DNA from: a virus
Virus genome (UHGV): UHGV-0286546
Length of the DNA: 64,000 nucleotides
Strand: one strand, 5' to 3'
In this document: positions 1-64,000 of the stretch, piece after piece
Layout of the letters: each line of letters opens with the position of its first letter
How positions within the stretch are numbered: position 1 is the stretch's first letter
Notes under the pieces: generated by a model
The model's input: the letters and a program-made list of their open reading frames with translations, nothing else
What the model was told of the DNA's origin: nothing
Database searches by the model: none
Translations under genes and position numbers: made by a program

Positions 1-329
1 AAATAGATGAAAAGGATATTGAATTCGCCTTTACAAAGCAGGTAGATCCAACAAAACCGAAAACACTTTATCCAAATGAAATTACAGCTTGGAGTAAAGG
101 ATATACTCAATTACAAAAAGATGCAAACAAAGGTAAAAATCAAGCTATTGAATTGACCAATGAAAACTCTTCTGTTTTTGAATCGTTGATATTGACTGAT
201 GAAGAAATCAATGAATTAAAAGAAGATACCAGAGAAAAATGTTTTTGTAGTGGCTCTGGGATATTAAGAATGGCTGCCTGTAGAGAACATTTGGGTTTAG
301 AACCTTATCCTTGTCTCAAAAAGCGGTAA
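1..329 (+). CDS. 3' end of a CDS entering from upstream of the window (hypothetical protein)
   Basis: Open frame (phase 3) from window edge to TAA at 327-329; no start codon in window; coding-like composition. Confidence 0.4.
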   Translation, partial: IDEKDIEFAFTKQVDPTKPKTLYPNEITAWSKGYTQLQKDANKGKNQAIELTNENSSVFESLILTDEEINELKEDTREKCFCSGSGILRMAACREHLGLEPYPCLKKR

Positions 330-345
330 TTTGAAAGTGTTTAAA

Positions 346-954
346 ATGTCAAGCTTTAGAGAAATAGTAAATACTATTTTGAAGTCAGCTTTACTTGGTA
401 AAAATCCTAATGTTGAATCATTAGCTATTATTACAGCTGAAGATTCCTTTGGTAAAAAAATTAACAGAAGAGACAATGCTACTCGATTGAAAGTTTTTAA
501 GATACAATTGAAGCTAGGAGGTCATCCTTATGAAAACATTGTTGATAAATATGGAAATAAAGAGCATTCTTTTGTAATTTTTAATTTATCAAGATCTGCT
601 GCTAAAAATTATGCAAAAGTATATGAGCAAGAATCGTTTATTTTTGGCATAAAGAATAAAGATGACATGTTATATGAATATTGGGAAACTGTAGATAATG
701 GTAAAACTTATAATTTATCTAAAACTACAGATTTTATAAGAAATGAGCCAGAATTAGAAGATTATTTTTCTAGATTACATGATTATAAATTTAATATAGG
801 CTTTGATTTTAATGAATCTATCGACGAAGAAACTGTAAGAAAATTAGAATCTATTACGACTCCAGAAGATAAGAAATGGATTAAAGAATATATTAATGAA
901 GAACGTGTAGGTATGGCTTCTTATTTACATTATAAAAAGTTGTATAAAAATTAA
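346..954 (+). CDS. hypothetical protein; N-terminus MSSFREIVNTIL resembles the shared MSxFRTIVEN leader family
   Basis: Listed ORF 331..954 begins with TTG; in-frame ATG at 346 gives MSSFREIV... matching leader family of 8351/9124/9775/10557/47718. Confidence 0.5.
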   Translation: MSSFREIVNTILKSALLGKNPNVESLAIITAEDSFGKKINRRDNATRLKVFKIQLKLGGHPYENIVDKYGNKEHSFVIFNLSRSAAKNYAKVYEQESFIFGIKNKDDMLYEYWETVDNGKTYNLSKTTDFIRNEPELEDYFSRLHDYKFNIGFDFNESIDEETVRKLESITTPEDKKWIKEYINEERVGMASYLHYKKLYKN

Positions 955-977
955 TGTCTTAAAAGGAGAGAATCAGT

Positions 978-1163
978 ATGACACAAGAAGAAAAACAGAA
1001 ACGCTTAGAAGAACAGCAGTTTAAGAAAAAATGGGCCAAACGTTTGAAACTTAGCCCTATGCCAAATAAGATATCTGCAAATGTTGGTAGAGCACCTCGT
1101 TGTAATAGTAATACCGCTAAAAAAGAAGTATCTTTGGCAGTAGCTTCGAAGAAAAAGAAATAA
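978..1163 (+). CDS. small lysine-rich basic protein
   Basis: ORF preceded by strong SD aaaggagag 6-8 nt upstream of ATG. Confidence 0.45.
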   Translation: MTQEEKQKRLEEQQFKKKWAKRLKLSPMPNKISANVGRAPRCNSNTAKKEVSLAVASKKKK

Positions 1164-1274
1164 TTTAATCCAATTGACTCCCTAAGCCTCTTAACAATGC
1201 GCAACTAGTCTCTGAATTAACAGTAGATGTATATATAAGCTGCAGTAATTATATATATAGGAGTCGTTTTCTGT

Positions 1275-1305
1275 TTTACAATACAATTAAAATACTGCAT
1301 ATAAT
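1275..1305 (+). promoter_or_regulatory. sigma70-like promoter GTTTTACA...TGcaTATAAT
   Basis: -35 TTTACA, extended -10 TGCATATAAT (spacer ~19). Confidence 0.4.
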
Positions 1306-1337
1306 GTATATATTAAATAAATTTGAAAGATAATTTT

Positions 1338-1595
1338 ATGAATTTACTTAATCAATGTCAAATCCGTTTATACGGTGAAAATGAGTGGAGTGAAATTAAA
1401 GAATTTTATCCGGTAGCTAAAAGTGTTTTGATTGAAACCTGGTTAGAAGATCATCCAGAATTTTATGAAAGATCGGTGTTAAGTGATGGATATAAAGAAT
1501 TGATTATTGAAACAAGACATAATGATTCTGAAGATTCTACAATACAAATTCATAAAGTAGATATTTCATATAAGTTTGATATAAAAGATTTATAA
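1338..1595 (+). CDS. hypothetical protein
   Basis: ORF; ATG at 1338 preceded by gaaaga; listed from TTG 1323. Confidence 0.5.
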   Translation: MNLLNQCQIRLYGENEWSEIKEFYPVAKSVLIETWLEDHPEFYERSVLSDGYKELIIETRHNDSEDSTIQIHKVDISYKFDIKDL

Positions 1596-1603
1596 ATTTT
1601 TAT

Positions 1604-1723
1604 GAGAGGGTAGCTCAGTCTGGTAGAGCAACGTAAAAAAGTATTTAGTATTTAAGTACGTTCAGCAACATATATTTTTGGTTGGTAACCCGTGTGTCGT
1701 AGGTTCAAATCCTACCCCTCTCA
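1604..1723 (+). ncRNA. tRNA-like RNA with intact acceptor/D/T arms but ~45-nt expansion of the anticodon region (intron-containing tRNA, pseudo-tRNA or Y-RNA-like)
   Basis: GAGAGGG..CCCTCTC acceptor pairing, D arm GCTCAGTCTGGTAGAGC, T arm GTAGGTTCAAATCCTAC; between them ACGTA-21nt-TACGT stem plus ~35 extra nt; no encoded CCA. Confidence 0.5.
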
Positions 1724-2021
1724 ACAAGTTTTGGTTTGTTAGTTTAGATAGGCTATAATTAAAGTAAGTAAGTTTGGAAGTTACGACACAGACCAAATAA
1801 CCTATCGTTTCCAAATTATCTTTATCGTTGTCGTGAAGGATAAAGAGTGAAAAACTAACGTTAAAGTGACAAAAAGTATACTTAATTATCCAAAGTATTG
1901 CCAATATCACTTGAATTTATGGGTGTCGTGTTTTCGAAAGAGCATGAAGGTCAGGGTCAATCCCAAAAGAGTCACGAACGTGGATTTCATATTTTACCTC
2001 CACCTGCCCATAATTTTTTAT
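1724..2021. other. ORF-free, GC-elevated spacer between tRNA-like elements; candidate structured ncRNA region
   Basis: No ORF >60 aa except one overlapping antisense ORF; local GC visibly higher than flanks; several short palindromes. Confidence 0.3.
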
Positions 2022-2113
2022 GCTCCGTCGTAGTCTTGGTGACCACTAGTTGAATGTCTATAGCTCCAGTCAATTAGTATGGGAATACTGTTCGAATCAG
2101 TTACGGGGTACCA
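2022..2113 (+). ncRNA. second tRNA-like element (acceptor GCTCCGT/ACGGGGT, canonical T arm TACTG-TTCGAAT-CAGTT, encoded CCA) with nonstandard ~40-nt anticodon/variable region
   Basis: 7-bp acceptor pairing incl. two G-U, D-like GTC-TTGGT-GAC, T-loop TTCGAAT, discriminator A + CCA at 2111-2113; core cannot be folded into a standard anticodon arm by eye. Confidence 0.4.
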
Positions 2114-2355
2114 ATTTTTATGAGTAGTTTATTAGTTCTTCTCGCCTTGGAAAATTGAACTAGTGAATAGTCATCTTGTAATGGTAAACATTCTTGACTG
2201 AAACTAAAGAAAAGTTTATATGTTTATTAGAGTAATATGGTAAGCCGCGGCTGAGACTTATAAGGGTAAGTAGATATATAGATGTAATGAAAGTTTTACC
2301 ACAGTATAAAGATTAGTAATATGAAGAAAGAATTAAATGACGCGAGGATAAAATA

Positions 2356-2541
2356 ATGAAAGCAAAGAAAATGACAATATCGATTAAAATACCTAAACCT
2401 AGAGATTTTAATCATTATACCTTACAATTAAAAGGATTGATGAGAACGAAAGTAATTAAAAATAAAAAGAAAGAAATCAAGAAATTCAATTGGAAAAAAG
2501 ATAGTACAGATTATTCAAACATTATATTAGCTAGTGCTTAA
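2356..2541 (+). CDS. small basic protein
   Basis: ORF with SD gaggataa; lysine-rich. Confidence 0.35.
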   Translation: MKAKKMTISIKIPKPRDFNHYTLQLKGLMRTKVIKNKKKEIKKFNWKKDSTDYSNIILASA

Positions 2542-2562
2542 ATAATTTGTATTGTCTTCATT

Positions 2563-2650
2563 GGAGGAATGGCAGAGTGGCTTAATGCAGCGGTTTACTA
2601 AACCGTCGTACCGAAAGGTGCCGTGGGTTCAAATCCTACTTCCTCCGCCA
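2563..2650 (+). tRNA. tRNA-Ser (class II, long variable arm, G73), anticodon reads ACU as hand-folded
   Basis: Acceptor GGAGGAA/TTCCTCC, discriminator G, encoded CCA, long variable arm CGTACCGAAAGGTGCCG, T arm GGGTTCAAATCC; anticodon loop TTACTAA. Confidence 0.8.
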
Positions 2651-2657
2651 ATTTATT

Positions 2658-2751
2658 AGGTCTGTCGTTCAATGGTTAGGACACTAGGCTTATACCCTAG
2701 CGAGCGTCTGATTAACGCGAAATCCCAGTTCGAGTCTGGGCGGACCTACCA
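2658..2751 (+). tRNA. class II tRNA (long 23-nt variable arm, A73) with anticodon loop CTTATAC = anticodon UAU as hand-folded (Leu-like body, Ile AUA anticodon)
   Basis: Acceptor AGGTCTG/CGGACCT, D stem GTTC/GGAC, anticodon stem CTAGG/CCTAG, T arm CCCAG-TTCGAGT-CTGGG, A + CCA. Confidence 0.7.
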
Positions 2752-2776
2752 GTTTTAAATAAGAAAGGAAGTATAA

Positions 2777-2971
2777 ATGAGCACACGTCAAGAATATAAT
2801 AAAAAAATTTTAGCACATATTTCTGAAAAAATAGACCAGTGTTCAGATATGCGTTTTGTACAAATTCTGTGGGCATTGAGAATTGATGATGGACAAGATA
2901 ATTTCTACGAAGAATCGAAAGAAACGTTAGAAAAAGTAGAAAACAATCTAAAGAAAATTAATAACGAATAA
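2777..2971 (+). CDS. hypothetical protein
   Basis: ORF with SD aaggaag. Confidence 0.5.
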   Translation: MSTRQEYNKKILAHISEKIDQCSDMRFVQILWALRIDDGQDNFYEESKETLEKVENNLKKINNE

Positions 2972-2984
2972 TATTATTTCCGGT

Positions 2985-3013
2985 TTTACAATATTTTTAA
3001 CAAGACATATATT
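2985..3013 (+). promoter_or_regulatory. sigma70-like promoter GTTTTACA-N17-TATATT
   Basis: -35 TTTACA 2985-2990, 17-nt spacer, -10 TATATT; upstream of vWA gene. Confidence 0.45.
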
Positions 3014-3046
3014 TGTTTATAGATTAACAGAAAAAAGGAAGTGGAT

Positions 3047-4531
3047 ATGTCTGATAATAAAACAATGACTGAAAAAGGTGCTATTACTAATCAATCTACA
3101 TTAGACAAAGTTGTAGATTGGTTTTATCATGGAGCCGCATTACGTAGAGAAAAAAACAAAGACCGTATTATAGCTTTGTTTGATGATGCTTTTAAACAGG
3201 ATAAAACCAAAGCATTGCGTATTTTATTTTATATTCGTGATATTCGTGGTGGTCAAGGTGAAAGACGCATTTTTAGAATTTGCTTAAATCATTTGGCAAA
3301 AATAGAATCTGCTTGGTTAAAAGACAATTTGGCATTAATTGCTGAATACGGCAGATATGATGATTATTTGTGCTTGCTTGATACAGAAATTAAAAGTGCT
3401 GTAATTGATTTCGTTAAAGCACAATTAGATAAAGATATTGCTGCAATAGATAGCAATACACCTATTTCATTGCTTGCCAAATGGATGCCTTCCGTTACAA
3501 CCAAGAATAAAGAAAAAAGAAGATATTTAAATGCTCTTTTGAATTCTGGTAAATTTGGCACAGTAAAAAATTATAGACAAACGTTATCTAAACTTCGTGA
3601 TAAATTAAATATTGTTGAAAAGAATCTTTGCAATAAAGCCTTTGCTGAAATTGAATATTCTAAAGTTTCTTCTAATGCAATGTCTAAGTATTCAAAAACT
3701 AGAATTTCATCTGGATTAGCTGGTACTTTTTGGCGCAATGACTTAGATAGATTTAAAATGTATTTAGACGCTGTTAAAAACGGTAAAACAATCGACGGCA
3801 AAGAAGTAAAAATAAATGCAAAAACCTTATATCCATATGATGTTATTACAAAATATATGAGTGGTTATAGTATAAGTCATCAAGAAGATCCTGCAGCGGA
3901 AGCTCAATGGAATGCTTTACCTGATTATGTACCAGAGATTAACGGCATTGTAATTTATGATACTTCGGGTTCAATGTATGGATTACCTATGGCTGTATCT
4001 TTGTCGTTGGCTATTTATATTGCTGAAAGAAATAAATCAGAAGTTTGGCGTAATTATGTTATTCCATTCTCATCTAATGCGACTTGGAAAAAAGTAAAGG
4101 GTAACAATTTAGTAGAAAAAATTGAATCTATTTATACTGGAGATTGTTCAAATACTAATTTACAAGCAGCCTTTGATCTTATTTTAGGTAAAGCTATATA
4201 TGCGCAAGTACCTAAAGAAGATATGCCAAAACAGCTGATTATTATTAGTGATATGGAATTTGATTCGGTTTCTTCTAATAACCAAACTAATTATGAAGCT
4301 ATAAAAAGCAAATATAAGAAAGCTGGTTATGACTTACCACAATTAATCTGGTGGAACGTTGAATCAAGAAGCAATCAAACACCGATTACAGTAAATGATA
4401 AAAATTGTTTATTGCTTTCTGGCTGTTCACCGGTAGTTATGCAAGTAGCTTTGGGTGGTTCATACGATTTTATGGAAGCAATCGATAAAATTATTAACCA
4501 AGAACGTTATAGTTGCATCAATTATAATTAG
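3047..4531 (+). CDS. vWA-domain protein with N-terminal alpha-helical domain; Ro60/TROVE-like (DUF2828-type) architecture
   Basis: MIDAS motif DTSGSM ~residue 300 followed by second acidic motif ISDMEFD; N-terminal ~300 aa helical with FYIRDIRGGQGERRIF segment; 494 aa like Rsr/Ro60; ATG 3047 6 nt after SD aaggaag (GTG at 3041 also possible). Confidence 0.8.
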   Translation: MSDNKTMTEKGAITNQSTLDKVVDWFYHGAALRREKNKDRIIALFDDAFKQDKTKALRILFYIRDIRGGQGERRIFRICLNHLAKIESAWLKDNLALIAEYGRYDDYLCLLDTEIKSAVIDFVKAQLDKDIAAIDSNTPISLLAKWMPSVTTKNKEKRRYLNALLNSGKFGTVKNYRQTLSKLRDKLNIVEKNLCNKAFAEIEYSKVSSNAMSKYSKTRISSGLAGTFWRNDLDRFKMYLDAVKNGKTIDGKEVKINAKTLYPYDVITKYMSGYSISHQEDPAAEAQWNALPDYVPEINGIVIYDTSGSMYGLPMAVSLSLAIYIAERNKSEVWRNYVIPFSSNATWKKVKGNNLVEKIESIYTGDCSNTNLQAAFDLILGKAIYAQVPKEDMPKQLIIISDMEFDSVSSNNQTNYEAIKSKYKKAGYDLPQLIWWNVESRSNQTPITVNDKNCLLLSGCSPVVMQVALGGSYDFMEAIDKIINQERYSCINYN

Positions 4532-4650
4532 TTCTTAATAACTATTAAAGACTGTGAAAAACGTACAGCAATCTATAAAATATTTTATATTGAAGACTTG
4601 CTGTGTTTTAACAGCATGATAAGGTATTAATTTCGGTTAATACCTGTTTA

Positions 4651-4716
4651 TAAGGAAGGGCCGAAACAAAAGTTTTTCGTTAAAAGACAGTCTTTACGGT
4701 CCTTCCTTTTTTTTAT
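4651..4716 (+). terminator. rho-independent terminator (branched hairpin + T8)
   Basis: aaggaagggccg...cggtccttcc followed by tttttttt; two further hairpins at 4556-4650. Confidence 0.6.
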
Positions 4717-4728
4717 CAAAGGATAGGA

Positions 4729-4977
4729 ATGTTTACAATGTTAGATTTGCATAAAAAGTCAATATATAATAAAGAAGAATTGGATAAAGCAGATTTATGT
4801 GGATGTTTCTATTGCTGCGAAGTATTTGATCCGAGTGAAATAAAAGAATACACTGATAACGGAAACACTGCACTTTGCCCATATTGTAAAGTTGATTCTG
4901 TAATACCTCTTAATAAAAACGATGAAGAGTCTAAAGAAATTTTACAAAAAATGTATGGATATTTCTTTAAAGATTAA
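4729..4977 (+). CDS. zinc-ribbon protein (CxC...CC...CPYC)
   Basis: ORF with SD aaagga; four Cys pairs. Confidence 0.6.
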   Translation: MFTMLDLHKKSIYNKEELDKADLCGCFYCCEVFDPSEIKEYTDNGNTALCPYCKVDSVIPLNKNDEESKEILQKMYGYFFKD

Positions 4978-5057
4978 AATTTTATTTATTTTTTGTTTTA
5001 CATTTATATTCTATATTATATAAATATATTGTTTTTAAGTCAATATAAAAATTTTAT

Positions 5058-5131
5058 TCGGGGGTCGTCTAGTGGCAGGACATGAGATTTTGGCTCTCAT
5101 AACGTTGGTTCGAATCCAGCCCCCCGAACCA
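5058..5131 (+). tRNA. tRNA-Gln (UUG)
   Basis: Acceptor TCGGGGG/CCCCCGA, D stem GTCT/GGAC, anticodon stem TGAGA/TCTCA loop TTTTGGC, T arm GTTGG-TTCGAAT-CCAGC, A+CCA. Confidence 0.85.
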
Positions 5132-5153
5132 AAAATTGAAAGGAAAAGAAAAA

Positions 5154-5380
5154 TGAAGTTATATGATAGTGGAATTATTTTAGGTAGTGTAATTGCATTT
5201 ATGATATATGGAATAGGGTATATTATAAATGGAAAAATTAATGAACAGCCTAAAGTAGACTATCAAGAACAAAGAATTCTAAACGAAGGTTATGTAAAAA
5301 CTAATTATACAGAAGATCAAATTTTCTACAGTGATTACCAAGAATGTGTAGAATATAAAGATCATTTTTATTGTTATTAA
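5154..5380 (+). CDS. small membrane protein
   Basis: ATG at 5154 after gaaaggaaaag; listed ORF 5072 starts inside tRNA-Gln and is N-terminally over-extended; one hydrophobic helix. Confidence 0.45.
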
Positions 5381-5394
5381 TTTAGGAAGTAAAG

Positions 5395-5643
5395 ATGAAA
5401 AAAGTATTGTTAGGCATTTTTATTGTTTTATTGTTAACTGCTTGTGCTCAAGAAAGAGTACCGTACGTTAAAACAGATTGTAGAAATTGTAATTCTCAAT
5501 ATACCGTAAGAAAACCTGTAGAAATTGTATACGAAGAGATTACTTATACTACTGTTTATGAACCAAGAACATATGCTAAGACAAAAAGAGTAACGGTTCC
5601 ATATAAAAATTGTGAAAAAACTTATAAAAAATACTGTCGTTAA
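5395..5643 (+). CDS. putative lipoprotein
   Basis: Signal peptide with lipobox LLTAC; SD ggaag. Confidence 0.6.
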   Translation: MKKVLLGIFIVLLLTACAQERVPYVKTDCRNCNSQYTVRKPVEIVYEEITYTTVYEPRTYAKTKRVTVPYKNCEKTYKKYCR

Positions 5644-5730
5644 TAAAAAATTGCTTTACAAATAAAAATTTTATGATAATATAAATATATAAATTAAAAA
5701 AGAAGGGTTCTATAAACTATGATGAAAATG
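5641..5730 (+). promoter_or_regulatory. conserved promoter cassette TTGCTTTACA-N16-TAATAT plus leader (copy 1 of 2)
   Basis: ~80% identical to 11101-11190; followed by 19-codon ORF and terminator. Confidence 0.45.
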
Positions 5731-5810
5731 ATGTTTAAATATATTAGATTTTATAAACAGCTCAATCGAGGTGTATAATTTTCTATTACGTTTTTATCAG
5801 ATAGAATTTA

Positions 5811-5848
5811 AAAGCCTCGAGAATAAGAATCGAGGCTTTATTATTATA
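5811..5848 (+). terminator. rho-independent terminator
   Basis: gcctcga-loop-tcgaggc followed by T-rich run. Confidence 0.55.
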
Positions 5849-5855
5849 AGTTTTT

Positions 5856-5940
5856 GGTTGGGTCGCATAGCGGCAATTGCTGGAGACTGTAAATCTCTTC
5901 TCTTCGGAGTTCGTAGGTTCGAGTCCTACCCCAACCACCA
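5856..5940 (+). tRNA. tRNA-Tyr (GUA)
   Basis: Acceptor GGTTGGG/CCCAACC, anticodon loop CTGTAAA, long variable arm CTCTTCGGAG, T arm GTAGG-TTCGAGT-CCTAC, A+CCA. Confidence 0.85.
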
Positions 5941-5945
5941 TTTAT

Positions 5946-6023
5946 AGAGAGGTAACTCAGTTGGTCTAGAGTATTCGCCTGATATGCGAAGAGTCGTGAG
6001 TTCGAGTCTCACCCTCTCTACCA
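5946..6023 (+). tRNA. tRNA-Ile (GAU)
   Basis: Acceptor AGAGAGG/CCTCTCT, D arm ACTC..GAGT, anticodon stem TTCGC/GCGAA loop CTGATAT, T arm GTGAG-TTCGAGT-CTCAC, A+CCA. Confidence 0.85.
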
Positions 6024-6042
6024 AATTATTTAGGGAGCATTT

Positions 6043-6600
6043 TTGTTGAGTTATAACAGATTAAAAAATTTTAGAAAATTACGAAAACTAGCTATATTAC
6101 AAGGATTTGGCGGAAAATGTCAATGTTGTGGTTATAACAAATGCGTTCAAGCTTTAGAATTTCATCATTTAAATTGTAATGATAAAGAATTTTCTATTAG
6201 TACCATTATGAATAAAAACTGGAACGAAATAAAAAATGAATTAAAAAAATGTATTTGTGTGTGTGCCAATTGTCATAGAGAAATACACAATAATTTATTA
6301 GAAATTGATGTTAATAAACAATATTTTGACGAAAACGCCGTACAAGATTATGAATGTGCTATAAATAAGGTAACAAAATATAGCAAATGTCCAATTTGCG
6401 GAGCATTAAAACCAGAATATAACAAATTTTGTTCTCGAAAATGTGCCGCGAAATCAAGAGATAGAGTAAATTGGGAACAATACGAAAGTTTAGTTTATAT
6501 TATTGATAATAAAATTGAATCTATTAATAGTATTGCTTCTAAATTAAATATTTCTTGGCAAGCTGTAAAGAAAAGATATAAAAAATTAAAATCGCAATAA
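6043..6600 (+). CDS. HNH homing endonuclease
   Basis: HNH motif EFHHL...CANCHREIH with flanking CxxC pairs; TTG start after SD tagggag; inserted between tRNA genes. Confidence 0.8.
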   Translation: MLSYNRLKNFRKLRKLAILQGFGGKCQCCGYNKCVQALEFHHLNCNDKEFSISTIMNKNWNEIKNELKKCICVCANCHREIHNNLLEIDVNKQYFDENAVQDYECAINKVTKYSKCPICGALKPEYNKFCSRKCAAKSRDRVNWEQYESLVYIIDNKIESINSIASKLNISWQAVKKRYKKLKSQ

Positions 6601-6617
6601 AGATTTGAATTATTTAT

Positions 6618-6693
6618 GGTCATGTAGCTCAGTTAGTAGAGCACCAGACTGAAAATCTGGGTGTCGTTGGGGCGGAACCAACCGTGACCACCA
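6618..6693 (+). tRNA. tRNA-Phe (GAA) with non-canonical T-loop GGCGGAA
   Basis: Acceptor GGTCATG/CGTGACC, D arm TAGCTCAGTTAGTAGAGCA, anticodon stem CCAGA/TCTGG loop CTGAAAA, T stem GTTGG/CCAAC, A+CCA. Confidence 0.75.
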
Positions 6694-6699
6694 TTTATT

Positions 6700-6775
6700 G
6701 GAAGTATAGCTCAGCCGGTAGAGCAACGAGCTTTTAACTCGTGGGTCATGGGTTCGAATCCCTTTGCTTCCACCA
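6700..6775 (+). tRNA. tRNA-Lys (UUU)
   Basis: Acceptor GGAAGTA/TGCTTCC, anticodon stem ACGAG/CTCGT loop CTTTTAA, T-loop TTCGAAT, A+CCA. Confidence 0.8.
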
Positions 6776-6783
6776 ATTTTTAT

Positions 6784-6860
6784 GGCGATGTAGTTCAGCC
6801 GGTTAGAACGTATCCCTCATAAGGATAAGGTCACTTGTTCGAGTCAAGTCATCGCTACCA
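6784..6860 (+). tRNA. tRNA-Met/Ile2 (CAU), elongator type
   Basis: Acceptor GGCGATG/CATCGCT, anticodon stem TATCC/GGATA loop CTCATAA, T arm ACTTG-TTCGAGT-CAAGT, A+CCA. Confidence 0.8.
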
Positions 6861-6913
6861 TCTTTTTAAATTTTAAGTTCTAAACATAAAATGATTATTA
6901 CGGAGAAATTTTT

Positions 6914-7390
6914 ATGCCTAGAATTATAAAACATACAGATAAAGTTTTAGTAGAACGCTGTGAAAGTTATTGGTTAAGTCTACGACATGTAAATAGTTAT
7001 TTACCAGGGATAGAAATTTTTAAAAATCCGTCAAAGTCTGATCTTTTAAAAATGTTAAGACAAACATCTACAATACGAGGATTTGCTGATCACGAAGATG
7101 TAATTGTATGGAATGGAGAAGAAGAAATTCATGGTACAATCGAAAAGGCAATACGACAAAAGTATGGTGATGATACTTTTTCAGACGGTAAGCATAGGAT
7201 AGCAAGATTTCAAGTATTTAGAGATAAAAATAACCTTTTAGGATTTGAAGACAATGAGGGTCCCGATACAGATGAGGTAACGAATGAGTTAAAACAAACA
7301 CTTTTGGGTAACCCAAATTTCACTAAACTCTTTTCGAAAGAAGAAATACTAAATGCACAATCTCATCACATTATAGACGATGAAGAATAA
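6914..7390 (+). CDS. hypothetical protein; paralog of 10557..11102 and 47718..48302 (NPSK...IRGFAD...DVIVWNG domain) lacking the shared N-terminal leader
   Basis: Shared motifs ERCES, NPSK, TIRGFADHEDVIVWNG, KQTLLGNPNFTKLFSKEEILNAQSH. Confidence 0.6.
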   Translation: MPRIIKHTDKVLVERCESYWLSLRHVNSYLPGIEIFKNPSKSDLLKMLRQTSTIRGFADHEDVIVWNGEEEIHGTIEKAIRQKYGDDTFSDGKHRIARFQVFRDKNNLLGFEDNEGPDTDEVTNELKQTLLGNPNFTKLFSKEEILNAQSHHIIDDEE

Positions 7391-7452
7391 ATAAAATTGT
7401 TTTACTTTTATTAAAAATAATATATATTTATTTTAAATAGCTTTGCATTAGA

Positions 7453-7529
7453 GGATTCTTAGCTCAATTGGATAGAGCAATAGCCTTCTAAGCTATGGGT
7501 TGCAAGTTCGAATCTTGCAGAATCCGCCA
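7453..7529 (+). tRNA. tRNA-Arg (UCU)
   Basis: Acceptor GGATTCT/AGAATCC, anticodon stem ATAGC/GCTAT loop CTTCTAA, T arm TGCAA-GTTCGAATC-TTGCA, G+CCA then T7 run. Confidence 0.85.
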
Positions 7530-7548
7530 TTTTTTTATTATTTTCTGT

Positions 7549-7580
7549 TTTACATTTTTTAATTATGGTGTATTTTATTA
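7549..7580 (+). promoter_or_regulatory. sigma70-like promoter GTTTTACA-N17-TATTTT
   Basis: -35 TTTACA at 7549; -10-like TATTTT. Confidence 0.35.
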
Positions 7581-7589
7581 ATATCTGTT

Positions 7590-7830
7590 ATGGCGGAAGT
7601 ATAGACGCTAGATGGAGTGTGGAGAGAGGAAGTGAATCCGGAATAGCTTACCTCGCAGATGAAAAGAATACGGCCGAAAGCGGTGAATAATCGCAATCGG
7701 AGAAACCGTAGAACGGAGGCTCAGACGGGATGCAAACTAACCAATTAAGTCACAATTCGCGAAGTGATGTCATCGAGCCCAAAACAAAGACCACACGTTC
7801 TAAAGGGTTGGTATTTTCTTAATAGTATAT
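7590..7830. ncRNA. candidate structured ncRNA (GC-rich ORF-free island)
   Basis: ~240 nt with GC clearly above genome background, no ORF, downstream of promoter-like element and tRNA-Arg; analogous position to T4 small stable RNAs. Confidence 0.3.
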
Positions 7831-7887
7831 CATGGCTTTAGATAACAGATATTAACAAAGTATATAGTGAAAGGAATGAATAAATAG

Positions 7888-8295
7888 ATGTTGGAAAAAA
7901 TAAAAGAAAAAATTAAAGATTGGTGGTTTTCTAGAGATAGTATTTTTAATTTTTATTTCTCAATATCTTCATCTGGTATTTTTATAAATTTTACTATATT
8001 AGATTACGGTATAGATTTAGATATCACTATTCCGTGTATTCTTCCTAGCTTCTATATTAAAACCTTTTATGAAAAAGAACAAGAAATCTTTACAAATAAA
8101 TTTTGGGGTGAACAGTTTACATTTGTTTCTGATTTGCGTACAGAATTTGGTACAGGTTGGTTTGTTAATCAAGATCATGCTGGTTTTAGTGCTCAAGCGT
8201 CAATTTTAGGTTTTAATTATAGTTATGAATTGAGAGATACAAGGCATTGGGATTACTTTAAAAATTGCTGGAAGAGCTGTTCAGAAGATAAATAA
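7888..8295 (+). CDS. hypothetical protein
   Basis: ORF with SD gaaaggaatg. Confidence 0.5.
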   Translation: MLEKIKEKIKDWWFSRDSIFNFYFSISSSGIFINFTILDYGIDLDITIPCILPSFYIKTFYEKEQEIFTNKFWGEQFTFVSDLRTEFGTGWFVNQDHAGFSAQASILGFNYSYELRDTRHWDYFKNCWKSCSEDK

Positions 8296-8350
8296 ATAAG
8301 ACATTCTAAAGTTCTAAGTATATATTTGGTATATTTAGGACTTTTTATTT

Positions 8351-9106
8351 ATGAGTAGATTCAGAACAATTGTAGAAAATATCATAAAAACTTTTACAGA
8401 AGACGCGTTCTCAGACAGAGATAGATATAAAGAGGCAATTGATGTATATCTTAATGTATTAGATAAAATGGAACCGTCTCTAAATACAGATAAAATTATT
8501 ACAGATAGCGCAGAATGTGTCAGTTTACAAGTAGATACACCTCATGGTCCTCTAATTGTTAGTGTTTCTCTAGATAAAGATGTACATAATGCCGGTGTAT
8601 ATTATCCAGAATACAACGCTATTGAACTTAACATACACGGTATAATGGATTTGAGTGATGAAACTATAAACATGACAGATCCGATTACCGGTGAAGAAAA
8701 TGTTACAGGTATAAATGCTAAATACTTATATAAAATTTTATCTTCTCGTGCCGTTCAAGATACATTTATTCACGAATATACCCATTTTATAGATGATAAA
8801 ACAAAGTACTCCATGAAAAAGCAAGCAGATACATATAAAAATATAGATTATTTCAATAAACCTTACGAAAGAAATGCGTTTTATATTGCTTGGTTAAATA
8901 AAATCGTTTCATATACCTATAAAAAATATGGTAAAATAATGAAAGAGTTGACACCAGATGAACGATTAAATTTTTTAAGAAATGCTTGGAAAGAAGACGA
9001 AGAATTTGTAGAATATTATAATAAACTTGAACCTGCTGCAAAGAAAAGATTTATGTCAAGATTATATAATTATTTTAGTACTGATTTCTGGTCGGATGCT
9101 GCATAA
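8351..9106 (+). CDS. leader-family protein 1 (MSRFRTIVEN...), putative zinc metallopeptidase (HEYTH)
   Basis: Conserved N-terminal leader; HExxH motif TFIHEYTHFID. Confidence 0.65.
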   Translation: MSRFRTIVENIIKTFTEDAFSDRDRYKEAIDVYLNVLDKMEPSLNTDKIITDSAECVSLQVDTPHGPLIVSVSLDKDVHNAGVYYPEYNAIELNIHGIMDLSDETINMTDPITGEENVTGINAKYLYKILSSRAVQDTFIHEYTHFIDDKTKYSMKKQADTYKNIDYFNKPYERNAFYIAWLNKIVSYTYKKYGKIMKELTPDERLNFLRNAWKEDEEFVEYYNKLEPAAKKRFMSRLYNYFSTDFWSDAA

Positions 9107-9123
9107 CAAAAGGTAGATTTAAA

Positions 9124-9708
9124 ATGAGTAAAATAAGAACAATTATTGAAAATATCCTTTATGAAGGTGATAAAAAAATATTTGATAAAGAATCTGGATA
9201 CAATAGCTCTAAAGATGAGTTATATATTTATGATTTACTTAAAAAGAAATGGCCAGATGTTAAAATGAGCTATACCAGAGATGATTTTATTAATCCAGAA
9301 ACTCATCGTCATTTTCAATTAGATTTTTACGTACCTTCTGAAAATATGGGAATACAGGTAAATAAACATTGGAAACACGGTAGAAGAGTATATGATCCAT
9401 CTGATCCAAATTGTCAAAAAGATGTTCGTTGGTTAAAAAATAAAGGTGGAGATTTTTATAACAAAGTTTTGCATACCTGGACCGAATTAGATCCTATTAA
9501 ACGAGAAGTTGCAAAGCAAATAGGTATGAAATACGTAGAAATCTTTAATTTAGACGAATTTAATACTTGGTACAATAATCCAGAATTAACATACGAAGAA
9601 TATAAACAGGCTCCAGATTCTTTACAATACGACAGTGATGAATATTTTGCTGCAAAAGCTAATAATCGTGATATTTATGGTAATGATTCCGATCCGTTAG
9701 GTGCATAA
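9124..9708 (+). CDS. leader-family protein 2 (MSKIRTIIEN...); possible Vsr/DUF559-like nuclease fold
   Basis: Leader; segment FQLDFYVPSENMGIQVN resembles DUF559 core. Confidence 0.55.
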   Translation: MSKIRTIIENILYEGDKKIFDKESGYNSSKDELYIYDLLKKKWPDVKMSYTRDDFINPETHRHFQLDFYVPSENMGIQVNKHWKHGRRVYDPSDPNCQKDVRWLKNKGGDFYNKVLHTWTELDPIKREVAKQIGMKYVEIFNLDEFNTWYNNPELTYEEYKQAPDSLQYDSDEYFAAKANNRDIYGNDSDPLGA

Positions 9709-9774
9709 TTACGGTTTTACTTTTATTTTAATATAAATTATTATATATAAAATTTAAAATAGATAGGTATAAGA

Positions 9775-10530
9775 ATGAGTAAGTTTAAAACCATCGTAGA
9801 AAATGCATTATATGAAGTTGGAGCATTGCCTTTTCCAAAAAATATTCAAGTATATGCTAAAAAAGAAAAAGTAAATTTATTTGAAATTAAATATTTACGA
9901 AAAGATGGTAAATTGGATGAACCAGGTGGAATTTGTTATGCTAAAACTGGAATTTGGAAAGATATCCGTGAAAATGAAAATGCTTTTATACGCACGCAAT
10001 TAGATGAAAAATTTAGACCAGATCAAGGCAATTTTAGTAAATATCGTGGTGGTATGATTGTATTTGCTCTGAGTGTCAATACTGTCATTGATAAATTGAA
10101 TTATAATCAATTAGTTGCAGAAATTAAAAAGATTTGGTATACCTTAATAAACAATACCTTTAAAAATAAAATGATTAAAGGTGTAGTTAATTCTATGAAA
10201 AATACTTATGCTAACATTGAAGATGCAGAGATCGGAGGTATTACAATAGGTAATAACTTTAAAGGCATGTATTTTGATGGTAATAAAGTATATAATGATA
10301 AATCAACGAGTTTAGAAATAAATGACATTTCTAGTGAGATGTTGTTATTACTAGCTATTGAAATTTGTAAAGCATTTCGTCAAGATAGCGTTTTAATCAA
10401 AGATTTCAATAAAAATAAATTCTTTTTGTGTGATTCTGAAGAAGTAGAAGGCGAAATTCCAGAAGAAAAAATAAAAAACGCTTCTAAAGACTTAGCAAAC
10501 TTAAAGAATGTAAATACAAAAACAAAATAA
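9775..10530 (+). CDS. leader-family protein 3 (MSKFKTIVEN...)
   Basis: Leader conserved at protein and nucleotide level. Confidence 0.6.
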   Translation: MSKFKTIVENALYEVGALPFPKNIQVYAKKEKVNLFEIKYLRKDGKLDEPGGICYAKTGIWKDIRENENAFIRTQLDEKFRPDQGNFSKYRGGMIVFALSVNTVIDKLNYNQLVAEIKKIWYTLINNTFKNKMIKGVVNSMKNTYANIEDAEIGGITIGNNFKGMYFDGNKVYNDKSTSLEINDISSEMLLLLAIEICKAFRQDSVLIKDFNKNKFFLCDSEEVEGEIPEEKIKNASKDLANLKNVNTKTK

Positions 10531-10556
10531 TGTATGATTTAGCAGAAAGTATAATT

Positions 10557-11102
10557 ATGAGTAGATTTAGAACAATTGTTGAAAATGCTATTGCCAAAGT
10601 AAATAAAAAACTTTTAAAAGAACGTTGTGAATCGCTTTTTATAGCACCAATGAGTCTACATAATGATGAGCGAGAAGTAGTAGAAGTACTTTATAATCCT
10701 TCGAAAGCAGAATTCAATAGAGCATTTAGAGAATGGGGTACTATACGAGGACTTGCTGACAATGAAGATGTAATTATTTGGGATGGATATAAAGCTGTTC
10801 ATGATTCAGTAAAAGAACAATTAGAAAAACAGTATGGTGCAACCTTTCCAACTAATTACGGGACATTATGCAGATTTGAAACAACACGCGAATATCCATT
10901 AATGCTCGAAGATGATACAAAACAGTATAGTCATGGTAAAGAATTAGATCCAGTAAAGCAAACCTTATTTAAAAATCCTAACTTTACACGATTATTTTCA
11001 GAAGAGGAAATACTAAATGCTGATTCTCATAATTTTGCTAATGGAGAATTCGGTGAGTTTCAAAATGATCCAGAAATATTAAAAAAGTTTGGATATGATT
11101 AA
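10557..11102 (+). CDS. leader-family protein 4 (MSRFRTIVEN...), NPSK/IRGLAD domain paralog of 6914..7390
   Basis: ATG 10557 after listed upstream extension; paralogy motifs. Confidence 0.6.
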   Translation: MSRFRTIVENAIAKVNKKLLKERCESLFIAPMSLHNDEREVVEVLYNPSKAEFNRAFREWGTIRGLADNEDVIIWDGYKAVHDSVKEQLEKQYGATFPTNYGTLCRFETTREYPLMLEDDTKQYSHGKELDPVKQTLFKNPNFTRLFSEEEILNADSHNFANGEFGEFQNDPEILKKFGYD

Positions 11103-11190
11103 AAATTGCTTTACAGATATAAAATTTTATGATATTGTATAAATATAAAATAAAAAAGAGAGTTCTATAAATTATGATTAATACGAATAT
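11101..11190 (+). promoter_or_regulatory. conserved promoter cassette TTGCTTTACA-N17-TATTGT plus leader (copy 2 of 2)
   Basis: ~80% identical to 5641-5730; followed by 21-codon ORF (11174-11239) and terminator. Confidence 0.45.
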
Positions 11191-11275
11191 TTTACATTGT
11201 TGGTGTCATCATTTACTTCACAGAGGTGTTGATGCTTAGTTATACGTGTTAATTCATAAAATTATTAGTTTCAAG

Positions 11276-11309
11276 CCTCTAGGATAATTACTTTCTAGAG
11301 GTTTTTTTA
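11276..11309 (+). terminator. rho-independent terminator
   Basis: cctctag-loop-ctagagg then T8. Confidence 0.6.
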
Positions 11310-11313
11310 TTAT

Positions 11314-11387
11314 GGACTGTTGGTAGAGTGGTTATACGTTAGTCTGCAAAACTAATTACACAAGTTCGAATCTTGTACAGTCCTCCA
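11314..11387 (+). tRNA. tRNA-Cys (GCA)
   Basis: Acceptor GGACTGT/ACAGTCC, anticodon stem TTAGT/ACTAA loop CTGCAAA, T arm ACAAG-TTCGAAT-CTTGT, T+CCA. Confidence 0.8.
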
Positions 11388-11430
11388 ATTTTACGCATAG
11401 AAGTATATATCAATAAAATGGTCTATTCTT

Positions 11431-11506
11431 GTGTGCGTAGCTTAATTGGTAAAGCGTCGGTTTGTGGTACCGAAGGATACGAGTTCGAATCTCGCTGCTC
11501 ACCCCA
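11431..11506 (+). tRNA. tRNA-His (GUG); no encoded G-1, one U-U mismatch in acceptor
   Basis: Anticodon stem TCGGT/ACCGA loop TTGTGGT, D arm GCTT-AATTGGTA-AAGC, discriminator C + CCA. Confidence 0.7.
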
Positions 11507-11512
11507 CTTTAT

Positions 11513-11586
11513 AGGGACTTAGTTTAATGGTAAAACACTAGTCTCCAAAACTAGATATAGGAGTTCGATTCTCTTAGTCCTTGCCA
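11513..11586 (+). tRNA. tRNA-Trp (CCA)
   Basis: Acceptor AGGGACT/AGTCCTT, D arm GTTT-AATGGTA-AAAC, anticodon stem CTAGT/ACTAG loop CTCCAAA, T-loop TTCGATT, G+CCA. Confidence 0.8.
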
Positions 11587-11589
11587 ATT

Positions 11590-11940
11590 CTAACGATATT
11601 TAAAGTATAATGTATCTGCTTCATATCTTATTCTGTTATAACGTATTATATTTTTTACATCTTCTATATCAGAGTCTGGAACAGTAAACCATTCACCACG
11701 CATTTTATAATTTTTACGACGTAATTCTCTATGTATTAATCTTTCGATTTTAAGTAAATGATTTCTTTCACATTCAAATTCTTCAGTAAACAATAACACC
11801 AAATCATTCGGATGTCCGGTTTGTAATTCTTTTATTCTTTTATTAGGATCTTTAGATATACCTACTTTTATATGACCGTTATTATCTCCAATCATATACA
11901 TATAATCTAAAGGTTGTATTTCATCATTTATTATTTGCAT
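11590..11940 (-). CDS. GIY-YIG-like (T5orf172/MUG113-type) nuclease
   Basis: GHIKVGISKDPNKRIKELQTG motif typical of T5orf172 GIY-YIG variant; adjacent to tRNA cluster. Confidence 0.65.
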   Translation of the reverse strand: MQIINDEIQPLDYMYMIGDNNGHIKVGISKDPNKRIKELQTGHPNDLVLLFTEEFECERNHLLKIERLIHRELRRKNYKMRGEWFTVPDSDIEDVKNIIRYNRIRYEADTLYFKYR

Positions 11941-11995
11941 ACTTATTAGAATACTTAATCTCTACAAAATAACAAAATAAATTTCAATTAACGGT

Positions 11996-12024
11996 TTTAC
12001 ATATATAGTCAACAATAGTAAAAT
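11996..12024 (+). promoter_or_regulatory. sigma70-like promoter TTTACA-N17-TAAAAT
   Basis: Upstream of J-domain gene. Confidence 0.45.
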
Positions 12025-12050
12025 GTAATTATAGATAAAAGGAAAATGTC

Positions 12051-12842
12051 ATGGTTAAAAACTATTACGAAATATTAGAAGTACATAAATTTGCTTCAGA
12101 TACTGAAATTAAGCGTGCTTTTTACAAGTTAGCTAAAAAGTATCATCCTGACATTAACCCTAAAACAGCAAACTTATTTAAAGAAATTAATGAAGCTTAT
12201 CATGTTTTAATTGATCCTAAACTAAGACGTGAATATAATAACAGCTTAAATACAGAAGTTCCGTTCACTTTAAACGAAGATATTTTTAAATCCTCTGAAA
12301 ACGATTCATTAGTAGATATTCTTAATAATGTAACCAAACAAACAGAAGACCTGAATAAAGAATTAGAAGAACTTATAAACTCTTTTGATTACTTTGAAGA
12401 TGGACAATACTACTATAATCCAGAAAAAGAAAGTATCTTTAGAATTATAGATGAATTTAAAACATTTAGATTTGAAAACGCTGTTGCTGCCATATGGAAT
12501 AGAAATGCAATTAGTATCTTCGGCGCGGCATTTGTTTTCCTGCTGAGTTTTATTTGTATTTTGTTTACTAAACCATTTAAACTCTATAAACATCTTACTT
12601 ATAAAAAACGTAACTTTGCTTGGTTAAATCATATTTCCAGATTAACTAAAGAAAATAAATTGTTTTTTACATTGTGCTGGACTATTATCTTAAATATTTT
12701 TAGCGTAAGTAGGCTAATTTATAATATTTTATATTCTACTGTATGGATTTTCAGTAAGATTTTAAAATACTTCTTGATTCCAGCCGCTATTATATTTGCT
12801 GCCACATTTAGAGTTGCTTTCTATAATCCAACAAGAAGATAG
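12051..12842 (+). CDS. J-domain (DnaJ-like) protein with C-terminal hydrophobic segments
   Basis: YYEILEV...[15 protein letters not shown] (HPD motif); C-terminal half with 2-3 predicted TM helices. Confidence 0.8.
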
Positions 12843-12856
12843 CAGAGAAGTTTAAA

Positions 12857-13189
12857 TTAATTTCTTTCCCAAATACCTAAAACAATCATTTGGCCAACTA
12901 AGACTTCAAAATCAACAGTTGGCTTTATTTTTATTTTCACTTTATATCCCAGATCAGAGGCTTCTATATGTGGTTTCAACATAGTCAGTTCCATTTCAAA
13001 TGAATCACACAAATCTGAATTAATTTGATTCATAATATCAACTAAAAGCTGTTGCTGACACATTATTTTAAAATTTAATGCTTCGTCTTCTAAATACGGT
13101 AATCGATCACAATAATACATATCGTGAAAGTAGGTATTCGTAATACATTTAAAAATCTTACTAATTAATAACTCTCTATTGAATTTCAT
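12857..13189 (-). CDS. hypothetical protein
   Basis: ORF in 3-gene minus-strand operon with overlapping start/stop. Confidence 0.5.
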   Translation of the reverse strand: MKFNRELLISKIFKCITNTYFHDMYYCDRLPYLEDEALNFKIMCQQQLLVDIMNQINSDLCDSFEMELTMLKPHIEASDLGYKVKIKIKPTVDFEVLVGQMIVLGIWERN

Positions 13190-13512
13190 AAAGCCATCTC
13201 ATATAGTCTATTGGTTATGCGTAATGTTGCAACTATTAATTCACTGTAGGTTTCGTCTAATACCTTTACATTTATACGAATATTAATTACTTTTGGACGT
13301 ACACGTACTAATGTATAATCAATTTGTAAGAACCCTTCGAATTCTTTTTTAATTTTCTTTATATTATCTAGAAAATCCGATTTATATGGACAAATAATAG
13401 TACATATACCTAATTCATTGTTAGAATTCATTGTCACTCGATAACCAGACATCTTAAAACACTTATGAACTAAGCTATAAAAAATTGCTCTATTATAATC
13501 TTCTATAACCAT
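13186..13512 (-). CDS. hypothetical protein
   Basis: ORF, overlaps neighbours by 4 and 10 nt. Confidence 0.5.
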   Translation of the reverse strand: MVIEDYNRAIFYSLVHKCFKMSGYRVTMNSNNELGICTIICPYKSDFLDNIKKIKKEFEGFLQIDYTLVRVRPKVINIRINVKVLDETYSELIVATLRITNRLYEMAL

Positions 13513-13961
13513 GTCTTCATCTCTTGTTCAAATTTTAAGATGTGTGTATTCTTATGATACCCTTTGATCTTTAACAGCGTCATGAAATCTTCTATTTCAT
13601 CAGTATACTCATCGCTAACGCATATCCATAATTCATTCCTTAGCTTTCCGGGCCACGTTGTAATCATATCCTGAGCATATATATGATATGGTTCTGTTTT
13701 TTTAGTAAAATAAAGATATTCGTGTAACAACTTATATTCTCGACTAAATTTATGAATCATATCAATTTCCTCAGAATCTATATTCCCTTGTAAATTAAAT
13801 AAAACATTACAATAAGTTACTCCATCTGTTATTGAATACTCTTGATTGATTAAATATATAGGCAAACCAATATGATTTTTTGCCATTTCTTTTGTCAAAA
13901 TATCAAATATAAAACCTAACTTTTCATCTATAATATCTCTACTATTCATACTGGACTCCAA
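13503..13961 (-). CDS. hypothetical protein
   Basis: ORF, first gene of minus-strand trio. Confidence 0.5.
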   Translation of the reverse strand: MESSMNSRDIIDEKLGFIFDILTKEMAKNHIGLPIYLINQEYSITDGVTYCNVLFNLQGNIDSEEIDMIHKFSREYKLLHEYLYFTKKTEPYHIYAQDMITTWPGKLRNELWICVSDEYTDEIEDFMTLLKIKGYHKNTHILKFEQEMKTWL

Positions 13962-14067
13962 AGATTATTATAATTATAAAGAATTGTACCATAGTCTTAA
14001 TAGAAAAGTAAAACATTATTATTCTATTATGTGATATTAATTTAAATAAACAAGGATATAACTCACA

Positions 14068-14370
14068 ATGATTAAAACATTAAATGAAGAAACTTATGAG
14101 TATGAAGATATATCATTGGAAGAATTACATTGGCGCGTACATAATAGCATGGACCGTTCAGATAACTTTAATTACGGTGAATATGAAGATTTAGAAAAAC
14201 CAACTAATGATTATGATATAGAAGATTTTACTGAAAATCCTTATGACTATGGATCACAAGAATATCTGACTACTATGGAAAAACTAAAGGCACAGCGAGA
14301 CAAATACAGAGAAAGTAAAGAAAACTCTAAAAATTTATACCTGCAAAATTGTAAAAAATATTCCAGATAA
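14068..14370 (+). CDS. hypothetical acidic protein
   Basis: ORF with SD caaggatataac. Confidence 0.5.
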   Translation: MIKTLNEETYEYEDISLEELHWRVHNSMDRSDNFNYGEYEDLEKPTNDYDIEDFTENPYDYGSQEYLTTMEKLKAQRDKYRESKENSKNLYLQNCKKYSR

Positions 14371-14376
14371 AAAGGT

Positions 14377-14408
14377 TTTACATTATACCATATATTAAAT
14401 ATAATAAA
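14377..14408 (+). promoter_or_regulatory. sigma70-like promoter GGTTTTACA-N17-TATAAT
   Basis: Consensus -35/-10. Confidence 0.45.
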
Positions 14409-14431
14409 CTCATGATAACAAAGGATATAAC

Positions 14432-14761
14432 ATGTATAACCAACAAAAAGTAAATAATTTTAAAACACTATTGAGAATAAAATACCCAACGCCTCTTGCT
14501 GATGGAAACGAAGCACAAAAGTTGGCCTGGCGTATCTTTAATCATTTAACTACAACATATAATCCTAAAATAGAAGCATTAGATACGTATGACTCTCCAA
14601 AAACGCATTATATATTATTTATAGGTAACAAACGTATAGATGTTGAATTATCCTCATCTGCTTTTTATGTTAAAGATGTACCACTTTGGACAGTAGATGA
14701 AAAAGAAACTTATCTAAACAGTACATTTATAAATTACTTGCTAAATGAAAATTTAATATAA
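14432..14761 (+). CDS. hypothetical protein
   Basis: ORF with SD aaaggatataac. Confidence 0.5.
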   Translation: MYNQQKVNNFKTLLRIKYPTPLADGNEAQKLAWRIFNHLTTTYNPKIEALDTYDSPKTHYILFIGNKRIDVELSSSAFYVKDVPLWTVDEKETYLNSTFINYLLNENLI

Positions 14762-14775
14762 AAGGAAGATAAATC

Positions 14776-15075
14776 ATGGGAACTAATTACTACTTACACA
14801 CTGACTTCTGTCCTTGCTGTGGAAAACCTAAAAAAGAAATTCACCTGGGTAAGTCTTCCTTCGGTTGGAAATTCTTAATTCATAAAACAAAGAAAACTTC
14901 TAATTATAAAGATTTTTGTAATTTTTTAAAAACAGGAATAATTAAAGACGAATACGGTGAAGAATGGACAACAGAAGATTTTCTAGATTTAGTAAACGCA
15001 CATCAAAACGATAAAACTGATAAAGACTGCGAAATTATTGACGGATATGCTTTTTTAGATTGTGATTTTACTTAA
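14776..15075 (+). CDS. hypothetical protein (CPCC motif)
   Basis: ORF with SD aaaggaag. Confidence 0.5.
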   Translation: MGTNYYLHTDFCPCCGKPKKEIHLGKSSFGWKFLIHKTKKTSNYKDFCNFLKTGIIKDEYGEEWTTEDFLDLVNAHQNDKTDKDCEIIDGYAFLDCDFT

Positions 15076-15087
15076 AGGAATAACGTA

Positions 15088-15540
15088 ATGAAAATATTTG
15101 GATACAACATTTTAAAAGATTCCGAACTTGAAAGAATTAAAAAAGACCATTGGGAAGATTTTAAAAAATATCTTAAAATAAAAAAGCTTTGGCATATTGA
15201 CTATCACTGGGAAAAGAAACCTAAGTGTTCTGCTTGTGATGAAAAAAGAAAACTAACCATACAAATGCCTGATGGTAGCACAACAAAAATTTCTTGCTCT
15301 TGTGATAAAACTATAACAATAATGGAAGTAGCCCCACTCGATAAGGAATTACCTATTATCGCTGTTAAAGGAGAAATCGTATATATGGCTGATGGGTTTA
15401 GTGAATGGAGTGTTAGTGGCAGAATTATATTCAAACAATCAGAATTATATACCACAGAAGAACATTTAGATAGATGTTTCTTTACTTCAAAGAAATTAGC
15501 TGAGCAGGCTTTAAAAATTATAAAGGAAAATGAAAAGTGA
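15088..15540 (+). CDS. hypothetical zinc-binding protein (CSAC...CSCD)
   Basis: ORF with SD aaaggaataac. Confidence 0.5.
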   Translation: MKIFGYNILKDSELERIKKDHWEDFKKYLKIKKLWHIDYHWEKKPKCSACDEKRKLTIQMPDGSTTKISCSCDKTITIMEVAPLDKELPIIAVKGEIVYMADGFSEWSVSGRIIFKQSELYTTEEHLDRCFFTSKKLAEQALKIIKENEK

Positions 15541-16223
15541 CTTTATTGATTGACAATACAGATAAACTAAAAGCTATAATGGAATTTAATCCATCATTAT
15601 CTTATTATAAATTTGTCTGTTTGATAAGAGAAAAAGATTATAAAGATAAAGAAATGCCTCTATCTAACAAAGAAAAACAAGAAATACTTGTAAAACAATG
15701 GCTTGTTGATTCCCAAGAATCATTAGATAAACAATTGCCTGATATGCTTAAAATGACAGATATGTTTAAATGTAGATTATATATGTGCTTAGATAGAAAA
15801 TCTACAATGAAAACATTAGTACAGATGAGAAATCAAATAAATAATTATCTTGATCCATTTTTGGGTAATGATAATCCTAGCTGTTCTATTAAAGCTATAA
15901 ACAAAGTCATTATATCAGCAAGTTCTGTTTCTGAATCTTCTGATAAAAAATTTAGAAGATGGTTATATGATTGTGATTCATTGTCTTCATCTTTGAAAGA
16001 ATATGTTAGAGATGATTGTGGACAATTTTATCTAGCAACATTTAAAACAAAAAACGGTTATCATGTTGTTGCTAAAAGAGAGTTTAATGGTACTAGTGTT
16101 ATATCTGAATTAGCTGATTATGCTTTTGAAAATGGGTTAACTAAAGAATTTTTAGATTCACAAAATAGACCACTAGTTGAACTAAAAGAAAATGCTATGG
16201 TATTGGTTGCTATGGGAGAGTAA
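15537..16223 (+). CDS. hypothetical protein
   Basis: GTG start overlapping upstream stop (GTGA). Confidence 0.5.
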   Translation: MTLLIDNTDKLKAIMEFNPSLSYYKFVCLIREKDYKDKEMPLSNKEKQEILVKQWLVDSQESLDKQLPDMLKMTDMFKCRLYMCLDRKSTMKTLVQMRNQINNYLDPFLGNDNPSCSIKAINKVIISASSVSESSDKKFRRWLYDCDSLSSSLKEYVRDDCGQFYLATFKTKNGYHVVAKREFNGTSVISELADYAFENGLTKEFLDSQNRPLVELKENAMVLVAMGE

Positions 16224-16225
16224 CA

Positions 16226-16528
16226 ATGGAAATTAAAGATAGCATACCAAAAATTCCAAGTAATAGATTTTTATTTGAAAATTGGAACTCAAGATTTTGT
16301 ATAAACTTTTATGATATGTATGAGAATAAGGAATTTATAAAAAGTAAAATCATAGGCTGGTGTGAATCATCAAAAGTTTTTGCGAGAAAAAGAAATGACG
16401 AGGAATCCATTGCTATTATGCTTGATGATAATACTTGGTGTCATTTTCCAACCTTTGCGATTGAGTGTTTAATAGGTAAAGATATGAGAAATTTTTGGAA
16501 TTTTGAAAAGTATGAGGTCAAAGAATGA
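16226..16528 (+). CDS. hypothetical protein
   Basis: ORF with SD gggagag. Confidence 0.5.
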   Translation: MEIKDSIPKIPSNRFLFENWNSRFCINFYDMYENKEFIKSKIIGWCESSKVFARKRNDEESIAIMLDDNTWCHFPTFAIECLIGKDMRNFWNFEKYEVKE

Positions 16529-16680
16529 TTAAAGTGGCAATTTATAATAGCTATTATTCTTGGGTAAATGATGAACCAGAGGCTGTATTAACCTTGAAAG
16601 AGTTTGAAGATGAGTTTAACAGCAGATTAGATAATAATTTAGACTTTGACCCTAGTCGTATCAGATTTATTGTTGAATAG
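16525..16680 (+). CDS. small hypothetical protein (51 aa)
   Basis: ATGA overlap with upstream stop; not in >60 aa track. Confidence 0.35.
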   Translation: MIKVAIYNSYYSWVNDEPEAVLTLKEFEDEFNSRLDNNLDFDPSRIRFIVE

Positions 16681-16688
16681 GAAATTAA

Positions 16689-16931
16689 GTGATGTTTGAA
16701 GTACCAGAAGAAATATTGATTTATGCTTTTAGATATGCATTAGGTAGATTATCTTCTTCCCCCTACGATGTTGCTATATTGTTGATTAAAAACAAAAATA
16801 AAATAAGTAAGCATTACAAAACTATGATTGTAAATGAAATAGACTTGTTTTTAAGTTTGAAAGAAGATCATCCTAAAGATTTGGTAGAATTATGGAAAAC
16901 TGTTAAAACCGAAATGGAAAGGACAAATTGA
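16689..16931 (+). CDS. hypothetical protein
   Basis: ORF. Confidence 0.5.
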   Translation: MMFEVPEEILIYAFRYALGRLSSSPYDVAILLIKNKNKISKHYKTMIVNEIDLFLSLKEDHPKDLVELWKTVKTEMERTN

Positions 16932-17203
16932 TGTCATATTATTCAGAAAAAGATGAAGTGATATTCTATAATAGTCCTACAAATGATGAAATTGAGCTTT
17001 ATCTTATGTTAAATTGGGAAGAACTGAAAAAGAACAATTATATTTGGGAAGATATTAATGGTAAGAGGTTTAAAGAAAATCAAATAGATAACAGATATCT
17101 AAAAAATATAATCCGTTATTGTAGACGAAATTTTAGACCGCAAGAACAAATAACAGCTTTAAACAATCTAGCTTTAAGAAGGGGTATCAAATGGCACGTT
17201 TAG
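16931..17203 (+). CDS. hypothetical protein
   Basis: ATG overlapping upstream TGA. Confidence 0.5.
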   Translation: MSYYSEKDEVIFYNSPTNDEIELYLMLNWEELKKNNYIWEDINGKRFKENQIDNRYLKNIIRYCRRNFRPQEQITALNNLALRRGIKWHV

Positions 17204-17595
17204 AAGAAGTTTTATCAGAGTTCAGAAAAGGAGCGAAAATTAGAGCTACTCATTGGGATAAAAACTCCTATATCGAAATCAAGAATGAAGAGATTGTTGA
17301 TTGTAAAGGAACTGATGTCGGTGATTTACCATTTTATAAAGTAATGAACAATGATTGGGAATTTTATCGAGAACTAGAACCAGACTGGGATTATATCATT
17401 AAGAATAAGTGTTTATGCTGGTTTTGGGATAAAAGAGAAGATCACAAAATAGCAGGAATTTTAGAAAAATATTGTAATTTAAACAATATAAGTAGATTTA
17501 TTGTGAATATTTATGGGGAAGAAGCAGGTTTTTTTCACTGTCGTCCTGTTTGTAAAAATGAGATAAACTTTTATGAGGATAGAAAAGATGAGTAG
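17191..17595 (+). CDS. hypothetical protein
   Basis: ORF. Confidence 0.5.
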   Translation: MARLEEVLSEFRKGAKIRATHWDKNSYIEIKNEEIVDCKGTDVGDLPFYKVMNNDWEFYRELEPDWDYIIKNKCLCWFWDKREDHKIAGILEKYCNLNNISRFIVNIYGEEAGFFHCRPVCKNEINFYEDRKDE

Positions 17596-17803
17596 ATACG
17601 ATTATATGGATAAAGAAATCCTAGCTAATTTGCTATATGAGAGAGATAAAGAAATTGAATCTCTAAAAGATGAATTACGCTCAGAACGTAGAAAAAAGGA
17701 AGATTTAATGTATGAAGTAACAAAATTAAAACCTTATGAACAACGAGCAAAAAACTCTTATGATAATTGGGTTACAAACGCTGAAAGAGAAATATATGAA
17801 TAA
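17587..17803 (+). CDS. hypothetical coiled-coil protein
   Basis: ATG after gatagaaaag. Confidence 0.45.
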
Positions 17804-17891
17804 AGAAATATTTAAGGTTCAAATAAGCGTGAATAAAAAGTGGGCATCTTGTTTATAATGAAAACCGAAGATTTTACAGAGGATAGAAAAG

Positions 17892-18074
17892 ATGGGATTT
17901 GAAGAAGCATTAAATTATATGAAAGAAGGTAAAAAAGTCTATATCAACGGTGATGATTACGCAATCATTGACGATGAAATAAGAGTTTTCCCAAATAAGT
18001 GGGATGATGATTTTCCAGCTTCGTTGGATAGTGATTTAATTTTATCTGATAATTGGAGCTTATGCGATGAGTAA
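17892..18074 (+). CDS. hypothetical protein
   Basis: ORF with SD gaggatagaaaag. Confidence 0.45.
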   Translation: MGFEEALNYMKEGKKVYINGDDYAIIDDEIRVFPNKWDDDFPASLDSDLILSDNWSLCDE

Positions 18075-18209
18075 AGAAAAGGTCTATATCTGTGTCGGTG
18101 AGGGCTACATAAACAACATCAGACAAGGCTTGTGCGGTGGCTATGGAACTGTTAGTAATATCATTCAATGGTTATTTAATCGTTCAAAAAAAGATTGTTT
18201 CCCTGAATA
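18066..18209 (+). CDS. small hypothetical protein (47 aa)
   Basis: ATG overlapping upstream stop; glycine/cysteine containing. Confidence 0.3.
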
Positions 18210-18313
18210 AACAGACAAGGAAATAATTAATTATTTTGCCAAGAATTACCGGAAAAGGTTTGAAGAAAAGAGCAACGAAAGCGGAGGTTGGAGTATTCAA
18301 AAGGAGAAATCAG

Positions 18314-18508
18314 ATGTGGCAGAAGATTAAAAAAATTTTAAATTTATACAAAAATTGGTTTTTATCAATATTGAAAATTTTATTTTTGATTTGTTTATTA
18401 ATAATGAGTTTAACTGTAATAATATTATCAGCCCCTTTTATTATTTCAACAAAAGTTCAAACGGTTTTACAAAATATGTTTGATAAGATTATAAGGTTTA
18501 TGTGGTGA
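18314..18508 (+). CDS. MWQKIK-family small membrane protein
   Basis: SD aaggag; shares 19-nt start region gatgtggcagaagattaaa with 18508 and 19122. Confidence 0.45.
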   Translation: MWQKIKKILNLYKNWFLSILKILFLICLLIMSLTVIILSAPFIISTKVQTVLQNMFDKIIRFMW

Positions 18509-18699
18509 TGTGGCAGAAGATTAAATGCTGGCTAAAACAACTATTTTGCAAGCACGAATGGAAGTGTTTAAATTATGACTGCAAATATCGTAAACCGAAT
18601 TGGTGTGGTGACGAGGGTTTAATTCATGGATTACCGTTATGTTGGGCTTGTTATTCTCGTCATGTAGTTTGTAAACATTGTGGAAAGATAAAAAAATGA
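18508..18699 (+). CDS. MWQKIK-family Cys-rich protein
   Basis: Shared start region; 10 Cys. Confidence 0.45.
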   Translation: MWQKIKCWLKQLFCKHEWKCLNYDCKYRKPNWCGDEGLIHGLPLCWACYSRHVVCKHCGKIKK

Positions 18700-19112
18700 G
18701 TGTACAAGCTTGTAGAATAAGAGGATTTGGTTATAAATTTGATTATGAATATCCATTGTTCTCTTTTATAAAAGGTGAAGATGAAGAAGAAATATTAGAC
18801 AACGAATATGACTTCATTGATGTTTTGGGATTGAATTTTAGTTATTATGATATGCATAACACCCCATCTGATAAAAATAAACGCAAATTAATGATTATTA
18901 CAGATGGAATGAATGGAAACTATAAAGCCGTTATGTTTGTAACTCAAGTTATTGATATGTATGATACTCATGGATTTTATGAGCAGGGTTGGGTAAGAGA
19001 TTTTAGAAATGACGACTGGTTGCGAAAATGTGCGAAAAGAGATATTGAAACGTTATTACAGCGAAAATTTGATGAAGAACCTATTGAATTAGATTTAGAA
19101 TATTATAGTTAG
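18696..19112 (+). CDS. hypothetical protein
   Basis: ORF; ATG overlapping upstream TGA. Confidence 0.5.
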   Translation: MSVQACRIRGFGYKFDYEYPLFSFIKGEDEEEILDNEYDFIDVLGLNFSYYDMHNTPSDKNKRKLMIITDGMNGNYKAVMFVTQVIDMYDTHGFYEQGWVRDFRNDDWLRKCAKRDIETLLQRKFDEEPIELDLEYYS

Positions 19113-19121
19113 GAGATTGTG

Positions 19122-19394
19122 ATGTGGCAGAAGATTAAACGCTGGTTTACTAGACCGTTACTTAAACCTAGAACAGTGTTAGCTAGAGCTGATATAGGCG
19201 GAGAATGGTTTAGATTTAAAGTTCATAAAGGTAACCAAATTTACCTATATTGGTTTGGTTATATGTTTCCCCTCGAGTTGCAAGAAGATGGTTCAACTAT
19301 TTGTAAAAAAGAGGGGATAAGAGGATACAATAAACCATATTATTGGCATTGGATAGGAGATGACGGTAGAGATTGTCGTCAGGCAACGTTGTAA
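19122..19394 (+). CDS. MWQKIK-family protein; 3' end is a frameshifted copy of the 3' end of 18508..18699
   Basis: Shared start region; ttgtaaatattgtggaaagatt vs ttgtaaacattgtggaaagata with 1-nt indel. Confidence 0.45.
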   Translation: MWQKIKRWFTRPLLKPRTVLARADIGGEWFRFKVHKGNQIYLYWFGYMFPLELQEDGSTICKKEGIRGYNKPYYWHWIGDDGRDCRQATL

Positions 19395-19436
19395 ATATTG
19401 TGGAAAGATTAAGTAATTTTTATAAGGATAGAAATG

Positions 19437-19874
19437 ATGAGTAAATCAAAACCAGAAGTCGGTGATATATGGGAAATATCTGATCCAAACGCTGGAACTT
19501 ACCGAGCTCTTGTCATTAATACAACCAACTTTAAACATCCCTATTGTATTACAGATGACCTAGAAGGATGTTTTTTATGGGGCTATTCAACTGAAACATA
19601 TATTGGTAACTCTAAAGGTTCAATTTCGGCTTTATTTGAGGTAAAAAACGATAATATTATAAAAGTAGGACAGATTTACGAATTACCAGAAACAAAGGGT
19701 AGAGTTGTTGTTATTAGAGCTCCTGAAACAAAATCTCCATTAGATTGGGTGTATTTTATTTTTGATAATGGATATACCAAAAGATTATGGCAGAAAACAG
19801 TTAAAGAGCTTAAACTCATCACAGAATACCCCACTTGGCAGGAGGCCGTTAATTCAAAGGAGTTTAAAAAATAA
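19437..19874 (+). CDS. hypothetical protein
   Basis: ORF. Confidence 0.5.
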   Translation: MSKSKPEVGDIWEISDPNAGTYRALVINTTNFKHPYCITDDLEGCFLWGYSTETYIGNSKGSISALFEVKNDNIIKVGQIYELPETKGRVVVIRAPETKSPLDWVYFIFDNGYTKRLWQKTVKELKLITEYPTWQEAVNSKEFKK

Positions 19875-19990
19875 TACAAATGGGGATGTGATAGTTTAGG
19901 CGTTTGAAATACTAGTTAGCCGATACGAAAGAGATTCCACCGGTGCGACTCTGGACATCCCCACTATTTTAACAAAGGAGTTTAAAAAAT
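19855..19990 (+). repeat. 18-bp direct repeat caaaggagtttaaaaaat flanking a ~100-nt GC-rich hairpin element
   Basis: Copies at 19855-19872 and 19973-19990; internal 9-bp stem tggggatgt/acatcccca. Confidence 0.6.
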
Positions 19991-20186
19991 GATTGATATT
20001 ATAAAAGCCTTCTGTGAAATGATAATAGATACTACTGTCATTACATTACTAGGTATCGTGTGTATTCTTCTATTTGTATGCGCCTTCTTATTTTTTCCAT
20101 TTAAAAGTATAAAAGCTTGGTTCGGTACACAAATATATAAAATCGCAGATACTATGGAATACTACTTAACAAAAACTGAATACTAA
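19989..20186 (+). CDS. small membrane protein
   Basis: ORF; hydrophobic core. Confidence 0.45.
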   Translation: MIDIIKAFCEMIIDTTVITLLGIVCILLFVCAFLFFPFKSIKAWFGTQIYKIADTMEYYLTKTEY

Positions 20187-20189
20187 AAC

Positions 20190-20930
20190 ATAACTACTAC
20201 TGAAAGATAAACAAATGAACACTACTGATAAAACATACCTCAAATCAAGAACTAAAACTGAATATAAACTCCTATCCTATATAACAAAAACACTAAACCT
20301 TAACTCAAAAGACTTTAAAATTAAAAAAGCCAAACGTAAAGATAAACCCTCTATGCTAATGTCTTCCATGCCAATTATAACTAACGTCTACAAATTTCTA
20401 AAAAATAATTATAACCTACCAGAACTTACTATATCTACATCATATTATTCAGATACAAAAAAACTACTAAGAAGATCTCATACTGAATATAATGTCCTAC
20501 ACCTCAAAATAAACAATACAGTACAAGATCCTCAAGACATACTAACCCTACTCCGTATTAAAAACTCTATATAACACACAATCTACCTATAGGGGCCATA
20601 CGTATATTACACAACCTACTACGTTAATAACTACGCTAATAGCTACACTAACTCCAACATGGCCCCTCTACATATCCCATAACCATACATACCACACAAC
20701 TTCACCTACAATACCTACAAGGGGCCTTACTTATACCTATACAACATAATACGGACCTACAACTATACTAGCCTATAAACTAACTTTACCTTTGGCCCCT
20801 CTACGAACTCTACGACTAATACTTCCCTTGCTACCTATGTACCCTGCCTTGCTACTTCTGCCTTTCTTTTATTTATCTTAACACTTCCAACGCTTCCCCT
20901 CCTACTGGATTTTATATTGAGCTTATTATT
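20190..20930 (+). repeat. G-depleted (A/C/T) strand-biased tract with four spaced GGGGCC/GGCCCC inverted motifs
   Basis: Top strand nearly G-free for ~750 nt; AGGGGCC at ~20591 and ~20721, GGCCCCTCTAC at ~20661 and ~20804. Confidence 0.6.
20215..20574 (+). CDS. LRIKGY-family small protein (ends ...DILTLLRIKNSI) encoded in G-depleted DNA
   Basis: C-terminal family motif; unusual A/C/T-only codon usage. Confidence 0.5.
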   Translation: MNTTDKTYLKSRTKTEYKLLSYITKTLNLNSKDFKIKKAKRKDKPSMLMSSMPIITNVYKFLKNNYNLPELTISTSYYSDTKKLLRRSHTEYNVLHLKINNTVQDPQDILTLLRIKNSI

Positions 20931-20939
20931 TATATACGT

Positions 20940-20970
20940 AAAGGCCCCATGGCGGGGGGCCCACCATGAG
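20940..20970. repeat. GC-rich palindrome aaggccccatggcggggggcccaccatg
   Basis: ggcccc/ggggcc hairpin with CCATGG; isolated GC island in AT-rich DNA. Confidence 0.5.
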
Positions 20971-20974
20971 ATAA

Positions 20975-21470
20975 TTAAAATATTTTCAATGGTGAATTTT
21001 TTTTATTTCAATGGTGAAAAAAATTTATTATTATAAATATATAATAAATAATAAAAAAGCTTAATTAAAAAAATTTTAATATAAATATAAAAAATACAAG
21101 GTTAAAATTTTTATTTTCAAGGCTAAAATTATTTATTATAATAAATTATAATTTAAAATAAAATTTTACAAAAGCTTTTTATTTTATATAATATGCAAGT
21201 TTGTAAATTTATTTTAAGAAGTAAATTAAAAGCTAATTAAATATAAAGAGCTTCAAGGCTAACTTTTTTGTTTTCAAGGCTTAAAAAATATAATATAATA
21301 AAAAAATTTTAATTAAAATAATAAAAAGCTTCAAGGTTGAAATTTTTGTTTTCAAGGTTCAAATTATTTATTATTATAAAAATATAATAAATAAAAAATT
21401 ATAAAAGCTTTTTATTTTAATAATAATATGCAAGTTTATAAGTTTATTTATTAAATATAAAAAAAGAATC
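20975..21470. repeat. AT-rich tandem/direct repeat region (ttttcaa(g/t)g(c/g)t.aa units; two ~130-nt higher-order repeats ending TATAATATGCAAGTTT)
   Basis: Repeated units visible at ~20985/21007, 21100-21230 and 21330-21460; no ORFs. Confidence 0.55.
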
Positions 21471-21623
21471 TAATCGTAATTTGTAAATATATAATACAAT
21501 TACAATTAGCCCTAGGAGAACAGTTGTCTCAGAGCTGTTGTGATTATACTATATATTTCGTTTTGACAGAGATGATATATATAGATTTTGTAAATTAACC
21601 AACCACTATGAAAGGAAAAAGCT

Positions 21624-21959
21624 ATGACAAAGGCTAAAAAAACCATGACTGTTGAAGAAGTACGTAAAGCAAGAGAAGAAAACATCCCGGTAGTATTTAA
21701 TATGATAGCTGCACTGAAGGCCATAGAAGATACGCCTGCCAAGGTTGTTAAAAGCGGTGCTCTTGGTGATTTCAGTAAGGATATTATGGAATTGTTTAGG
21801 CAGGCCGGTACCCCCTTGGCATTAAATCAGGTAAGAGCGGCACTTATAGCAGGGGGTAAGGAAGTTACAGCGAAGCAGGTTGCTGATAGATGCTGGTTGC
21901 TTGCGAAGCGTGGTCAGTTGAAGAAGGGTACTGATAAAGGTGTATATGAGTTAGCTTAA
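21624..21959 (+). CDS. hypothetical protein (possible small DNA-binding protein) in GC-richer island
   Basis: ORF preceded by TTAACCAACCAC motif and SD; codon usage much GC-richer than neighbours. Confidence 0.55.
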   Translation: MTKAKKTMTVEEVRKAREENIPVVFNMIAALKAIEDTPAKVVKSGALGDFSKDIMELFRQAGTPLALNQVRAALIAGGKEVTAKQVADRCWLLAKRGQLKKGTDKGVYELA

Positions 21960-22132
21960 GAGCGCCGCATGGTAATTGATATAAGGGGATGTCGTTAGTG
22001 ATGTCCCCTTTTGTTGTATATGAGTAGTATATATAAACGACGAAGATGAGTGAGCGTCGCTTATACATATTGCTTGATAGACAGAATTAAGTGATATGAA
22101 ACCCAACCGATATTAAATGAAAGGAAAATATT

Positions 22133-22327
22133 ATGAATAAAGTATTTAAGAACGTCGCTTATAATAGATCATTGAAGGTAGTGTCGTTAGGAAATGGCAA
22201 CTATGGTTTGTATGATCGTGAGTTTAAGTTTTGGGTAGCGCAAGGCAGCAAGACTGATATGTTAATGTTGTACAAAAAGATGACGGTTAATGCTTATTGT
22301 GATTCAAAGTTATTGATAGCACAGTGA
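22133..22327 (+). CDS. hypothetical protein
   Basis: ORF with SD gaaaggaaaat; followed by hairpin agagcga/tcgctct. Confidence 0.45.
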   Translation: MNKVFKNVAYNRSLKVVSLGNGNYGLYDREFKFWVAQGSKTDMLMLYKKMTVNAYCDSKLLIAQ

Positions 22328-22657
22328 CGTTGTAAGAGTAAGAGCGATGTTAGTAATTAGCGTCGCTCTTGTTTGTATTAACCTTTTATTAGGGAGTAAA
22401 CGATATGACAATATTAAAAAGTGTTGCTATCGCGTTGGTTGTAGTTAAACCAGGTAGTAAAAGTCAGCAAACGTTGTTAGTTGTTGATGAGAAAGTAAAA
22501 ACCTATTGATAAGGAACAAAGCAATGAACGATATAAAGGTTGATAAAGATCCTATAGGTTATTTGTGGCGTGTATGGTTATGTAACGTTATCATATTTGT
22601 AACTGATACACAAGCTCGTGCTGAAGAATTTGCTAAACTTTATAGAGGAGCAACACA

Positions 22658-22849
22658 GTGAGTAAAACCTTGAAAAACCTAGCGTATTTAATCCTAATGA
22701 TGAGTGCGCTTATTTTAATGACAATATGCTTGATGACGCCGGATAAAACGAACGATGGTTATTTTACGGATATTGTTCGTTATTGGACGGATAATCAGTA
22801 TTATTGTGATAATTTTAACCCTAACTACTGTAAAGGAATAAAACCATGA
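22658..22849 (+). CDS. small membrane/Cys-containing protein
   Basis: GTG start overlapping upstream 45-codon ORF. Confidence 0.4.
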   Translation: MSKTLKNLAYLILMMSALILMTICLMTPDKTNDGYFTDIVRYWTDNQYYCDNFNPNYCKGIKP

Positions 22850-23085
22850 GTGAGTTTATTACAGTAAACACGCTGGAGTTAAAACCAATAGATCCTAATA
22901 CGTTGGGACTTACTTATAAACTCACTGCGTGTGTGGATGTCAATAAAAGGATGGTTGAGTCATTTCGAACAATCAAAGATCCTTTTAATAAGAAGGCATA
23001 CGTTTTATTAACAATGACTTCTGGTAAAGAGTATGTCATTACTGAAGAATCTGAAACCTTACTTAGAGAGGAGATTGAACAATGA
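22846..23085 (+). CDS. hypothetical protein
   Basis: ATGA overlap. Confidence 0.5.
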   Translation: MSEFITVNTLELKPIDPNTLGLTYKLTACVDVNKRMVESFRTIKDPFNKKAYVLLTMTSGKEYVITEESETLLREEIEQ

Positions 23086-23294
23086 GTATCGTAAATAAAA
23101 CAGATAGAGATTGGAATTACACAATGCTTGTAAGTACAGTCGATACATTAAAATCTTCACAAGGATTTTATTCAAGATTAGCGGCAGAGCTTGCTGAAAT
23201 GTCTGAGGAAGAAAAAGAGCAGCTTAAAGAACAGTTAGCTAATCAACCTAAGTTTAACGACTCATTAGATGTTGTTATGTTTTTAGAAGGTTAA
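23082..23294 (+). CDS. hypothetical protein
   Basis: ATGA overlap. Confidence 0.5.
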   Translation: MSIVNKTDRDWNYTMLVSTVDTLKSSQGFYSRLAAELAEMSEEEKEQLKEQLANQPKFNDSLDVVMFLEG

Positions 23295-23308
23295 CAAAGG
23301 AGGCTACC

Positions 23309-23722
23309 GTGACAATACCTTATGTAACAGGTGACCAACTTAAAAATGCTGCAGACTATCTTGCTTCTACTAAAGAACAAGGTGGATGTTATCATTGGAA
23401 AGTTTGCAGTAAAGACGACAAAGATATTTCTGTTGTCTTAGGTTGGACAGATGGTTTTGATAAAGATGATCCTGATAAAGATAAATATCAAGATGATACT
23501 TGGAGACTTGCTGTTAAAGTAGGTTATCAACCGTCAAATAGTATGATGCAATGTGATTATGATGTAGACTTTAATCTTCCATACTGGCCAGAAAATGGTG
23601 ATGTTTTGGATGAATGTGAACGCGTCATCTATGAAACCACTGACTTTGGAATACTTGCTAAGGATATAAATAGCAATGTAAATTGGGTAATCGAGCATTG
23701 GAAGGAGTTAGGACATGATTAA
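23309..23722 (+). CDS. hypothetical protein
   Basis: SD aaggagg. Confidence 0.5.
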   Translation: MTIPYVTGDQLKNAADYLASTKEQGGCYHWKVCSKDDKDISVVLGWTDGFDKDDPDKDKYQDDTWRLAVKVGYQPSNSMMQCDYDVDFNLPYWPENGDVLDECERVIYETTDFGILAKDINSNVNWVIEHWKELGHD

Positions 23723-24065
23723 AACACTGTGTGATGTGGAAATAATTATATCTGAAGACAATGAAGTCTCATATAATTATAAAGGAGTACTCTATACCAA
23801 AGAAAAATTTGAAGAGAGATTCCTTCCTAAGTCCAAAAAGTTTGCGTTAATCTATACAGACTATGGTGATACCTGTGATGGTTTAGCTAGAGTGTCTGGG
23901 GTATATGATACATTCAGAGAAGCGCAGATTGAAATGAACAAAGATGTTGAACACTTTAAAAAAGTAAACAGTCAATATCCTGACGAAGCTTCTGATGATA
24001 ACTACATTGTATTAGGTGATACATTTGATGGTTGTCAATGGCAAATCTTAGAAATGGAAGTATGA
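23715..24065 (+). CDS. hypothetical protein
   Basis: ORF overlapping upstream by 8 nt. Confidence 0.5.
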   Translation: MIKTLCDVEIIISEDNEVSYNYKGVLYTKEKFEERFLPKSKKFALIYTDYGDTCDGLARVSGVYDTFREAQIEMNKDVEHFKKVNSQYPDEASDDNYIVLGDTFDGCQWQILEMEV

Positions 24066-24128
24066 AACAACTAAAAACTATGAATTATTATGTACTTTTA
24101 ACCTAACCACATTAAAGGAGAATAAATT

Positions 24129-24530
24129 ATGACTAATATGTGTAATGATGATGACCATGAATTTGTTGGCATGGACATGTGCATATATTGTGGTGAATGT
24201 AAACAATTGCTATTACAACCACATTTTTTCAAAGATGCAAATGGTGAAATGAAACCAAAAAGAGGTATTCGTAAATATCAATCAACGAGTCCTGAACCTT
24301 GTGACAAATGTAAAAAGAAGTTTGAAGAGGATGGAGTTGTACCTATGATTGAAGCAACTCGCGGTCATAAAGGTGAGCCTATCTTTGGTAAGAGATACAT
24401 CTTCATGAGAAGAGAAGCTATTCAGGGTCAAGAGTTTATTGACTTTATGAATAAACACGGATACTTAATCTGTGAACCTGAATTTATTGATACAGTGTTA
24501 GCTAAACATAAGGAACAAATGAATGTGTGA
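24129..24530 (+). CDS. hypothetical Cys-rich (zinc-binding) protein
   Basis: CIYCGEC...CDKCKKK; ACCTAACCAC motif + SD upstream. Confidence 0.55.
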   Translation: MTNMCNDDDHEFVGMDMCIYCGECKQLLLQPHFFKDANGEMKPKRGIRKYQSTSPEPCDKCKKKFEEDGVVPMIEATRGHKGEPIFGKRYIFMRREAIQGQEFIDFMNKHGYLICEPEFIDTVLAKHKEQMNV

Positions 24531-24750
24531 TGACATTAAAAAGTTAGAGGAAGAACTCAAGCAAGCTGAATATGATGAAACAGATGCATATGGAACGTAT
24601 ATGTATTATGAATGTGCAGACCGAGGATATGATTATGCAGCTGCCTCAAAAGCGTGTGATGATTATCATAAAGCAAGTCAACGAGTGAAAGACCTCAAAG
24701 AAAAACTTGAAAGCCTACGTAAAAAGGTTAATGGTATTAAAAATGAATGA
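24523..24750 (+). CDS. hypothetical protein
   Basis: ORF. Confidence 0.5.
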   Translation: MCDDIKKLEEELKQAEYDETDAYGTYMYYECADRGYDYAAASKACDDYHKASQRVKDLKEKLESLRKKVNGIKNE

Positions 24751-24805
24751 TACCATGTAAAACATATTATTATGAATCTTCTACACTAACTGAAAGGAGT
24801 GTGAC

Positions 24806-25090
24806 ATGTCTAAGAAACTAAAAGAAGTCTTTACGGTTGATTTAAATACACAGGATGAAGATAATCAAGGTCGTCCTGTATATGTTGTATCGACCAGAAA
24901 AGAAGCTGAAAGGAGAGTGCGAATCCTTAATGAGCAAGAAGCTTGGGGAGTTGAACTTACTGAGGATAAGTTGGATATTAGTGATTGTGATGAGAATTAC
25001 AGAGTAATCAGTTGTGGTCGTCCTCATAGATTTTATAACGTAGGATCATTTGAAGTAGATGGTCCTTTTTATGAAGAAGAAAGTGAATGA
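24806..25090 (+). CDS. hypothetical protein
   Basis: SD gaaaggag. Confidence 0.5.
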   Translation: MSKKLKEVFTVDLNTQDEDNQGRPVYVVSTRKEAERRVRILNEQEAWGVELTEDKLDISDCDENYRVISCGRPHRFYNVGSFEVDGPFYEEESE

Positions 25091-25091
25091 T

Positions 25092-25331
25092 ATGAATAAA
25101 GATTCAAAGCAAACTTTATATATGGTTGCTTATTGGTTTTTCTGTGATGTAGAAAGTATGGTTATTGAAGCTTTCGAAACTCAAGAAGAAGCAGACAAAT
25201 TTGAAGAACTTGTCTGGGATAAATGCCAAGATGCACATATTGAATGTGATGTTGTTACTTATATTGGCACAACAAATCGATATAATGATGCTTTAAGTAA
25301 CCTCAATAAGTTACTAAATGAAGAAAAATGA
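25092..25331 (+). CDS. hypothetical protein
   Basis: ATG just after upstream stop; listed ORF 25059 over-extended. Confidence 0.45.
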   Translation: MNKDSKQTLYMVAYWFFCDVESMVIEAFETQEEADKFEELVWDKCQDAHIECDVVTYIGTTNRYNDALSNLNKLLNEEK

Positions 25332-25349
25332 TAATAAGGAGTAAAAAAC

Positions 25350-26009
25350 ATGGGAAATCGTGCAGTAATCACAGATGCTGAAAAGAAAATCGGTGTATAT
25401 CTTCATTGGAACGGTGGACGAGATACAATCGAACCGCTTTTGGCATACTGTAAATTAAAAGGATACAGGGATGTAGAGAATGATCCTAGTTATGCCTTTG
25501 CGAGATTAACACAGGTTATTGCTAACTTTTTTGGTGGTAGTAATTCCCTTGGTGTTGGACTTTTCAGTGAGCTTGATACTGATAACATGGACAATGGTAC
25601 ATATGTTATTGGTAAAGATTGGAAGATTGTTGACAGACTGTTCTTTAAAGGTTTCGAACAAGATCATTATAAATTCTTACCTATGCTGCGTGCACTTAAT
25701 GATAGTCAACCAAAAAAAGAACAACTTGATAATATAGAGTTAGTCAAGTATTGTTTACAGAACGGTATATCCTTAGAAGATGACTGTGATCGTGAACATG
25801 TTATTGATGCCAATGGATTTGATGAAACAGTTGGATACATTATTAAAGATCTTAATATAGAGATTGATGTCACTCGGATTAAAACAATGTATCAAACCGA
25901 GTCAGACAATTTCGAATTAGAATTAGTCAACGGTCTCAAATATCCTATTAGCTCTAATGACGCCAACCTAATCATGGCTAAAATTGCAACCCTTAACAAT
26001 CCGGAGTAA
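25350..26009 (+). CDS. hypothetical protein
   Basis: SD aaggag. Confidence 0.55.
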   Translation: MGNRAVITDAEKKIGVYLHWNGGRDTIEPLLAYCKLKGYRDVENDPSYAFARLTQVIANFFGGSNSLGVGLFSELDTDNMDNGTYVIGKDWKIVDRLFFKGFEQDHYKFLPMLRALNDSQPKKEQLDNIELVKYCLQNGISLEDDCDREHVIDANGFDETVGYIIKDLNIEIDVTRIKTMYQTESDNFELELVNGLKYPISSNDANLIMAKIATLNNPE

Positions 26010-26013
26010 ATAA

Positions 26014-26211
26014 ATGGCAACACCTAAATCATTAAAACCTATTCCAGCAGATGAAGCACGAGCCTTGATTGAAAAACATCTTAAGGCAGGAACAGGTTTT
26101 TACGAATATCCTGATAATGTCGGTGATTTCGTATATCAAACAAAACGAGGAGTGTATCTAATCCGTGAAAACTTTGGAGGTAGATATGAAACCGGTAAAA
26201 TCAGCGACTAA
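26014..26211 (+). CDS. hypothetical protein
   Basis: ORF. Confidence 0.45.
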   Translation: MATPKSLKPIPADEARALIEKHLKAGTGFYEYPDNVGDFVYQTKRGVYLIRENFGGRYETGKISD

Positions 26212-26461
26212 TAATCTTTTGTTTGTAAACGTGAGAACCTATACACCAAATGTAAGGTTTGATACTGATGGTTTAAATGATGATGTGGAACTTGTAGAAG
26301 ATAACTGCATCAGATTAAACATTTTACAAATCTGTTATATCGAACCTTATAAACATCTAGGTTTCACATACTATAAATTGGTAATGACAAATGGACAATC
26401 CATAGTTACCGATAAGTTTTCATTTTCTTCTATTGATAAACTTATACAAGGAGGTGATTAA
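26186..26461 (+). CDS. hypothetical protein
   Basis: ATG after ggaggtagat. Confidence 0.45.
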   Translation: MKPVKSATNNLLFVNVRTYTPNVRFDTDGLNDDVELVEDNCIRLNILQICYIEPYKHLGFTYYKLVMTNGQSIVTDKFSFSSIDKLIQGGD

Positions 26462-26462
26462 A

Positions 26463-26915
26463 ATGACAAATAGACAGTGGCAAACATGTGAAAAATGTGG
26501 AAAACAATATATCGATGAAGAATCTGATATATGTCCACAGTGTCAAGATGAATTGTATTGTGAGCTTAATAATCTTGAAGACGTAACACCAAAATCTGAA
26601 AATGTTACTTGGTCTGCATCGGGTGTTGTTATTGGTAAAGACTTCTATGGTAATGCGGGAAGTTATCCTGCTTTAAACTACGCGAGTTTTGATACTAAAG
26701 AACACCTGCTTGAAAAGATAAATACGGACTTTGCAGACAACTGTCTTGATGCAGGTTTTGGTTTTGACCGTCTACTTGCTGCTAGGATGCATGTATGTAT
26801 GAAGCATACCATAGTAATTGATGGTAAAGATTATACACATGAAGAATGGCAGAATGTGGATATTGGTGACACAAGTCTTATTGATAAACTAACCAAGGAG
26901 AACGGCAATGAATGA
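26463..26915 (+). CDS. hypothetical zinc-ribbon protein
   Basis: CEKCG...CPQC; SD caaggaggtg. Confidence 0.5.
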   Translation: MTNRQWQTCEKCGKQYIDEESDICPQCQDELYCELNNLEDVTPKSENVTWSASGVVIGKDFYGNAGSYPALNYASFDTKEHLLEKINTDFADNCLDAGFGFDRLLAARMHVCMKHTIVIDGKDYTHEEWQNVDIGDTSLIDKLTKENGNE

Positions 26916-27177
26916 AGATATAGAAGTCGGTGATATTATTTCAAAGATGTATGGTTACAATATGACCTTATATAAATTTTATCGTGTTGAACGTATAACT
27001 GGTCGGAGTATGTTCCTTCAAGAGATTGGTAAGACAATTGTAGATGGAGATTATATGACTCCGAAAGTTATACCTAATCCAAAAGAGTTAAAAGGAGGTG
27101 TAATTCGTAAGAGTTTAAATACTTATGTAGGTAATAAATGGGATGGTAAGCCTTTACAAGAAGATCGTTGGGATTAA
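26908..27177 (+). CDS. hypothetical protein
   Basis: ORF. Confidence 0.5.
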   Translation: MNEDIEVGDIISKMYGYNMTLYKFYRVERITGRSMFLQEIGKTIVDGDYMTPKVIPNPKELKGGVIRKSLNTYVGNKWDGKPLQEDRWD

Positions 27178-27264
27178 TTTTTGTAAAAATTTTTTCAATT
27201 TATTAACTATTTTTTAGTAATTTTATGATATGTATTAACCAACCACAACGAAAGGAAACAAAAA

Positions 27265-27627
27265 ATGTATGTACTTAATACTGTCACTACCGAAGAACAG
27301 TTTAAAGAATTGTATGATGCATCTGCTTATACGATAACTGGTGCTGGTGGTGATTTAAGTGAATGGATGAAAGGTATTAACGATGGATTGCAGCAACGTA
27401 AAATCGGCTCAGTCTCTCAGTTTTATACCTTTAAGGGTGCAGATATGAACAGAGTCTATAACTTAAAAGGTGATGTGATGTATCAAGATGATTTGACATT
27501 CCTCGCCTTTAAGTTAGATGGCTTGAATGTTGGTAAGTTGTCAATGCTCAAGTTAGAAATGGGTGACAGATGGTTTGACGATATTGTAGATAATAACCGT
27601 CACTTCAATAAACGTTTGTTGAACTAA
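27265..27627 (+). CDS. hypothetical protein
   Basis: TTAACCAACCAC motif + SD upstream. Confidence 0.5.
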   Translation: MYVLNTVTTEEQFKELYDASAYTITGAGGDLSEWMKGINDGLQQRKIGSVSQFYTFKGADMNRVYNLKGDVMYQDDLTFLAFKLDGLNVGKLSMLKLEMGDRWFDDIVDNNRHFNKRLLN

Positions 27628-27637
27628 GGAGTGTGTG

Positions 27638-27832
27638 ATGACAGACAAACAACTGCGAAAACTGGCTAAAGAAGAATACCTTGATTGTCGTGAGTGTGGT
27701 CATTATCCTGAATTTATTACTGATTGCTGTGAGCTAAGTGATGAAGAAGAAAAAATGTATGCCTCTGAATATGATATGACTATCGAGGAATTCAGAAAGT
27801 ACAAAGCATATCTTGAAGAATTGTGTAACTAA
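27638..27832 (+). CDS. small Cys-containing protein
   Basis: SD ctaaggag. Confidence 0.45.
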   Translation: MTDKQLRKLAKEEYLDCRECGHYPEFITDCCELSDEEEKMYASEYDMTIEEFRKYKAYLEELCN

Positions 27833-27893
27833 ATAAATAAGTATTATTATGTTTTTTTGTTTAAACCCAACCGTAGAATGAAAGGAAAGTACA

Positions 27894-28523
27894 ATGGGAA
27901 AATCAAGTCGTATACAAATTGAAGATGAAGTTTTTGATAGCTTAAAAGATGCTGCAGACTTCCTCGGTATTAATGATTATGATCTATCTGGTAAGCTGGA
28001 TGATTGTGAAGAAAAAGTCATTAAAGGTTTTAAAGTTAGAAGATTGGATCCAAGAGTATCTCGTTTGTGTGGTGCAATCTATTGTAATAAAACCGGTAAA
28101 TTGTACAAGAATGCAGTTATCCTCGGTAAGTGTTTGAAAGTAAATCCTACGTATATCTCTAATGAATTACGTAAGAACAACAAGTATGTTGACCGGTTTA
28201 ATAATACATATCGTCGGGTACAGAATCCTGAAAACTTCGATATGTCTAAAGCGATTGATACCATCGAGCCAGTTACTTTACATGCTGTATCATTGGTTGA
28301 AACGCAGAAACCGGTTGTACAGAATGAACCGTCTACATATATCGAACCTGCACCGGTAGCTAAGCCTGAGGTAAAAGAATCGGTTGTTGAAGATGATAGT
28401 GACATCCTAAATGATTTGGAAAAACTTACCGTAAGATTCTTGAATAAAAGAGATTACAGTACAGTTGAAGGTCTTCTGGATGTTATGAAAAAGATTACTT
28501 CTGAAAAAACAAATCTAGCTTGA
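27894..28523 (+). CDS. DNA-binding protein with NUMOD1-like HTH motif(s)
   Basis: VFDSLKDAADFLGIN resembles NUMOD1/HTH; AACCCAACC motif upstream. Confidence 0.55.
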   Translation: MGKSSRIQIEDEVFDSLKDAADFLGINDYDLSGKLDDCEEKVIKGFKVRRLDPRVSRLCGAIYCNKTGKLYKNAVILGKCLKVNPTYISNELRKNNKYVDRFNNTYRRVQNPENFDMSKAIDTIEPVTLHAVSLVETQKPVVQNEPSTYIEPAPVAKPEVKESVVEDDSDILNDLEKLTVRFLNKRDYSTVEGLLDVMKKITSEKTNLA

Positions 28524-28537
28524 GGGAGAATAGAAAC

Positions 28538-29026
28538 ATGACTGACCAAACTGTAAAGAAAATTAAACGGAAAGATGATTATACCTTAGAAGAATTGCGG
28601 GCATTAATCGCTGAAATGGATGAGAGTATAGGTCGTCAGCATGGAAAATCCGGTAAAATCTTTGAAGACGAAGAAAAAGAAAAGAACAGACTTTGGAATA
28701 ACTATTGTTCAAGAAAGTCTCGTGAGCGTAGAAGAAAAGTTGAGAAAGACCAGGAAAAATCATTCATGGAAGCTCATGGTTTAAGCGCTGACGAAGACGA
28801 GTACGGAATAAGACCTGTTGATGAAAGGAGATATATACGATGCTTCCACTCTGGTTACATTGATGCTCCAGTCTATCGTAAATACGTACAACGAATGACT
28901 GGCTTAAGTCTTAAACAAATCTGTATCCTACAAAAGCGTACAGGTTTAATTCCAGTTCCTGCTGTCGGTGATGCTGAAGCTGAGAAAGACTGGAAAGAAA
29001 GATATGAGCGTGGCGATATTTATTAA
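28538..29026 (+). CDS. hypothetical protein
   Basis: ATG after gagggagaat. Confidence 0.5.
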   Translation: MTDQTVKKIKRKDDYTLEELRALIAEMDESIGRQHGKSGKIFEDEEKEKNRLWNNYCSRKSRERRRKVEKDQEKSFMEAHGLSADEDEYGIRPVDERRYIRCFHSGYIDAPVYRKYVQRMTGLSLKQICILQKRTGLIPVPAVGDAEAEKDWKERYERGDIY

Positions 29027-29461
29027 TGGTAAAAAAATAATTTTCCACGGCAACTAAAATGTGATATATATAATATTGTTTTATGAGCTAAACAATATTT
29101 AAATAACAATCGGAATTGGTCCGGTTGTATAACTGAAAGGCACTAAAATATAAAACGTAATTAAGGTTCAAGGCGACTATGATAATTCTACAGAGTAATC
29201 CTTTTTATGATATTCACTAACAACTAGTACACGATTACTTTGTATATCACGCTCGGCTGGTAAAATGTAAGTTGCGTTAAGATTTACAAACCTACAGAGT
29301 TTTCCCTTTTTCCTTGTGGTTGGGGAAAGAATCCTGGACATGATTATAAACTGTCTTTCTGTCGCGAAGAGGTATTTAATTATTGAGTACATTGTAGTTA
29401 GATACCTCTTCTTTTTATTCAACCCTATACTGTAAATGTATAACATCTAAGGAGATCAATT

Positions 29462-29779
29462 ATGACAAAACAGATTAAAACGTTAACTGACAAACAGATT
29501 GAAGAGTTGGTTAAAGCTTACGTAGAATATAAAAACGCTGAACAGAAATTTAAAGACCTTAAAGAAAAATATACCAAAGACTTGGTCGAAGGTAAATTTT
29601 CAGCTGAAGGCATTGGTGAAGTTATTAAAACCAAGTTTGTAAGGTCTTCCCTCAATTCCACAAGATTATCAGAAGAACACCCTGAAATCAACCTTGATGA
29701 ATATAAAGATTCCACTGAATCAACAAGTGTAACCATTAAAAATAAAATGGTTAACAATAAAGTTCTTGGTATATTCTAA
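29462..29779 (+). CDS. hypothetical protein
   Basis: SD ctaaggag. Confidence 0.5.
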   Translation: MTKQIKTLTDKQIEELVKAYVEYKNAEQKFKDLKEKYTKDLVEGKFSAEGIGEVIKTKFVRSSLNSTRLSEEHPEINLDEYKDSTESTSVTIKNKMVNNKVLGIF

Positions 29780-29790
29780 AGGAGAATGCC

Positions 29791-30810
29791 ATGAAGACAA
29801 TTGAAGAATGGTTTCAAGGTTTAACTGAGACCCAACAAGACTACATCAAAAGAACTGCTAACGGTTTTGATGTAAATGTTCCGGGTTATTTCGAATTCGA
29901 TAAAGACTTAGATGCAGATAAAATACTTAGTTTTATTGCGCGAGGTCGTTTAGATAGTGCAGGATCTACAAATACGGAACGTAAAGAAGCCAATTTGTTT
30001 CTAGTCTATAGTCTGAATAAATGTAACAAAGAGTTACTATCTGATGATATGTTCATAACTTACCTAGATAATACATATTATGATGCTTCTTACGTACGTA
30101 AATACCTATCTAAAGAAATTTATCTGAAATTTCTCGAAAGTAAATATAGCAGATATGGTGAAGGAATATATGACTTAGACCAATTGCTTATTAGTACTGA
30201 AGACTTTGATAATATCAATTGGAATAAACTCAAAAATTCTTCTGGTTTCTGTAACGAAGAACTGTTTGGTATCATGGGTAAAGAAAAAGCTAAGGAATGG
30301 TTAAAAGAACATCCTGCAGCTTTTGATATTTATCGTGATGAGGAACGTCCACTTATTGATGAACTCTTTGATGAGTTATTCTTTGGTGAAGATGGATGGT
30401 GTGAATCAGATAAAATGGTAGTAGTTAGAAGGTATGCTGCACATCAATATCGTTTTGATGATCTGTTAAAGCGAATTGTTTGTGTAGATAAAAAGTATTA
30501 CAAGTATATCTATCCATTCATTGAAAATCGCACAGCTATGGCAAATGAAATCTATACAGCAAAGAAATCGGAGGAAGAGCTAACCGGTAATGAAACGGTA
30601 GAACAAGTTTATAGATATTCGAAAGAAATACGTAAGCTTGCTCAAATCGCTGCATGCTGTGTCAGAGGAAATATCAGTAAAGCAATGACAGGTACACTTG
30701 CTGAAGTCGCAGGACTTATGAAGATATACCAATATGACTTCGATAAGATCTTTGCGTGTATGTATCCTGAAACAATTGAAGATGATGAGGAGGAATACCA
30801 GGAAGCTTAA
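29791..30810 (+). CDS. hypothetical protein
   Basis: SD aaggag. Confidence 0.55.
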   Translation: MKTIEEWFQGLTETQQDYIKRTANGFDVNVPGYFEFDKDLDADKILSFIARGRLDSAGSTNTERKEANLFLVYSLNKCNKELLSDDMFITYLDNTYYDASYVRKYLSKEIYLKFLESKYSRYGEGIYDLDQLLISTEDFDNINWNKLKNSSGFCNEELFGIMGKEKAKEWLKEHPAAFDIYRDEERPLIDELFDELFFGEDGWCESDKMVVVRRYAAHQYRFDDLLKRIVCVDKKYYKYIYPFIENRTAMANEIYTAKKSEEELTGNETVEQVYRYSKEIRKLAQIAACCVRGNISKAMTGTLAEVAGLMKIYQYDFDKIFACMYPETIEDDEEEYQEA

Positions 30811-30833
30811 GTAACTGATTTGGTTTAATTTTC

Positions 30834-30874
30834 AGGTAGTGAAACATGTATTTATTGAAGTAACTACCTTTTTT
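30834..30874 (+). terminator. rho-independent terminator
   Basis: aggtagt-loop-actacct + T5. Confidence 0.55.
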
Positions 30875-30975
30875 AATTACCATGTTAAAAAAATATATTT
30901 TCATGGTGAATCAATTGTAGTATATAAACAAACGTATTTTATAATATAACCCAACCAAAATTAGGAGAAAATGTT

Positions 30976-32208
30976 ATGGTTAAGAATGTACAAGATAAAT
31001 TGCTGATGCCGGAATTCACGATTGATACAGTTGTTAATGATAGTGGTATCGAAATTCCTGGTATCAAAAGAATGTATGATATTGCATTGGCTATTGGTGA
31101 TTCATTGATGCAGTGGGGTGGTCCAGGATGTGGTAAGTCTCAGTCAGTACAGCAGTGGAATGCAGATAAAGTTGCTGAGTATGAAAAACGTATGGCTGAA
31201 GGTGAAAAAGTAAAACCTTGGAATCCGGTCGTTTGTGATGTTCGTTTGTCTATGAAAGAGCCAGTTGATATGGTTGGTGTTCCTATTCCGACTAAAGATG
31301 AAAAAGGTAACATGACAACTGTTTGGGCAACTCCTTCGATGTGGCCTAAGAATGATGGTGAATTCGCTGGTGGTGTTATTCACTTGGATGAAATGAATCA
31401 GGGTCAAGCTGCTATTCTGAATGCTGCCTTCCAGTTGATTCAAGACCGTGCTTTGGGAGAATACAAAGTACCTGAAGGTTATATCATTATTGGTTCATCT
31501 AACCCGTCTGCATATAACTCTACTGTTACTGAGTTTTCTGTACCATTGTCAAACAGATTTAGTCACTTCAATGTTAAACCTGACTTCGATTCTTGGTTGA
31601 ACTACAGAATGAATAACGGTGGTAACTTGGATGTTATGACCTTCTTAAAGACACAGGGTATGAATATGTTGTTTGATAAAGAAGGTATGGAAGCCAAAGT
31701 TGGTAGTCTTGCCGATGCTATGTATACAGATATTGTTATCACTCCTCGCTCTTGGGAAGTAATTGAAAAAGTATTAGCGCTTCCTGATGGTAATAAAGCA
31801 ACTGGTGGATTTACAATAGATGAAAAACAAAGATATGCAACCGGTCGTTTAGGTCTTGCTATTGCTTCCAGACTGTTTACTTGGTTGAAAGATAAAGCTA
31901 AATATCAAGACTGGAGAGAAATCCTTATCGATGGTAAAGACTTTAAAGATGAAAACAGTGAACAATTCTGGGCTGTTCAGATGGCATGTATGAATGCAAT
32001 CATTAACCAGAAAGATGATGCGAAATGTCGTGAATATTGCTTGAACTTCGTAAAGGCTACAGAAAAACTTAAGACTGCAGCATTCAAAGTTATCAATATT
32101 ACACAGTTGATTAGATGTAAACGTGTTGAAGGTAATCTCAAAATCTTCAATTCGATGAGAGATGCACCTAACTTGATTCGTTTGATTTCAACAATCACTC
32201 GCAGATAA
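30976..32208 (+). CDS. MoxR-like AAA+ ATPase (AAA_5 type)
   Basis: Walker A GGPGCGKS, Walker B VIHLDEMNQ, sensor region; TAACCCAACC motif + SD upstream. Confidence 0.8.
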   Translation: MVKNVQDKLLMPEFTIDTVVNDSGIEIPGIKRMYDIALAIGDSLMQWGGPGCGKSQSVQQWNADKVAEYEKRMAEGEKVKPWNPVVCDVRLSMKEPVDMVGVPIPTKDEKGNMTTVWATPSMWPKNDGEFAGGVIHLDEMNQGQAAILNAAFQLIQDRALGEYKVPEGYIIIGSSNPSAYNSTVTEFSVPLSNRFSHFNVKPDFDSWLNYRMNNGGNLDVMTFLKTQGMNMLFDKEGMEAKVGSLADAMYTDIVITPRSWEVIEKVLALPDGNKATGGFTIDEKQRYATGRLGLAIASRLFTWLKDKAKYQDWREILIDGKDFKDENSEQFWAVQMACMNAIINQKDDAKCREYCLNFVKATEKLKTAAFKVINITQLIRCKRVEGNLKIFNSMRDAPNLIRLISTITRR

Positions 32209-32289
32209 TCTTAAGTAAAAACAAAGGGTTAGGTTATTAAGTTAGTCTAACCCTTTAACTTCTCAACCACAAAAAGAAAGGAAAGTAAA

Positions 32290-32694
32290 ATGTCTTATGT
32301 AGTAATGGATAAACAACGTAATGCCTTTGTTTTATTCGATAGGCATGTTAATAGTTCAACTCTAGAAATTATTACAACGGTTGAATTAGTCGGTTGTATA
32401 GAGATTGCTTCAGAATTTAGTTCACAAACGATTGCAGAAAAAATGATTGAGCAAGCCAGTGTAGCGTATGACACAACTGGTTATGAAGTAATCGATGTCG
32501 AAGCATATAAACAACAGAAAGAGGCTGAAGCGAAGGAGAATGCACAGAAATACCTAGCCGAAGAATGGAAGAAATTGTCACCTGAAGAAAAGAAAGAACA
32601 GATGAAAAAAGCTATCGATAATGGTAATATTGATGAGCTTAAAAAGTTTCTTGAATATGTTGGTGACGATGAATCTAAAGTCGACAACGATTAA
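32290..32694 (+). CDS. hypothetical acidic coiled-coil protein
   Basis: SD gaaaggaaagt. Confidence 0.5.
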   Translation: MSYVVMDKQRNAFVLFDRHVNSSTLEIITTVELVGCIEIASEFSSQTIAEKMIEQASVAYDTTGYEVIDVEAYKQQKEAEAKENAQKYLAEEWKKLSPEEKKEQMKKAIDNGNIDELKKFLEYVGDDESKVDND

Positions 32695-32740
32695 TCTAAA
32701 GTTGAAGAAGACTAAGTTATTGATTTGAAAGGATTTTAAT

Positions 32741-34117
32741 ATGACAGTTGATGTTAAAGAAATCTGGGAAGCTGCGATGGTTGAATTGGTCATTGAGTTT
32801 CCTATTTATGCACAACTTCTAACGAGAATAGGTACGACCTTTGTAAATGAACCTAATCGTAAGTTTGTAGCATGGACAGATGGTAGAACAATTTACGTTA
32901 ATGAGTCTATGATAAAAATGTTTAATGAAGATCCTATTGTTAAAGGTGATTCAGGAACACAGTATAACAGAGCCATTACAAAAAGAGAAATGATGTTCCT
33001 TCTGTGTCATGAGTTACTGCATCTTATTGGTTTAACTTACGATAGAGGTTCACAAAAAGGATTGTATCGTGGTGCAGTAAATGCTAACGATAGACACATG
33101 TGGGAATTATGGAATAAAGCCACTGACTATGAAATCAACAGCTTACTACATAATAATGAAAAGACTACAGACCGTGGCGATGTTGTACATAATGCTATCG
33201 GTAAAATGCCAGATTGGGTACTGTATGAAAGCGACTACCGTGACAAAACAGCAGAAGAAATCTTTGAAATCCTTAAGAAAGAGGATGAAAAGAATAATCA
33301 CGGCGGTGGTTCTGGTGGCTGTTCCGGTAAAGGTCAGTCAGCAGATGGAGGTCAAAGCTGTGGTAATAATGTAGATGGTCTTGATTTTAGTATTGATGAT
33401 CATATGCCAATACAGGATGATGCTACTAGAAACGAAGTACTTACTAAGATGTCAGAAGTATTCGGTTCAAGGACTAATGGTTTAGGTATGTCTTCAATCG
33501 ACAGAATGATTAATAACGTATATAAACCTCAACCCTTTAACTGGAGACGTGCACTTACTAGATATATTCGTGGCTGGATGAAAGATAACTATACTTGGAA
33601 CAGACCTTCTCGTGCTGGTATAGCGAATAACCTTATCCTTCCATCATCTGGTCGTACTCCTAAAATGCATATCGGAGTTGCAGTGGATACTTCTGGTTCA
33701 ATTCACGATACTGAGTTACATACTATGATGGATCACTTGTTTACCATTCTATCACAGTTTAAAGACTTTACTGTAGATGTTTGGTGTTGTGGTTCAAAAG
33801 TATATCCCGAAACGTTCCGAACATATACTGCATCGAATAAACGCGAACTACATAATTTCAAGTTTGCTTCTGATGGTGGTAATGATATGCGAGAGAATTT
33901 CAAGTTTATCAAAGAGAAATATAAACAGGATAAATTGGATGTCTTCATCTGTATGTCTGACTTCTATGATCCATTAGACGGTGATACAGAAACAGTAAGT
34001 CCTTGTCCTTGTATTTGGATGGTTCTTGATCACCCTTCATTCACACCACCGTCATTAATTAAAGCGGAAACCTATCCGTTTGTTGTTGAAGATAGTAAGA
34101 ACAATGCTGACTACTAA
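32741..34117 (+). CDS. vWA-domain protein with N-terminal DUF2201-like putative metallopeptidase domain (HExxH)
   Basis: LLCHELLHL motif; Gly-rich linker; MIDAS DTSGS at C-terminal vWA. Confidence 0.75.
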   Translation: MTVDVKEIWEAAMVELVIEFPIYAQLLTRIGTTFVNEPNRKFVAWTDGRTIYVNESMIKMFNEDPIVKGDSGTQYNRAITKREMMFLLCHELLHLIGLTYDRGSQKGLYRGAVNANDRHMWELWNKATDYEINSLLHNNEKTTDRGDVVHNAIGKMPDWVLYESDYRDKTAEEIFEILKKEDEKNNHGGGSGGCSGKGQSADGGQSCGNNVDGLDFSIDDHMPIQDDATRNEVLTKMSEVFGSRTNGLGMSSIDRMINNVYKPQPFNWRRALTRYIRGWMKDNYTWNRPSRAGIANNLILPSSGRTPKMHIGVAVDTSGSIHDTELHTMMDHLFTILSQFKDFTVDVWCCGSKVYPETFRTYTASNKRELHNFKFASDGGNDMRENFKFIKEKYKQDKLDVFICMSDFYDPLDGDTETVSPCPCIWMVLDHPSFTPPSLIKAETYPFVVEDSKNNADY

Positions 34118-34128
34118 TTGAAAGGAAA

Positions 34129-34230
34129 GTAAAATGGTATCTAAGAAAATAACCGTTCCTAAATGGAAATATTTACTTAATGTTTTAAAAGATAAGTTGA
34201 AGAAATATCTTGTCAAATTAAAGCAGAAGT
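34129..34230 (+). CDS. very small basic protein (33 aa)
   Basis: SD gaaaggaaagt + ATG; below ORF-track cutoff. Confidence 0.3.
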
Positions 34231-34309
34231 AAGTAATATGTAACAAAAACAAGGGGTTATCTGAAATACGGTAATCCCTTACTACTAACCCAACCAAGGA
34301 GAATGAAGT

Positions 34310-34522
34310 ATGTGGTTAATTGTATTTCTTGTATTTTTATTTAGTGATAGTCGTAAAGTGTTTGTTGTTGTCTTTGCGCTTGCTTGTTTAACGCAGTGTT
34401 ATAGTGAATATTTAAATCATAATCTTAGAGTAAGAAACCAAGAGACTATCGAAAAAATAACCACTCAAATAGGAGAAATTGCAAATGTCAAATCAGAAGA
34501 TATTACAAGCCTTACAGAATAG
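34310..34522 (+). CDS. small membrane protein
   Basis: TAACCCAACC motif + SD upstream. Confidence 0.45.
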   Translation: MWLIVFLVFLFSDSRKVFVVVFALACLTQCYSEYLNHNLRVRNQETIEKITTQIGEIANVKSEDITSLTE

Positions 34523-34877
34523 TGAATATAGTGATAATGCCAAAACGTTCACTAGTCAAATAAGCAACTGGGATAAGTCTGAAACATTTCCATATGAAGA
34601 CCTTAAACAATATCTTAAGTTACATCAATGGGAATATAACGACTTTAACTTTGAAAATGAGTTACTGATACAAGAATTCTTACCTGCATTTGTATTAGAT
34701 ATATTCTTTGCGATGAAGGAATTCCGAGATAATAGTAGAATGGAATTAACATCAGTACAGGAAACATATGCACGAATCTATGGTTATCCTCATAAGACCC
34801 AAGATGAAAAAGCATTTTGTTTGTATGAGTACTTGTTTAATCGCTACTATGAAAATAGTGAAATTAAAGGAGAATGA
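34479..34877 (+). CDS. hypothetical protein
   Basis: ORF. Confidence 0.5.
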   Translation: MQMSNQKILQALQNSEYSDNAKTFTSQISNWDKSETFPYEDLKQYLKLHQWEYNDFNFENELLIQEFLPAFVLDIFFAMKEFRDNSRMELTSVQETYARIYGYPHKTQDEKAFCLYEYLFNRYYENSEIKGE

Positions 34878-34880
34878 AAG

Positions 34881-36071
34881 ATGGATACCAAAGTAATAGA
34901 ATTTTTTCGTAAGTTAGATGAATACTACGATAGAGCAGCTGCTAAATATAACTTGCCCTATAACAAAAACCGTCTTAGTGGAATTGCAGGTATATTAACA
35001 ACTGCTAAAGATAATGGTGATTCTTATAAAATCTTATTAAAAGGAAACTATCTTAAAAACTGGAGTTCAGATTTACTCGGCACAGTTCTCGATGTTTTAC
35101 CGGAACTTACACAAGAAGATAAAGATAAGATTTTATCACATCCCAAATTCGCAGAATACATTTTAATTTCAGAAGACGGTGAAATCAGTCATTTGTTTGA
35201 ATCATCTGTTGTTAGAAAGATGATTAAAAGCTGTGAACAAACACTCGAAAAAAATGATTATAGTCGTAAATACCTTTATACCTATGATACTATTTTATCT
35301 AGTATGTCAGATCCTTTTAATCCTACAGATGAAGAAATCTATAATATATTCTTACATCATGATTTAGATTTCTTAGAAGTCTTTAGAGAAGTTTGGGGTG
35401 ATAGAGTATTAGATATTGCTATCAAAGCAATTGACTACAAGGTTAATGTTAAAAAAGACTTAGCAATGAAGAGTTCAGTACTCATAAGCGGTGATATTTT
35501 TAATGAATTAGCTGTGCGATGGAAAGGAGATATTAATGCTTTTAGCTTCGCATGGCTTGATTGTGTAAAAGTTGAATCTTTCTATAAACTGTGTACAAAA
35601 GATAAAAGATACTATAAAGCAATCCCTAAGTTTATTTCACATGATGAACATAAAGCTGTTCCAAATAATGTATTTAATGAAAAAGATACATTTGATGAAA
35701 CATTTAGACTTCTTATGCTTATTGCTAAGGTATGTCAAAACAGAGAGATACCTAAATATCAAGCTGCTAAATTAAAACAGTATGTAGCATTGATTAAGAT
35801 TCATGATTATAAATTTGAAACGATTGTCGATACATTGCTTGACTGTAAAGATAATCCTCCAGCTGAACTTCCTAAAGAACAGAAACCAGCTAAAACTAAA
35901 ATGTATATGCTTATTGGTTCAGATGGATCAGCAAGAGCATTTAATACACAGAGTGAAAGATTAAAGGCTCTAAACGAATTAACTGAAGAAAATCCAACAG
36001 TTAAATACTTTAAGTCAGTCGCTACACTTAAACCTGAAGACGAAGGAGAATTACAGAATGAGAACAACTGA
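34881..36071 (+). CDS. hypothetical protein
   Basis: SD aaaggagaatg. Confidence 0.55.
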   Translation: MDTKVIEFFRKLDEYYDRAAAKYNLPYNKNRLSGIAGILTTAKDNGDSYKILLKGNYLKNWSSDLLGTVLDVLPELTQEDKDKILSHPKFAEYILISEDGEISHLFESSVVRKMIKSCEQTLEKNDYSRKYLYTYDTILSSMSDPFNPTDEEIYNIFLHHDLDFLEVFREVWGDRVLDIAIKAIDYKVNVKKDLAMKSSVLISGDIFNELAVRWKGDINAFSFAWLDCVKVESFYKLCTKDKRYYKAIPKFISHDEHKAVPNNVFNEKDTFDETFRLLMLIAKVCQNREIPKYQAAKLKQYVALIKIHDYKFETIVDTLLDCKDNPPAELPKEQKPAKTKMYMLIGSDGSARAFNTQSERLKALNELTEENPTVKYFKSVATLKPEDEGELQNENN

Positions 36072-36360
36072 AGAACTTAAAACCATATTTCTGAAAAGTC
36101 ACAATCAGTTATTACAGAATATGCAGAGACAAGCTACCGAATTTGCTGAAGCTATGCTTAATAAAGATGAGTCAGTAGCTAAAGCAAGGTATGTTGAAGT
36201 TAAAAATGCTGCAGATAAAATATTAAAAGAAAATAATGTGACTGCAGAAGAATTAGAAATCATTAAAGCACATCAAAAAGAATGGGTAAAAGATGCCATG
36301 CAAGATGTACTTAGTGTATTAACCAACCAGATGAAAGGAAAAGACAATGAAAGCATATAA
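36058..36360 (+). CDS. hypothetical protein
   Basis: ORF. Confidence 0.5.
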   Translation: MRTTEELKTIFLKSHNQLLQNMQRQATEFAEAMLNKDESVAKARYVEVKNAADKILKENNVTAEELEIIKAHQKEWVKDAMQDVLSVLTNQMKGKDNESI

Positions 36361-36820
36361 AGTAGATACGATGCTAGTACGCGAAGAAGCACTTAAAGAA
36401 CTCGATGCTTTTGCTTGGCGTAATGGTTACGGTCGTATCAATAAAGAGGATATGAGTAGCTGGTGTCCTGAAGTTAAAAAAGAATGGAAGAATTGTTACT
36501 CACTTGTATATAGTAAATACAGAGGTATAGCGGCAAGGAAAGCAGCAAATCTCTGGACATCAGTACTTAATAACGGTAACTTAGAAAAGATATTTGCTAG
36601 TTATGGTTTTGTCTTAGCTGACGGTAGGGTATACGTTCATGACAATGCTTCAACTATCATTAAGGCTGTACTTAAAGCTGCAATTAACGAGATTGAAAAA
36701 GAGATTGGTATTAAAGGTATCAAGATAAGACCAAGAATTACAGCCGGTAGTCATAATCTACTTGATTGGTCAGATGCACATATCGAAGAAGAAGAGGAAC
36801 AAGAAGAAAAAGAAATTTAA
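36347..36820 (+). CDS. hypothetical protein
   Basis: ORF. Confidence 0.5.
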   Translation: MKAYKVDTMLVREEALKELDAFAWRNGYGRINKEDMSSWCPEVKKEWKNCYSLVYSKYRGIAARKAANLWTSVLNNGNLEKIFASYGFVLADGRVYVHDNASTIIKAVLKAAINEIEKEIGIKGIKIRPRITAGSHNLLDWSDAHIEEEEEQEEKEI

Positions 36821-36927
36821 TTCAGTAGAAATAACGGCTTTACATATTTATTATTTTGTAGTAATAATAAACCAATAATTAAATGTAATGGTGCATTTAA
36901 TAATTTTTTAATGAAAGGAAATCAACT

Positions 36928-37395
36928 ATGTTTACTGTATATCCAACTAAAATGAAATCTATGACCAACATGCATAAATCTTTTGAAACCGAAATGGAAG
37001 CAAAAGAATATGTAGCAAGCAGAAAAAACCCGGATAACTATACAATCGAGTTTAATGGTACAAAAACTGACCATACAGCAACAAATTCAGAAATTGCTAC
37101 TACGAATACTGAAAATAAACAGAATGCATCCACGGGTCAAAAAAAGGCTCCTAAAATTGAAATTAACTTTGAAGATGCAGTAAGAATCACGAGGGAGAAT
37201 GTACGCCACTTCTATGGTAAAGCTGGTTATATCCAAGTTGTCAATGAATCCGGTGAAGTATTACATATCGGAAAGACTAAGAATATGGGTAAAGTATTTA
37301 GTAACTATGTAAACTGTGCTCGATATAATCAGTCTTACGATTTTAACCTAGATGGTACTGACCAATTGTTCTTCAAAGAATGTTTAATTGACTAA
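36928..37395 (+). CDS. hypothetical protein
   Basis: SD gaaaggaaatc. Confidence 0.5.
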   Translation: MFTVYPTKMKSMTNMHKSFETEMEAKEYVASRKNPDNYTIEFNGTKTDHTATNSEIATTNTENKQNASTGQKKAPKIEINFEDAVRITRENVRHFYGKAGYIQVVNESGEVLHIGKTKNMGKVFSNYVNCARYNQSYDFNLDGTDQLFFKECLID

Positions 37396-37485
37396 GTAAT
37401 CCGTAATATTAATAAAAAAGGATGGTATAGAATAAACAATATATCATCCTTTCTTTTTCTTCAATCACAAAAAAGGAACAGACCA

Positions 37486-38223
37486 ATGAATATTACAGAA
37501 CAGCAATGTAAATACTTCATACGTCATAAAAGAAGTATGATTGTAAAGGAAGATAGCGATTATAATAAAGGCTACTACGTAAGTTGGACAAAGAATAGAC
37601 CGGTATGTACTCCTGATGAAGTATTATATGTTATAAACAAATGTTATATTGTAGCTTTTACCAAACAGGAAGCTCTTAACATAATCGGTAAAAATGAAAA
37701 TGAGTATAGAGATGACAGATATCGGTATTGTCAATATATAGAAATCATAAACTATGTAAAAGCACAGACCGGAAAAGCTCTTATAAGTATGGAAGGTAAA
37801 TATAAAACTGCTTTTTATGCATATAATGTATCCGAAGATGGTATTGCTGTCATACTGTTTGATGTAAAAGATATGATTAAGATTGTTACTAGAACCAAAA
37901 AAGAAGAAAAACTACAGCAAGAACTTGACGATAGGATGTCTAAGCGTAAACTTATTGATACTATCTTTAAAGCGGCTATCGATAACATTGCTGAAAAATA
38001 TGGTTTAGAATATCAATCTGAGTTTAATTGTTTAACTTTAAGCAACCCGAATAAATTGTACGATCTAATTGATTTAGTACTTAAAGAAGTAATTGCTAAA
38101 GACTTCGCACAAATTGGTTTACAGATTAATCCTAGAATGGAAAGATCTAAAAGTATTACTACAATGTCAAAAATAATTGATCTTGATGATGCAGAAATAG
38201 TGGAGGTAACAAATGAAGAATAA
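37486..38223 (+). CDS. hypothetical protein
   Basis: SD aaaaggaac. Confidence 0.55.
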   Translation: MNITEQQCKYFIRHKRSMIVKEDSDYNKGYYVSWTKNRPVCTPDEVLYVINKCYIVAFTKQEALNIIGKNENEYRDDRYRYCQYIEIINYVKAQTGKALISMEGKYKTAFYAYNVSEDGIAVILFDVKDMIKIVTRTKKEEKLQQELDDRMSKRKLIDTIFKAAIDNIAEKYGLEYQSEFNCLTLSNPNKLYDLIDLVLKEVIAKDFAQIGLQINPRMERSKSITTMSKIIDLDDAEIVEVTNEE

Positions 38224-38466
38224 AAAAGTTATATTATTGGCTTTACATGTGGAATAGCTTATTGTATGATGTATATATAAGATGCAATGAAGCATGTTAT
38301 ATTTTTATGAAAGGATAAATCATGACTAAATCTGGACTGCTACGTAAAATGGCTTCTAAGATTATTAAAAAGAAATAACTCTAAATAATCAATTAACCAT
38401 AGAGAAATAGGATTGTTATGTATATTAGCAGTCCTATTACTTTTTATAAATGAAAGGAATAAAACA

Positions 38467-38598
38467 ATGTGGTACGTAAAACTCAATGGAACAATCCTTC
38501 CTACTCCTTACTTGCATTACAGTGATTGTTTTGATGCTTGTAATAGACTTAAAGAAGAAATGATTGCGGTATGTACAGAACCTGTTTTTATAGAATAA
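38467..38598 (+). CDS. small hypothetical protein (43 aa)
   Basis: ATG after gaaaggaataaaac. Confidence 0.4.
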   Translation: MWYVKLNGTILPTPYLHYSDCFDACNRLKEEMIAVCTEPVFIE

Positions 38599-38611
38599 AG
38601 GAGAATATCTG

Positions 38612-38896
38612 ATGTTAGAGTTAATGCCAACTGTAATTAAACCGGCTAAAGACATACAAGATTACTTAGAAAGAAAGCTTACAGTTGCTCTTACAGTTGA
38701 ATTTGAAGATAAGAGAGTATGTTATAAAACTCTTTCATCCACAAGTAGCTTCAGTTGTCAAATAGCAGGTTATATACAGGACTTCTTTCAAGAAACTTTA
38801 AGGATAGGTATTTTTAAAGCCTACAGTAGAGTTTATATAAATAACGATGATGTAGAATTATTACATACGATTTTAAGACTAGAAGGAAAACTGTAA
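38612..38896 (+). CDS. LRIKGY-family small protein (array A)
   Basis: C-terminal ...LLHTILRLEGKL. Confidence 0.55.
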   Translation: MLELMPTVIKPAKDIQDYLERKLTVALTVEFEDKRVCYKTLSSTSSFSCQIAGYIQDFFQETLRIGIFKAYSRVYINNDDVELLHTILRLEGKL

Positions 38897-38912
38897 TGAA
38901 AGGAGGTTTAGA

Positions 38913-39212
38913 ATGATAGAATGTAATATATTATGGGAATTGCTTGCAAAAGGATGTAACTACCCCTATATTACAATTACTATACCAGAAGAAAATAAAA
39001 CACGCATCTACATTACTAAACCTTATGATAGATATAGACCTATATCTAATAACATAGTAAACCAAGTAGTTGATACTATAGTAAATACATTTAAACAAGA
39101 AGGCATAAACGTAATCAAAACAAATCTTTCCACTGATTTTCATGAATATATAGTGGATGCTGATATAAACTTTCTTATTGGATTAATTAAAGTAAAAGGA
39201 GTATGTTCATGA
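38913..39212 (+). CDS. LRIKGY-family small protein (array A)
   Basis: C-terminal ...LIGLIKVKGVCS. Confidence 0.55.
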   Translation: MIECNILWELLAKGCNYPYITITIPEENKTRIYITKPYDRYRPISNNIVNQVVDTIVNTFKQEGINVIKTNLSTDFHEYIVDADINFLIGLIKVKGVCS

Positions 39213-39499
39213 GGATAACTAGAGCATTTCAAAAGGAATTAAGACGCTTACTCCGAAGACATAACCTAGAAGCTTTCAGACTAAATGTAACAGACATAAC
39301 TGAAAACAATAAACCTAAAGTATATATCTACTTACTTATAGGTGATCTTCCTCACATTAGAATAAGTGATTATCTTTTATTACTAAGTGGAGTCTTTGAT
39401 AAATCAGGAGTTGAATACCAATATCTAAAGAATGTTTGTACCTTTAGTTTTAATCCAGAAGATATAGAAGTATTAACCGGATTTATTAGACTATATTAA
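39203..39499 (+). CDS. LRIKGY-family small protein (array A)
   Basis: C-terminal ...VLTGFIRLY. Confidence 0.5.
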   Translation: MFMRITRAFQKELRRLLRRHNLEAFRLNVTDITENNKPKVYIYLLIGDLPHIRISDYLLLLSGVFDKSGVEYQYLKNVCTFSFNPEDIEVLTGFIRLY

Positions 39500-39514
39500 A
39501 AGGAGATAAATACT

Positions 39515-39880
39515 ATGTCAGACTTTAAATTGGAATTAATTAAACAAGGAGTTGTACTGGATAATATACCCGAAGAAATGTATTGGGCTTATGAAACTGT
39601 ACGTCAATCTGGTATATACAATATGTTAGTATTTCATCCTATTATGGGAAGATATGCAGAATCTAATAAAGATGAAGTATTAAAAGTTATGGATGATATA
39701 TATGTAAAGTACTGTGCTTATACAAATGCTAACATAGAAGAAAGTAAATACGTACATATGACTGTAGACCATGTACGAGCTATCCAAGAATGTTATAACT
39801 TATGTAAAGATTACTTTAAACCTGTACCAGAAGGAGTTATTAATCTTAAACGTAAAGTAAGTATAGATATTGAGTTTTGA
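39515..39880 (+). CDS. hypothetical small protein in array A
   Basis: SD aaaggagataaatact. Confidence 0.5.
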   Translation: MSDFKLELIKQGVVLDNIPEEMYWAYETVRQSGIYNMLVFHPIMGRYAESNKDEVLKVMDDIYVKYCAYTNANIEESKYVHMTVDHVRAIQECYNLCKDYFKPVPEGVINLKRKVSIDIEF

Positions 39881-39897
39881 TTAAAGGAGAATACAAT

Positions 39898-40131
39898 ATG
39901 CTTGTTAAATGTGAAATTATAGACAAAAGAATTAAAGACGGTTTCTTTTCTACTAAATATATTGTTACTGTTAGACCTATAGAAAAACTTAAACCAAAAG
40001 CTATAGAAGTAAAATTCAGTATGGAAAGTTATCATTACTGTCATATAGGAGATATCATTACTTTAACATTTAATGAAGAAGACGATGGTTTATACTATAT
40101 AGATCATGATGCAGGATTCTCAAAAAACTAA
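39898..40131 (+). CDS. hypothetical small protein in array A
   Basis: ATG after aaaggagaatacaat. Confidence 0.45.
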   Translation: MLVKCEIIDKRIKDGFFSTKYIVTVRPIEKLKPKAIEVKFSMESYHYCHIGDIITLTFNEEDDGLYYIDHDAGFSKN

Positions 40132-40141
40132 GGAGGTTAAC

Positions 40142-40414
40142 ATGAATACTAATTACTTAGATGAATTAGTTAAAATGCTATACCGTTACACAAATAACAT
40201 TTTTAGATATAAAGTAAGTATTGAAATAGATCAGGTATATATTTATCCTCGAAGTATTAATTATAGTAAACATACACTAGAAGCTCTATCTAATGTTAAA
40301 GACTTATTTGAAAAAACATTAAATAAAGAAATTAAAAAAGTACAAAACCAACTAATACTTAATCTACAGGATGTTATAGATTTATATACTATACTTAGAA
40401 TACAAGGAGTATAA
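40142..40414 (+). CDS. LRIKGY-family small protein (array A)
   Basis: C-terminal ...DLYTILRIQGV; SD ctaaggaggtt. Confidence 0.5.
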   Translation: MNTNYLDELVKMLYRYTNNIFRYKVSIEIDQVYIYPRSINYSKHTLEALSNVKDLFEKTLNKEIKKVQNQLILNLQDVIDLYTILRIQGV

Positions 40415-40448
40415 ACATTATGACCAACCACAGTAAGGAGTACTACAT

Positions 40449-40757
40449 ATGGATAAAGAAATAATAGAAAACATATTAGACTTTGAAGTTATCACTATGA
40501 ACATATTTCAAAGTCATTTGTTTGTTTCAAATATAGAAAAACATGAAGGTATAGATCATGTATGTCTTGTTATTGACTATACCAAAGATAATGCTAAAGA
40601 AAAAATAGAAGGATTATTACAGAATGCAGGAGTACAGTATACCTATATAAAATCTGATTACTCTAATTTCTGCGGTAAAATACTATTTAAAGTATCTGAC
40701 CTAGAACTTTTAAATACTTATCTACGAATTAAATATGCAGACAGTTTAATATACTAA
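40449..40757 (+). CDS. LRIKGY-family small protein (array A)
   Basis: ...LLNTYLRIKYADSLIY; ACCAACCAC motif upstream. Confidence 0.55.
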   Translation: MDKEIIENILDFEVITMNIFQSHLFVSNIEKHEGIDHVCLVIDYTKDNAKEKIEGLLQNAGVQYTYIKSDYSNFCGKILFKVSDLELLNTYLRIKYADSLIY

Positions 40758-40776
40758 TATAAAGGAGGAATATACT

Positions 40777-41064
40777 ATGGCTATTTTACCACTATCAAAT
40801 TATATTAGAAGGTACTTAACACAAGGATCTCAATTGGCTTTTCATACTACTAAAGGAACTAAAATAATTGCTCCAGGTATGATATTTGGTTTACGTTTAT
40901 CTCATGATCGTAGAAAAATAAGATGTATTATAGAAGATGAAATCAATAAAGTCTTTACACTTACTAGAGAAGATTATCAATACTTATTAGATAATTCAAT
41001 TTCTATTCCTGAAGCAATCAAAGAAGGATACCTAACAGAAGATAAACTAACTATTTATGACTAA
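40777..41064 (+). CDS. hypothetical small protein in array A
   Basis: SD aaaggaggaatatact. Confidence 0.5.
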   Translation: MAILPLSNYIRRYLTQGSQLAFHTTKGTKIIAPGMIFGLRLSHDRRKIRCIIEDEINKVFTLTREDYQYLLDNSISIPEAIKEGYLTEDKLTIYD

Positions 41065-41351
41065 CCCTTTCTTTTCTTCTGTTTTTCGTTTTTCTTTTTA
41101 TATATTTTTTCTTTTAACTTTTATTATTCTTTTCTTTAATATTTATTATTATTAATTTTAAATTTTATTATTTTTTTATTTTAACTTTAAATTTTTATTT
41201 TCATTTAACATTTAATATTTTTTATTATTACTTTTTTTAATACCCTTACTTTATTTAAGAGAAGTGAAAGAAGAAAACAAAGAAGAAAGCGAGAGAAGAT
41301 GCAAACACAGTTTAGAACCAGGTACTACGTAAAACCCAAATTATAAATACC

Positions 41352-41395
41352 AAGTTACGCACAGCTTTTTGCAAGTTACGCACAGTTTTTTAATC
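41352..41395 (+). repeat. direct repeat caagttacgcacag(c)tttt x2
   Basis: Two adjacent near-identical 18-nt units. Confidence 0.5.
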
Positions 41396-41434
41396 TACTA
41401 ATAAAAAATATAAAAAATACTTAAAAAATTGCTT

Positions 41435-41475
41435 TACATTATCCATTTATTATGACATAGTATATTTGTTAGCTT
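41435..41475 (+). promoter_or_regulatory. TTGCTTTACA-type promoter (TTATGACATAGTAT -10 region)
   Basis: Same -35/-10 pattern as 5650, 11110 and 41930. Confidence 0.4.
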
Positions 41476-41704
41476 GAGTGAATCATGTTAATTACATTTA
41501 AGTTTAAATTTGATCTTTATATTCCGAATTAATAAAGAATTGGTAAACATGTAGCCAGTTGTTTTGTTGATTTGTTAGTTGCTCCTCCTTGTTGGTTACC
41601 TCTTATTAGCCAACGCAAAGAATGTTATAATGCTTCTTATATGGAAGTTAACCATCTGCAACTGTGGAATGATTAGATGGAATTATAACGATAAGAGTTT
41701 TGTC

Positions 41705-41795
41705 ATCTTTGGAAGTGTGTATTCGCATAATCTATCCTTTTATCCTTTTTTGGGCGCAAATAGATCTCAGAATACACACTTCTTTTTTATTTATC
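41705..41795 (+). repeat. hairpin element copy 1 (GTGTGTATTCGCATAATCT...AGATCTCAGAATACACAC + T-run)
   Basis: 13-bp stem enclosing conserved TTCGCATAATCT and AGATCTCAGAATA; second copy at 42241-42322 with different but complementary stem. Confidence 0.55.
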
Positions 41796-41929
41796 TCTCG
41801 TTTATTCTCCCTCGTCTTGTTTAAAGCTCATACAGTAGCATTTCCTATAAAAGATATACAAACTACCAGTAAAATAAATTAGACTATCCAGAAGTCAAAA
41901 AACAAGGTATTTAAAAAGGTATAAAAAAT

Positions 41930-41965
41930 GCTTTACAAATAAAATAAATCATGACATATATATAA
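41930..41965 (+). promoter_or_regulatory. TGCTTTACA-type promoter
   Basis: tttaca-N17-catatat; ATCATGACATA box. Confidence 0.35.
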
Positions 41966-42240
41966 TTGTTATTTTTCAGATAAATGAGCTCTTTGTATTC
42001 ATTAACTCGAAATAACAGCTTTCTTCAAGCATCGGCTACCGGTGTAATATATAATATCGATGAGTTATATATTATATCAGGAGGGGTTGCATAACCTTTC
42101 TTTGGTCGTTTATTTGTTTTAGGCCAAATAAAATAACGTTGTAATGCTCTAAATATAAAGAGTTAACAGTTCGCAACCTGAAATGTAAGGAACTGAATTA
42201 CAATAAAAACGAATAATTTACAATGTGTTATAATAACTAT

Positions 42241-42322
42241 AGGTATATATTCGCATAATCTTCTTAAACATGTTCGTTGGCCCGTTCTGTACTAGAAGAT
42301 CTCAGAATATATACCTTTTTTC
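42241..42322 (+). repeat. hairpin element copy 2 (GGTATATATTCGCATAATCT...AGATCTCAGAATATATACC + T6)
   Basis: 12-bp stem; abuts stop codon of minus-strand gene 42323..43300. Confidence 0.55.
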
Positions 42323-43300
42323 TTATCCTTTATAATACTGAATTCCATACTTCTTTATAAATAACCCACATCTATTAACATCTGTATTAACTTCTGGTCC
42401 TACAAATATATAATCAGGAGCTTTAACATGTTCTTTAATAAGCCCTACCCATTCTATAAAGTTATAATACATATTTTCTGGTGTACCTTTCCATCTTTCT
42501 GTATTAGGACCAAAGGGAGGACATACAAATACTGTCTTATCTGTTTCTACTACTTGTGCTAATACATCTCTCTGTACCCATCCATAATATTTACAAAAGA
42601 TTGGATTAATGTCATAAGCTTCTATTTCTGCATCTATATTGTTTTTCTTATAATACTTTCTTGCTCCTTCTATTATACCACCAAATCCTGCCATAGGACA
42701 ATATATGCCTTTAGAAATATCTTTACCACTTTCTTCTAATATCCTTTCAAAAGCAGAAGGCATAAGAGCAGTTACCTTTGGAGCAATCTTAGCGATAGTA
42801 AACCTATGTAATACTTCTTGTAATAAACCTATATCATTATCCTTAAATACTTTTTCAACCCTATTACAAAACTCTTCATACTTATTACCTTTTATACTAT
42901 CATTAATTATCTTAAATAAGTTGTTGATAGCTTTTATTAAATATTCCGGTTTATTCCACGCTTCTTTAGGTGATAACTTACCAGATACATAACAGTCCCA
43001 AATAGGATGATCTGCTGGCCATTTTTTAGTACCCGGAAAAGCACTTCTTAAACACTTATTTAGTATATATTCATCAGTTAATCCAAATAAACTATTAACC
43101 TTTTCTAATTTTATTCCTTTTGTTTTACCGGTATGACTATCTCTCATCTTTTGCTTTGTTAATTCAGATACTACATACTTACCTTGTTGTTTCCTATAAG
43201 CACTGACACACCGACATGAACAAAACTGTCTACCTTTTCTAGCAGGATGAAATAACTTACCACAATACTTACATTCTATATCTTCTTTCTTATTCATCAT
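42323..43300 (-). CDS. Zn-finger + NUMOD3 DNA-binding protein with C-terminal Rossmann/methyltransferase-like motifs
   Basis: N-terminal CKYCG...CSCRC; NUMOD3-like SELTKQKMRDSHTGK; C-terminal PMAGFGG (motif I-like), EIEAYDINP, VFVCPPFGP (motif IV-like); SD aaaggaga. Confidence 0.6.
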   Translation of the reverse strand: MMNKKEDIECKYCGKLFHPARKGRQFCSCRCVSAYRKQQGKYVVSELTKQKMRDSHTGKTKGIKLEKVNSLFGLTDEYILNKCLRSAFPGTKKWPADHPIWDCYVSGKLSPKEAWNKPEYLIKAINNLFKIINDSIKGNKYEEFCNRVEKVFKDNDIGLLQEVLHRFTIAKIAPKVTALMPSAFERILEESGKDISKGIYCPMAGFGGIIEGARKYYKKNNIDAEIEAYDINPIFCKYYGWVQRDVLAQVVETDKTVFVCPPFGPNTERWKGTPENMYYNFIEWVGLIKEHVKAPDYIFVGPEVNTDVNRCGLFIKKYGIQYYKG

Positions 43301-43985
43301 TGTCTCCTTTCATGTCAGATCCATCCCAAGGTCTACTTGCATTTATATATGAATCTAATGGTCTAAGATTTTCTAATGCCCAACACTTTTTAAAATCTTC
43401 ACAATATATGTCTGTAATATTAAAAGTATTTACTGGTCTAATATGATCTATTTGCCAAGTTTCTCTTAGTCCTTTAGCTGTTAAACCAAGATTATCCCAA
43501 CTCATCCAATCTTCAAACTGACTCTCTAAATGCTTTTCTAAATCTTGTATACTATATCCTAATATATTACGTATACTATCATCTTTTTTATTTATAAGCG
43601 ATCTTCGTACTGCCGTCGATATAATGCATCTTAATTTATATCCAATATCACTAGCATACCTTTCATTTTTCCATTTACGATTATACTCGGCTTTTATCTT
43701 TCTTTGCTCTTCAGTCCTATTCTTATGCCATTTTGAAGCTTCTTTCTTATGTGTTTGGTAATATTCCTTTTTATAATCAGGGTTATTCGTTCTAAACCTT
43801 TCATTTTCTTTTTTAATTTTTTCAGGATACTTCATACAATACCTTTTACGTGCAGCTAATACCTTTTCCCTATTTGCTCTCTTCCATCTACGATTCCTTT
43901 CATTCTTTATTAATCTAGCTCTTTCTAAAGGATCTTCTACACTAATAAACATCTCTTCTATACCTTTATATAAATCATCAGTCAT
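43290..43985 (-). CDS. HNH endonuclease
   Basis: WQIDHIRPV...ALENLRPLDSYIN motif; basic N-terminal half. Confidence 0.7.
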   Translation of the reverse strand: MTDDLYKGIEEMFISVEDPLERARLIKNERNRRWKRANREKVLAARKRYCMKYPEKIKKENERFRTNNPDYKKEYYQTHKKEASKWHKNRTEEQRKIKAEYNRKWKNERYASDIGYKLRCIISTAVRRSLINKKDDSIRNILGYSIQDLEKHLESQFEDWMSWDNLGLTAKGLRETWQIDHIRPVNTFNITDIYCEDFKKCWALENLRPLDSYINASRPWDGSDMKGDNDE

Positions 43986-44123
43986 TACAGCATCAATCCT
44001 TTAATCACTTCGTTAGTATATTAACATTATCTAGAATTACAACTTTGTCAGTATATTAACAAAAGAAATTTCAAAAGTAAATACCTAACTTTCCAAAAGT
44101 ATTAAAAAGATAAATATAAAAGA

Positions 44124-44152
44124 AATCCCCCAGATTTTACTCCAGGGGATTC
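44124..44152 (-). terminator. hairpin terminator downstream of capsid gene
   Basis: aatcccc-loop-ggggatt with T-rich run on minus strand. Confidence 0.5.
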
Positions 44153-44187
44153 TTGATTCTACAATAATATCTTGCTAAATCAACAAC

Positions 44188-45771
44188 TTAGGCGTGAGCT
44201 TGGTTGAAGTTAGCAATAGCACCACGTACCAAGTACTCAGGCTTATTGATGAACAAATCATAGAAAGACATAGCGCCTTTGTGATTCTTCAAATTAGGAG
44301 CTTGGAAAGTAGGTGTGAAATAGAGCGGGATCCACTCAGCTAAAACAATTGCCGAATCACCTAACTGGAATCCTTTGAAACCGAAGACAACCTGATCAAC
44401 CGGTAATGTCTTAGTATAAGGAACAGCGATAACAGCAATAGTACCGTCACGCAATGTACCAGCTAAGTAAGGTCCAATCGGTTTCTTAGCTTCAGGAGCT
44501 GCTTTGAAACCTTCGATTTGTTCTACGATTGTTAAACCTTGACGAGCAGAAACAATCATGAATTCAACTGTACCACGACCAGCAACTTCTTGGATAATAC
44601 CACGAGCACTAGAAATAGTAGTTGTATAAGCAGAATATCTCTGTTGTAAGGTTAAGTTAGCACCGTTTGCAGCACAATCAAATGTCAAATCAGCGTTCGG
44701 AGTAGCAGCAGCATATACACTGTGGATCAATGACAAATCACGTTCCCAACGAATAGTACCAGCAATTTGGTTAGCAATCAATTCATCAGTGTCAATTGCT
44801 AAGTGAGCGTTCATTACCAAACCAGCTGCAACACTGTAAGAACTCATTAACGGGTGCTGCTTAGCTAAAATAGGCTGATTAGGAATATCGAACTGAATCT
44901 TACGAATCAAATCAACATCTGTTTCAACATCAACAGCAGCTTCGAAACTCAGCATAGCATTCTCAGCAATAGCATCAGCATACATAGTAGCATCCAATTT
45001 CAATGTAGCTACACCAGTCTGAGCATTAACTGTACCAGAAACACCACGACCAATTACATTGTATGCACCACTGTTAACACCATCCAACTGCGCAGAACCA
45101 TTACCATAGTCACGTGCAATCTCTTTACCTGCTAAACGAACGATGAACGAACCAGCACGTACTTTAACTGTAGCATCAGAAGGCAATGCAGCAGACGGAT
45201 TAGCAGTTACATCAGCAGTAGCCTGAACATCTGTATACCCAATGAACTCAGAAGAATACGTACCATCTGTCGGATTCTCAAATACAATGTCACCAGCTTC
45301 AACACCAGCAGCGTCTTGAGAATAACGTGTTTTGATGATGAAGATTTGGCCAGACTGACGATCTAAAGCTTGAATATCAGCAATGTAGTTTGCTACCATT
45401 TGCGGATAAAATACATTAACGATATCAACGACTTTAGGAGTCAAGCTTGCAACACCAGGGCTGAGCAAAGAAACAGCAGAAGTAGAAGCGTTACCGCCAA
45501 AATCTTCGTGCAGGATATTGCGACCTGTGTAAGGAGTATCTGGCTGTTGAGCGATGTATTCAGCAGTATTTTCTAAGAGCTGAACCATAGTAGCGGCTTG
45601 GTATTTAGCTTCTTTAGAGTCAGATTCCAGAGCTTTTACGAGAGCCGGGCAGCGTTTGCCGAGAGTAGATTCACTGAGAACTTCTGCAGCGTGAGCGATA
45701 CCTTTATTGATTCTTTCGCTACGGGCTTTAGCAACCAGTGACTTATTTTCAACTTTGGTTAAGATAGACAT
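44188..45771 (-). CDS. major capsid protein, T4 gp23 family
   Basis: 527 aa; segment SGQIFIIKTRYSQDAAGVEAG and C-terminal GFKGFQ resemble T4 gp23 (from memory); Ala/Gly/Thr-rich, GC-richer codon usage; N-terminal LTKVEN putative protease site; SD aggaaa. Confidence 0.7.
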   Translation of the reverse strand: MSILTKVENKSLVAKARSERINKGIAHAAEVLSESTLGKRCPALVKALESDSKEAKYQAATMVQLLENTAEYIAQQPDTPYTGRNILHEDFGGNASTSAVSLLSPGVASLTPKVVDIVNVFYPQMVANYIADIQALDRQSGQIFIIKTRYSQDAAGVEAGDIVFENPTDGTYSSEFIGYTDVQATADVTANPSAALPSDATVKVRAGSFIVRLAGKEIARDYGNGSAQLDGVNSGAYNVIGRGVSGTVNAQTGVATLKLDATMYADAIAENAMLSFEAAVDVETDVDLIRKIQFDIPNQPILAKQHPLMSSYSVAAGLVMNAHLAIDTDELIANQIAGTIRWERDLSLIHSVYAAATPNADLTFDCAANGANLTLQQRYSAYTTTISSARGIIQEVAGRGTVEFMIVSARQGLTIVEQIEGFKAAPEAKKPIGPYLAGTLRDGTIAVIAVPYTKTLPVDQVVFGFKGFQLGDSAIVLAEWIPLYFTPTFQAPNLKNHKGAMSFYDLFINKPEYLVRGAIANFNQAHA

Positions 45772-45839
45772 AGTAGTTTAATTTCCTATATTAAGTTTTA
45801 AGTTAAACGTTTATATATTTTTAGTTTTTTGTATAGATA

Positions 45840-46620
45840 GTATGTATTTATATCTATGTCCAGAGTAGTGTAAAGATCCCGTAGGATGGGAAACTTAGTA
45901 TTAGTTATTTAATTAGAACAGTATATTTATGATAAAGTAGTGATTTGGAAGAATTTTTTTGTAAATTTTTTTATTTTAGTTGTATATGTAGGTATATATG
46001 TGGAGTATTTGGGTTAATGTAAGTATGTTATCGTATATATGAGTAGTGTAGTATATAGTAGATAAAAGGTAACGTGATGAGATTGTATGTAGTTATATGG
46101 TGTATGTGTATATATAGGTTGTAGGAATTTTTAGGAAATGTGTCGGCGTAGGTAGATTGTGATATATAGTGGGTATGTATGATTGTAGATAATTGGTTTT
46201 ACGTTTACTGTATTACATGGTATAGTAATGGTAATAATGAAATGAATGATATGAGAGGATGAGCTACGTATGCTGAAAAGAGAATATAGAGAGGTATTAG
46301 GTACAGTATTAAGGAATGATATAGCGGAAGCACTTGACTTATTTACTGGTATTTGGTCAAGTGGTATATATAGAGTTGGTGTAGATAAAGGTGTTGAAAA
46401 AAGATATAATATAGATATAGTATGTAGTAAAGACCAGTATAAAAGAGTTAGAGAGTATGTAGAAGAGGCATATAATTTTAATGAAGAGAAGTTAGTATTC
46501 GATGAAAGTTATTTTGATAGTGCGCATTATTGTTATTCAGTTAGTGAAGAGAAGTTAATGCAGATTTATAGTTTACTTAGAATTAAAGGATATACGATGA
46601 ATTAATCCTAATGTATGGTA
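45840..46620 (+). repeat. C-depleted (G/T/A) alternating purine-pyrimidine tract spanning divergent promoter region and gene 46270..46605
   Basis: Top strand almost C-free; runs of TG/TA alternation (gtatgtgtatatatagg etc.). Confidence 0.55.
46270..46605 (+). CDS. LRIKGY-family small protein (array B, first member) encoded in C-depleted DNA
   Basis: C-terminal ...LMQIYSLLRIKGYTMN. Confidence 0.55.
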   Translation: MLKREYREVLGTVLRNDIAEALDLFTGIWSSGIYRVGVDKGVEKRYNIDIVCSKDQYKRVREYVEEAYNFNEEKLVFDESYFDSAHYCYSVSEEKLMQIYSLLRIKGYTMN

Positions 46621-46704
46621 TATATTGTTTATTATAGATTCCTTTGATACTTAGTTGTATTGAAGGAATTTTTTTTACTATTTTGTTGTAATGGTAATAT
46701 TTGT

Positions 46705-46733
46705 TTTACATTTGAATAGTATTTTGGTATAAT
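46705..46733 (+). promoter_or_regulatory. sigma70-like promoter GTTTTACA-N17-TATAAT
   Basis: Exact consensus hexamers with 17-nt spacer. Confidence 0.55.
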
Positions 46734-46782
46734 ATATATAAAATGTAATGTTATAATGAAATAAAGAATTAGGAATGTATAT

Positions 46783-47526
46783 ATGAAAACAAGCATGTCA
46801 GTTTTTAGGCGTTTTGAAGTACTAGATAAATATTATACTGGTTATTCTACTTCTAAACAAATTATGAAGCACAAGGTTGAATTAGAAAGATTTAAGGGCT
46901 TATCTTTAGAAGAAAAATTGGGTAGTAAAATAAATGATTTGTTGTTACCTACTTGTGTATTAACTATTTTAGATTCCATTGGAGTATATTTATATTTAGA
47001 TCTTTATACAATTAATTTTGAAGTAAATGAATATAACTATCATAGATTAAAAACAAAAAAGATGGCATTGGGTATATTAAAAGCACATTTAGAAGCAATT
47101 GGATTAGGATTTGATATAGATGAAATAGATGATGAGATGATTAAGCGTATTCGTAATAAATATAATGATATGTATTCGAGTTTAAAGATATTAGAAAACT
47201 TTGGATTTGAAATTATTAAAAGTTGTAGATATGATGAATATGTTAATGCAGGATATAATACTAACTTATATAATTCTGTTGCAGCAGTTTTATTAAGTTA
47301 CCCTGCATTATTAGACTTTGTTGACTTAAAAGAAAGACAAGGAAAAAACGATAGTATATTTCCAGAATTAGTGGTTAAAAATACAGACGTTGATATGTTT
47401 ACTACTTTATGCAGGATTATGGATGTTAATTTCAAAGTTTGGTATGGCAGCAGAGGTAATAGAAAGTATCCACATAATACATATTTTGATGTGTTTTTAC
47501 CTAAGCGCTTAAAAAATGACATTTGA
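46783..47526 (+). CDS. hypothetical protein
   Basis: SD attaggaatgtatat. Confidence 0.55.
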   Translation: MKTSMSVFRRFEVLDKYYTGYSTSKQIMKHKVELERFKGLSLEEKLGSKINDLLLPTCVLTILDSIGVYLYLDLYTINFEVNEYNYHRLKTKKMALGILKAHLEAIGLGFDIDEIDDEMIKRIRNKYNDMYSSLKILENFGFEIIKSCRYDEYVNAGYNTNLYNSVAAVLLSYPALLDFVDLKERQGKNDSIFPELVVKNTDVDMFTTLCRIMDVNFKVWYGSRGNRKYPHNTYFDVFLPKRLKNDI

Positions 47527-47717
47527 GTAAAGATATATAAGATTAATTAATGTTATAACAATAGAAGGTATTTGAGTAGGTTATAGTAGATATCAGTAAT
47601 TGTAGCCCTTTACCTTTAGTAGAATAGAGGGTTATTTTTATATCTGGATAAAAACTATTTTGGTATATAAAAAGAAGGGAAGGATATATTATAATAACAC
47701 CGGTACTTTGGGATTTA

Positions 47718-48302
47718 TTAGGCAACATTTACTGATAATCCGGTTTTTCTTAACCAAGTATTAAAATCGTCTTTTTCATGAGGCGGTTTGTCATCGTAAC
47801 AGTATTTATCAGCTTGTTCTTTTGTTAAACCGTAATTTTTTATAGTCCATTCTCTAGGTTGATATTCACTACTACAACTCTGATATGCGTCATAAAAGTT
47901 TTGTATATCGAAGAAAGATAAATTATTTTGTGGAATCATTTCTTTATGTGCGTCTATTATTTCTTGTAAGCGTGCATTTGGTGTTCCTCTTACTTGTAGA
48001 TTTCCATTATTATCTTCATCAAACATTGTATGTACTTCACTATCGGTTAATTCACCATATTCTTCCAATGCACTTATCAAATTATCATGTAACCAAACAT
48101 CAGCATCAACAACATATATATTTTTATCAGTAGCAATTCCTCGTATTGAATTAAATCTTGTATTACTTTTAAATGAAAAATATTCATAAGGACTAGGATT
48201 TTTTAGTACAGTTAATATTTCATTTTCATCAAACCAAGTAGGTACTCTTAATATTTTAGTTTCTAACAATATACCTTCTACTATCTTTCTAAACTTTGAC
48301 AT
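47718..48302 (-). CDS. leader-family protein 5 (MSKFRKIVEG...), NPSP/IRGIAT domain paralog
   Basis: Leader and NPS..IRG..VVDA motifs shared with 6914 and 10557; only minus-strand gene in this region. Confidence 0.6.
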   Translation of the reverse strand: MSKFRKIVEGILLETKILRVPTWFDENEILTVLKNPSPYEYFSFKSNTRFNSIRGIATDKNIYVVDADVWLHDNLISALEEYGELTDSEVHTMFDEDNNGNLQVRGTPNARLQEIIDAHKEMIPQNNLSFFDIQNFYDAYQSCSSEYQPREWTIKNYGLTKEQADKYCYDDKPPHEKDDFNTWLRKTGLSVNVA

Positions 48303-48457
48303 AATACACGCCTTCTAGTAATAATTTTCACAATATTTATTAGAACCTATGTTAATATTTATCGAATAGACAATCTGTTTTACTTTATTTGTATTTGTGG
48401 TATAGTAAATAAAAATAAATACTTGTTTTGATATGTAAAAAAAAAGGAATGTGTATA

Positions 48458-49285
48458 ATGATGAATAAGATTTATAAAGTAGGTGATGTTATTAATGATT
48501 GGGTATTAATTGAAAAGAGTAATAAGACATATGCAAATGGTAATATTATTTATAAAGCAGTACACAATAAAACAGGTAAAATAACATTGGGAACACCTTA
48601 TTTATTTCGTACCAATAAAGTTAGTTCCGGAGCAGTAAGGAAAGGTAAGCATGATGGAGAAACAGTCAACGGGTGGTTATTAGAAGATACTGGTAAGCGA
48701 TATGGAAAAGGATACATTCGACAATATAAAGGTACTAATAAAATAAGTGGCAAAGTAGTATATGGTCCTTATGATTGTTTTAAAAATGGAAATCTTAAAG
48801 AAACTAATAAAGCCCTATATGATGGTCGTATAGTTAATGGATGGTTATTAGAAGACACAGGTGAAAAGACGAATATAAACCAGCATATTTATAAAGGAAT
48901 AGAAAAAGATACAGGTAGAATTGCATATGGAATAAGTACAAATTTTAAGAATAATACATTTAATAAGGTAAAGAAAAAGAATAAACATCATGGCGAAATT
49001 GTTAACGGATGGTTGTTAGAAGACATTGGTTTAAAAGTAGGTAATAGTCGTAATACTAAATATAAAGGCATACATCAAGAAACAGGTAAAGTTGGTTTCG
49101 GTGCATATAGAGAATTTAAATTAGGTAACGTATCCAATAAAGTTAAAGTAAAGGAACAACCTAAAAAGAAAAAGATTAACGTAAGTGATATAGTTGATAT
49201 TAAACAGACTTTAGAAGCACAATTGAATAAAATTGTTAATGTTGCTAAAACTAAAGGATATACAATTACATATATGATTGAATAA
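48458..49285 (+). CDS. tandem-repeat protein (4 x ~57-aa VNGWLLEDTG...YKG...TGK..G repeats)
   Basis: Internal repeats visible in translation; SD aaaaaggaatg. Confidence 0.55.
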   Translation: MMNKIYKVGDVINDWVLIEKSNKTYANGNIIYKAVHNKTGKITLGTPYLFRTNKVSSGAVRKGKHDGETVNGWLLEDTGKRYGKGYIRQYKGTNKISGKVVYGPYDCFKNGNLKETNKALYDGRIVNGWLLEDTGEKTNINQHIYKGIEKDTGRIAYGISTNFKNNTFNKVKKKNKHHGEIVNGWLLEDIGLKVGNSRNTKYKGIHQETGKVGFGAYREFKLGNVSNKVKVKEQPKKKKINVSDIVDIKQTLEAQLNKIVNVAKTKGYTITYMIE

Positions 49286-49309
49286 GACTCGTCGATAAAT
49301 GATTATATG

Positions 49310-49348
49310 AAGGTCCTTGGAGAAAAATCTTTGGACCTTTTATTTTAT
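49310..49348 (+). terminator. rho-independent terminator
   Basis: aaggtcc-loop-ggacctt + T-rich. Confidence 0.55.
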
Positions 49349-49388
49349 TGGTTTTACTTTATTTATAGTATAGTGTATATTATATATA

Positions 49389-49982
49389 ATGTTTAAAGAA
49401 ATAGAGGATTATACCATGCTTAGTAATGAAGAATATGATGAACGTTATCCAGATAGAGAGGATAAAAATCTTATTGTTAAATTAGCTGCTAATATCGTAC
49501 ATGAATTAGAGGTGCATTTAAATCCAAAATTAGAAGAATATGCAAACTGGAGGATAACATCAGATCCAAAAAACCATCGATTATACGCATTGAGTACTTA
49601 TTACCTTAAAAATAAAGATAAATTACTCATAATAAGTGAACCTTTTTGTTGGTTAAGTCTTGAAGGTATGGTATCACATCAAATGAAAGCAGTTAAGATG
49701 CGTATTGCTGAAATAAAGTTAGCTTTAGCGATAACAGGATTAGATAAAGCAGTAAAATTTGTTCCTGACGTTGTTCAGCATCCTAATGCCAAAATTCAAA
49801 AAAATAAATATTATGATGAAGTTAGCTTACCTTATAAATACTTTTCTAATAAATCAATTGAATTAAGATTTACTGTTGATTTGGAGTTATTGGATCCTTT
49901 ACGATATGGTTATTTTAAGACATTAGGCTTTCCTTTAACAAGATCAGAACTTTTACAAGATAATGACTATGTAATTGACTAA
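49389..49982 (+). CDS. hypothetical protein
   Basis: ORF (alternative ATG 49416 after agagga). Confidence 0.5.
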   Translation: MFKEIEDYTMLSNEEYDERYPDREDKNLIVKLAANIVHELEVHLNPKLEEYANWRITSDPKNHRLYALSTYYLKNKDKLLIISEPFCWLSLEGMVSHQMKAVKMRIAEIKLALAITGLDKAVKFVPDVVQHPNAKIQKNKYYDEVSLPYKYFSNKSIELRFTVDLELLDPLRYGYFKTLGFPLTRSELLQDNDYVID

Positions 49983-49997
49983 TAAAGGATATATGTA

Positions 49998-50303
49998 ATG
50001 AGCACAGATACATTTAGACTTAAGGATATTGCAGCAGGATTTGTAATGGATATTGGTATACAGTTTGAAACAAAAATTTATGCGTCAATATTTACAGAAG
50101 TACGAGATGCTCGTTATAGGTTAGAGATAATGATGCCGGTAGAATTAGAAAAAGAACTTGACAGGTTTTTAATAGAGAAGTATGAGTTAACATCGACATT
50201 ACGAATACATTGGAATGCCTTTTGGGTTAAAAAAGAGTATCGTATAAAAAAAGATATGTTAGACAACATTAAGGTTTTGATTAGATTGTTAGGATATATG
50301 TAA
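49998..50303 (+). CDS. LRIKGY-family small protein (array B)
   Basis: ...NIKVLIRLLGYM. Confidence 0.55.
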   Translation: MSTDTFRLKDIAAGFVMDIGIQFETKIYASIFTEVRDARYRLEIMMPVELEKELDRFLIEKYELTSTLRIHWNAFWVKKEYRIKKDMLDNIKVLIRLLGYM

Positions 50304-50304
50304 A

Positions 50305-50607
50305 ATGAATGAGATACATTATAACATTTGTAGGATGTTAGAAAAAGAGTTATATAATAAATTTGGAGATACTTATATATTTGCCTATATAGATTATTTT
50401 AATAAAGATAAATCAGTACTTAATATAACTTGTGAAGATAAAAAAGTGAATGAGATAAAAGCATATATAGATGAGATATATATGTTTAAATCTTTTCCTG
50501 AGGGTGTTAAAGTTTGGGATTCATTTAAAGACCGTATTTCATATTTAGTTAATGATGAAGATTTAGAAAAAATGGAAGTTATACTTATGATAAAGGGTTA
50601 CTTATAA
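50305..50607 (+). CDS. LRIKGY-family small protein (array B)
   Basis: ...MEVILMIKGYL. Confidence 0.55.
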   Translation: MNEIHYNICRMLEKELYNKFGDTYIFAYIDYFNKDKSVLNITCEDKKVNEIKAYIDEIYMFKSFPEGVKVWDSFKDRISYLVNDEDLEKMEVILMIKGYL

Positions 50608-51050
50608 TGACTAATGTATCAGATAAGCATAGTAAAATAATATGTATAGCTTGCGATTATGATTGGGGCGAAGGTGTAACGGTAAATCAAGAAATGGTAC
50701 GATTACAACTTTATATGTATATTGTTAATAAAGTCATAAAAAGCAAAGATGTTAGGATAGAAAGTCTTCCCAGTTTTTCTGAGCATGAGGTACACTATGA
50801 AATCAAGTTATATGAAGACGATTTAACACCGGATTACAATACATTATACAGAATTGATGAACGAGCTTTTACAAACGATATACTTGTAAATTGTATTGAA
50901 GAAAAGATGACTTTGTTTAGAAAAATAAAACTTAATCTATGGTATATGTATGTAACTACTCATGGAATGGTTTATGTATTTATACTTATCGCAATTGTTA
51001 TTTTATTGATATTTGGGTTAAGACTAAATTATTTGTGTAATTGTGGATAA
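50607..51050 (+). CDS. LRIKGY-family protein with C-terminal TM helix
   Basis: internal YNTLYRIDERAF motif. Confidence 0.5.
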   Translation: MTNVSDKHSKIICIACDYDWGEGVTVNQEMVRLQLYMYIVNKVIKSKDVRIESLPSFSEHEVHYEIKLYEDDLTPDYNTLYRIDERAFTNDILVNCIEEKMTLFRKIKLNLWYMYVTTHGMVYVFILIAIVILLIFGLRLNYLCNCG

Positions 51051-51092
51051 TATATCAGTCATAGATGTAAATATTGAAAGGTTGTAGTTAAT

Positions 51093-51407
51093 ATGCTGTC
51101 TGTTGATCTAAACGAGTTAAAGAGTGTAATAGAATCTGACATTGGTGCATTTTTCAAAAGTAATAACTTAGAAGCACCTTTACTTGTATTTTTAAATCAT
51201 GCTGATTCTGAAGATGTCTTATATTTTTCAGTGCTAATTGGAATAGCTGCCCGCAAACAACTCGATGAATATATACAAACTACTTACAGAGCATCTAAAA
51301 TATCAGACTTTAAAGGTGAACAAAATGTTCATTATGGTTCCTACGTTTTAACTAAAGATACAATAGAAGATATGATAACTATATTTAGGATAAAAGGTTA
51401 TTTGTAA
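51093..51407 (+). CDS. LRIKGY-family small protein (array B)
   Basis: ...DMITIFRIKGYL. Confidence 0.55.
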   Translation: MLSVDLNELKSVIESDIGAFFKSNNLEAPLLVFLNHADSEDVLYFSVLIGIAARKQLDEYIQTTYRASKISDFKGEQNVHYGSYVLTKDTIEDMITIFRIKGYL

Positions 51408-51539
51408 TACATAGAGAATTATAACTCTTATCGCTTAAAATAGGCTCGGTTATTATTCCAGACCTTTATTTATATCTGTTTTACACTATTTTATTTACAT
51501 AGTACAATAAATATATAAAATGAAAAAGGTAGTATGTAA

Positions 51540-51917
51540 ATGAATGAGAATGTTTTTGCGTATATTAATATTGATGATTATCGTTTAGATTTGTCTAGTA
51601 TTGAATTAGACAATGAAATAATAAGTATACCCGAATCAATAATAACTAGTAGTACATTTATTAATACTCTTCACAATAAGTTAAAGAGTTGTTTTAAGAA
51701 TGTTTATGCAGTGCGTGCGCTTCGAACTTTTCCTATACCACAAGGCCATGAACTGGCAATATATCCTAAGTTTCAATATGTGATAAATGTAAACTTTGAG
51801 TATAAGGATTTAAACGATGAATTGTTTACTTTATATAAGATTGATCGCAAATCTGCTTTAATTTTTTTACTTAATGAGGTAAAAAAGATTATTGAAGAGT
51901 TTGAAAATATTATATAA
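51540..51917 (+). CDS. LRIKGY-family small protein (TLYKIDRK subtype)
   Basis: ELFTLYKIDRKS near C-terminus. Confidence 0.5.
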   Translation: MNENVFAYINIDDYRLDLSSIELDNEIISIPESIITSSTFINTLHNKLKSCFKNVYAVRALRTFPIPQGHELAIYPKFQYVINVNFEYKDLNDELFTLYKIDRKSALIFLLNEVKKIIEEFENII

Positions 51918-51926
51918 AGGTTGGCA

Positions 51927-52274
51927 ATGCTAGAAAAGTTAAAAATTGGTATTCATGTATATCCTGCAGCTGATTTTGAAGTGTATAGTACTAAAATAAC
52001 TGTATATTTAGATTCTTTTTTGTCAAATTCAGAAGAACTAATAAAAGATAGCTTGATTGCTCAACTTGCAAAATATTATATAGGTGATGATTTTTCCGAT
52101 AATATAATTAGTTATATTTGGTTTAAAGGAAGTACATTTGATGTATCTTTTGACATAAAAGTAGTTGAGCATCAATTACTTGAAGAGTACAGAACCTTAT
52201 ATAGAATAAATAAAAAGACAGTCTGTGATTATTTTATTGACAGTATTAAAAAATTGGACAAGTGTACGTTATGA
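51927..52274 (+). CDS. LRIKGY-family small protein (TLYRINKK subtype)
   Basis: EYRTLYRINKKT. Confidence 0.5.
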   Translation: MLEKLKIGIHVYPAADFEVYSTKITVYLDSFLSNSEELIKDSLIAQLAKYYIGDDFSDNIISYIWFKGSTFDVSFDIKVVEHQLLEEYRTLYRINKKTVCDYFIDSIKKLDKCTL

Positions 52275-52621
52275 GTTTAATAATAAATGTAAAACTCTTT
52301 GATCGTGATACTGAAGCTGATTCGATATCTTCAAAACAGATATACGAAAACTCTTTTGTTGCTCCAGAAGAATTAATTTCAGATAGAAGTTTGGATACTA
52401 TTCGAGAGATAGTCAAAATCAAATTACAAGAATATTTCAAAGACTTTTGTTTTTCGTGGGTATATTGGATAAAAGATAAATATTGTGAAGACAATAGATA
52501 CAAGTATGAAGATCAAGTAATCTCAATTAGTCTTTCGATATATGGTGAACTTATTAAAGGTGATTATAATACATTATATAGGATTGACAAAAAAAAGTAT
52601 GTGTATCTATATAATGAATAA
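52262..52621 (+). CDS. LRIKGY-family small protein (TLYRIDKK subtype)
   Basis: DYNTLYRIDKKK. Confidence 0.5.
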   Translation: MYVMSLIINVKLFDRDTEADSISSKQIYENSFVAPEELISDRSLDTIREIVKIKLQEYFKDFCFSWVYWIKDKYCEDNRYKYEDQVISISLSIYGELIKGDYNTLYRIDKKKYVYLYNE

Positions 52622-52659
52622 ATTAAAAGAATTAGAATTAGTAAAAGGATGACAACGTA

Positions 52660-52998
52660 ATGTATACTCATACTACTAATATCTTTTTTAACCTTGTGAC
52701 AGAGCAGAATGAAATTATTAAATATAATGTCGTTTTATCTTTGCATAGTCGAACTCCAAAAATAAAATCTCAAAAGGTATTTGATTTGATTAAAAATAAA
52801 TTAAAGGCGTTTTTTATTAATATTCCTAATATGACAATTTATCATAAAAATGAATATTTAACGATTTCGGCTTTGGAACAAGAATGTGATATTTTAGTTA
52901 TAATTAAAGTCATTGCGATAGATTTAAAAGAACATTATAGGACTTTGTTGAGAATCAGTCCTAGATCTCTAACAGAATGTTTCGTAGCGGCGTTATAA
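52660..52998 (+). CDS. LRIKGY-family small protein
   Basis: HYRTLLRISPRS. Confidence 0.5.
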   Translation: MYTHTTNIFFNLVTEQNEIIKYNVVLSLHSRTPKIKSQKVFDLIKNKLKAFFINIPNMTIYHKNEYLTISALEQECDILVIIKVIAIDLKEHYRTLLRISPRSLTECFVAAL

Positions 52999-53043
52999 CA
53001 GAATGCAGTGAAAAATTTAGTACAATAAAGTGAAAGTAAAACA

Positions 53044-53388
53044 ATGAATCCTGAATACAAACTTTTTATCCAGTTAAATATGTATTGCACAAACACAGTC
53101 GAAGCAGTCATGAAAAATATAACAATGATTATACCTTATATGAATACGCGTACTTTAGCTATCAAAATTGAATCTATTATAAATAAATATTTTATAAGCC
53201 AAAGATTGAGTCAAATAAAATACACATATCATCCTTTTAAAACAGATATTGGAAATGAGATTATCGTTTATGTAAATATGCGTGAAAAAGATTTGTTAAA
53301 TGATTATAAAACTTTGCAGCGAATCAAAGAGGATTATGTATTATGTAACATTAAATCAGAAATAGAAGCGTGTTTAACTCTGTTTTAG
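53044..53388 (+). CDS. LRIKGY-family small protein
   Basis: DYKTLQRIKEDY. Confidence 0.5.
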   Translation: MNPEYKLFIQLNMYCTNTVEAVMKNITMIIPYMNTRTLAIKIESIINKYFISQRLSQIKYTYHPFKTDIGNEIIVYVNMREKDLLNDYKTLQRIKEDYVLCNIKSEIEACLTLF

Positions 53389-53470
53389 TATTTTATTAAC
53401 TATTTCTGTTTTACTTTTCTTATAAAATAGCATATACTTATAATATATAAAGAAGAAAAGGACAAAAACA

Positions 53471-53812
53471 ATGAATATGCTAAAACATTTTACAGATGCA
53501 ACAGCTCATGCAAAGGCGCTGAAGATTATATTGGGATTAGATTCGCCGGTACATATCTTTGGACAATACGATAGACAAGAGAAAAAAGAAATTTCTTATA
53601 TTATTTGTTTTGATTTGCCTTGTAATAAGTCTGAAGCACCTTATTTTAAGAATTATGTGTTGTCTAATTTAGTTCAATTCGGAATGACAGCGAAACGAGT
53701 ATTTTTTACAAAGAATAAATTAGTTTTAACTGTTCCTTTTGAAGCTTTACTTGAATTATCACAACACATAAAAATGATGGTAAATTCTACAAGCAATAGG
53801 GAATTTAAATGA
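53471..53812 (+). CDS. small protein in array B (weak family motif)
   Basis: ORF; SD aaaaggacaaaaacaatg. Confidence 0.5.
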   Translation: MNMLKHFTDATAHAKALKIILGLDSPVHIFGQYDRQEKKEISYIICFDLPCNKSEAPYFKNYVLSNLVQFGMTAKRVFFTKNKLVLTVPFEALLELSQHIKMMVNSTSNREFK

Positions 53813-54129
53813 TAGAAACTTGTGAAACGATTTCTGCCCTTTTACTCAAATACTTTTTAAACAATAATAGAGAATTGTATTTATTTAAGCCGGTATTTGA
53901 AATAAACCCAAAGGAGCTTTTGAATCACGCTAAAAAATTAATAAAAGAGTTGGGGCTAAATAATTATATAGATGTTTGCTTACACGAAGTTATTATTGAA
54001 CTATCTGGAATACAAATGGAAAAACAATCTACTGAAATGGTACATTTTAGTGTGAAAAAAGATAAGGAACATATGGCAGATACTATTTTAGGTTTACTCT
54101 ATATTAAATTAGGAAAACAGTATGATTGA
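53809..54129 (+). CDS. small protein in array B (weak motif ILGLLYIKLG)
   Basis: ATGA overlap. Confidence 0.5.
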   Translation: MIETCETISALLLKYFLNNNRELYLFKPVFEINPKELLNHAKKLIKELGLNNYIDVCLHEVIIELSGIQMEKQSTEMVHFSVKKDKEHMADTILGLLYIKLGKQYD

Positions 54130-54433
54130 CGAACGAGACATATTGGATTTTTGTCGGCTATATAACGAAAAACTTCATGACAATACTGGATTGAAGGTAA
54201 TGTGTTTTTGTGAAGAATCAGATGTTGTTCATGTTGGTTATTTTTTAGGTCATATCTTTAGTGATACTCCTATTGCAAAAGCTTTTTATAAAGAAATAGT
54301 AGAAGCAATGACAGTCAAATTAAAAGAATTGAATATTAATTATAAAATTGCTTTAGATGGTAAATTAATTGGTGTAATAATAAATGAAAATGCGTTTTAT
54401 GATTTTTTGACGTATCTTAAAATTCTTAACTGA
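54122..54433 (+). CDS. small protein in array B (weak motif FLTYLKILN)
   Basis: ORF. Confidence 0.5.
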   Translation: MIDERDILDFCRLYNEKLHDNTGLKVMCFCEESDVVHVGYFLGHIFSDTPIAKAFYKEIVEAMTVKLKELNINYKIALDGKLIGVIINENAFYDFLTYLKILN

Positions 54434-54443
54434 AGAGGTTTAA

Positions 54444-55022
54444 ATGTACAATTCACACCTAATCACATTTTGTGTTTATAGACGTAATTCTGTTGTTTTT
54501 AAATACACAACATCAGATCGTTTTATACTACCGATTGCTGATTTATTTGATAATAAGGGGATTGTACTTTACGATGATATTTATTTTAAATTGAGTGATT
54601 TAAATAAATGTTTTAAATTAAGCAGTGATAAAACAAATAACCAAACTATAAAAAATGAATTACTTTCACTATTTAAATCACGAATTAGACATGCAAAACA
54701 ATTTAGTAAGCAAGTTCAAGTACACCCAATAATCGATATTTGTTATGCGGACGATAAGGATATTATTTCATTTATACGTTATATCAAAAAATGTGATTTG
54801 AGAAAGTTTATAGCATACCTTGCATCTACGTTTAAACTAAATAAATATCAATCCTTTTCATTATACAAAGCAGGTTTAAATAAAAAACAAGTTACTTTGA
54901 GTTTACGTACATTATTTGATGATGATACTACGGAATTATATCGAGTGATTAATGAAAAAGATATTTATAAAATGATATATGACTCGGTAAAAGGATATAC
55001 AAAGGAAGAAAATGAATCGTAA
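54444..55022 (+). CDS. array B protein (TELYRVINEKD motif)
   Basis: ORF. Confidence 0.5.
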   Translation: MYNSHLITFCVYRRNSVVFKYTTSDRFILPIADLFDNKGIVLYDDIYFKLSDLNKCFKLSSDKTNNQTIKNELLSLFKSRIRHAKQFSKQVQVHPIIDICYADDKDIISFIRYIKKCDLRKFIAYLASTFKLNKYQSFSLYKAGLNKKQVTLSLRTLFDDDTTELYRVINEKDIYKMIYDSVKGYTKEENES

Positions 55023-55281
55023 TATACCTGAATATATAAAAGATATATTTGTAAAAACAATACATTATGAAAAGTCACAGTGTATATTTAAATACCGTCA
55101 TAAGCAAAAATTATTTTCTGTTGAATTTCCCGGTACCTTGTATACATTTGAATGGTTTTCTATTAAGCAGATGTTAGCGCTGACTGGGTATAAAGTAATG
55201 TATAGGTATAACACTGTTTATATTTATGACGTTGATGATTTTGAATTATTGCACGGAGTATTGAAATTACATGTTAGTTAG
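55012..55281 (+). CDS. LRIKGY-family small protein
   Basis: ...FELLHGVLKLHVS. Confidence 0.5.
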   Translation: MNRNIPEYIKDIFVKTIHYEKSQCIFKYRHKQKLFSVEFPGTLYTFEWFSIKQMLALTGYKVMYRYNTVYIYDVDDFELLHGVLKLHVS

Positions 55282-55576
55282 TTATAAAGAAAAAGTAGCT
55301 TATTACAATTATATAAAAGATAAATTATGCAAAGACCTCAACTTGGAGATAATAGAGTTTACATGTGTTCGGGGTGAAGTTTTAATATCTTCTCTTGATC
55401 CTAGTACTTATACTAATTATGAGATCAAAGACACAATTAGAAATAATATATATGAATTAAATCTTATTGGTTATATTGTGGTTTCTATGGGTTATGACAA
55501 TAGATATATTAGTGTTAAAGTTTATGATCCTGCTCCAGAATTTATCACACTTCTAAGAATAGAAGGATATTTGTGA
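55271..55576 (+). CDS. LRIKGY-family small protein
   Basis: ...EFITLLRIEGYL. Confidence 0.55.
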   Translation: MLVSYKEKVAYYNYIKDKLCKDLNLEIIEFTCVRGEVLISSLDPSTYTNYEIKDTIRNNIYELNLIGYIVVSMGYDNRYISVKVYDPAPEFITLLRIEGYL

Positions 55577-56065
55577 ATGTATAAGTTCAATGAAAAAATA
55601 TATCTTGCAGTTAGTGGAAATCATAGAAATAAGGTTTTACATTATTTAAAAAATAGAGCAGAAATGTATAAAATCTATGTTCACAGGGATTATTTTAAAG
55701 ATGAAGAAATAATTACAATTAAACCGTGGGGTAAATCTGGTAGTGGAATGCGTTATGGTTTATATCAGGATTTAGATAGATATTCATTTTTAGCTTTAAA
55801 GAAAATGATGAAGTATCAAGGAAAAAGAATCATAGAGATAGTTCTAAAACCAGAGATAGTAGTAGCTTTATATTTAAATTACGGGGTAAAAATACACACA
55901 GTAGAAGGAGCGTTAATTGAATATATAAAGCAGATTTTTAAAAAAGATGTTTATGTAACTCATTCTTGGGAAGTTTGTACGTATTCGATTCATGAAACAA
56001 AGTATATATGTACAGAAACAAACACATTAGAAAAAGTTGAAAAACAATATATTGAAATTTTATAA
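55577..56065 (+). CDS. hypothetical protein
   Basis: ORF. Confidence 0.5.
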   Translation: MYKFNEKIYLAVSGNHRNKVLHYLKNRAEMYKIYVHRDYFKDEEIITIKPWGKSGSGMRYGLYQDLDRYSFLALKKMMKYQGKRIIEIVLKPEIVVALYLNYGVKIHTVEGALIEYIKQIFKKDVYVTHSWEVCTYSIHETKYICTETNTLEKVEKQYIEIL

Positions 56066-56078
56066 AGGAAAAAGAAAA

Positions 56079-56432
56079 ATGATCTTAAATAAAGGAAAAT
56101 ATACAAACATTAAAGTTGCTTTGGCAAATACTAGTATTATTAATAAAGATCCTCAGATTACTCTTTATTCAGATGATGCAAAGACCATTATTGGTAAAGC
56201 TAAAGTCGTAGATGAAAATCCTTTAACCTTAGATATTGAAATCGAAAAGAATTTAGAATTTTCTACTCCATATTTTAGAATTGTACCTATGAATTATACT
56301 CAACAAAATGGCTATATTATTTCTATACAATCTCTTAAATTAGTAGCTGACATTTCAGAATATACTCCTTTTGTTTTGTCTATTGAAGATAGCTTTAAAG
56401 CAAAGAGAACTACTAGAAAAGCTAGCAAATAA
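56079..56432 (+). CDS. hypothetical protein
   Basis: ATG after aaaggaaaaagaaaa. Confidence 0.45.
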   Translation: MILNKGKYTNIKVALANTSIINKDPQITLYSDDAKTIIGKAKVVDENPLTLDIEIEKNLEFSTPYFRIVPMNYTQQNGYIISIQSLKLVADISEYTPFVLSIEDSFKAKRTTRKASK

Positions 56433-56435
56433 CTG

Positions 56436-56464
56436 TTTTACAAAATAGACAAAATATTGTAAAT
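56436..56464 (+). promoter_or_regulatory. sigma70-like promoter GTTTTACA-N17-TAAATT
   Basis: followed by hairpin cccca/tgggg. Confidence 0.4.
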
Positions 56465-56538
56465 TATAAATATAAAGTTAATTGACCCCAGATATTATTA
56501 TTTAGTATTTGGGGTATTTTATGCAAAGGAATCAAGAA

Positions 56539-57147
56539 ATGAAAAAATTACCCAGCGAATATTTATTTGTTGCAAAAGATGGTAAAACATATTATAAAGC
56601 ATATCAAAAACATAAAAAAGAAATTGAACTTAATGGATATATATTAGCTTCGATTCCGGTTGTATTTGATAAAGAGGCTACTACAGAAGTATTGTTTAAA
56701 ATCATAGAAGATAATCCGCACCTAAAAGATTCTATGTTTTATTTTGATGAGTTTAATAAAGAATTTAATCAAGAAAGCGAAGATACTTATAAAGGTAAAT
56801 TAAACTTTTATTGGTGGGGCATTGAAGTTGAAGATAAAGTTATTGATACAATGATTCCTAAAATGGAAGTAGATATGATTGACGAAACAGGCGAGCGTTA
56901 TAGTATTGAATTTTTATCTGTAAATAAATTGAAAAATCTTAAAATCAACGTTGATCCTACTTTCAATATTTATGACAAAGAAAATAAACCGGTATATACT
57001 CTTGTTAGTTATCCGACGCTGTTCCATATTTTGTATGGATTTTTCTGGGAAGTAAGTTTTTTCGGTAATCCAGAAGATAGAGAAAATAAATCAAATGAAT
57101 TACAAGAAGCGTTAAAAGGTATTAAGAAGGAATTCGACATTGAATAA
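56539..57147 (+). CDS. hypothetical protein
   Basis: ATG after aaggaatcaagaa; listed TTG start 56509 lies inside hairpin. Confidence 0.5.
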   Translation: MKKLPSEYLFVAKDGKTYYKAYQKHKKEIELNGYILASIPVVFDKEATTEVLFKIIEDNPHLKDSMFYFDEFNKEFNQESEDTYKGKLNFYWWGIEVEDKVIDTMIPKMEVDMIDETGERYSIEFLSVNKLKNLKINVDPTFNIYDKENKPVYTLVSYPTLFHILYGFFWEVSFFGNPEDRENKSNELQEALKGIKKEFDIE

Positions 57148-57526
57148 AAATAATGTATTATTAGTTGAAGATAATTTAAGTGTTGCAGCAATTTTTAAAA
57201 TATTAGCAAAAAGAATGGGTATTAACTTAGTCCATCAAACTTCGGCAGAGCGTACTTTAGAATTAGAAGATACTCCACATGCACCTATTTCTTTGGCAAA
57301 TCTTATTATATTGGATTTTGATTTAGTAGGTGAAAATACTCTACCTATTTTACAATATATTAAAGATAATAATATAAATACTCCTGTTATTATGAATAGT
57401 GCAAACCCTAGTATAAAGGATACTATTGATAAAAACGGTTTTACAGATATAATAAAAGAATATAAAGATAAAAATTGTTCATTACAAGAAACACAGGATA
57501 TAATTTTAAAATACCTCGAGGCATAA
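57140..57526 (+). CDS. stand-alone CheY-like receiver (REC) domain protein
   Basis: VLLVEDN acidic pocket, LIILDFDL phospho-acceptor Asp region, PVIMNS, ~128 aa. Confidence 0.55.
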   Translation: MNKNNVLLVEDNLSVAAIFKILAKRMGINLVHQTSAERTLELEDTPHAPISLANLIILDFDLVGENTLPILQYIKDNNINTPVIMNSANPSIKDTIDKNGFTDIIKEYKDKNCSLQETQDIILKYLEA

Positions 57527-57532
57527 GTTTAA

Positions 57533-57718
57533 ATGATTAGTAAAGAAATTGATGAGAGACAAGAAGCACAACAGCTTAATGACTTTTATAATCAAGATGC
57601 AGATTTTATTTTGACAAAAGAAGAAAAGATTGCTAGAATAAAAAAGAACAAAGAGAATTACTATAAAGAACGATTAGCTAAGATGGTATTTGATTCGAAA
57701 GGTAGACAAGGTAAATGA
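57533..57718 (+). CDS. small hypothetical protein
   Basis: ORF. Confidence 0.4.
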   Translation: MISKEIDERQEAQQLNDFYNQDADFILTKEEKIARIKKNKENYYKERLAKMVFDSKGRQGK

Positions 57719-57882
57719 CTACGGAATTAGAAGCTAAGTTAATAGACCAAAACGAAAAGTTAACTAAAACTTTATTACAAATCAAAACTATAATTCAAAA
57801 CGGTAATAGAATTGATTTGGAAATGCTTAAAAAAGAAATAACATTAATAATCGATCAAGAGTTGAAACTAGATGGTAAATAA
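57715..57882 (+). CDS. small hypothetical coiled-coil protein (55 aa)
   Basis: ATGA overlap; below track cutoff. Confidence 0.35.
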   Translation: MTTELEAKLIDQNEKLTKTLLQIKTIIQNGNRIDLEMLKKEITLIIDQELKLDGK

Positions 57883-58177
57883 TTTTGTAATCGAAATCGA
57901 AAAAGAATTAAAAAAACAAATAATATCTGAATTGATATTTAATACAGATAGACTTTTGGATAATGAACCTTTTTTTATGAAAGGTACTGATATCGAATTT
58001 GTAGATAATTCCTGCGTTTTTACTTTCTTTACGTTTTCTACAATAAAAAATATTGTCTTAGAGCTTTTTAAAAATAGACTTAAAAATGTAGAGATCAAAG
58101 ATAGTGCAAATACAATTACTCTTTGCGGTGTTTCTTCTTATGATGATTTAATAGGATTATTAACTATATGCAAATAA
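57872..58177 (+). CDS. small protein (weak LRIK-like C-terminus LIGLLTICK)
   Basis: ORF. Confidence 0.45.
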   Translation: MVNNFVIEIEKELKKQIISELIFNTDRLLDNEPFFMKGTDIEFVDNSCVFTFFTFSTIKNIVLELFKNRLKNVEIKDSANTITLCGVSSYDDLIGLLTICK

Positions 58178-58437
58178 GCAATAAACTTATTATGGAATTA
58201 TCTAAAACCGCTTTGAAATATGCCATACTCTTAGATATTTCATACAATAATAATATCTTAAGTTTTAAAATCAATTCAAAAAGTTATGATTGGGGAATAG
58301 GTAAGTTTTTATCTAGTTGTTTTACAGTTTTATCAAAATATTATAATATTACATATAATAAAGGTTGTTTTACAGTTAACGATCTTACAAATGAAACTCT
58401 ATTTATTAAAAGGCTGAAAAAAATTGACAATCGATGA
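58168..58437 (+). CDS. small protein (LFIKRLKKIDNR C-terminus)
   Basis: ORF. Confidence 0.45.
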   Translation: MQISNKLIMELSKTALKYAILLDISYNNNILSFKINSKSYDWGIGKFLSSCFTVLSKYYNITYNKGCFTVNDLTNETLFIKRLKKIDNR

Positions 58438-58750
58438 AGAAACATTTGAAACTGTGTTTAGAAAGTTTTGGTATCCTTTTTCACTCTATTTGTTGACTCT
58501 CACATTTAAAGAAACAACAAAAGCACTATTTATTATTTGTAAATTCGAAGATGAGCGTATTGAATCTTCTAGTATAAATACAATTCAAAAGGCTTTTCAT
58601 GTTGCAGTTTTAAAAGACCATTTAAATAAATATCCAGAATTAAAAGATCAAATAAGAATAATAAATGAGTATGTAAACAAGAATAGTAAAATTACATTTG
58701 AAATTAAAGATCCTGACTTATTTTATGCATATATGAGATTGAAAGTATAA
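58424..58750 (+). CDS. LRIKGY-family small protein
   Basis: ...DLFYAYMRLKV. Confidence 0.5.
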   Translation: MTIDEETFETVFRKFWYPFSLYLLTLTFKETTKALFIICKFEDERIESSSINTIQKAFHVAVLKDHLNKYPELKDQIRIINEYVNKNSKITFEIKDPDLFYAYMRLKV

Positions 58751-58752
58751 AT

Positions 58753-59145
58753 ATGATTTTTATAGCAGATGTTATCAGAGATAATAAGAAAGTTGAAGTA
58801 ACCGGTCCCTTTGAAAAAGTTATCAAACAATGCATGCCAGATGTAGATCCTAAAGAATATGTACGTGGATTTTTTATATTTTTAAATTACTTTAATATTA
58901 CGGAAAATTCGTCTGGGCATGCTTATTGGTATTGTAATGATTCAGGCAGAAGATATGTTACTTTAGATTTCAGTGACATTTATCATAATGCTTTATATGA
59001 AATTGCTAGTTTTAAATATTTTAAAGATGCCGGAATAAAACCACAGTATACTACAATCTATAATAAAACACGTTATAGTTTAACCATTCCGGTACAAGAA
59101 GATTGGGAAGTTTTTCTTGGATATATAAAGATTACAAACTATTAA
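58753..59145 (+). CDS. LRIKGY-family small protein
   Basis: ...VFLGYIKITNY. Confidence 0.5.
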   Translation: MIFIADVIRDNKKVEVTGPFEKVIKQCMPDVDPKEYVRGFFIFLNYFNITENSSGHAYWYCNDSGRRYVTLDFSDIYHNALYEIASFKYFKDAGIKPQYTTIYNKTRYSLTIPVQEDWEVFLGYIKITNY

Positions 59146-59154
59146 ATAAACTGT

Positions 59155-59185
59155 TTTACAAAAAATGTTATCGACGTTATACTAT
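59155..59185 (+). promoter_or_regulatory. sigma70-like promoter GTTTTACA-N17-TATACT
   Basis: consensus hexamers. Confidence 0.45.
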
Positions 59186-59215
59186 ATTTAATAACAATGA
59201 TTGAAAGGAAAATAA

Positions 59216-59836
59216 ATGAACAAACTAGTTAAAATAAAAGTAGACGGAATGATTTTTGATTCTTTAGTAAAAGCTGCGAAGTTTATTAAATGTAATGCTT
59301 ATTCGATTAGTAATAAGTTTACATCTGCTAAAAGCAATAAAATTGAATTTAAAGGTCATTCTGTTGAAAAAATCGAAGCAAATGATTTGATGATTAAATC
59401 GAATCGTGGTAGAAAAAGAGTTAAAGTAAAATGTGTTACTACCGGTGAAATTTTCAATTCTATTTCAGATGCAGCTAAAGCACTTGGTATCAACGCATGG
59501 ACTTTTGGTCTTAAAATGGAAACGAACGGTAAGTATGTTGATGCTCAAGGCAAAGAATATGTTCGTGAAACACCGATTAATAGAAGTAGTAATACTGAAT
59601 ATAAAAAGACTAAAAACGACACGATTATATCTAAGCCACGTCATGAAATGATTAAAGATACAATTATTGAAACTGTAGAAAATCTCGATGTAGAAAAAAC
59701 AGTTGAAAAAATGGTTGCATCAAAAACCGAAGAAATTCGTGATCTTGAAAAAGTTGCTACTAAATTGGCGGCAAAGAGCAAGTACAGTGAAGCAGCTATG
59801 ATTTATGAATTGCTGAATACTCTCACTACAAAATAA
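59216..59836 (+). CDS. DNA-binding protein with two NUMOD1-like HTH motifs
   Basis: IFDSLVKAAKFI and IFNSISDAAKALGIN repeats; similar to 27894..28523. Confidence 0.55.
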   Translation: MNKLVKIKVDGMIFDSLVKAAKFIKCNAYSISNKFTSAKSNKIEFKGHSVEKIEANDLMIKSNRGRKRVKVKCVTTGEIFNSISDAAKALGINAWTFGLKMETNGKYVDAQGKEYVRETPINRSSNTEYKKTKNDTIISKPRHEMIKDTIIETVENLDVEKTVEKMVASKTEEIRDLEKVATKLAAKSKYSEAAMIYELLNTLTTK

Positions 59837-59856
59837 TAAAGTTTATCCTTCAAATT

Positions 59857-59890
59857 GGACTCGGTTTTTAATGAATCGGGTCCTTTTTGT
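59857..59890 (+). terminator. rho-independent terminator
   Basis: ggactcg-loop-cgggtcc + T5GT4. Confidence 0.6.
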
Positions 59891-59920
59891 TTTACATATC
59901 AAATTAATTATGATAAATAT
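59891..59920 (+). promoter_or_regulatory. sigma70-like promoter GTTTTACA-N17-TAAATA
   Basis: immediately after terminator. Confidence 0.4.
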
Positions 59921-59954
59921 TAAATAATGTTAAACAAATGAAAGAGTTAGAAAA

Positions 59955-61184
59955 ATGACAAAAATTACAGTACTTGATAATGGTTTTAAGATTATTACCG
60001 AAAAAAGAAATTTCAACAATGTTTCTATGGGTGTTTTTGTAAAGGTCGGGCTTTTTAATGAAACAGATGAAATGAATGGTATATCTCACTTTCTTGAACA
60101 CATGGCATTTAAAGGTACCAAAACCAAAACAGCTCAAGAATTAGTAGATAGTATTGAAAAACTCGGTGGTAATTGTAATGCATTCACCAGTACTACACAT
60201 ACAGCATATTTAGTTAACCTTCTTCCTGAGCATTGGAAAGCAGGTGTAGATTTCCTTTCTGATATTATTAAAAACTCTACTTTCCCAAAAGAAGAAATCG
60301 AAAGAGAACGAAATGTAATCCTTCAAGAAATTGCTATGTATGAAGATAATATCAGTAGTGTTAGTTGGAATGAAATCATTAGTAATGCCTTTAAAGGACA
60401 AGCTCTAGGTAGAAAAGTAATCGGTACAGAAGAAAACGTAAAACGATTTACTAGAAATGATTTAATTAAATATATGACAGATGGATATGTTGCCAATAAA
60501 ATGACTTTTTCTATTTGTGGTAATGTTAAACACGAAGAAGTTGTAAAATACGTAAAAGCTGCTTTTTCTAATTTAAATACAGAATTTAAGTTACAGGAAT
60601 TTTCTTCTAAATACAAATCACCTAAAAAGAGAAAAGAAATTGAAACCAAGTTTGATCAGGCACATGTTTGTTTGACTGTTCCTGGACGTAAAATGTTCGA
60701 AAGAAGTAATTATGTTCATTCCATTTTTAATAATATTCTTGATGGTGGTATGTCAACACGGTTGTTTCAAGAAGTACGTGAACGTAATGGATTAGGATAT
60801 GCAACTTCTACTATTGCAGAAAGTGAACCTAATACCGGTATTTATGGCGTTTGGGCAGCAGTTGATAAAGAAGACATTGAAAAAACAGTAGAAGTCTTAG
60901 GAGCCACATTTAAATCAATGATGCAAAATATTGGTGACGATGAGTTTGAAAAAGCCAAGAATATCACTTTATATAATCTTACAAGTAAAGAAGATGATTG
61001 TTATTCAGTAATGGATGCTAATGCAGTTTGTGGTATATTTGATAAGAAACGTAAATCATTAAAGACTAAAAAAGCAATCATTAATAAAATTACAAAGCAA
61101 GATGTTATTGAATATGCTAAATCTTTGTGTGATAAAAAAATGGATATTGTAATTGTTAAACCTAAAGTCGAAGAAAGGATTTAA
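59955..61184 (+). CDS. M16-family (pitrilysin/insulinase-like) zinc peptidase
   Basis: Inverted zincin motif HFLEHMAFKG (HxxEH) near N-terminus; 409 aa; second-domain R/Y motifs. Confidence 0.75.
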   Translation: MTKITVLDNGFKIITEKRNFNNVSMGVFVKVGLFNETDEMNGISHFLEHMAFKGTKTKTAQELVDSIEKLGGNCNAFTSTTHTAYLVNLLPEHWKAGVDFLSDIIKNSTFPKEEIERERNVILQEIAMYEDNISSVSWNEIISNAFKGQALGRKVIGTEENVKRFTRNDLIKYMTDGYVANKMTFSICGNVKHEEVVKYVKAAFSNLNTEFKLQEFSSKYKSPKKRKEIETKFDQAHVCLTVPGRKMFERSNYVHSIFNNILDGGMSTRLFQEVRERNGLGYATSTIAESEPNTGIYGVWAAVDKEDIEKTVEVLGATFKSMMQNIGDDEFEKAKNITLYNLTSKEDDCYSVMDANAVCGIFDKKRKSLKTKKAIINKITKQDVIEYAKSLCDKKMDIVIVKPKVEERI

Positions 61185-61186
61185 AA

Positions 61187-61903
61187 ATGAAAAAGGAAAA
61201 AACTTTGGAACCTAATGAATATTTTCATGGATTAAAAGATAAGATTCAAAAGACTGATTTGGCTACAATTGAAGAAGATATTAAGATGGTAACAAATCTC
61301 ATCGAAGAAGCTAAAGAAATTGGTCAAAATGCTCTTGCTAAAAACTATGAAGATCTAGCAATTACTTATTTTAAAGAAAGAGTCATTTTTAAGCATGGAT
61401 ATTCTAAATATGTTAAAAAAGATGATATTGAAAAATATATTAGAAATGTTAAAGATCAAGTAGTTAAAATTTGTGAATTGGAATTGTTTCCGAGGACTTT
61501 GCCTAAAGAAGTATCGGATAAGATTAAAGAGTTGAAAAAACTTAAAATCTTTGATGATATGTGGGTTGTTTTTATTGACTATGAACAAAAAGAAAACCTT
61601 ACAAAAGAAGAAAAGGAAATGAGATCAAAGAATAGAGACCCTATCCTTTTTGCTACTTTTGAAGAATGTATGGATCGCTTTTATTTCATTGCAGATTGGG
61701 ATGACGATATTTGTGATTTAAGATTTGAAGATATGGTTACAGAATTAAAGAAACTTGATAAAAAATACGCTGTTAAAGAGATCATTAAAGACGGCGAAAA
61801 ATATATGCAAGAATTAATTAAAGAGCGTAATCATAAACCGGTGAAACTTTCAGATAAGATTAAAGCAACATGGAAAAGTCTGTTAGATATTTGGAAGGAA
61901 TAA
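61187..61903 (+). CDS. hypothetical protein
   Basis: ORF 3 nt after peptidase gene. Confidence 0.55.
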   Translation: MKKEKTLEPNEYFHGLKDKIQKTDLATIEEDIKMVTNLIEEAKEIGQNALAKNYEDLAITYFKERVIFKHGYSKYVKKDDIEKYIRNVKDQVVKICELELFPRTLPKEVSDKIKELKKLKIFDDMWVVFIDYEQKENLTKEEKEMRSKNRDPILFATFEECMDRFYFIADWDDDICDLRFEDMVTELKKLDKKYAVKEIIKDGEKYMQELIKERNHKPVKLSDKIKATWKSLLDIWKE

Positions 61904-62835
61904 GCTTTGCGCGTGTAAAGGAGCGTTTTAATGATTATCTTCGGTGCAAAGAAGAATTGAAAGACAACACTAGAATGCTCCATTGTCTTGTTAAGAATAC
62001 TGGACAAATCGATGCGTTACTTGTACCTCATAATAAAGAATTTGCATCTCTCACTAAACACTGGGAACGCCTACCAGTAAACATTGATCGTACTATCGAT
62101 AATGTTTTTAAGAAATTAATATATAAAAAGTCTAAAACAGATGATCTAACTGAGATAATACGCGCTAATATACAGTTTCATGAGGATCATATGGCGCAAC
62201 AACTATATAATAGGACTATAAACGATGCTAGAGAAGAACGTCGTCGAAATTTAGAAATACAATTAGAAAATCCTGGTACAGTTGGTGTTTACAATGACAA
62301 TGACGAATTAATAGACGTTGTTGACAGTGAAGAATATGCAGAATACTTAGAAGCACATAAGAATTTTCAACGCTTTGGTTATTCTCATATTGAATTATTA
62401 CGACGTAAACAACTAGAATATTCTATCGAAGAAGGATCAATGTATAGACCAGATTTTAGTTATGAACAAAATAAATATATAAATAAGGAATTGTCACGAG
62501 ATAGTAAATTTTGGCATAAATTTCTAAAGAAGACAAGCCTGAATCAAATGTATTGCAAAGAATGTGGTATGCCAATAGACGATTGTGAAAGACACGTTTG
62601 TGATACATATGATATACCAACAAAAGTAGAACAAATCTTTACTAGACTGTCTATAAAACATTTTGTACAACCTAAGATGTTTGGGGTAAAGCGTTACGAA
62701 CTTTTAAGAAAGAAAGTAACTAAAATCACAATACCAGAAAATTATGAAATACCAGAATATAAAAAAGAAATATTAGCAATGAATGACATAAGACGTGATA
62801 ATTATAATCCAGAAGAAAATTTTAATATAGTATAA
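61870..62835 (+). CDS. hypothetical protein
   Basis: ORF overlapping upstream by 34 nt (start uncertain). Confidence 0.5.
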   Translation: MEKSVRYLEGISFARVKERFNDYLRCKEELKDNTRMLHCLVKNTGQIDALLVPHNKEFASLTKHWERLPVNIDRTIDNVFKKLIYKKSKTDDLTEIIRANIQFHEDHMAQQLYNRTINDAREERRRNLEIQLENPGTVGVYNDNDELIDVVDSEEYAEYLEAHKNFQRFGYSHIELLRRKQLEYSIEEGSMYRPDFSYEQNKYINKELSRDSKFWHKFLKKTSLNQMYCKECGMPIDDCERHVCDTYDIPTKVEQIFTRLSIKHFVQPKMFGVKRYELLRKKVTKITIPENYEIPEYKKEILAMNDIRRDNYNPEENFNIV

Positions 62836-62903
62836 AATCGGTTTTATTTATTGATAATATAAGTTATAATAAAGATGTTTTAAAAATTAAGAAAGGGAAT
62901 AAA

Positions 62904-63470
62904 ATGTTCAAATCCAAGACTAGCGTTTTGCTTACAACAATTTTTGGGGTTTTGTTTATCGCAGGATTTTGGCTTGTAAGCACTTATGTTTCAACTGTAA
63001 ATAAAGAAGTTGATTTGTTTTCGATGATTACAGAAAAACAGAAAAGTAATCAACAGATTCATGATAAGATGTGGAAGATTATTCAGCAGAGTGGTAATAT
63101 TGCGGAAAAGGAAAAAGAGGCTTTTATGTCTGTAGTAACTGCATATATGGCACCACGTGAAGGAAATACACTTGATGGTCGTGGCTCTTTCATGAGTATG
63201 CTTAAGGAAGCTTATCCTAATACTTTGCCAGAATTAAACTATACAAATGTACTTAATGTAATGGAAGCAGGAAGAGCAGAATTTCAACGTAATATGACTG
63301 AGTTGTTTGATATTTGTAGAGAATATACTCGTTTGACCGAACGTATTCCTACCAAATGGTTTGTAAATGCTCGTCCAGAAAAAGCAGAACTTTGTAAAAC
63401 AGTTACATCTACTCGTACCGTTAAATCCTTTGATACGGGTGTAGACGATAACGTAGGTATTGATTGGTAA
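62904..63470 (+). CDS. N-terminally membrane-anchored protein (LemA-like topology)
   Basis: single N-terminal TM helix then soluble domain. Confidence 0.5.
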   Translation: MFKSKTSVLLTTIFGVLFIAGFWLVSTYVSTVNKEVDLFSMITEKQKSNQQIHDKMWKIIQQSGNIAEKEKEAFMSVVTAYMAPREGNTLDGRGSFMSMLKEAYPNTLPELNYTNVLNVMEAGRAEFQRNMTELFDICREYTRLTERIPTKWFVNARPEKAELCKTVTSTRTVKSFDTGVDDNVGIDW

Positions 63471-63491
63471 TTTAATTTTTCCATCAGGTTT

Positions 63492-63520
63492 GGCGGAACC
63501 TTAAAAACCGCCTTTTCTTT
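63492..63520 (+). terminator. rho-independent terminator
   Basis: ggcgg-loop-ccgcc + T-run. Confidence 0.55.
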
Positions 63521-63535
63521 TCAGAAAGGGATAGC

Positions 63536-64000
63536 ATGCAGTTTATTTGTTTATTAGCTTTTGCAAACTTAATTTTCGGGTTTGTATTCGCATATCGTTC
63601 AAGAAGAATTACATACGGCGAATTTTTTCTAGTTTCTGTTGTAGTATGGCTTTTGATGTCTTTAGTATATGGCATTTATTATAAGATTCGCATTAGTGAT
63701 AATAAATTCATAAACGATAGAGTGATTTCTATGAGATATGAAGGTCCGTGGGTATCACATTATACTTGTTGTAAACGTCATGCTACACGCTGTCATGGAT
63801 CGGGTAAACATAGAACGTGTACTACATATTGCGCATGGTGGGGAACTTGTTATAAATCAGAAGGTGATTATAGCGAATATACATTAGAAAAATACGGTAC
63901 ACATCGATTGCCTAATGAAAAATTACACGAGCTAAAAGATTTATACTTTAGTGGTCCAGAAGTAGTCAAAGGGTCTAGACCAAGTTATACGAGCGGTGAT
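63536..64000 (+). CDS. 5' part of a CDS running off the window end: membrane-anchored Cys/His-rich protein
   Basis: ATG after aaagggatagc; open to window end; not in ORF track because no stop. Confidence 0.5.
   Translation, partial: MQFICLLAFANLIFGFVFAYRSRRITYGEFFLVSVVVWLLMSLVYGIYYKIRISDNKFINDRVISMRYEGPWVSHYTCCKRHATRCHGSGKHRTCTTYCAWWGTCYKSEGDYSEYTLEKYGTHRLPNEKLHELKDLYFSGPEVVKGSRPSYTSGD

What the first reader, a model, noticed from the sequence alone, without database searches (positions are those of the whole stretch)
38612..59145. Expanded family (~25 members) of ~100-aa proteins with a conserved C-terminal (Y)xTL(L/Y)RI(K/D)GY motif in two tandem arrays
Array A (38612-41064) and array B (46270-59145, interrupted by a few unrelated genes), plus an orphan at 20215..20574, encode small proteins with highly divergent N-terminal ~80 residues. 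The C-termini share ...LLRIKGYL, ...ILRIQGV, ...LIRLLGYM, ...TLYRIDKK, ...TLYRINKK, ...TLLRISPRS, ...TLQRIKEDY, ...LLRIEGYL, ...YMRLKV and similar. Subtype 1 ends exactly at the motif; subtype 2 (TLYRIDKK) has a short tail. Genes are packed with ATGA overlaps, typical of an early or host-takeover operon. Hyper-diversified bodies with a constant C-terminal tag suggest either a common fold with a conserved last beta-strand or a shared C-terminal signal (degradation, targeting or partner-binding). Neither is an annotated family I recognise.
Basis: seen in the sequence. Interest (0 to 1): 0.85.

Follow-up and report, generated by a model that had tools for sequence, protein, structure and literature searches.

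The report
Expanded small early-protein family in phage
A large uncultured T4-like phage carries about twenty diverged copies of an unannotated ~100-residue protein. The shared C-terminal "tag" is most likely the last core helix of a common small fold, so this looks like a lineage-specific family of early host-interaction proteins rather than a new kind of signal.

The parts
20215..20574 (+). Orphan subtype-1 member (119 aa, ends ...ILTLLRIKNSI)
   Evidence: Leave-one-out HMM z = 4.0, 2/300 shuffles as good. It is the only motif hit outside the arrays. An ortholog, P0078, exists in relatives.
38612..38896 (+). Subtype-1 member (94 aa, ...LHTILRLEGKL), first gene of array A
   Evidence: Leave-one-out z = 11.9. 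hhalign 92% to 40106. Has 16 distinct orthologs. dN/dS 0.37.
38913..39212 (+). Probable subtype-1 member (99 aa, ...LIGLIKVKGVCS)
   Evidence: Not recovered by the leave-one-out HMM. Gives a full-length hhalign match to the core profile (85 columns, probability 51%, top of 61 tested ORFs).
39203..39499 (+). Probable subtype-1 member (98 aa, ...LTGFIRLY)
   Evidence: Leave-one-out z = 2.0. Full-length hhalign match to the core profile, 83 columns, probability 35%.
40106..40414 (+). Subtype-1 member (102 aa, ...LYTILRIQGV)
   Evidence: Leave-one-out z = 4.1. phmmer E = 4e-6 to 38612.
40449..40757 (+). Subtype-1 member (102 aa, ...LNTYLRIKYADSLIY)
   Evidence: Leave-one-out z = 6.2.
46270..46605 (+). 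Subtype-1 member (111 aa, ...IYSLLRIKGYTMN); the modelled protein
   Evidence: AlphaFold2 pLDDT 89.2, pTM 0.83. Elements: H4-21, E33-40, E45-53, H54-67, E75-80, E84-92, H93-105. Leave-one-out z = 10.1. Forms its own promoter-terminator unit.
49998..50303 (+). Subtype-1 member (101 aa, ...IKVLIRLLGYM)
   Evidence: Leave-one-out z = 4.9. Joins the family in the iterative search with no decoys.
50305..50607 (+). Subtype-1 member (100 aa, ...MEVILMIKGYL)
   Evidence: Leave-one-out z = 6.1. hhalign 93% to 46270 over 69 columns.
51093..51407 (+). Subtype-1 member (104 aa, ...MITIFRIKGYL)
   Evidence: Leave-one-out z = 8.8. hhalign 95.5% to the extra member L005_8759 found in a relative.
54122..54433 (+). 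Weakly supported subtype-1 member (103 aa, ...FLTYLKILN)
   Evidence: Leave-one-out z = 2.2. Only the motif region aligns to the core profile.
55012..55281 (+). Subtype-1 member (89 aa, ...LHGVLKLHVS)
   Evidence: Leave-one-out z = 3.6. hhalign 59% to 38612 over 63 columns.
55271..55576 (+). Subtype-1 member (101 aa, ...FITLLRIEGYL)
   Evidence: Leave-one-out z = 7.3.
58424..58750 (+). Weakly supported subtype-1 member (108 aa, ...FYAYMRLKV)
   Evidence: Motif hit. hhalign 20% over 42 columns to the core profile. Not recovered by the leave-one-out HMM.
58753..59145 (+). Subtype-1 member (130 aa, ...FLGYIKITNY), last gene of array B
   Evidence: Leave-one-out z = 5.1. Orthologs P0015 and P0027 hit the family profile.
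53471..54129 (+). Two listed genes without statistical support (53471-53812 and 53809-54129)
   Evidence: Leave-one-out z = -0.9 and 0.6. No profile-profile signal. Real genes under purifying selection (dN/dS 0.06-0.36).
57872..58437 (+). Two listed genes without statistical support (57872-58177 and 58168-58437)
   Evidence: Leave-one-out z = -0.4 and -1.0. 57872 has only a degenerate ending (...LIGLLTICK).
50607..51050 (+). Subtype-2 member with the internal motif (DYNTLYRIDERAF) and a hydrophobic, transmembrane-like C-terminal extension (147 aa)
   Evidence: hhalign 73% to 51921. phmmer E = 1e-4 to 51921 and 52262. The hydrophobic tail is visible in the sequence.
51540..53388 (+). Run of five subtype-2 genes (51540-51917, 51921-52274 with probable true start at 51927, 52262-52621, 52660-52998, 53044-53388) forming one promoter-defined unit
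   Evidence: Pairwise hhalign up to 95%. Part of a 28-member phmmer component that includes relatives. AlphaFold2 model pLDDT 68: E3-13, E20-28, H35-55, E73-79, H86-94 (the motif), H96-108. Promoter at 51478.
54444..55022 (+). 192-aa protein with a subtype-2-like motif (TELYRVINEKD) near its C-terminus; membership uncertain
   Evidence: Motif only. No significant profile link.
38240..38270 (+). Sigma-70/T4-early-like promoter ahead of array A (GCTTTACA-N17-TATGAT)
46196..46226 (+). Promoter ahead of 46270 (GTTTTAC...TGGTATAGT)
46636..46733 (+). Composite terminator hairpin (46636-46671), T-run and promoter (46703-46733), resembling a PeSL element
   Evidence: Hairpin -16.2 kcal/mol, z = -4.9. 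Terminator and promoter scans. Motif position.
49309..49381 (+). Composite hairpin plus promoter ahead of the 49389-51407 unit
   Evidence: Hairpin -14.6 kcal/mol, z = -2.9. Promoter GTTTTAC at 49351.
51478..51508 (+). Promoter ahead of the subtype-2 unit
53408..53438 (+). Promoter ahead of the 53471-56432 unit
   Evidence: (repeat families D4 and D11).
56435..56465 (+). Promoter ahead of the 56509-59145 unit

Best explanation
The window comes from an uncultured, AT-rich T4-like phage with a gp23-type capsid protein and relatives of about 245 kb. On both sides of the capsid gene, on the opposite strand, lie variable early regions of the kind called hyperplastic regions in T4-type phages.

These regions are filled with tandem paralogs of a lineage-restricted small protein.
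- Subtype 1 is a compact alpha/beta domain of about 100 residues with the order helix, strand, strand, helix, strand, strand, helix.
- The conserved ending [DE]-[DE]-phi-x-x-phi-x-(T)-phi-phi-[RK]-phi-x-G-(Y) is the last amphipathic helix of that domain. It has an acidic N-cap, a Gly C-cap and an aromatic plug.
- It is conserved because it closes the hydrophobic core. The rest of the surface is free to diverge (pI ranges from 4.7 to 10).
- Subtype 2 carries the same helix motif after its last strand but adds a further C-terminal helix. It is probably a diverged branch.

The genes are transcribed from host sigma-70-type promoters as short multi-gene units. They are duplicated, lost and swapped between strains at promoter/terminator junctions, and each copy is kept under purifying selection.

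The inferred function is a library of early-expressed binding modules. Each would use its variable surface to bind a different host target, for takeover or to neutralise defence or housekeeping proteins.

Shown here: the genes, the motif statistics, the predicted fold, the lineage restriction, the promoter motif, gain and loss between strains, and purifying selection.
Inferred: early timing, and the host-binding or anti-defence role.
For: - Motif enrichment and de novo recovery, with variable codons at conserved positions.
- Leave-one-out and profile-profile support for about 15 subtype-1 and 6 subtype-2 genes.
- AlphaFold2 model with pLDDT 89. The motif is helix 93-105, at pLDDT about 90.
- The extended alignment shows a second conserved block at the end of helix 2 (phi-x-x-Y-phi-x-x-x-[FY]-[GN]-phi). 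Similarity therefore runs along the whole protein, not only the tail.
- An iterative profile search with shuffled decoys grows the family to 43 proteins with 0 decoys.
- Relatives with 56-85% capsid identity carry the same kind of arrays on the strand opposite the capsid gene. Motif-ending ORFs number 49 of 350 there, against 6 of 88 on the other strand.
- There is no homolog outside the lineage among 1.84 billion representative proteins, apart from one spurious repeat-protein hit. Pfam, PHROGs, NCBIfam, PADLOC, PDB sequences and deposited phages also gave nothing.
- 24 of 34 plus-strand G[TC]TTTAC sites fall in the 20% of the window that is non-coding, one ahead of each sub-array.
- Hairpin-plus-promoter composites are present, as described for T4-type hyperplastic regions (PMC4122927).
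- Members are gained and lost between close relatives at those gaps.
- dN/dS is mostly 0.05-0.56, similar to neighbouring genes.
- Net charge is heterogeneous.
Against: - No functional evidence of any kind exists. The host-binding role rests on analogy with small early phage proteins.
- Timing is inferred from promoter sequence only.
- Subtype 1 and subtype 2 profiles align only over the motif (E = 0.1).
- The one sequence bridge between the subtypes is a pair of 14-15-bit alignments through L014_4982.
- Average dN/dS below 1 shows no arms-race signature, although site-specific tests were not run.
- The Arg/Lys and Gly-Tyr at the very C-terminus are conserved more tightly than packing alone obviously requires.
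Confidence: 0.5

Rival explanations
1. The conserved C-terminal helix is a shared docking or targeting module. All paralogs would bind one common hub through it and deliver different bodies to that hub. Candidate hubs are a host machine such as RNA polymerase, the ribosome or a protease adaptor; a phage chaperone; or the prohead, so that the proteins are packaged and injected. This would be analogous to the constant capsid-targeting sequence on the variable T4 internal proteins.
For: - The motif sits within 0-6 residues of the C-terminus in nearly all subtype-1 members.
- The polar Arg/Lys and the terminal Gly-Tyr are the best-conserved positions across a family that is otherwise 10-25% identical.
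- Within ortholog groups the motif is slightly more conserved than the rest of the protein (0.89 against 0.84, p = 0.014).
- The arrays flank the capsid gene.
Against: - The helix is modelled at high confidence as an integral, wide-faced amphipathic core helix.
- In subtype 2 the motif is internal and followed by another helix, or by a membrane anchor in 50607.
- The promoters resemble early sigma-70 promoters, and the genes are on the strand opposite the late capsid gene.
- There is no conserved N-terminal or cleavage motif.
- Gly as a helix C-cap and acidic N-caps are ordinary structural features (general structural knowledge).
Confidence: 0.15
2. This is not one family. Subtype 1, subtype 2 and the peripheral genes are unrelated small ORFan proteins. 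They merely share a common type of C-terminal amphipathic helix, helped by AT-rich codon usage and, in some genes, by a Shine-Dalgarno sequence for the next gene embedded in the K-G-Y codons (AAA GGA TAT).
For: - Pairwise similarity is very weak.
- The subtype 1 and subtype 2 profiles match only over 17 motif columns (E = 0.1).
- Four listed genes have no support.
- For 39203, 50305, 50607 and 55577 the upstream gene's terminal codons do contain the AGGA-type ribosome-binding site.
Against: - Shuffles that keep composition give 0.8 hits against 13 observed.
- Full-length profile links exist inside each subtype.
- There is a second conserved block in helix 2.
- The Gly is also kept where no gene follows within 30-180 nt (38612, 40106, 46270, 51093).
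- The codons vary.
- Both models place the motif in a helix straight after the last strand.
- An intermediate, L014_4982, aligns over about 100 residues to both types.
Confidence: 0.15
3. The proteins are diverged structural paralogs of the neck or tail-terminator class, or assembly factors derived from them, expressed for virion building.
Against: - The same list contains PilO, PilN and GspL domains, ribosomal protein S6 and ACT-like domains, so this is a generic two-layer alpha/beta sandwich.
- There is no Pfam or PHROG tail-family hit.
- There are more than 20 copies with very different charge.
- The genes lie on the opposite strand to the capsid gene, behind early-type promoters.
- Copies are freely gained and lost between strains, which is atypical for structural genes.
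Confidence: 0.05
4. They are small nucleic-acid-binding regulators or DNA mimics that reprogram host or phage gene expression.
For: Small alpha/beta domains with an exposed sheet often bind RNA or DNA. Some members are very basic (20215 pI 10.0; 58168 pI 9.5) and others acidic (57872 pI 4.7).
Against: - There is no uniform charge signature across the family.
- There is no match to any DNA- or RNA-binding family.
- Apart from the single Arg/Lys in the motif, no polar residue is conserved.
Confidence: 0.05

Closest known systems
Hyperplastic-region ORFan early genes of T4-type phages, bounded by promoter-early/stem-loop (PeSL) cassettes (Arbiol et al. 2010, PMC2839356; Comeau et al. 2014, PMC4122927)
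   Same: - T4-type phage with a gp23 capsid protein.
- Blocks of small unknown genes lie between core genes.
- Each block is driven by strong sigma-70-type promoters, several directly preceded by a terminator hairpin.
- Insertions, deletions and replacements between close relatives fall at those junctions.
   Different: The blocks here are dominated by one or two expanded paralog families of 20 or more members, rather than by unrelated ORFans. The promoter -35 element is G(T/C)TTTAC(A). The phage is far from any cultured T4-like phage: the best capsid identity is 34-39%.
T4 internal proteins IPI/IPII/IPIII with a constant capsid-targeting sequence (from my own knowledge of the T4 literature)
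   Same: Small, fast-diverging proteins that share one short constant terminal segment, encoded in a variable locus of T4-type phages. At least IPI counters a host defence.
   Different: The T4 targeting sequence is N-terminal, about 10 residues long, unstructured, and removed by the prohead protease. Here the constant segment is C-terminal, helical and part of the predicted fold, and no conserved N-terminus exists.
Tail terminator and tail completion proteins (lambda gpU, DUF3168 class)
   Different: There is no sequence relationship and Z stays below 8. This family is smaller (about 100 aa against 120-200 aa), multi-copy, encoded behind early-type promoters, and lies outside any tail module.
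Permuted ferredoxin-like (alpha-beta-beta)x2 domains such as PilO, PilN and GspL periplasmic domains
   Different: Those are periplasmic parts of membrane proteins of pilus or secretion machines. Here the proteins are soluble (except 50607), carry an added third helix that holds the family motif, and show no sequence similarity.
Clusters of small anti-defence genes in phage accessory regions, such as anti-CRISPR and anti-restriction loci (from my own knowledge)
   Same: Small, early, rapidly turning-over, lineage-restricted proteins with no enzyme motifs, clustered and variable between strains.
   Different: No member matches any known anti-defence or defence family. Such loci usually hold unrelated proteins rather than one expanded fold. 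No activity was tested.

Membership tests
T4-type hyperplastic-region early gene cassette (PeSL type) | The host genome is a T4-type phage | tested here: met
   The capsid protein at 44188-45771 (-) corresponds to the Pfam Gp23 (PF07068) gene called in relatives. It is 34-39% identical to myovirus major head proteins.
T4-type hyperplastic-region early gene cassette (PeSL type) | A strong sigma-70-type early promoter lies upstream of the gene block | tested here: met
   G[TC]TTTAC(A)-N17-TAnnnT lies ahead of every sub-array. 24 of 34 plus-strand sites fall in the 20% non-coding sequence, against 6 of 24 on the minus strand. This is sequence evidence only; activity and timing were not measured.
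T4-type hyperplastic-region early gene cassette (PeSL type) | A terminator stem-loop lies immediately upstream of the promoter | tested here: met
   Found at 46636-46733, 49309-49381 and 59857-59918, with hairpin z-scores of -4.9, -2.9 and -5.5. Absent or weak at 51478 and 53408.
T4-type hyperplastic-region early gene cassette (PeSL type) | Indels between close relatives map to these junctions | tested here: met
   - L006 has a 4-kb insertion, including a reverse transcriptase, at the gap equivalent to 51408-51539.
- L005 and L006 have two extra genes at the gap equivalent to 53389-53470.
- Members are added or missing in L002, L005 and L006.
Tail terminator protein (lambda gpU / DUF3168 class) | Significant structural similarity to solved tail terminators | tested here: inconclusive
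Tail terminator protein (lambda gpU / DUF3168 class) | Sequence membership in a tail terminator or tail completion family | tested here: not met
   No Pfam, PHROG or NCBIfam hit for 10 members. The PDB sequence-profile search returned nothing relevant.
Tail terminator protein (lambda gpU / DUF3168 class) | A single gene inside the late neck/tail module | tested here: not met
   There are more than 20 copies in two arrays, on the strand opposite the capsid gene, behind early-type promoters.
T4 internal proteins with a capsid-targeting sequence | A conserved N-terminal targeting peptide of about 10 residues, removed by the prohead protease | tested here: not met
   The N-termini are not conserved beyond Met1. 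The only conserved segments are helix 2 and the C-terminal helix.
T4 internal proteins with a capsid-targeting sequence | Presence inside the virion and injection with the DNA | not testable with these tools
   This needs virion proteomics.
Diversity-generating retroelement target proteins | A variable region paired with a template repeat, adenine-specific mismatches and an adjacent reverse transcriptase | tested here: not met
   There are no long repeats involving family genes in 37000-60000. A true element of this kind exists in relative L006, but its target is an unrelated 319-aa protein. Divergence among paralogs runs along the whole protein.
Any curated protein family (Pfam, PHROGs, NCBIfam, PADLOC) | A profile match above the curated or significant threshold | tested here: not met
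   All hits have E above 0.001 and lie far below the curated cut-offs.

The most novel reading that the evidence does not exclude
The constant C-terminal helix, with its invariant basic residue and Gly-aromatic end, is a common handle. Through it a library of 20 or more different small domains would plug into one hub. That hub could be a host machine or the phage prohead, the latter for co-injection with the DNA. The phage would then carry an exchangeable, strain-variable effector cassette system, analogous in logic to the T4 internal proteins but built on a C-terminal structured module.
Probability: 0.13. Interest if true: 0.75.

Novelty: new member of a known kind. Interest (0 to 1): 0.45.

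Why it matters
- Multigene families of more than 20 copies are unusual in tailed phages. Here one small fold occupies about 8 kb of a 64-kb window and recurs, much diverged, throughout a clade of uncultured ~230-245-kb T4-like phages.
- The family is invisible to all current annotation resources, so it is a clean example of lineage-specific gene birth and expansion in phage accessory regions.
- It is a defined set of candidates for host-takeover or anti-defence screens.
- The analysis also shows that a striking "C-terminal tag" can simply be the most constrained core element of a fast-evolving small domain.
- Without a cultured host, the practical impact is limited for now.

Tried and rejected
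- A full-length HMM from 8 obvious members found no further members. I switched to leave-one-out and profile-profile tests.
- My first Gibbs sampler did not converge. I replaced it with seeded EM.
- Composition or codon artefact: rejected by shuffles and by codon variety.
- An embedded ribosome-binding site as the cause of the K-G-Y ending: it explains only genes with a tightly coupled downstream gene. The Gly persists before 34-177-nt gaps.
- DNA-level repeats or gene conversion: no long repeats link family genes.
- Known families: Pfam, PHROGs, NCBIfam, PADLOC, PDB sequences and tblastn against deposited phages all gave nothing.
- Three word-indexed searches and one exhaustive profile search returned only the same phage lineage, plus one spurious repeat protein, P0082.
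- Domain fusions that might hint at function (220-aa, 211-aa, 192-aa and 147-aa members): no known domains.
- The search for related loci with the family alignment failed for lack of a conserved stretch. I used the capsid protein instead.
- Linking subtype 1 and subtype 2: the profile comparison was not significant. The network bridge rests on one weak edge, so I left it as suggestive.
- Literature searches gave context on T4 early promoters and PeSL elements but nothing on this family.

Full report
**Context.** The window is AT-rich (26-38% GC). Its genes run almost entirely on the plus strand.
- The 527-aa ORF at 44188-45771 (-) is the major capsid protein. Its counterparts in related contigs carry Pfam Gp23 (PF07068). 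The best matches among deposited phages are only 34-39% identical.
- Megablast of 13 kb of array B against 50,697 phage records found nothing.
- Related metagenomic contigs cluster at 235-245 kb, with one of 480 kb. One sits in an NCBI assembly labelled Succinivibrionaceae, which is weak host evidence.
- So this is an uncultured T4-like phage with a large genome.

**Checking the observation.** I tested the motif in three ways.
- Fixed pattern. The pattern phi-x-x-phi-phi-[RKM]-[ILVM] occurs within the last 12 residues of 13 of 36 array ORFs. Five hundred composition-preserving shuffles give 0.82 +/- 0.88 (maximum 5). Outside the arrays it occurs in 1 of 67 ORFs, and that one is the orphan at 20215. 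For the last 25 residues the Fisher test gives p = 8e-8. The pattern was chosen after seeing the data.
- Unsupervised search. A seeded EM search on the last 30 residues of all 94 plus-strand ORFs of 70-260 aa found the same motif. Its log-likelihood ratio was 202.6, against 161-183 in ten shuffled sets. Its highest-scoring sites all lie in the arrays or at 20215.
- Codons. Arg is AGA, AGG, CGA or CGT, and Leu and Ile codons also vary. The constraint is therefore on the protein.

**How many members?** Pairwise similarity is weak: the best phmmer E-values are 1e-4 to 4e-6.
- Leave-one-out profile scoring against 300 shuffles of each protein supports 38612, 40106, 40449, 46270, 49998, 50305, 51093, 55012, 55271, 58753 and 20215 (z = 3.6-11.9). 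Support for 39203 and 54122 is marginal.
- I built profiles from ortholog groups, using relatives. These link 46270, 50305, 51093 and two extra members found only in relatives at 91-95% hhalign probability over 69-92 columns.
- Against the pooled core profile, 38913 (85 columns) and 39203 (83 columns) rank first among 61 tested ORFs, and 58424 also scores.
- 53471, 53809, 57872 and 58168 never rise above background.
- Subtype 2 (51921, 52262, 50607, 52660, 51540, 53044) forms its own cluster, with hhalign up to 95% and a 28-member phmmer component that includes relatives. 54444 has only the motif.
- "About 25" is therefore an upper bound. About 15 plus 6-7 are supportable.

**Structure.** AlphaFold2 modelled 46270-46605, using orthologs and paralogs as the alignment. 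The result was pLDDT 89.2 and pTM 0.83, with elements H4-21, E33-40, E45-53, H54-67, E75-80, E84-92 and H93-105.
- Residues 93-105 are EEKLMQIYSLLRI, so the motif is the last helix. The acidic residues before it are its N-cap. K-G-Y follows as the C-cap.
- That segment is modelled at pLDDT about 90. Only the last residues drop to about 60.
- The hydrophobic positions recur every 3-4 residues on two stripes, as expected for a helix buried against a sheet.
- An extended 29-sequence alignment shows a second conserved block at the end of helix 2 (phi-x-x-Y-phi-x-x-x-[FY]-[GN]-phi, for example VREYVEEAYNF and IKDWFKNTFGL). The family resemblance is therefore not confined to the tail.
- The subtype-2 model is weaker (pLDDT 68): strand, strand, long helix, strand, then the motif helix (86-94), then an extra helix (96-108). 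In both subtypes the motif is a helix that starts right after the last strand.

**Fold comparison.**
- The viral predicted-structure library gave one unnamed 95-aa protein at E = 8e-5 and nothing informative.
- The AlphaFold-database library was unavailable.

**Are the two subtypes related?**
- Profile-profile comparison aligns only 17 motif columns (E = 0.1).
- An iterative profile search seeded on subtype 1, monitored with shuffled decoys (none passed in any round), grew to 43 proteins. It absorbed proteins from distant relatives that sit in the subtype-2 phmmer component.
- That link depends on one protein, L014_4982. It aligns over about 100 residues to both a subtype-2 ortholog and a subtype-1-type protein, at only 14-15 bits each.
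- I treat common ancestry as suggestive.

**Distribution.**
- A profile of 17 members was scored against all 1.84 billion representative proteins. It returned 14 hits: 13 are orthologs of window members and one is a spurious 1094-aa repeat protein.
- Three word-indexed searches of 5.8 billion proteins gave only unnamed proteins of the same lengths from the same kind of contigs.
- Pfam, PHROGs, NCBIfam, PADLOC, PDB sequences and tblastn against deposited phages gave nothing significant.
- Using the capsid protein to fetch IMG/VR relatives (56-85% capsid identity), I found many ORFs of 90-150 aa with the same ending. Examples are ...IVTVLRMKGLINA...IYGLLRIKGYL......LALLYKIAI and ...LFALYKIEGWI. 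They lie on the strand opposite the capsid gene: 49 of 350 ORFs there, against 6 of 88 on the other strand. One 21-kb locus (L010) has at least a dozen.
- The family is thus a hallmark of a whole clade and is much more diverse than the window shows.

**Genomic organisation and expression signals.**
- Every intergenic gap of 70 nt or more in the arrays contains G[TC]TTTAC(A), then about 17 nt, then TAnnnT, often with TG before it.
- Across the window, 24 of 34 plus-strand G[TC]TTTAC sites lie in the 20% of sequence that is non-coding, against 6 of 24 on the minus strand. The spaced pattern occurs 40 times against 20 +/- 5 expected.
- T4 early promoters are described as excellent sigma-70 promoters with -35, TGn and -10 elements (PMC2988021). 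The -35 hexamer here resembles what I recall as the T4 early GTTTAC.
- At 46636-46733, 49309-49381 and 59857-59918 a stable hairpin and T-run sit directly before the promoter. This matches the composite terminator/promoter cassettes reported to mediate shuffling in T4-type hyperplastic regions (PMC4122927).
- The promoters divide the arrays into units: 38612-41064; 46270 alone; 49389-51407; 51540-53388, which holds exactly the run of five subtype-2 genes; 53471-56432; and 56509-59145.
- Gene junctions are tight (gaps of -29 to +45 nt), but only two are literal ATGA overlaps.

**Evolution.**
- Close relatives (L001-L006) differ by whole genes. L002 lacks the ortholog of 40449 (102 aa). L005 and L006 have two extra subtype-1 genes after the 50305 ortholog, extra subtype-2 genes, and a 220-aa protein whose C-terminal half aligns to 46270. 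The insertions fall at the promoter gaps.
- Orthologs are 66-98% identical where core proteins are 94-100% identical.
- dN/dS is mostly 0.05-0.56 (medians 0.20-0.37 against 0.19-0.21 for neighbours). The two values above 1 come from pairs with almost no synonymous change. These are real, constrained genes that evolve fast and turn over.
- Within ortholog groups the motif is slightly more conserved than the rest of the protein (0.89 against 0.84).
- Net charge ranges from -6 to +14 and pI from 4.7 to 10. One subtype-2 member has a hydrophobic C-terminal anchor (50607).

**Interpretation.**
- Shown: there is an unannotated, lineage-restricted, tandemly expanded family of small alpha/beta proteins. 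Its conserved C-terminus is the closing helix of the predicted fold. The family lies in early-type, recombination-prone regions flanking the capsid gene.
- Inferred: the proteins are early, and they act as a diversified set of binding modules against host targets (takeover or counter-defence). This rests on analogy with other small early phage proteins, on the lack of any conserved catalytic-type residues, and on the variable surfaces and strain-level turnover.
- The main rival is a shared docking or targeting handle. The strict C-terminal position and the conserved Arg/Lys and Gly-Tyr keep it alive. It is weakened by the confident packing of the helix and by subtype 2, where the motif is internal.
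- A structural (tail-terminator-like) role and a nucleic-acid-binding role are unlikely.

**Verdict.** The "signal" half is not supported but remains open. It is a new protein family of a known general kind (expanded accessory early genes of a T4-type phage), interesting mainly for its size and complete lack of annotation.

Noticed in passing
L006:6893-9893 (relative contig ERR13991539_467; inserted at the position equivalent to window 51408-51539): A complete diversity-generating retroelement in a close relative: a 319-aa target gene, a 135-aa gene, and a reverse transcriptase (RVT_1, E = 1.5e-15). A 105-nt repeat pair lies at 7737-7841 and 8399-8503, and 10 of its 11 mismatches fall at adenines of the second copy. 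The target is not a member of the family, and the window lacks the element.
   Followed up: partly
window 41065-42322: A 1.26-kb stretch with no credible ORF between array A and the homing-endonuclease genes. It is 92-98% identical in four relatives. It contains four T-rich repeats spaced 22 nt apart (41103-41236), a duplicated CAAGTTACGCACAG, and two strong promoter motifs (41431, 41930). There is no Rfam match. It may be a non-coding RNA locus or a replication origin.
   Followed up: partly
window 2563-11586: Twelve tRNA genes (Ser, Ile x2, Gln, Tyr, Phe, Lys, Met, Arg, Cys, His, Trp), interspersed with small ORFs and the same promoter motif.
   Followed up: no
window 6914-7390, 10530-11102 (+) and 47718-48302 (-): A second, unrelated paralog family. 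The first two proteins match at phmmer E = 1e-31. The minus-strand gene inside array B matches 10530 at E = 5e-6. No Pfam or PHROG hit for 47718-48302.
   Followed up: no
window 27894-28523 and 59216-59836: Two paralogous proteins of about 206 aa (E = 7e-11). The second has I-TevI DNA-binding and NUMOD1 motifs but no recognisable nuclease domain. They may be degenerate homing-endonuclease DNA-binding proteins.
   Followed up: no
window 42323-43985 (-) and the equivalent region in L001-L004: Two minus-strand genes next to the capsid gene. In relatives they are replaced by NUMOD3 homing-endonuclease-like genes of different lengths (140-443 aa). This looks like a mobile-endonuclease hot spot beside the capsid gene.
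   Followed up: no
window 48428-49285: A very basic 285-aa protein (pI 9.8) inside array B with three to four tandem repeats of about 56 aa (…GE(I/T)VNGWLLEDTG…YKG…TGK…). No Pfam or PHROG match.
   Followed up: no
window 57140-57526: A 128-aa protein inside array B resembling a response-regulator receiver domain (PF00072, 28.8 bits, just under the 30.2 cut-off). It is conserved in relatives with dN/dS 0.08-0.09.
   Followed up: no
window 59955-61184: A phage-encoded M16 (insulinase/pitrilysin-type) peptidase with both domains (E = 7e-42 and 1.5e-32), directly downstream of array B.
   Followed up: no
related contigs: Most long relatives are 235-245 kb, but one contig carrying identical proteins is 480,241 bp, about twice the size. 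It could be an assembly concatemer or a different genome structure.
   Followed up: no

What the first reader, a model, noticed from the sequence alone, without database searches (positions are those of the whole stretch)
45772..46620. C-depleted, alternating purine-pyrimidine (TG/TA) tract between the capsid gene and gene array B; compositional mirror of the G-less tract
Top strand ~45840-46620 is almost C-free (G/T/A only) with long TG/TA alternations (gtatgtgtatatatagg, gtgtagtatatagtag). These are Z-DNA or cruciform prone and easily melted. It spans the divergent intergenic region upstream of the gp23-like gene and the whole first array B gene. Together with the G-less tract at 20190-20930 (which also covers an LRIKGY-family gene) this gives two ~0.75-kb single-base-depleted islands of opposite sense. 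This is hard to explain by codon bias alone.
Basis: seen in the sequence. Interest (0 to 1): 0.6.

Follow-up and report, generated by a model that had tools for sequence, protein, structure and literature searches.

The report
Strand-specific cytosine-free island beside capsid gene
Next to the capsid gene of an uncultured ~240-kb gut/rumen phage, about 1.3 kb of DNA almost excludes cytosine from one strand, and a mirror island 25 kb away almost excludes guanine. The pattern is real and kept in relatives; it is probably a direction-dependent signal for transcription termination factor Rho, not Z-DNA, but that is an inference.

Summary
The tract is the most C-depleted segment of the 64-kb window: 4.1% C against 13.0% on average. 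Its maximal-segment score is 46.9, against 8.6 ± 1.3 in shuffles. It runs from 45787 to about 47250, further than reported. The G-poor tract at 20158-20930 is its counterpart.

The bias covers three intergenic regions and two genes, at all three codon positions, so codon bias does not explain it. In other strains the non-coding spacer changes in sequence and in length (387-873 nt) but stays at 1-3% C. ORF111 (C-poor) and ORF119 (G-poor) are paralogues on the same strand, recoded in opposite directions.

The structural reading is not supported. The longest purine-pyrimidine run is 17 nt and TA-rich. There are no cruciform arms. Duplex stability is unexceptional apart from one 100-nt T-rich patch.

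The property the two islands share is that RNA read from the G-poor strand is C-rich, rich in YC dinucleotides and the least structured RNA in the window. Each island is the largest C>G bubble on its strand.

Best guess (confidence 0.3): the islands act as directional Rho filters or insulators upstream of two convergent transcription units. The main rival is local strand-asymmetric mutation. No transcript data exist.

The parts
45772..45857 (-). Upstream region or 5' UTR of the capsid (MCP) gene, already C-poor on the + strand. It contains TATAAATA (45845-45852, minus strand).
   Evidence: MCP ORF 44188-45771(-) matches Pfam Gp23 at E 7e-23. This segment is 97-100% identical in strains L016, L018 and L019. 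TATAAATA hit.
45859..45868 (+). Invariant 10-mer TCCAGARTAG (CTAYTCTGGA on the MCP strand). It is followed in the closer relatives by GATCCCGTAGGAKGGGAA.
   Evidence: Present 87-294 nt from the MCP start in 16 of 17 relatives whose flanks do not align. It is the only exact copy in the window. Its role is unknown.
45869..46000 (.). Conserved non-coding segment, T-rich and nearly C-free. It holds the start of the 112-nt C-free run.
   Evidence: The overlapping block measured (45886-46000) is 100% identical in L016 and L019 and 95% in L018, which is better conserved than ORF111. Composition.
46001..46197 (.). Hypervariable C-free spacer (C about 2%, G 25-31%, T 37-42%). It holds the 17-nt alternating run at 46100-46116.
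   Evidence: Its 46001-46130 block is the least conserved measured (87-96% identity, with 22-nt and 9-nt indels), yet it is C-free in every strain. No ORF, no tandem array, no relic coding and no Rfam match.
46198..46226 (+). Sigma-70-type promoter-like site TTTACG-17-TATAGT with an extended -10 TG, in front of ORF111. The Shine-Dalgarno sequence GAGAGGA is at 46253-46259.
   Evidence: The site is conserved in L016, L018, L019, L022 and L025. It is paralogous to the module at 46660-46783.
46270..46605 (+). ORF111, a 111-aa member of the small-protein family ending LLRIKGY. It is the most C-poor gene in the window (5.4% C, skew +0.63).
   Evidence: (rank 1 of 128 ORFs). Homologues are intact in 7 strains. 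The AlphaFold2 model has pLDDT 84.6.
46636..46681 (+). Intrinsic-terminator-like hairpin plus T run after ORF111.
   Evidence: 15 pairs followed by TTTTTACTAT.
46705..46733 (+). Strong promoter-like site TTTACA-17-TATAAT (11 of 12 matches, with TG) in front of gene 46783.
46783..47526 (+). 247-aa gene. It is C-poor (skew 0.3-0.7) up to about 47250, where the island fades.
20215..20574 (+). Mirror island A: ORF119, a 119-aa paralogue of ORF111 ending LLRIKNSI. It is encoded on the G-poor strand (G 6%, skew -0.56).
   Evidence: It is a real gene: indels are in frame, and codon-position differences are 85/22/95 across 4 strains. Homology to ORF111: BLASTP E 0.025 plus family alignment A4.
20575..20930 (+). 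Mirror island A: G-poor, C-rich (31% C) non-coding spacer. Conserved 6-mers GGGGCC and GGCCCC punctuate it at 20592, 20661, 20721 and 20794.
   Evidence: Only 66-70% identical between strains, with a length of about 350-600 nt, and always G-poor. Long-range stems fold with z -3.1 and -1.9.
20943..20971 (.). GC-rich hairpin that closes island A. The AT-rich cluster of tandem promoter-like repeats (20977-21450) follows it.
   Evidence: (-18.9 kcal/mol on the minus strand).

Best explanation
Each island is a stretch in which one DNA strand has been almost cleared of G. That strand is the minus strand in island B (this tract) and the plus strand in island A.

RNA copied with the sense of the G-poor strand is C-rich, dense in YC dinucleotides and essentially unable to fold. 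That is the textbook loading substrate (rut, 'C>G bubble') of the bacterial termination factor Rho. RNA of the opposite sense has almost no YC dinucleotides and should be invisible to Rho.

So each island would work as a one-way filter for transcription. Island B lets rightward transcripts (ORF111, gene 46783) pass. It should stop untranslated leftward or antisense transcripts before they reach the capsid-gene control region. Island A should end the rightward operon that finishes with ORF119, before the cluster of tandem promoters at about 21.0-21.5 kb.

The two islands mirror each other because the two transcription units they precede converge (rightward from about 21.6 kb, leftward from 45.77 kb).

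Shown here: the composition, its conservation, the folding and YC statistics, and the gene layout. Inferred: that such transcripts exist, that the unknown host has Rho, and that Rho acts here.
For: 1. The bias is regional and strand-specific, not gene-specific. It covers three intergenic regions and two genes in B, and one gene plus its 356-nt downstream region in A.
2. Composition is maintained while sequence is not. The B spacer is 387-873 nt long in different strains and largely unalignable (L023), yet always 1-3% C. The A spacer is 66-70% identical, with large indels, and always G-poor.
3. With the 78-nt C>G-bubble method of Nadiras et al. (PMC6144790), the largest bubble on the + strand is 20106-20974 (869 nt, mean C-G 18%). 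The largest on the - strand is 45718-47018 (1301 nt, 15.8%).
4. 150-nt windows of RNA with the sense of the G-poor strand are the least structured in the whole window: MFE 0 to -6 kcal/mol against means of -19 and -23. RNA of the opposite sense folds normally.
5. YC dinucleotides in B: 6 in 720 nt on + and 90 on -. In A: 85 on +.
6. No intrinsic terminator is predicted for leftward transcripts between the minus-strand gene 47718-48302 and the capsid gene. None is predicted for rightward transcripts between ORF119 and the promoter cluster.
7. In about 12 of 17 related loci, the largest C>G bubble on the capsid-gene strand abuts the capsid gene start, whether the underlying DNA is coding or not.
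8. Paralogues ORF111 and ORF119 are recoded in opposite directions on the same strand. The pressure therefore acts on nucleic acid and depends on position, not on the protein or its mRNA sense.
9. The nearest cultured capsid relatives infect Pseudomonas and Xanthomonas, and a 99%-identical copy sits in a Succinivibrionaceae bin. This is a weak hint of a gammaproteobacterial, Rho-dependent host.
Against: - There are no transcript data, and no evidence that Rho acts here. The host is unknown, and the MAG labels are unreliable.
- A rut site needs roughly 80 nt. The islands are 0.9-1.3 kb and impose a heavy cost on two proteins.
- ORF119 is translated, so ribosomes should shield most of island A from Rho.
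- Strain L019 keeps island B although it has no minus-strand gene to its right within 10 kb. Leftward read-in there would have to come from spurious promoters.
- Antisense strands of all genes in this phage are already C>G. B may simply be the extreme of a general trend.
- The block between the islands is not demonstrably 'late': PHROGs found only an ATPase and an HNH endonuclease.
- A purely mutational origin predicts the same composition.
Confidence: 0.3

Rival explanations
1. Neutral by-product of local, strand-asymmetric mutation or repair. One strand of each island would spend more time single-stranded, for example as the non-template strand of a very heavily transcribed unit, as the displaced strand at a replication start, or in the underwound DNA between divergent promoters. 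It would then accumulate C-to-T and A-to-G deaminations and drift to a G+T-rich, C-poor equilibrium. No function need be attached to the composition.
For: - The B spacer differs from the window average exactly as two deamination transitions predict: C -11 and T +10, A -6 and G +7.5 percentage points.
- The bias is strongest in the least constrained DNA and weaker in coding DNA.
- It decays gradually rightwards from promoter-like sites.
- It affects all codon positions and overrides protein sequence.
- The fast-evolving spacers keep the composition, as a mutational equilibrium would.
Against: - Polarised singleton substitutions among four strains show no raised C-to-T rate per C in the island (0.09, against 0.14-0.16 in flanking + genes). 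The C>T: T>C per-site ratio is 4.5, where about 8 is needed for the observed C/T ratio. Counts are small (6 and 11 events).
- Island A is G-poor on the sense strand of ORF119 and its operon. That is the opposite of what sense transcription would produce, so a dominant antisense transcript or a non-transcriptional cause must be assumed.
- The A spacer is C-rich (31%) without the matching A/T shift.
- The strongest part of B lies upstream of the conserved ORF111 promoter and may not be transcribed rightwards.
- The boundaries of A are sharp.
Confidence: 0.25
2. R-loop-forming zone or replication origin. A promoter would fire into a G-rich non-template strand, the transcript would stay hybridised, and the hybrid would prime DNA synthesis (as at T4 oriF/oriG, ColE1 and the mitochondrial H-strand origin) or promote recombination at the variable gene array.
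For: - GC skew of +0.8 to +0.9 lies downstream of promoter-like or TA-rich elements.
- For island A read leftwards, the RNA:DNA-minus-DNA:DNA nearest-neighbour energy is the most favourable of the whole minus strand (-0.12 kcal/mol per nt, 0.1 percentile). An AT-rich repeat region lies alongside it.
- Gene gain and loss happens right at the head of array B.
Against: - For this tract (B, read rightwards) the same calculation is neutral (+0.026 kcal/mol per nt, 57th percentile), because the RNA would be 42% U.
- There are no G clusters.
- The two islands do not share this property.
- No replication-initiator gene or iteron was identified, and the 'iterons' next to A look like tandem promoters.
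- The nearest-neighbour parameters were recalled from the literature, not taken from a tool.
Confidence: 0.08
3. The functional product is the C-free sense RNA. ORF111 mRNA and its flanks, and a hypothetical leftward RNA across island A, would avoid cytosine to escape a C-dependent attack. Candidates are a host toxin endoribonuclease whose site contains C (MazF-type ACA/UACAU and similar), an RNA cytidine deaminase, or Rho acting on long untranslated leaders.
For: - ORF111 and gene 46783 are the first genes of a rightward unit with strong promoter-like sites and are the most C-poor genes in the window.
- There are only 6 YC dinucleotides in 720 nt of sense RNA.
- In distant relatives (L013, L002, L030) the first genes divergent from the capsid gene are likewise extremely C-poor on their coding strand.
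Against: - The most C-free DNA (45900-46197) lies upstream of the conserved ORF111 promoter.
- ORF119, a paralogue, has the opposite bias in its own mRNA.
- C-free RNA has ordinary predicted structure, so no folding benefit is apparent.
- No leftward transcript across A is known.
Confidence: 0.12
4. Non-B DNA. The alternating TG/TA tract would flip to Z-DNA, extrude a cruciform or melt under the negative supercoiling generated behind the strongly transcribed capsid gene, and so act as a torsional sink or regulatory switch.
For: - The tract has the highest purine-pyrimidine alternation in the window and its longest alternating run (17 nt).
- It lies between divergent promoters, where negative supercoils collect (twin-domain model, established knowledge).
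- A 100-nt T-rich patch is at the 99th percentile for duplex instability.
Against: - The alternation is only 0.55-0.60 of steps, and the runs are short and TA-rich.
- There are no inverted repeats.
- Island A shows neither alternation (0.507) nor low stability.
- Far less stable DNA lies elsewhere in the window.
- This idea does not explain the recoding of genes or the G-poor island.
Confidence: 0.04

Closest known systems
Rho utilisation (rut) regions / 'C>G bubbles' of Rho-dependent terminators (e.g. lambda tR1; model of Nadiras et al. 2018, PMC6144790)
   Same: The regions are C-rich, G-poor, YC-rich and unstructured when read in one direction, without interruption. They lie where an operon ends (A), or on the antisense and untranslated side of genes (B). 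No canonical intrinsic terminator is nearby. Island A even has hairpins separating C-rich segments, as boxB separates rutA and rutB.
   Different: They are ten times longer than a rut site (0.9-1.3 kb) and exclude G almost totally. They run through translated genes and have reshaped their proteins. Function, host and Rho dependence are all untested.
Transcription- or replication-associated strand compositional asymmetry (Szybalski / purine loading; deamination skew as in bacterial leading strands and vertebrate mitochondrial DNA)
   Same: There is a G+T-rich strand facing an A+C-rich strand. The bias cuts across coding and non-coding DNA and is oriented with the local genes in island B. This phage shows a general coding-strand skew of about +0.2.
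   Different: The amplitude (skew 0.8-0.9) and the sharp, kilobase-scale localisation are far beyond genome-wide skews. Island A runs against the direction of its own gene. The present-day substitution spectrum shows no clear hypermutation.
Synthetic 'G-less cassette' transcription templates
   Same: It is a few hundred base pairs in which the transcript of one strand lacks one nucleotide almost entirely.
   Different: The cassette is a laboratory construct with no natural function. Here the depletion is natural, conserved across strains and partly coding.
R-loop origins (T4 oriF/oriG, ColE1 RNA II)
   Same: A promoter-like element is followed by a G-rich non-template strand, and an AT-rich region lies next to island A.
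   Different: Island B's transcript would be U-rich and is not predicted to form a stable hybrid. No origin function is shown.

Membership tests
Z-DNA-forming tract | Long uninterrupted purine-pyrimidine alternation rich in CG or TG/CA steps (about 12 bp or more of CG, or about 24 bp or more of TG) | tested here: not met
   The longest alternating run is 17 nt (GTGTATGTGTATATATA), and half of its steps are TA. The alternation fraction is only 0.55-0.60. The length thresholds come from established knowledge, not from a tool.
Cruciform-forming inverted repeat | Two closely spaced, highly complementary arms of about 10 bp or more | tested here: not met
   No such pair lies within 45772-46620. The inverted repeats found are 70-90% complementary and 47-1352 nt apart.
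Rho-dependent terminator (rut region) | Uninterrupted C>G region of about 78 nt or more on the non-template strand | tested here: met
   These are the largest bubbles of either strand: 45718-47018 (-) and 20106-20974 (+). The criterion comes from PMC6144790.
Rho-dependent terminator (rut region) | Unstructured RNA rich in suitably spaced YC dinucleotides | tested here: met
   MFE is 0 to -6 kcal/mol per 150 nt, the weakest in the window. YC density is 12-12.5 per 100 nt, against 5.8 for the window.
Rho-dependent terminator (rut region) | The region is transcribed in that sense and is not covered by ribosomes | tested here: inconclusive
   B read leftwards is antisense or non-coding, and there is an upstream minus-strand gene with no predicted intrinsic terminator. 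Strain L019 lacks that gene. In A, half of the island is the translated ORF119. No RNA data exist.
Rho-dependent terminator (rut region) | Termination depends on Rho (bicyclomycin-sensitive 3' ends; Rho present in the host) | not testable with these tools
   The host is unknown, with only weak hints of a gammaproteobacterial host.
R-loop replication origin | The transcript forms an RNA:DNA hybrid more stable than the duplex it replaces | tested here: not met
   B spacer read rightwards gives +0.026 kcal/mol per nt (57th percentile). The feature is met only for island A read leftwards (-0.09 to -0.12).
T4-type late promoter | TATAAATA at -10 of late genes, recurrent upstream of late genes | tested here: inconclusive
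   One copy faces the capsid gene at 45845-45852. The motif is not enriched (30 found, 22.5 expected) and is not conserved in distant relatives.
Known structured RNA family (Rfam 15) | Covariance-model match | tested here: not met
   There is no match at gathering score in the window other than tRNAs, and none at E <= 1 in either island.
Mutational (deamination) skew | Raised C>T and A>G rate on the depleted strand relative to the flanks | tested here: inconclusive
   C>T is 0.09 per C in the island against 0.14-0.16 in the flanks. T>C is 0.020 against 0.05. Only 62 singleton substitutions were available.

The most novel reading that the evidence does not exclude
Selection on nucleic-acid composition alone would have built kilobase-scale, near-single-base-excluded 'transcriptional diodes' that insulate phage transcription units. 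It would be strong enough to recode two paralogous proteins in opposite directions (E/G/V/R-rich against K/T/N/L-rich). Alternatively, the C-free and G-free RNAs would be an evasion device against a base-specific host nuclease, deaminase or nucleotide-depletion defence. Either would be a previously undescribed layer of phage genome design that can be read directly from the sequence.
Probability: 0.12. Interest if true: 0.75.

Novelty: new variant of a known kind. Interest (0 to 1): 0.5.

Why it matters
If the islands are directional Rho signals, operon boundaries and temporal insulation in uncultured jumbo phages could be read from base composition alone. The pair ORF111/ORF119 would be a clean natural example of nucleotide-level selection overriding protein sequence.

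If they are mutational, they mark sites of prolonged strand exposure, such as origins or hyper-transcribed units, in a phage that cannot yet be grown.

In either case, the same skew scan can be run on the complete 235-249-kb relatives.

Tried and rejected
- DNA homology between the two islands. There is none beyond shared composition.
- Relic or decayed gene in the spacers. tblastx and blastn against all fetched loci match only the orthologous spacers.
- Tandem-repeat or simple-sequence origin. Only trivial 2-copy repeats were found.
- Binding-site array. TTGTAG/TGTAG is over-represented in both spacers but is not enriched window-wide and has few copies per island. I treat it as a by-product of composition.
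- Known RNA families. None matched.
- Phage-database DNA match. None.
- IMG/VR relatives of ORF111 and of gene 21624. None.
- Exact look-up of the window's own proteins. Not on record.
- Function of ORF111. No Pfam hit, and the confident AlphaFold2 model has no PDB match at E < 1e-3.
- Host assignment from MAG labels. The labels are contradictory: Succinivibrionaceae, 'Bacilli', Gastranaerophilales, Lachnospiraceae.
- 'Late structural block' between the islands. PHROGs does not support it.
- Similarity of the island-A border (TCCAGTAGG) to the capsid-gene motif. It is too short to weigh.
- Literature searches for a prior description. None was found.
Full report
**What the window is.** The window is 30% G+C. 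It carries a gp23-type major capsid protein (MCP) gene at 44188-45771 on the minus strand (Pfam Gp23, E 7e-23). The nearest cultured relatives of this MCP are only 34-39% identical (Pseudomonas phage QdP_Psa3, Xanthomonas phage phiXF1). Proteins identical or near-identical to the small gene next to the MCP occur on metagenomic contigs of 235-480 kb from gut and rumen samples. This is therefore an uncultured jumbo phage of about 240 kb. The host is unknown.

**Check of the observation.** The tract is real and extreme.
- 45772-46620 contains 40 C in 849 nt (4.7%), against a window mean of 13.0%. The lowest 750-nt window of all starts at 45881 with 4.1% C.
- The longest C-free run of the window (112 nt, 45920-46031) and three more of the eight longest lie here.
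- The maximal-scoring C-depleted segment is 45787-47248, with score 46.9. 200 shuffles give 8.6 +/- 1.3 with a maximum of 13.8.
- The island begins exactly at the MCP start codon. It is strongest (skew +0.8 to +0.9) at 45900-46250, stays at 0.5-0.8 through ORF111, and fades only near 47250 inside the next gene. It is thus longer than reported.
- G+C content is unchanged. G rises to 24-31% and T to 37-50%, while C falls to 1-7%.
- The G-poor tract is equally significant. Its best G-depleted segment starts at 20158 with score 40.1, and the G-poor, C-rich part is 20158-20930.
- Purine-pyrimidine alternation is also truly enriched: 0.55-0.60 of steps against 0.479 +/- 0.025. The longest alternating run of the window, 17 nt, is at 46100-46116.

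**Anatomy of island B.** From left to right, the island contains these parts.
1. The MCP upstream region, with a TATAAATA on the MCP strand at 45845-45852.
2. An invariant 10-mer, TCCAGARTAG, at 45859-45868.
3. A conserved T-rich segment that runs to about 46000.
4. A hypervariable C-free spacer at 46001-46197.
5. A conserved sigma-70-type promoter-like site, TTTACG-17-TATAGT with an upstream TG, at 46198-46226, followed by a strong ribosome-binding site.
6. ORF111 at 46270-46605.
7. A terminator-like hairpin at 46636-46671.
8. A second strong promoter-like site at 46705-46733.
9. A 247-aa gene at 46783-47526.

ORF111 is the most skewed of 128 ORFs (+0.63). The three intergenic regions of the island have skews of 0.70, 0.59 and 0.48, while all other intergenic regions lie between -0.33 and +0.5, apart from one 68-nt outlier. 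In ORF111, C is depleted at codon positions 1, 2 and 3 (5, 8 and 3%, against 12, 16 and 10% in other genes). Codon choice therefore cannot be the cause, and the amino-acid composition itself has been bent.

**Anatomy of island A.**
- ORF119 (20215-20574, + strand) has only 6% G: 11, 4 and 3% at the three codon positions, against 30, 13 and 12% in other genes.
- A 356-nt non-coding stretch with 31% C follows. Its few G's sit in four conserved 6-mers, GGGGCC and GGCCCC.
- A GC-rich hairpin follows at 20943-20971.
- Next comes an AT-rich region with four tandem promoter-like repeats.
- ORF119 is a real gene. In four strains its indels are in frame, and differences by codon position are 85, 22 and 95.
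- ORF119 is a paralogue of ORF111. The BLASTP E-value is 0.025 over the C-terminal half, and both share the motifs V..[YF][LV]...YN[FL].E and LLRIK in the family alignment.
- Two paralogues on the same strand have thus been recoded in opposite directions.

**Relatives.** In close strains the first 230 nt next to the MCP are 95-100% identical. The spacer at 46001-46130 is the fastest-evolving part (87-96% identity, with 22-nt and 9-nt indels), and it stays C-free.
- L023 has 873 nt of non-coding DNA at this place. It is mostly unalignable with the window and has 3.1% C. L022 and L025 have 4.7% and 2.7% C.
- L019 and L023 carry an extra, equally C-poor gene of 219-221 aa. It is inserted exactly between two copies of the ribosome-binding-site sequence.
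- The island-A spacer is 66-70% identical between strains, varies from about 350 to 600 nt, and is always G-poor.
- Among more distant phages (MCP 56-92% identical), an island of |skew| >= 0.6 abuts the MCP gene in L013 and L002. L030 has a 200-nt peak of +0.77 there. In these loci the island is coding. In about 12 of 17 loci, the largest C>G bubble of the MCP strand lies directly upstream of the MCP gene. L004, L011, L015 and L031 lack it.
- Composition and position are therefore conserved, and sequence is not.

**Tests of the structural reading.**
- The longest alternating run is 17 nt and half of its steps are TA. By the published B-Z energetics this is well short of what flips under physiological supercoiling. 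This is my inference from established values; no Z-Hunt run was available.
- There are no cruciform-grade inverted repeats.
- Duplex stability of the tract is at the 77th-90th percentile. Only a 100-nt T-rich patch (45900-45999) is extreme. Island A is average. The really unstable DNA is at 21000-21450 and near 41130.
- Non-B DNA also cannot explain the recoded genes or island A.

**What the two islands share.**
- I folded every 150-nt window of both strands. RNA with the sense of the C-poor strand folds normally (B: mean -21.3 kcal/mol, 56th percentile).
- RNA with the sense of the G-poor strand is the least structured that the window can encode. B read leftwards gives 0 to -6 kcal/mol, ranking 1, 2 and 4 on that strand. 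A read rightwards gives 0 to -5 kcal/mol, ranking 1, 3, 4 and 5.
- With the 78-nt C>G-bubble criterion for Rho loading sites (PMC6144790), the largest bubble on each strand is one of the islands: 20106-20974 on + and 45718-47018 on -.
- YC dinucleotides, which Rho's primary binding site contacts, number 6 in 720 nt of rightward RNA from B and 90 in leftward RNA. A has 85 in rightward RNA.
- No intrinsic terminator is predicted where these transcripts would have to stop.
- The mirror arrangement fits the gene map. A rightward unit starts at the promoter cluster near 21.0-21.5 kb, and a leftward unit starts at the MCP. The two converge near 41-42 kb. Each island lies just upstream of one of them, with its G-poor sense pointing into that unit.

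**Most likely mechanism.** I therefore favour a direction-dependent Rho signal.
- Island A would end the operon that finishes with ORF119.
- Island B would stop leftward or antisense transcripts before they reach the MCP control region. It would be transparent to the rightward transcripts of ORF111 and its neighbour.
- The steps shown are composition, conservation, predicted lack of structure, YC density, absence of predicted intrinsic terminators, and layout.
- The steps inferred are that the transcripts exist, that Rho acts on them, and that the host has Rho.
- The weaknesses are the size (ten times a rut site), translation of ORF119, strain L019 lacking the upstream minus-strand gene, and the fact that all antisense strands in this phage are already C>G.
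- Confidence is 0.3.

**Rivals.**
1. Local strand-asymmetric mutation. The B spacer departs from the average exactly as C-to-T plus A-to-G deamination would predict. However, polarised singletons show no raised C-to-T rate (0.09 per C, against 0.14-0.16 in the flanks). T-to-C is about 2.5-fold lower. The counts are small. Island A also runs against the sense of its own operon.
2. R-loop origin. The energetics are favourable for A read leftwards (0.1 percentile) but neutral for B (57th percentile), using nearest-neighbour values recalled from the literature.
3. C-free sense RNA as an evasion device. This is attractive for ORF111 and for the C-poor first genes of L013, L002 and L030. However, the most C-free DNA lies upstream of the conserved ORF111 promoter, and the paralogue ORF119 has the opposite bias.
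4. Z-DNA or cruciform, as discussed above.

**Comparison with the known, and novelty.** GC skew tied to transcription, and C>G bubbles as Rho signals, are both known. The unusual points here are these:
- the amplitude, with near-exclusion of one base;
- the sharp kilobase scale;
- the persistence of composition through complete sequence turnover;
- the opposite recoding of two paralogues.

I found no prior description. I rate it a new variant of a known kind. It is moderately interesting and fully testable once transcripts can be mapped.

Noticed in passing
window 45859-45868 (+); same motif in L001-L033: TCCAGARTAG is invariant 87-294 nt upstream of the capsid gene start in 16 of 17 relatives (MCP identity down to 56%) whose flanks are unalignable. 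It is unique in the window. It is probably a capsid-gene-specific regulatory site or 5'-UTR element.
   Followed up: partly
window 20977-21450: Four tandem ~78-nt promoter-like units (TTTTCA/TTTACA-16/17-TATAAT), each with paired TTCAAGG(C/T)T boxes 21 nt apart, lie in DNA of 8-18% G+C. Contigs of two relatives (L026, L028) end here. This may be an early promoter cluster, an operator array or an origin.
   Followed up: partly
window 20592-20597, 20661-20666, 20721-20726, 20794-20799, 20943-20971: Conserved GGGGCC/GGCCCC 6-mers close two ~65-nt G-free loops, and a terminal GC hairpin follows. The 6-mers are kept in all strains while the loops between them turn over.
   Followed up: partly
L019 9342-10007; L023 945-1604 (corresponds to window ~46250): An extra 219-221-aa gene is inserted precisely between two copies of the ribosome-binding-site sequence ATGAGAGGAT in front of ORF111. 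This suggests cassette gain or loss by recombination at repeated translation-start modules.
   Followed up: partly
window 46270-46605: Among 7 strains, 81% of differing codons in ORF111 are non-synonymous, which suggests near-neutral or diversifying evolution, yet the ORF stays intact in stop-rich sequence. The AlphaFold2 model is confident (pLDDT 84.6), is alpha/beta, and has no solved relative at E < 1e-3.
   Followed up: partly
window 41711-41790 and 42241-42322 (+): Two paralogous ~75-nt hairpins are each followed by a T run. They share a conserved inner core (TATTCGCATAATCT...AGATCTCAGAATA), and the outer stem covaries between the copies. Folding z-scores are -7.1 and -6.1. They may be unusual terminators or small RNAs at the convergent junction.
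   Followed up: partly
window 41065-41300: A 170-nt G-free, T-rich run (the longest G-free run of the window) is followed by a purine-rich AGAAG-type tract that is partly complementary to its start. Duplicated 'caagttacgcacag' copies lie at about 41353-41385.
   Followed up: no
L030 (JAZNQD010000009.1) and L033 (JAFZWP010000001.1): Contigs of 245-249 kb labelled 'MAG: Bacilli bacterium' in the genome collection carry this phage's capsid gene (69-92% identical). They look like complete phage genomes filed as bacterial bins.
   Followed up: no
window 2563-11586: There are twelve tRNA genes in three clusters on the + strand.
   Followed up: no

What the first reader, a model, noticed from the sequence alone, without database searches (positions are those of the whole stretch)
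57140..57526. Orphan CheY-like receiver domain encoded by the phage
128-aa protein with the N-terminal hydrophobic strand plus acidic pair (VLLVEDN), the hhhhD phospho-acceptor context (LIILDFDL), and the hhhh(S/T) motif (PVIMNS). A stand-alone REC domain could act as a phosphate sink or decoy for a host two-component pathway. No kinase or output domain is nearby.
Basis: partly seen in the sequence, partly recalled or inferred. Interest (0 to 1): 0.55.

Follow-up and report, generated by a model that had tools for sequence, protein, structure and literature searches.

The report
Phage-encoded stand-alone receiver (CheY-like) protein
A giant bacteriophage carries a small, well-conserved gene for a classic bacterial 'receiver' signalling domain with an intact phosphorylation site but no kinase of its own in view, so it most likely taps into or drains a host two-component signalling pathway; it is real and mildly unusual, but it is a new member of a known protein kind.

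Summary
The ORF at 57140..57526 (+, TTG start, 128 aa) is a real gene that encodes a classical stand-alone receiver (REC) domain.

- **Identity.** The window copy scores just under Pfam's PF00072 cut-off (28.8 against 30.2 bits). Its orthologs pass, the family profile hits solved receivers at E 1e-12 to 1e-14, and an AlphaFold model (pLDDT 92.5) is a (βα)5 fold with TM about 0.8 to LuxO, PhoP and ArcA receivers.
- **Active site.** All five catalytic residues are present and conserved across about 25–30 homologs of 30–50% identity: E10-D11, D59, S87 and K111 (not "~105"). The Y108 switch residue and a small T+1 residue are also kept. pN/pS is 0.056.
- **Setting.** The gene lies in a T4-like-capsid jumbo-phage lineage (related contigs 110–263 kb).
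- **Orphan status.** A Pfam scan of 120 window ORFs finds no kinase, Hpt, phosphatase or output domain.
- **Not cREC, not a pseudo-receiver.** It does not match the phage cREC family and keeps every catalytic residue.
- **New finding.** Wherever REC occurs it sits 0–0.5 kb downstream of a conserved ORFan of about 205 aa (ORF212). The two genes overlap in three lineages. ORF212 has no conserved His or Asp.
- **Function.** The phosphate-sink or decoy idea is plausible, given hydrophilic D+2/T+2 residues and a variable output face, but it is untested.

Verdict: new member of a known kind, moderate interest.

The parts
57140..57526 (+). Stand-alone receiver (REC) gene, 128 aa, TTG start. Topology: beta1 5-9, alpha1 13-26, beta2 29-33, alpha2 36-41, beta3 55-58, alpha3 68-76, beta4 83-86, alpha4 92-98, beta5 105-109, alpha5 115-126.
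57127..57131 (+). AAGGA Shine-Dalgarno-like sequence 8 nt upstream of the TTG start.
   Evidence: read directly from the sequence
57167..57172 (+). Codons for E10-D11, the acidic metal-binding pair (the 'DD' position, CheY D12/D13).
   Evidence: E/D in 25 of 25 and D in 25 of 25 family members
57314..57322 (+). Codons for D59-F60-D61. D59 is the predicted phospho-acceptor (CheY D57). D61 is the D+2 position, acidic in 20 of 25 family members.
57398..57406 (+). Codons for S87-A88-N89: the conserved Ser/Thr (CheY T87), a small T+1 residue and a hydrophilic T+2 residue.
   Evidence: S/T 25 of 25; A/G 23 of 25; N 18 of 25
57461..57475 (+). Codons for Y108-K109-D110-K111-N112. Y108 is the K-3 aromatic switch residue (CheY Y106). 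K111 is the conserved Lys (CheY K109). K+1 is Asn rather than the usual Pro.
56521..57147 (+). ORF212, a conserved ORFan family of about 200-218 aa. The longest ORF begins at TTG 56509; orthologs suggest ATG 56521 or 56539. Its stop overlaps the REC start by 8 nt. It is immediately upstream of REC in every lineage that has REC. No conserved His or Asp.
   Evidence: no Pfam, PHROG, NCBIfam, PADLOC or PDB match
56485..56515 (+). Terminator-like hairpin just upstream of ORF212. It may mark the 5' boundary of the transcription unit that contains REC. Weak evidence.
   Evidence: 2 sites found against 1.4 expected in shuffles, so not significant on its own
59857..59883 (+). Terminator-like hairpin followed by a T-run after the NUMOD1-like gene. 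It may mark the 3' boundary of the unit. Weak evidence.

Best explanation
The gene encodes a genuine, phosphorylation-competent single-domain response regulator: a classical receiver of the CheY/Spo0F type, Pfam PF00072. A clade of T4-like-capsid jumbo phages makes it from a block of small accessory genes. E10 and D11 bind Mg2+, D59 accepts a phosphoryl group, and S87 and K111 coordinate it. Y108 provides the usual Y-T conformational coupling. No phage kinase or Hpt protein is detectable, so the phosphodonor is most likely a host histidine kinase or Hpt protein, or acetyl phosphate. The commonest outcome for such a protein is to compete with the host's own response regulator, draining or diverting phosphoryl flux as a sink or decoy and so silencing a host two-component pathway during infection. 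Shown here: gene reality, fold, a conserved active site, phage origin, and the absence of known partner domains in 64 kb. Inferred: that it is phosphorylated at all, that the donor is host-derived, and that it acts as a sink rather than as an adaptor.
For: Identity. PF00072 is matched by all 25 family members, best E 2.5e-14. Orthologs score above the gathering threshold. The family profile matches PDB receivers at E 1e-12 to 3e-14. The AF2 model has pLDDT 92.5 and a (beta-alpha)5 topology. Foldseek gives TM 0.75-0.80 and rmsd about 2.6 A to LuxO, PhoP, ArcA-BeF3, CtrA and Spo0F receivers.

Catalytic competence. E10/D11/D59/S87/K111 align with CheY D12/D13/D57/T87/K109 and are kept in 24-25 of 25 homologs at only 22-41% identity. 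T+1 is Ala or Gly in 23 of 25, and K-3 is aromatic in 17 of 25. By the definition in PMC12632262, keeping all five residues makes it a true receiver and not a pseudo-receiver.

Selection. pN/pS is 0.056.

Phage origin. A Gp23-type capsid gene, 12 tRNAs and homing-endonuclease-like genes lie in the window. Related contigs are 110-263 kb.

Orphan status. No HisKA, HATPase_c, Hpt, CheA, CheZ or output domain occurs among the 120 window ORFs, and none is flagged in the flanks of related loci.

Leaning towards a sink. The D+2/T+2 pair is Asp(Glu)/Asn, both hydrophilic, which is predicted to speed dephosphorylation, whereas the common bacterial pairs are Met/Arg and Met/Lys. The usual output face alpha4-beta5-alpha5 and the kinase-docking helix alpha1 are the most variable parts of the family, while the active-site loops are the most conserved. 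A stand-alone receiver that buffers phosphate is documented in the Detocs defence system as DtcB.
Against: No experiment and no phosphodonor has been identified. The host is unknown; the only hint is that a 91%-identical copy lies on a phage-like contig binned into a Succinivibrionaceae MAG. Only 64 kb of a roughly 235-kb genome was scanned, so a phage kinase elsewhere is not excluded. The family lacks the usual Pro at D+4 and mostly lacks Pro at K+1. The beta3-alpha3 loop carries extra negative charge, a trend reported for pseudo-receivers. The strict linkage to ORF212 suggests a dedicated phage partner, which fits an adaptor or regulator role better than a pure sink. Helix alpha3 is unusually conserved for unknown reasons.
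Confidence: 0.5

Rival explanations
1. ORF212 and REC form a phage-internal two-gene module. The receiver, phosphorylated by a host donor or by acetyl phosphate, binds and switches ORF212 or another phage or host target. It would then act as a phospho-dependent adaptor like CheY, DivK or CpdR, not as a passive sink. This would let the phage read the host's signalling or metabolic state.
For: REC lies 0-0.5 kb downstream of an ORF212 ortholog in every lineage that has REC: the window group, L002, L003, L004/L013, L007/L008, L011 and L012. The neighbouring small genes turn over between lineages. Stop and start overlap in the window group (ATTGAATAA) and in L011/L012 (TAATG), which suggests translational coupling. 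The Y108-S87 switch pair is conserved.
Against: In L002, L003, L004 and L007 one or two unrelated ORFs sit between the two genes. One lineage (L009/L010) has ORF212 but no REC within 6 kb. The canonical output face of REC is poorly conserved. ORF212 has no recognisable domain, so no function can be assigned to it.
Confidence: 0.25
2. It is an anti-defence decoy, a special case of the sink. The phage receiver soaks up phosphoryl groups from a defensive two-component system such as Detocs, mimicking its buffer protein DtcB, so that the toxic effector is never activated.
For: Detocs uses a kinase (DtcA), a stand-alone receiver buffer (DtcB) and a receiver-effector (DtcC). Mutating the DtcB acceptor Asp makes the system toxic (bioRxiv 10.1101/2023.01.24.525353). 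The phage protein has the same architecture, a lone catalytically intact receiver, and sits among accessory genes. From memory, and not verified here, the published version reports phage DtcB homologs that inhibit Detocs.
Against: No specific similarity to DtcB could be tested. PADLOC 2.0.0 holds no DtcB-type model, since even a CheY control finds none. The host and its defence repertoire are unknown. NCBIfam gives only generic receiver similarity.
Confidence: 0.1
3. It is a cREC-type enzyme: a divergent receiver fold that Iyer et al. predict cleaves 2'-3' or 1''-2'' cyclic phosphates in RNA repair or ADP-ribose signalling. On this reading it is not a signalling receiver.
For: cREC domains occur mostly in phages, in up to 18% of jumbo phages, and are never found with histidine kinases (PMC7824862 and PMC9503650). 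This protein is in a jumbo phage and has no kinase. Two of 25 family members give weak PF20274 hits.
Against: The window protein does not hit PF20274 even at E<=1. The one strong PF20274 hit is the outlier P0021, and an ordinary two-REC bacterial protein also cross-hits that model. Foldseek matches to annotated cREC proteins are much weaker (E 2e-3 and 3e-2, TM 0.58-0.67) than to classical receivers. The window has no Nudix, Macro, NADAR, sirtuin, 2H, KptA or RNA-ligase gene. cREC is described as having a metal-independent two-Asp site, whereas this family keeps the full metal-binding set of DD, T and K.
Confidence: 0.05
4. It is a phosphorylation-independent receiver-fold scaffold, functionally a pseudo-receiver. 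It would act through constitutive binding or dimerisation.
For: Pro is missing at D+4 and mostly at K+1, and the beta3-alpha3 loop carries acidic residues. These features are enriched in pseudo-receivers. The window copy falls just under Pfam's cut-off.
Against: All five catalytic residues are invariant or nearly so across homologs that share only about 30% identity. That is hard to explain without catalysis. By the Bourret-lab definition it is not a pseudo-receiver.
Confidence: 0.08

Closest known systems
Single-domain response regulators of the classical receiver family (Pfam PF00072): CheY, Spo0F, DivK
   Same: About 120-130 aa with a (beta-alpha)5 fold. It has the acidic pair, the acceptor Asp, Ser/Thr and Lys, a small T+1 residue and an aromatic K-3 switch residue. 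There is no output domain.
   Different: It is encoded by a jumbo phage with no cognate kinase in view. Identity to any solved receiver is only 16-26%, and it belongs to no named NCBIfam subfamily. D+2 is acidic, T+2 is Asn, Pro is missing at D+4 and usually at K+1, and a subclade carries an 'ELEDTxxxPIS' insert between alpha2 and beta3.
Phosphate-sink or buffer receivers: DtcB of the Detocs defence system; CheY1-type sinks in chemotaxis (own knowledge)
   Same: A lone receiver whose only known job is to accept phosphoryl groups and protect or silence a pathway. The architecture is identical.
   Different: No sequence-specific link to DtcB could be tested. Here the gene is on the phage side, and no kinase or effector operon surrounds it.
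cREC (PF20274), the phage cyclic-phosphate-processing receiver-like domain of Iyer et al. 2021/2022
   Same: A receiver-related fold that is phage-borne, common in jumbo phages and never found with a histidine kinase.
   Different: The window protein gives no PF20274 hit. Structural matches to cREC are weaker. The genomic context has no NAD+/ADP-ribose or RNA-repair genes. The full metal-dependent active site is retained.
Phage response regulators already in databases: PHROG 731, and BFVD entries such as 'Response regulator [Myoviridae sp. ctrnx29]' and 'CheY-like receiver [uncultured Caudovirales phage]'
   Same: They are phage-encoded receiver domains. PHROG 731 matches at E 7.5e-8, and the BFVD models match at TM 0.70-0.74.
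   Different: PHROG 731 is a 227-position profile, and only its N-terminal half is matched. Sequence identity is at most 20%. No GenBank phage has a detectable homolog by tblastn. None of the papers found characterises such a phage protein.

Membership tests
Classical receiver domain (PF00072 / CheY-like) | (beta-alpha)5 doubly wound fold with a five-stranded parallel sheet | tested here: met
   AF2 model with pLDDT 92.5 shows beta1-alpha1 through beta5-alpha5. Foldseek TM is 0.75-0.80 to more than 50 receiver structures.
Classical receiver domain (PF00072 / CheY-like) | Acidic pair after beta1 (DD) for Mg2+ binding | tested here: met
   E10-D11. The family has E/D in 25 of 25 and D in 25 of 25.
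Classical receiver domain (PF00072 / CheY-like) | Phospho-acceptor Asp at the end of beta3 | tested here: met
   D59 aligns with CheY D57, Spo0F D54 and the LuxO and NtrC1 acceptors. It is invariant.
Classical receiver domain (PF00072 / CheY-like) | Ser/Thr at the end of beta4 and Lys after beta5 | tested here: met
   S87 (S/T in 25 of 25) and K111 (24 of 25; the exception is the misaligned outlier P0021).
Classical receiver domain (PF00072 / CheY-like) | Pfam gathering score for PF00072 (30.2 bits) | tested here: inconclusive
   The window copy scores 28.8 bits, E 1.5e-6, just below the cut-off. Orthologs P0046, P0002, P0003, L004 and L007 score 30.7-42.7 bits, above it. All 25 members match at E<=0.1.
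Classical receiver domain (PF00072 / CheY-like) | Actual Asp phosphorylation by a kinase or a small-molecule donor | not testable with these tools
   This needs biochemistry: acetyl phosphate or phosphoramidate, Phos-tag, 32P.
Two-component system (paired kinase and regulator) | Cognate histidine kinase or Hpt protein encoded nearby | tested here: not met
   No HisKA, HATPase_c, Hpt or CheA family occurs among the 120 ORFs of the 64-kb window at E<=1e-3, and none is recorded in the flanks of L002, L003, L006, L007 or L009. The upstream partner ORF212 has no conserved His. The rest of the genome was not seen.
Pseudo-receiver (definition of PMC12632262) | [quoted passage not shown] | tested here: not met
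   All five residues are present and conserved.
cREC (PF20274) | Match to the cREC_REC profile | tested here: not met
   The window protein gives no hit at E<=1. Two of 25 family members hit, and only the outlier P0021 exceeds the cut-off.
cREC (PF20274) | Linkage or fusion to NAD+/ADP-ribose or RNA-repair genes (Nudix, sirtuin, 2H, KptA, tRNA ligase, Macro) | tested here: not met
   None of these families is in the window. The only NAD-related gene in related loci is a replicative NAD-dependent DNA ligase 3-9 kb downstream.
Detocs DtcB-like buffer or phage anti-Detocs decoy | Specific homology to DtcB | not testable with these tools
   PADLOC 2.0.0 returned no DtcB-type model, even for a CheY control. 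No DtcB sequence was available.

The most novel reading that the evidence does not exclude
ORF212 and REC together are a previously unrecognised, phage-specific two-gene signalling module. One version: the receiver's phosphorylation state controls a novel-fold effector, ORF212. The other: ORF212 is a non-canonical partner of the receiver, such as a phosphatase, a stabiliser or a His-independent phosphodonor. Either way jumbo phages would have a self-contained way to sense or rewire host phosphosignalling.
Probability: 0.15. Interest if true: 0.7.

Novelty: new member of a known kind. Interest (0 to 1): 0.4.

Why it matters
Two-component signalling is the main sensory system of bacteria. Phage interference with it is documented only in scattered cases, such as PIT4 of a Pseudomonas phage, which turned up by title and abstract. 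A catalytically intact receiver with no kinase, conserved across a clade of 110-263-kb phages, is a clean and testable candidate for such interference, whether as a sink, a decoy or a phospho-sensing adaptor. It also comes with a conserved unknown neighbour, ORF212, that could be its partner. If the sink or decoy role were shown, it would add a simple and portable anti-signalling strategy, possibly an anti-defence one, to the phage repertoire. If not, it remains an ordinary divergent REC domain in an unusual genome.

Tried and rejected
- **Known phage relatives.** megablast of 5 kb and tblastn of the protein against 50,697 GenBank phages found nothing. Single-protein scans of IMG/VR with the window protein, P0002 and P0005 also found nothing. 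The 25-sequence alignment was too diverse for the search for related loci; the smaller alignment A5 worked.
- **Single-sequence AF2.** pLDDT was 59, so the model was unusable. It was replaced by the 10-sequence run.
- **Named response-regulator subfamily.** NCBIfam gave only generic receiver-domain hits, 13-31 bits against cut-offs of 160-800.
- **Defence or anti-defence family.** PADLOC gave nothing for REC or its neighbours. A CheY control showed the library lacks DtcB-type models.
- **ORF212 as a hidden kinase, Hpt protein or phosphatase.** No Pfam, PHROG, NCBIfam or PDB similarity was found, even with a 19-sequence profile. It has no conserved His or Asp.
- **ORF212-REC fusion by frameshift.** Rejected, because other lineages have whole genes inserted between the two.
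- **Promoter scan.** Uninformative in this AT-rich DNA: 57 sites found against 52.5 expected.
- **HAD-phosphatase resemblance of the 'DFD' motif.** Only marginal single-member Pfam hits (E 0.02-0.08), and the order of the catalytic residues follows REC, not HAD. Rejected.
- **Literature.** No paper in the held library characterises a phage single-domain response regulator. My recollection that phage DtcB homologs inhibit Detocs could not be confirmed there.
Full report
**Observation.**
An AAGGA Shine-Dalgarno lies 8 nt upstream (57127-57131). The start overlaps the stop of the preceding 212-aa ORF by 8 nt. The three quoted motifs are present: VLLVEDN (6-12), LIILDFDL (55-62) and PVIMNS (82-87). 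The gene is real. A 95%-identical metagenomic contig (L001) differs in the coding region by 9 synonymous and 2 non-synonymous changes, pN/pS 0.056. Orthologs occur in the same gene order in many diverged contigs (below).

**Is it a receiver domain?**
Taken alone, the window protein is borderline. Pfam PF00072 gives E 1.5e-6 and 28.8 bits against a gathering score of 30.2. PHROG 731 gives E 7.5e-8. The best PDB sequence hit is the LuxO receiver at E 2e-4. The family evidence removes the doubt.
- An exhaustive HMMER search of 1.84 billion representatives found 44 proteins at E<=1e-3, best identity 41%. Most are stand-alone proteins of about 120 aa.
- All 25 aligned members match PF00072, best E 2.5e-14, and orthologs exceed the gathering score at 30.7-42.7 bits.
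- The family profile hits solved receivers (CtrA, LuxO, PhoP, NtrC1, CheY, Spo0F) at E 1e-9 to 3e-14.
- A single-sequence AlphaFold run was poor, pLDDT 59. With a 10-sequence alignment the model reached pLDDT 92.5 and pTM 0.88 with a textbook (beta-alpha)5 topology.
- Foldseek places that model among receiver structures at TM 0.75-0.80 and rmsd about 2.6 A.

**Active site.**
Alignment with E. coli CheY and B. subtilis Spo0F maps the residues as follows:

| Window residue | CheY residue | Role |
|---|---|---|
| E10 / D11 | D12 / D13 | metal-binding pair |
| D59 | D57 | phospho-acceptor |
| S87 | T87 | conserved Ser/Thr |
| Y108 | Y106 | K-3 aromatic switch |
| K111 | K109 | conserved Lys |

Across 25 homologs that share only 22-41% identity, these positions are E/D 25/25, D 25/25, D 25/25, S/T 25/25 and K 24/25. 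T+1 is Ala or Gly in 23/25, and K-3 is aromatic in 17/25. Under the definition in PMC12632262, a domain that keeps all five catalytic residues is a true receiver, not a pseudo-receiver.

The family departs from the bacterial norm in several ways:
- D+2 is Asp or Glu in 20/25 members.
- T+2 is Asn in 18/25.
- There is no Pro at D+4, and Pro at K+1 occurs in only 5/25.
- A subclade, including the window copy, has an 'ELEDTxxxPIS' segment between alpha2 and beta3.

Hydrophilic D+2/T+2 residues are predicted to accelerate dephosphorylation, whereas the common bacterial pairs Met/Arg and Met/Lys give long-lived phosphorylation (PMC8510515).

**Genomic setting.**
The window is phage DNA.
- It has a T4 Gp23-type major capsid gene at 44188..45771 on the minus strand. 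The nearest GenBank relatives are Pseudomonas phage QdP_Psa3 and Xanthomonas phage phiXF1, at only 34-39% identity.
- It carries 12 tRNA genes, NUMOD1/I-TevI-like and T5orf172 genes, an M16 peptidase, and more than 100 small ORFs of unknown function.
- GC content is 26-38%.
- Close and distant relatives of the locus lie on contigs of 235, 241, 263, 125 and 110 kb, so this is a jumbo-phage clade.
- One 91%-identical copy lies on an 11.7-kb contig binned into a Succinivibrionaceae MAG. That contig is phage-like throughout, so this is only a weak host hint.

**Orphan status.**
I called 120 ORFs of at least 60 aa across the whole window and scanned each against Pfam. No HisKA, HATPase_c, Hpt, CheA/CheW, CheZ/CheX, Rap or output-domain family appears, and PF00072 hits only this gene. 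A family HMM finds exactly one REC per locus. Precomputed Pfam labels in the flanks of five related loci show no kinase either. The limitation is that about 170 kb of the genome was not available.

REC always lies just downstream of an ortholog of the 212-aa ORF (56509/56521..57147). This holds in every lineage that has REC: the window group (window, L001, L005, L006), L002, L003, L004/L013, L007/L008, L011 and L012.
- In the window group the two genes overlap (ATTGAATAA), and in L011/L012 they overlap as TAATG.
- In L002, L003, L004 and L007, one or two unrelated small genes are inserted between them.
- The genes downstream of REC turn over freely between lineages.
- One lineage (L009/L010) has ORF212 but no REC within 6 kb.

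ORF212 defines an ORFan family of 21 sequences, 198-218 aa. It has no Pfam, PHROG, NCBIfam, PADLOC or PDB similarity, even with a 19-sequence profile. It has strongly conserved motifs, for example PTL-x4-YG-x-FWE-x2-F-x-G-x-P-x2-R. It has no His or Asp conserved in at least 90% of members, so it cannot be a conventional His phosphodonor or Asp acceptor. Its role is unknown, and it is the best candidate for a phage-encoded partner.

**Rivals tested.**
1. *cREC.* Iyer et al. described a divergent receiver-like domain. It occurs in up to 18% of jumbo phages, is never found with kinases, is linked to Nudix, sirtuin, 2H and RNA-ligase genes, and is predicted to cleave cyclic phosphates (PMC7824862, PMC9503650). 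Here the window protein does not hit PF20274. Only the outlier P0021 does so convincingly, and an ordinary bacterial receiver protein cross-hits the same model. Annotated cREC models match far worse than classical receivers, TM 0.58-0.67. No NAD/ADP-ribose or RNA-repair gene is in the window. The metal-binding DD pair plus T and K are retained. cREC is disfavoured.
2. *Pseudo-receiver.* Contradicted by the invariant catalytic quintet.
3. *Detocs-type decoy.* The Detocs defence system contains DtcB, a lone receiver proposed to buffer stray phosphoryl groups (bioRxiv 10.1101/2023.01.24.525353). A phage copy of such a protein would be an obvious counter-defence. I recall the published version reporting this but could not verify it in the held library. 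PADLOC has no DtcB-type model to test against. This remains a plausible special case of the sink model.

**Most likely mechanism.**
- Shown: the fold, a conserved catalytic site, purifying selection, phage origin, the absence of known partners in 64 kb, and the linkage to ORF212.
- Inferred: the protein is phosphorylated on D59 in a Mg2+-dependent way by a host kinase, a host Hpt protein or acetyl phosphate. It then alters host signalling.

Conservation mapping shows the active-site loops, beta1, beta3 and helix alpha3 as the most constrained parts. The kinase-docking helix alpha1 and the canonical output face alpha4-beta5-alpha5 are the most variable. That pattern, together with the hydrophilic D+2/T+2 pair and the open T+1 position, fits a fast-turnover phosphate sink or competitor that tracks different host kinases. 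It fits a regulator with one conserved output partner less well. The ORF212 linkage pulls the other way. My estimates are:
- about 0.95 that it is a classical receiver;
- about 0.8 that it is phosphorylatable;
- about 0.5 for the combined 'host-fed competitor or sink' statement;
- about 0.25 for a phospho-dependent module with ORF212.

**Novelty and interest.**
Receiver domains are among the best-known protein modules, and phage-encoded examples are already in databases (PHROG 731, BFVD entries). The kind is therefore known. This particular family is rare: 44 hits in 1.84 billion representatives and none in GenBank phages. It is divergent, restricted as far as seen to one jumbo-phage clade, and uncharacterised. 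The papers found by four searches contain no functional study of a phage single-domain response regulator. I rate it a new member of a known kind with moderate interest (0.4). The upside lies in the unexplained ORF212-REC pairing.

Noticed in passing
window 8351-9106, 9124-9708, 9775-10530, 10530-11102 (weaker: 331-954): Four consecutive + strand genes share an N-terminal leader 'MS(R/K)(F/I)(R/K)TI(V/I)EN', but their bodies are otherwise unrelated. The leader resembles a T4-type capsid-targeting sequence with an (I/L)xE prohead-protease site, so these may be packaged or injected internal proteins.
   Followed up: partly
window 56509-57147, with orthologs in L002-L013: ORF212 is a conserved ORFan family of 21 sequences (198-218 aa) with the motif PTL-x4-YG-x-FWE-x2-F-x-G-x-P-x2-R. 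It has no detectable homology to anything and always lies directly upstream of REC.
   Followed up: yes
window 59955-61184: A phage-encoded M16 (insulinase-type) zinc peptidase with both Peptidase_M16 domains and an HFLEH motif. It is conserved at 48-66% identity in related jumbo-phage contigs and has no PHROG family.
   Followed up: partly
window 2563-11586: A cluster of 12 tRNA genes interspersed with small ORFs: Ser, Ile x2, Gln, Tyr, Phe, Lys, Met, Arg, Cys, His and Trp.
   Followed up: no
window 3041-4531; 30976-32208; 32741-34117: A DUF2828/DUF7788 (TROVE/vWA-like) protein. Elsewhere, a MoxR-like ATPase (phrog_1297) lies next to a DUF2201 metallopeptidase-VWA protein, a module of unclear role in phages.
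   Followed up: no
window 12051-12842: A DnaJ (J-domain) protein, E 1.6e-21, with a hydrophobic C-terminal half that looks membrane-spanning. It may be a phage co-chaperone.
   Followed up: no
window 42323-45771 (- strand): The Gp23-type major capsid gene and two adjacent genes, one with a NinG-like N-terminus, are on the minus strand, embedded in an otherwise almost entirely plus-strand region. GC skew flips locally.
   Followed up: no
window 6914-7390 and 10530-11102: These are paralogous genes that share a C-terminal 'NPNFT(K/R)LFS(K/E)EEILNA(Q/D)SH' region.
   Followed up: no
window 61187-61903: This ORF matches phrog_10081, annotated 'transposase', at E 5e-33. It is nevertheless conserved at 75% identity in syntenic position in L002, which argues against a mobile element.
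   Followed up: no
L005 (JBJFGR010000081.1): An 11.7-kb contig deposited as part of a Succinivibrionaceae MAG is phage sequence across the 8.5 kb examined, at 71-97% aa identity to window genes. It is either a binning artefact or a hint at the host.
   Followed up: partly
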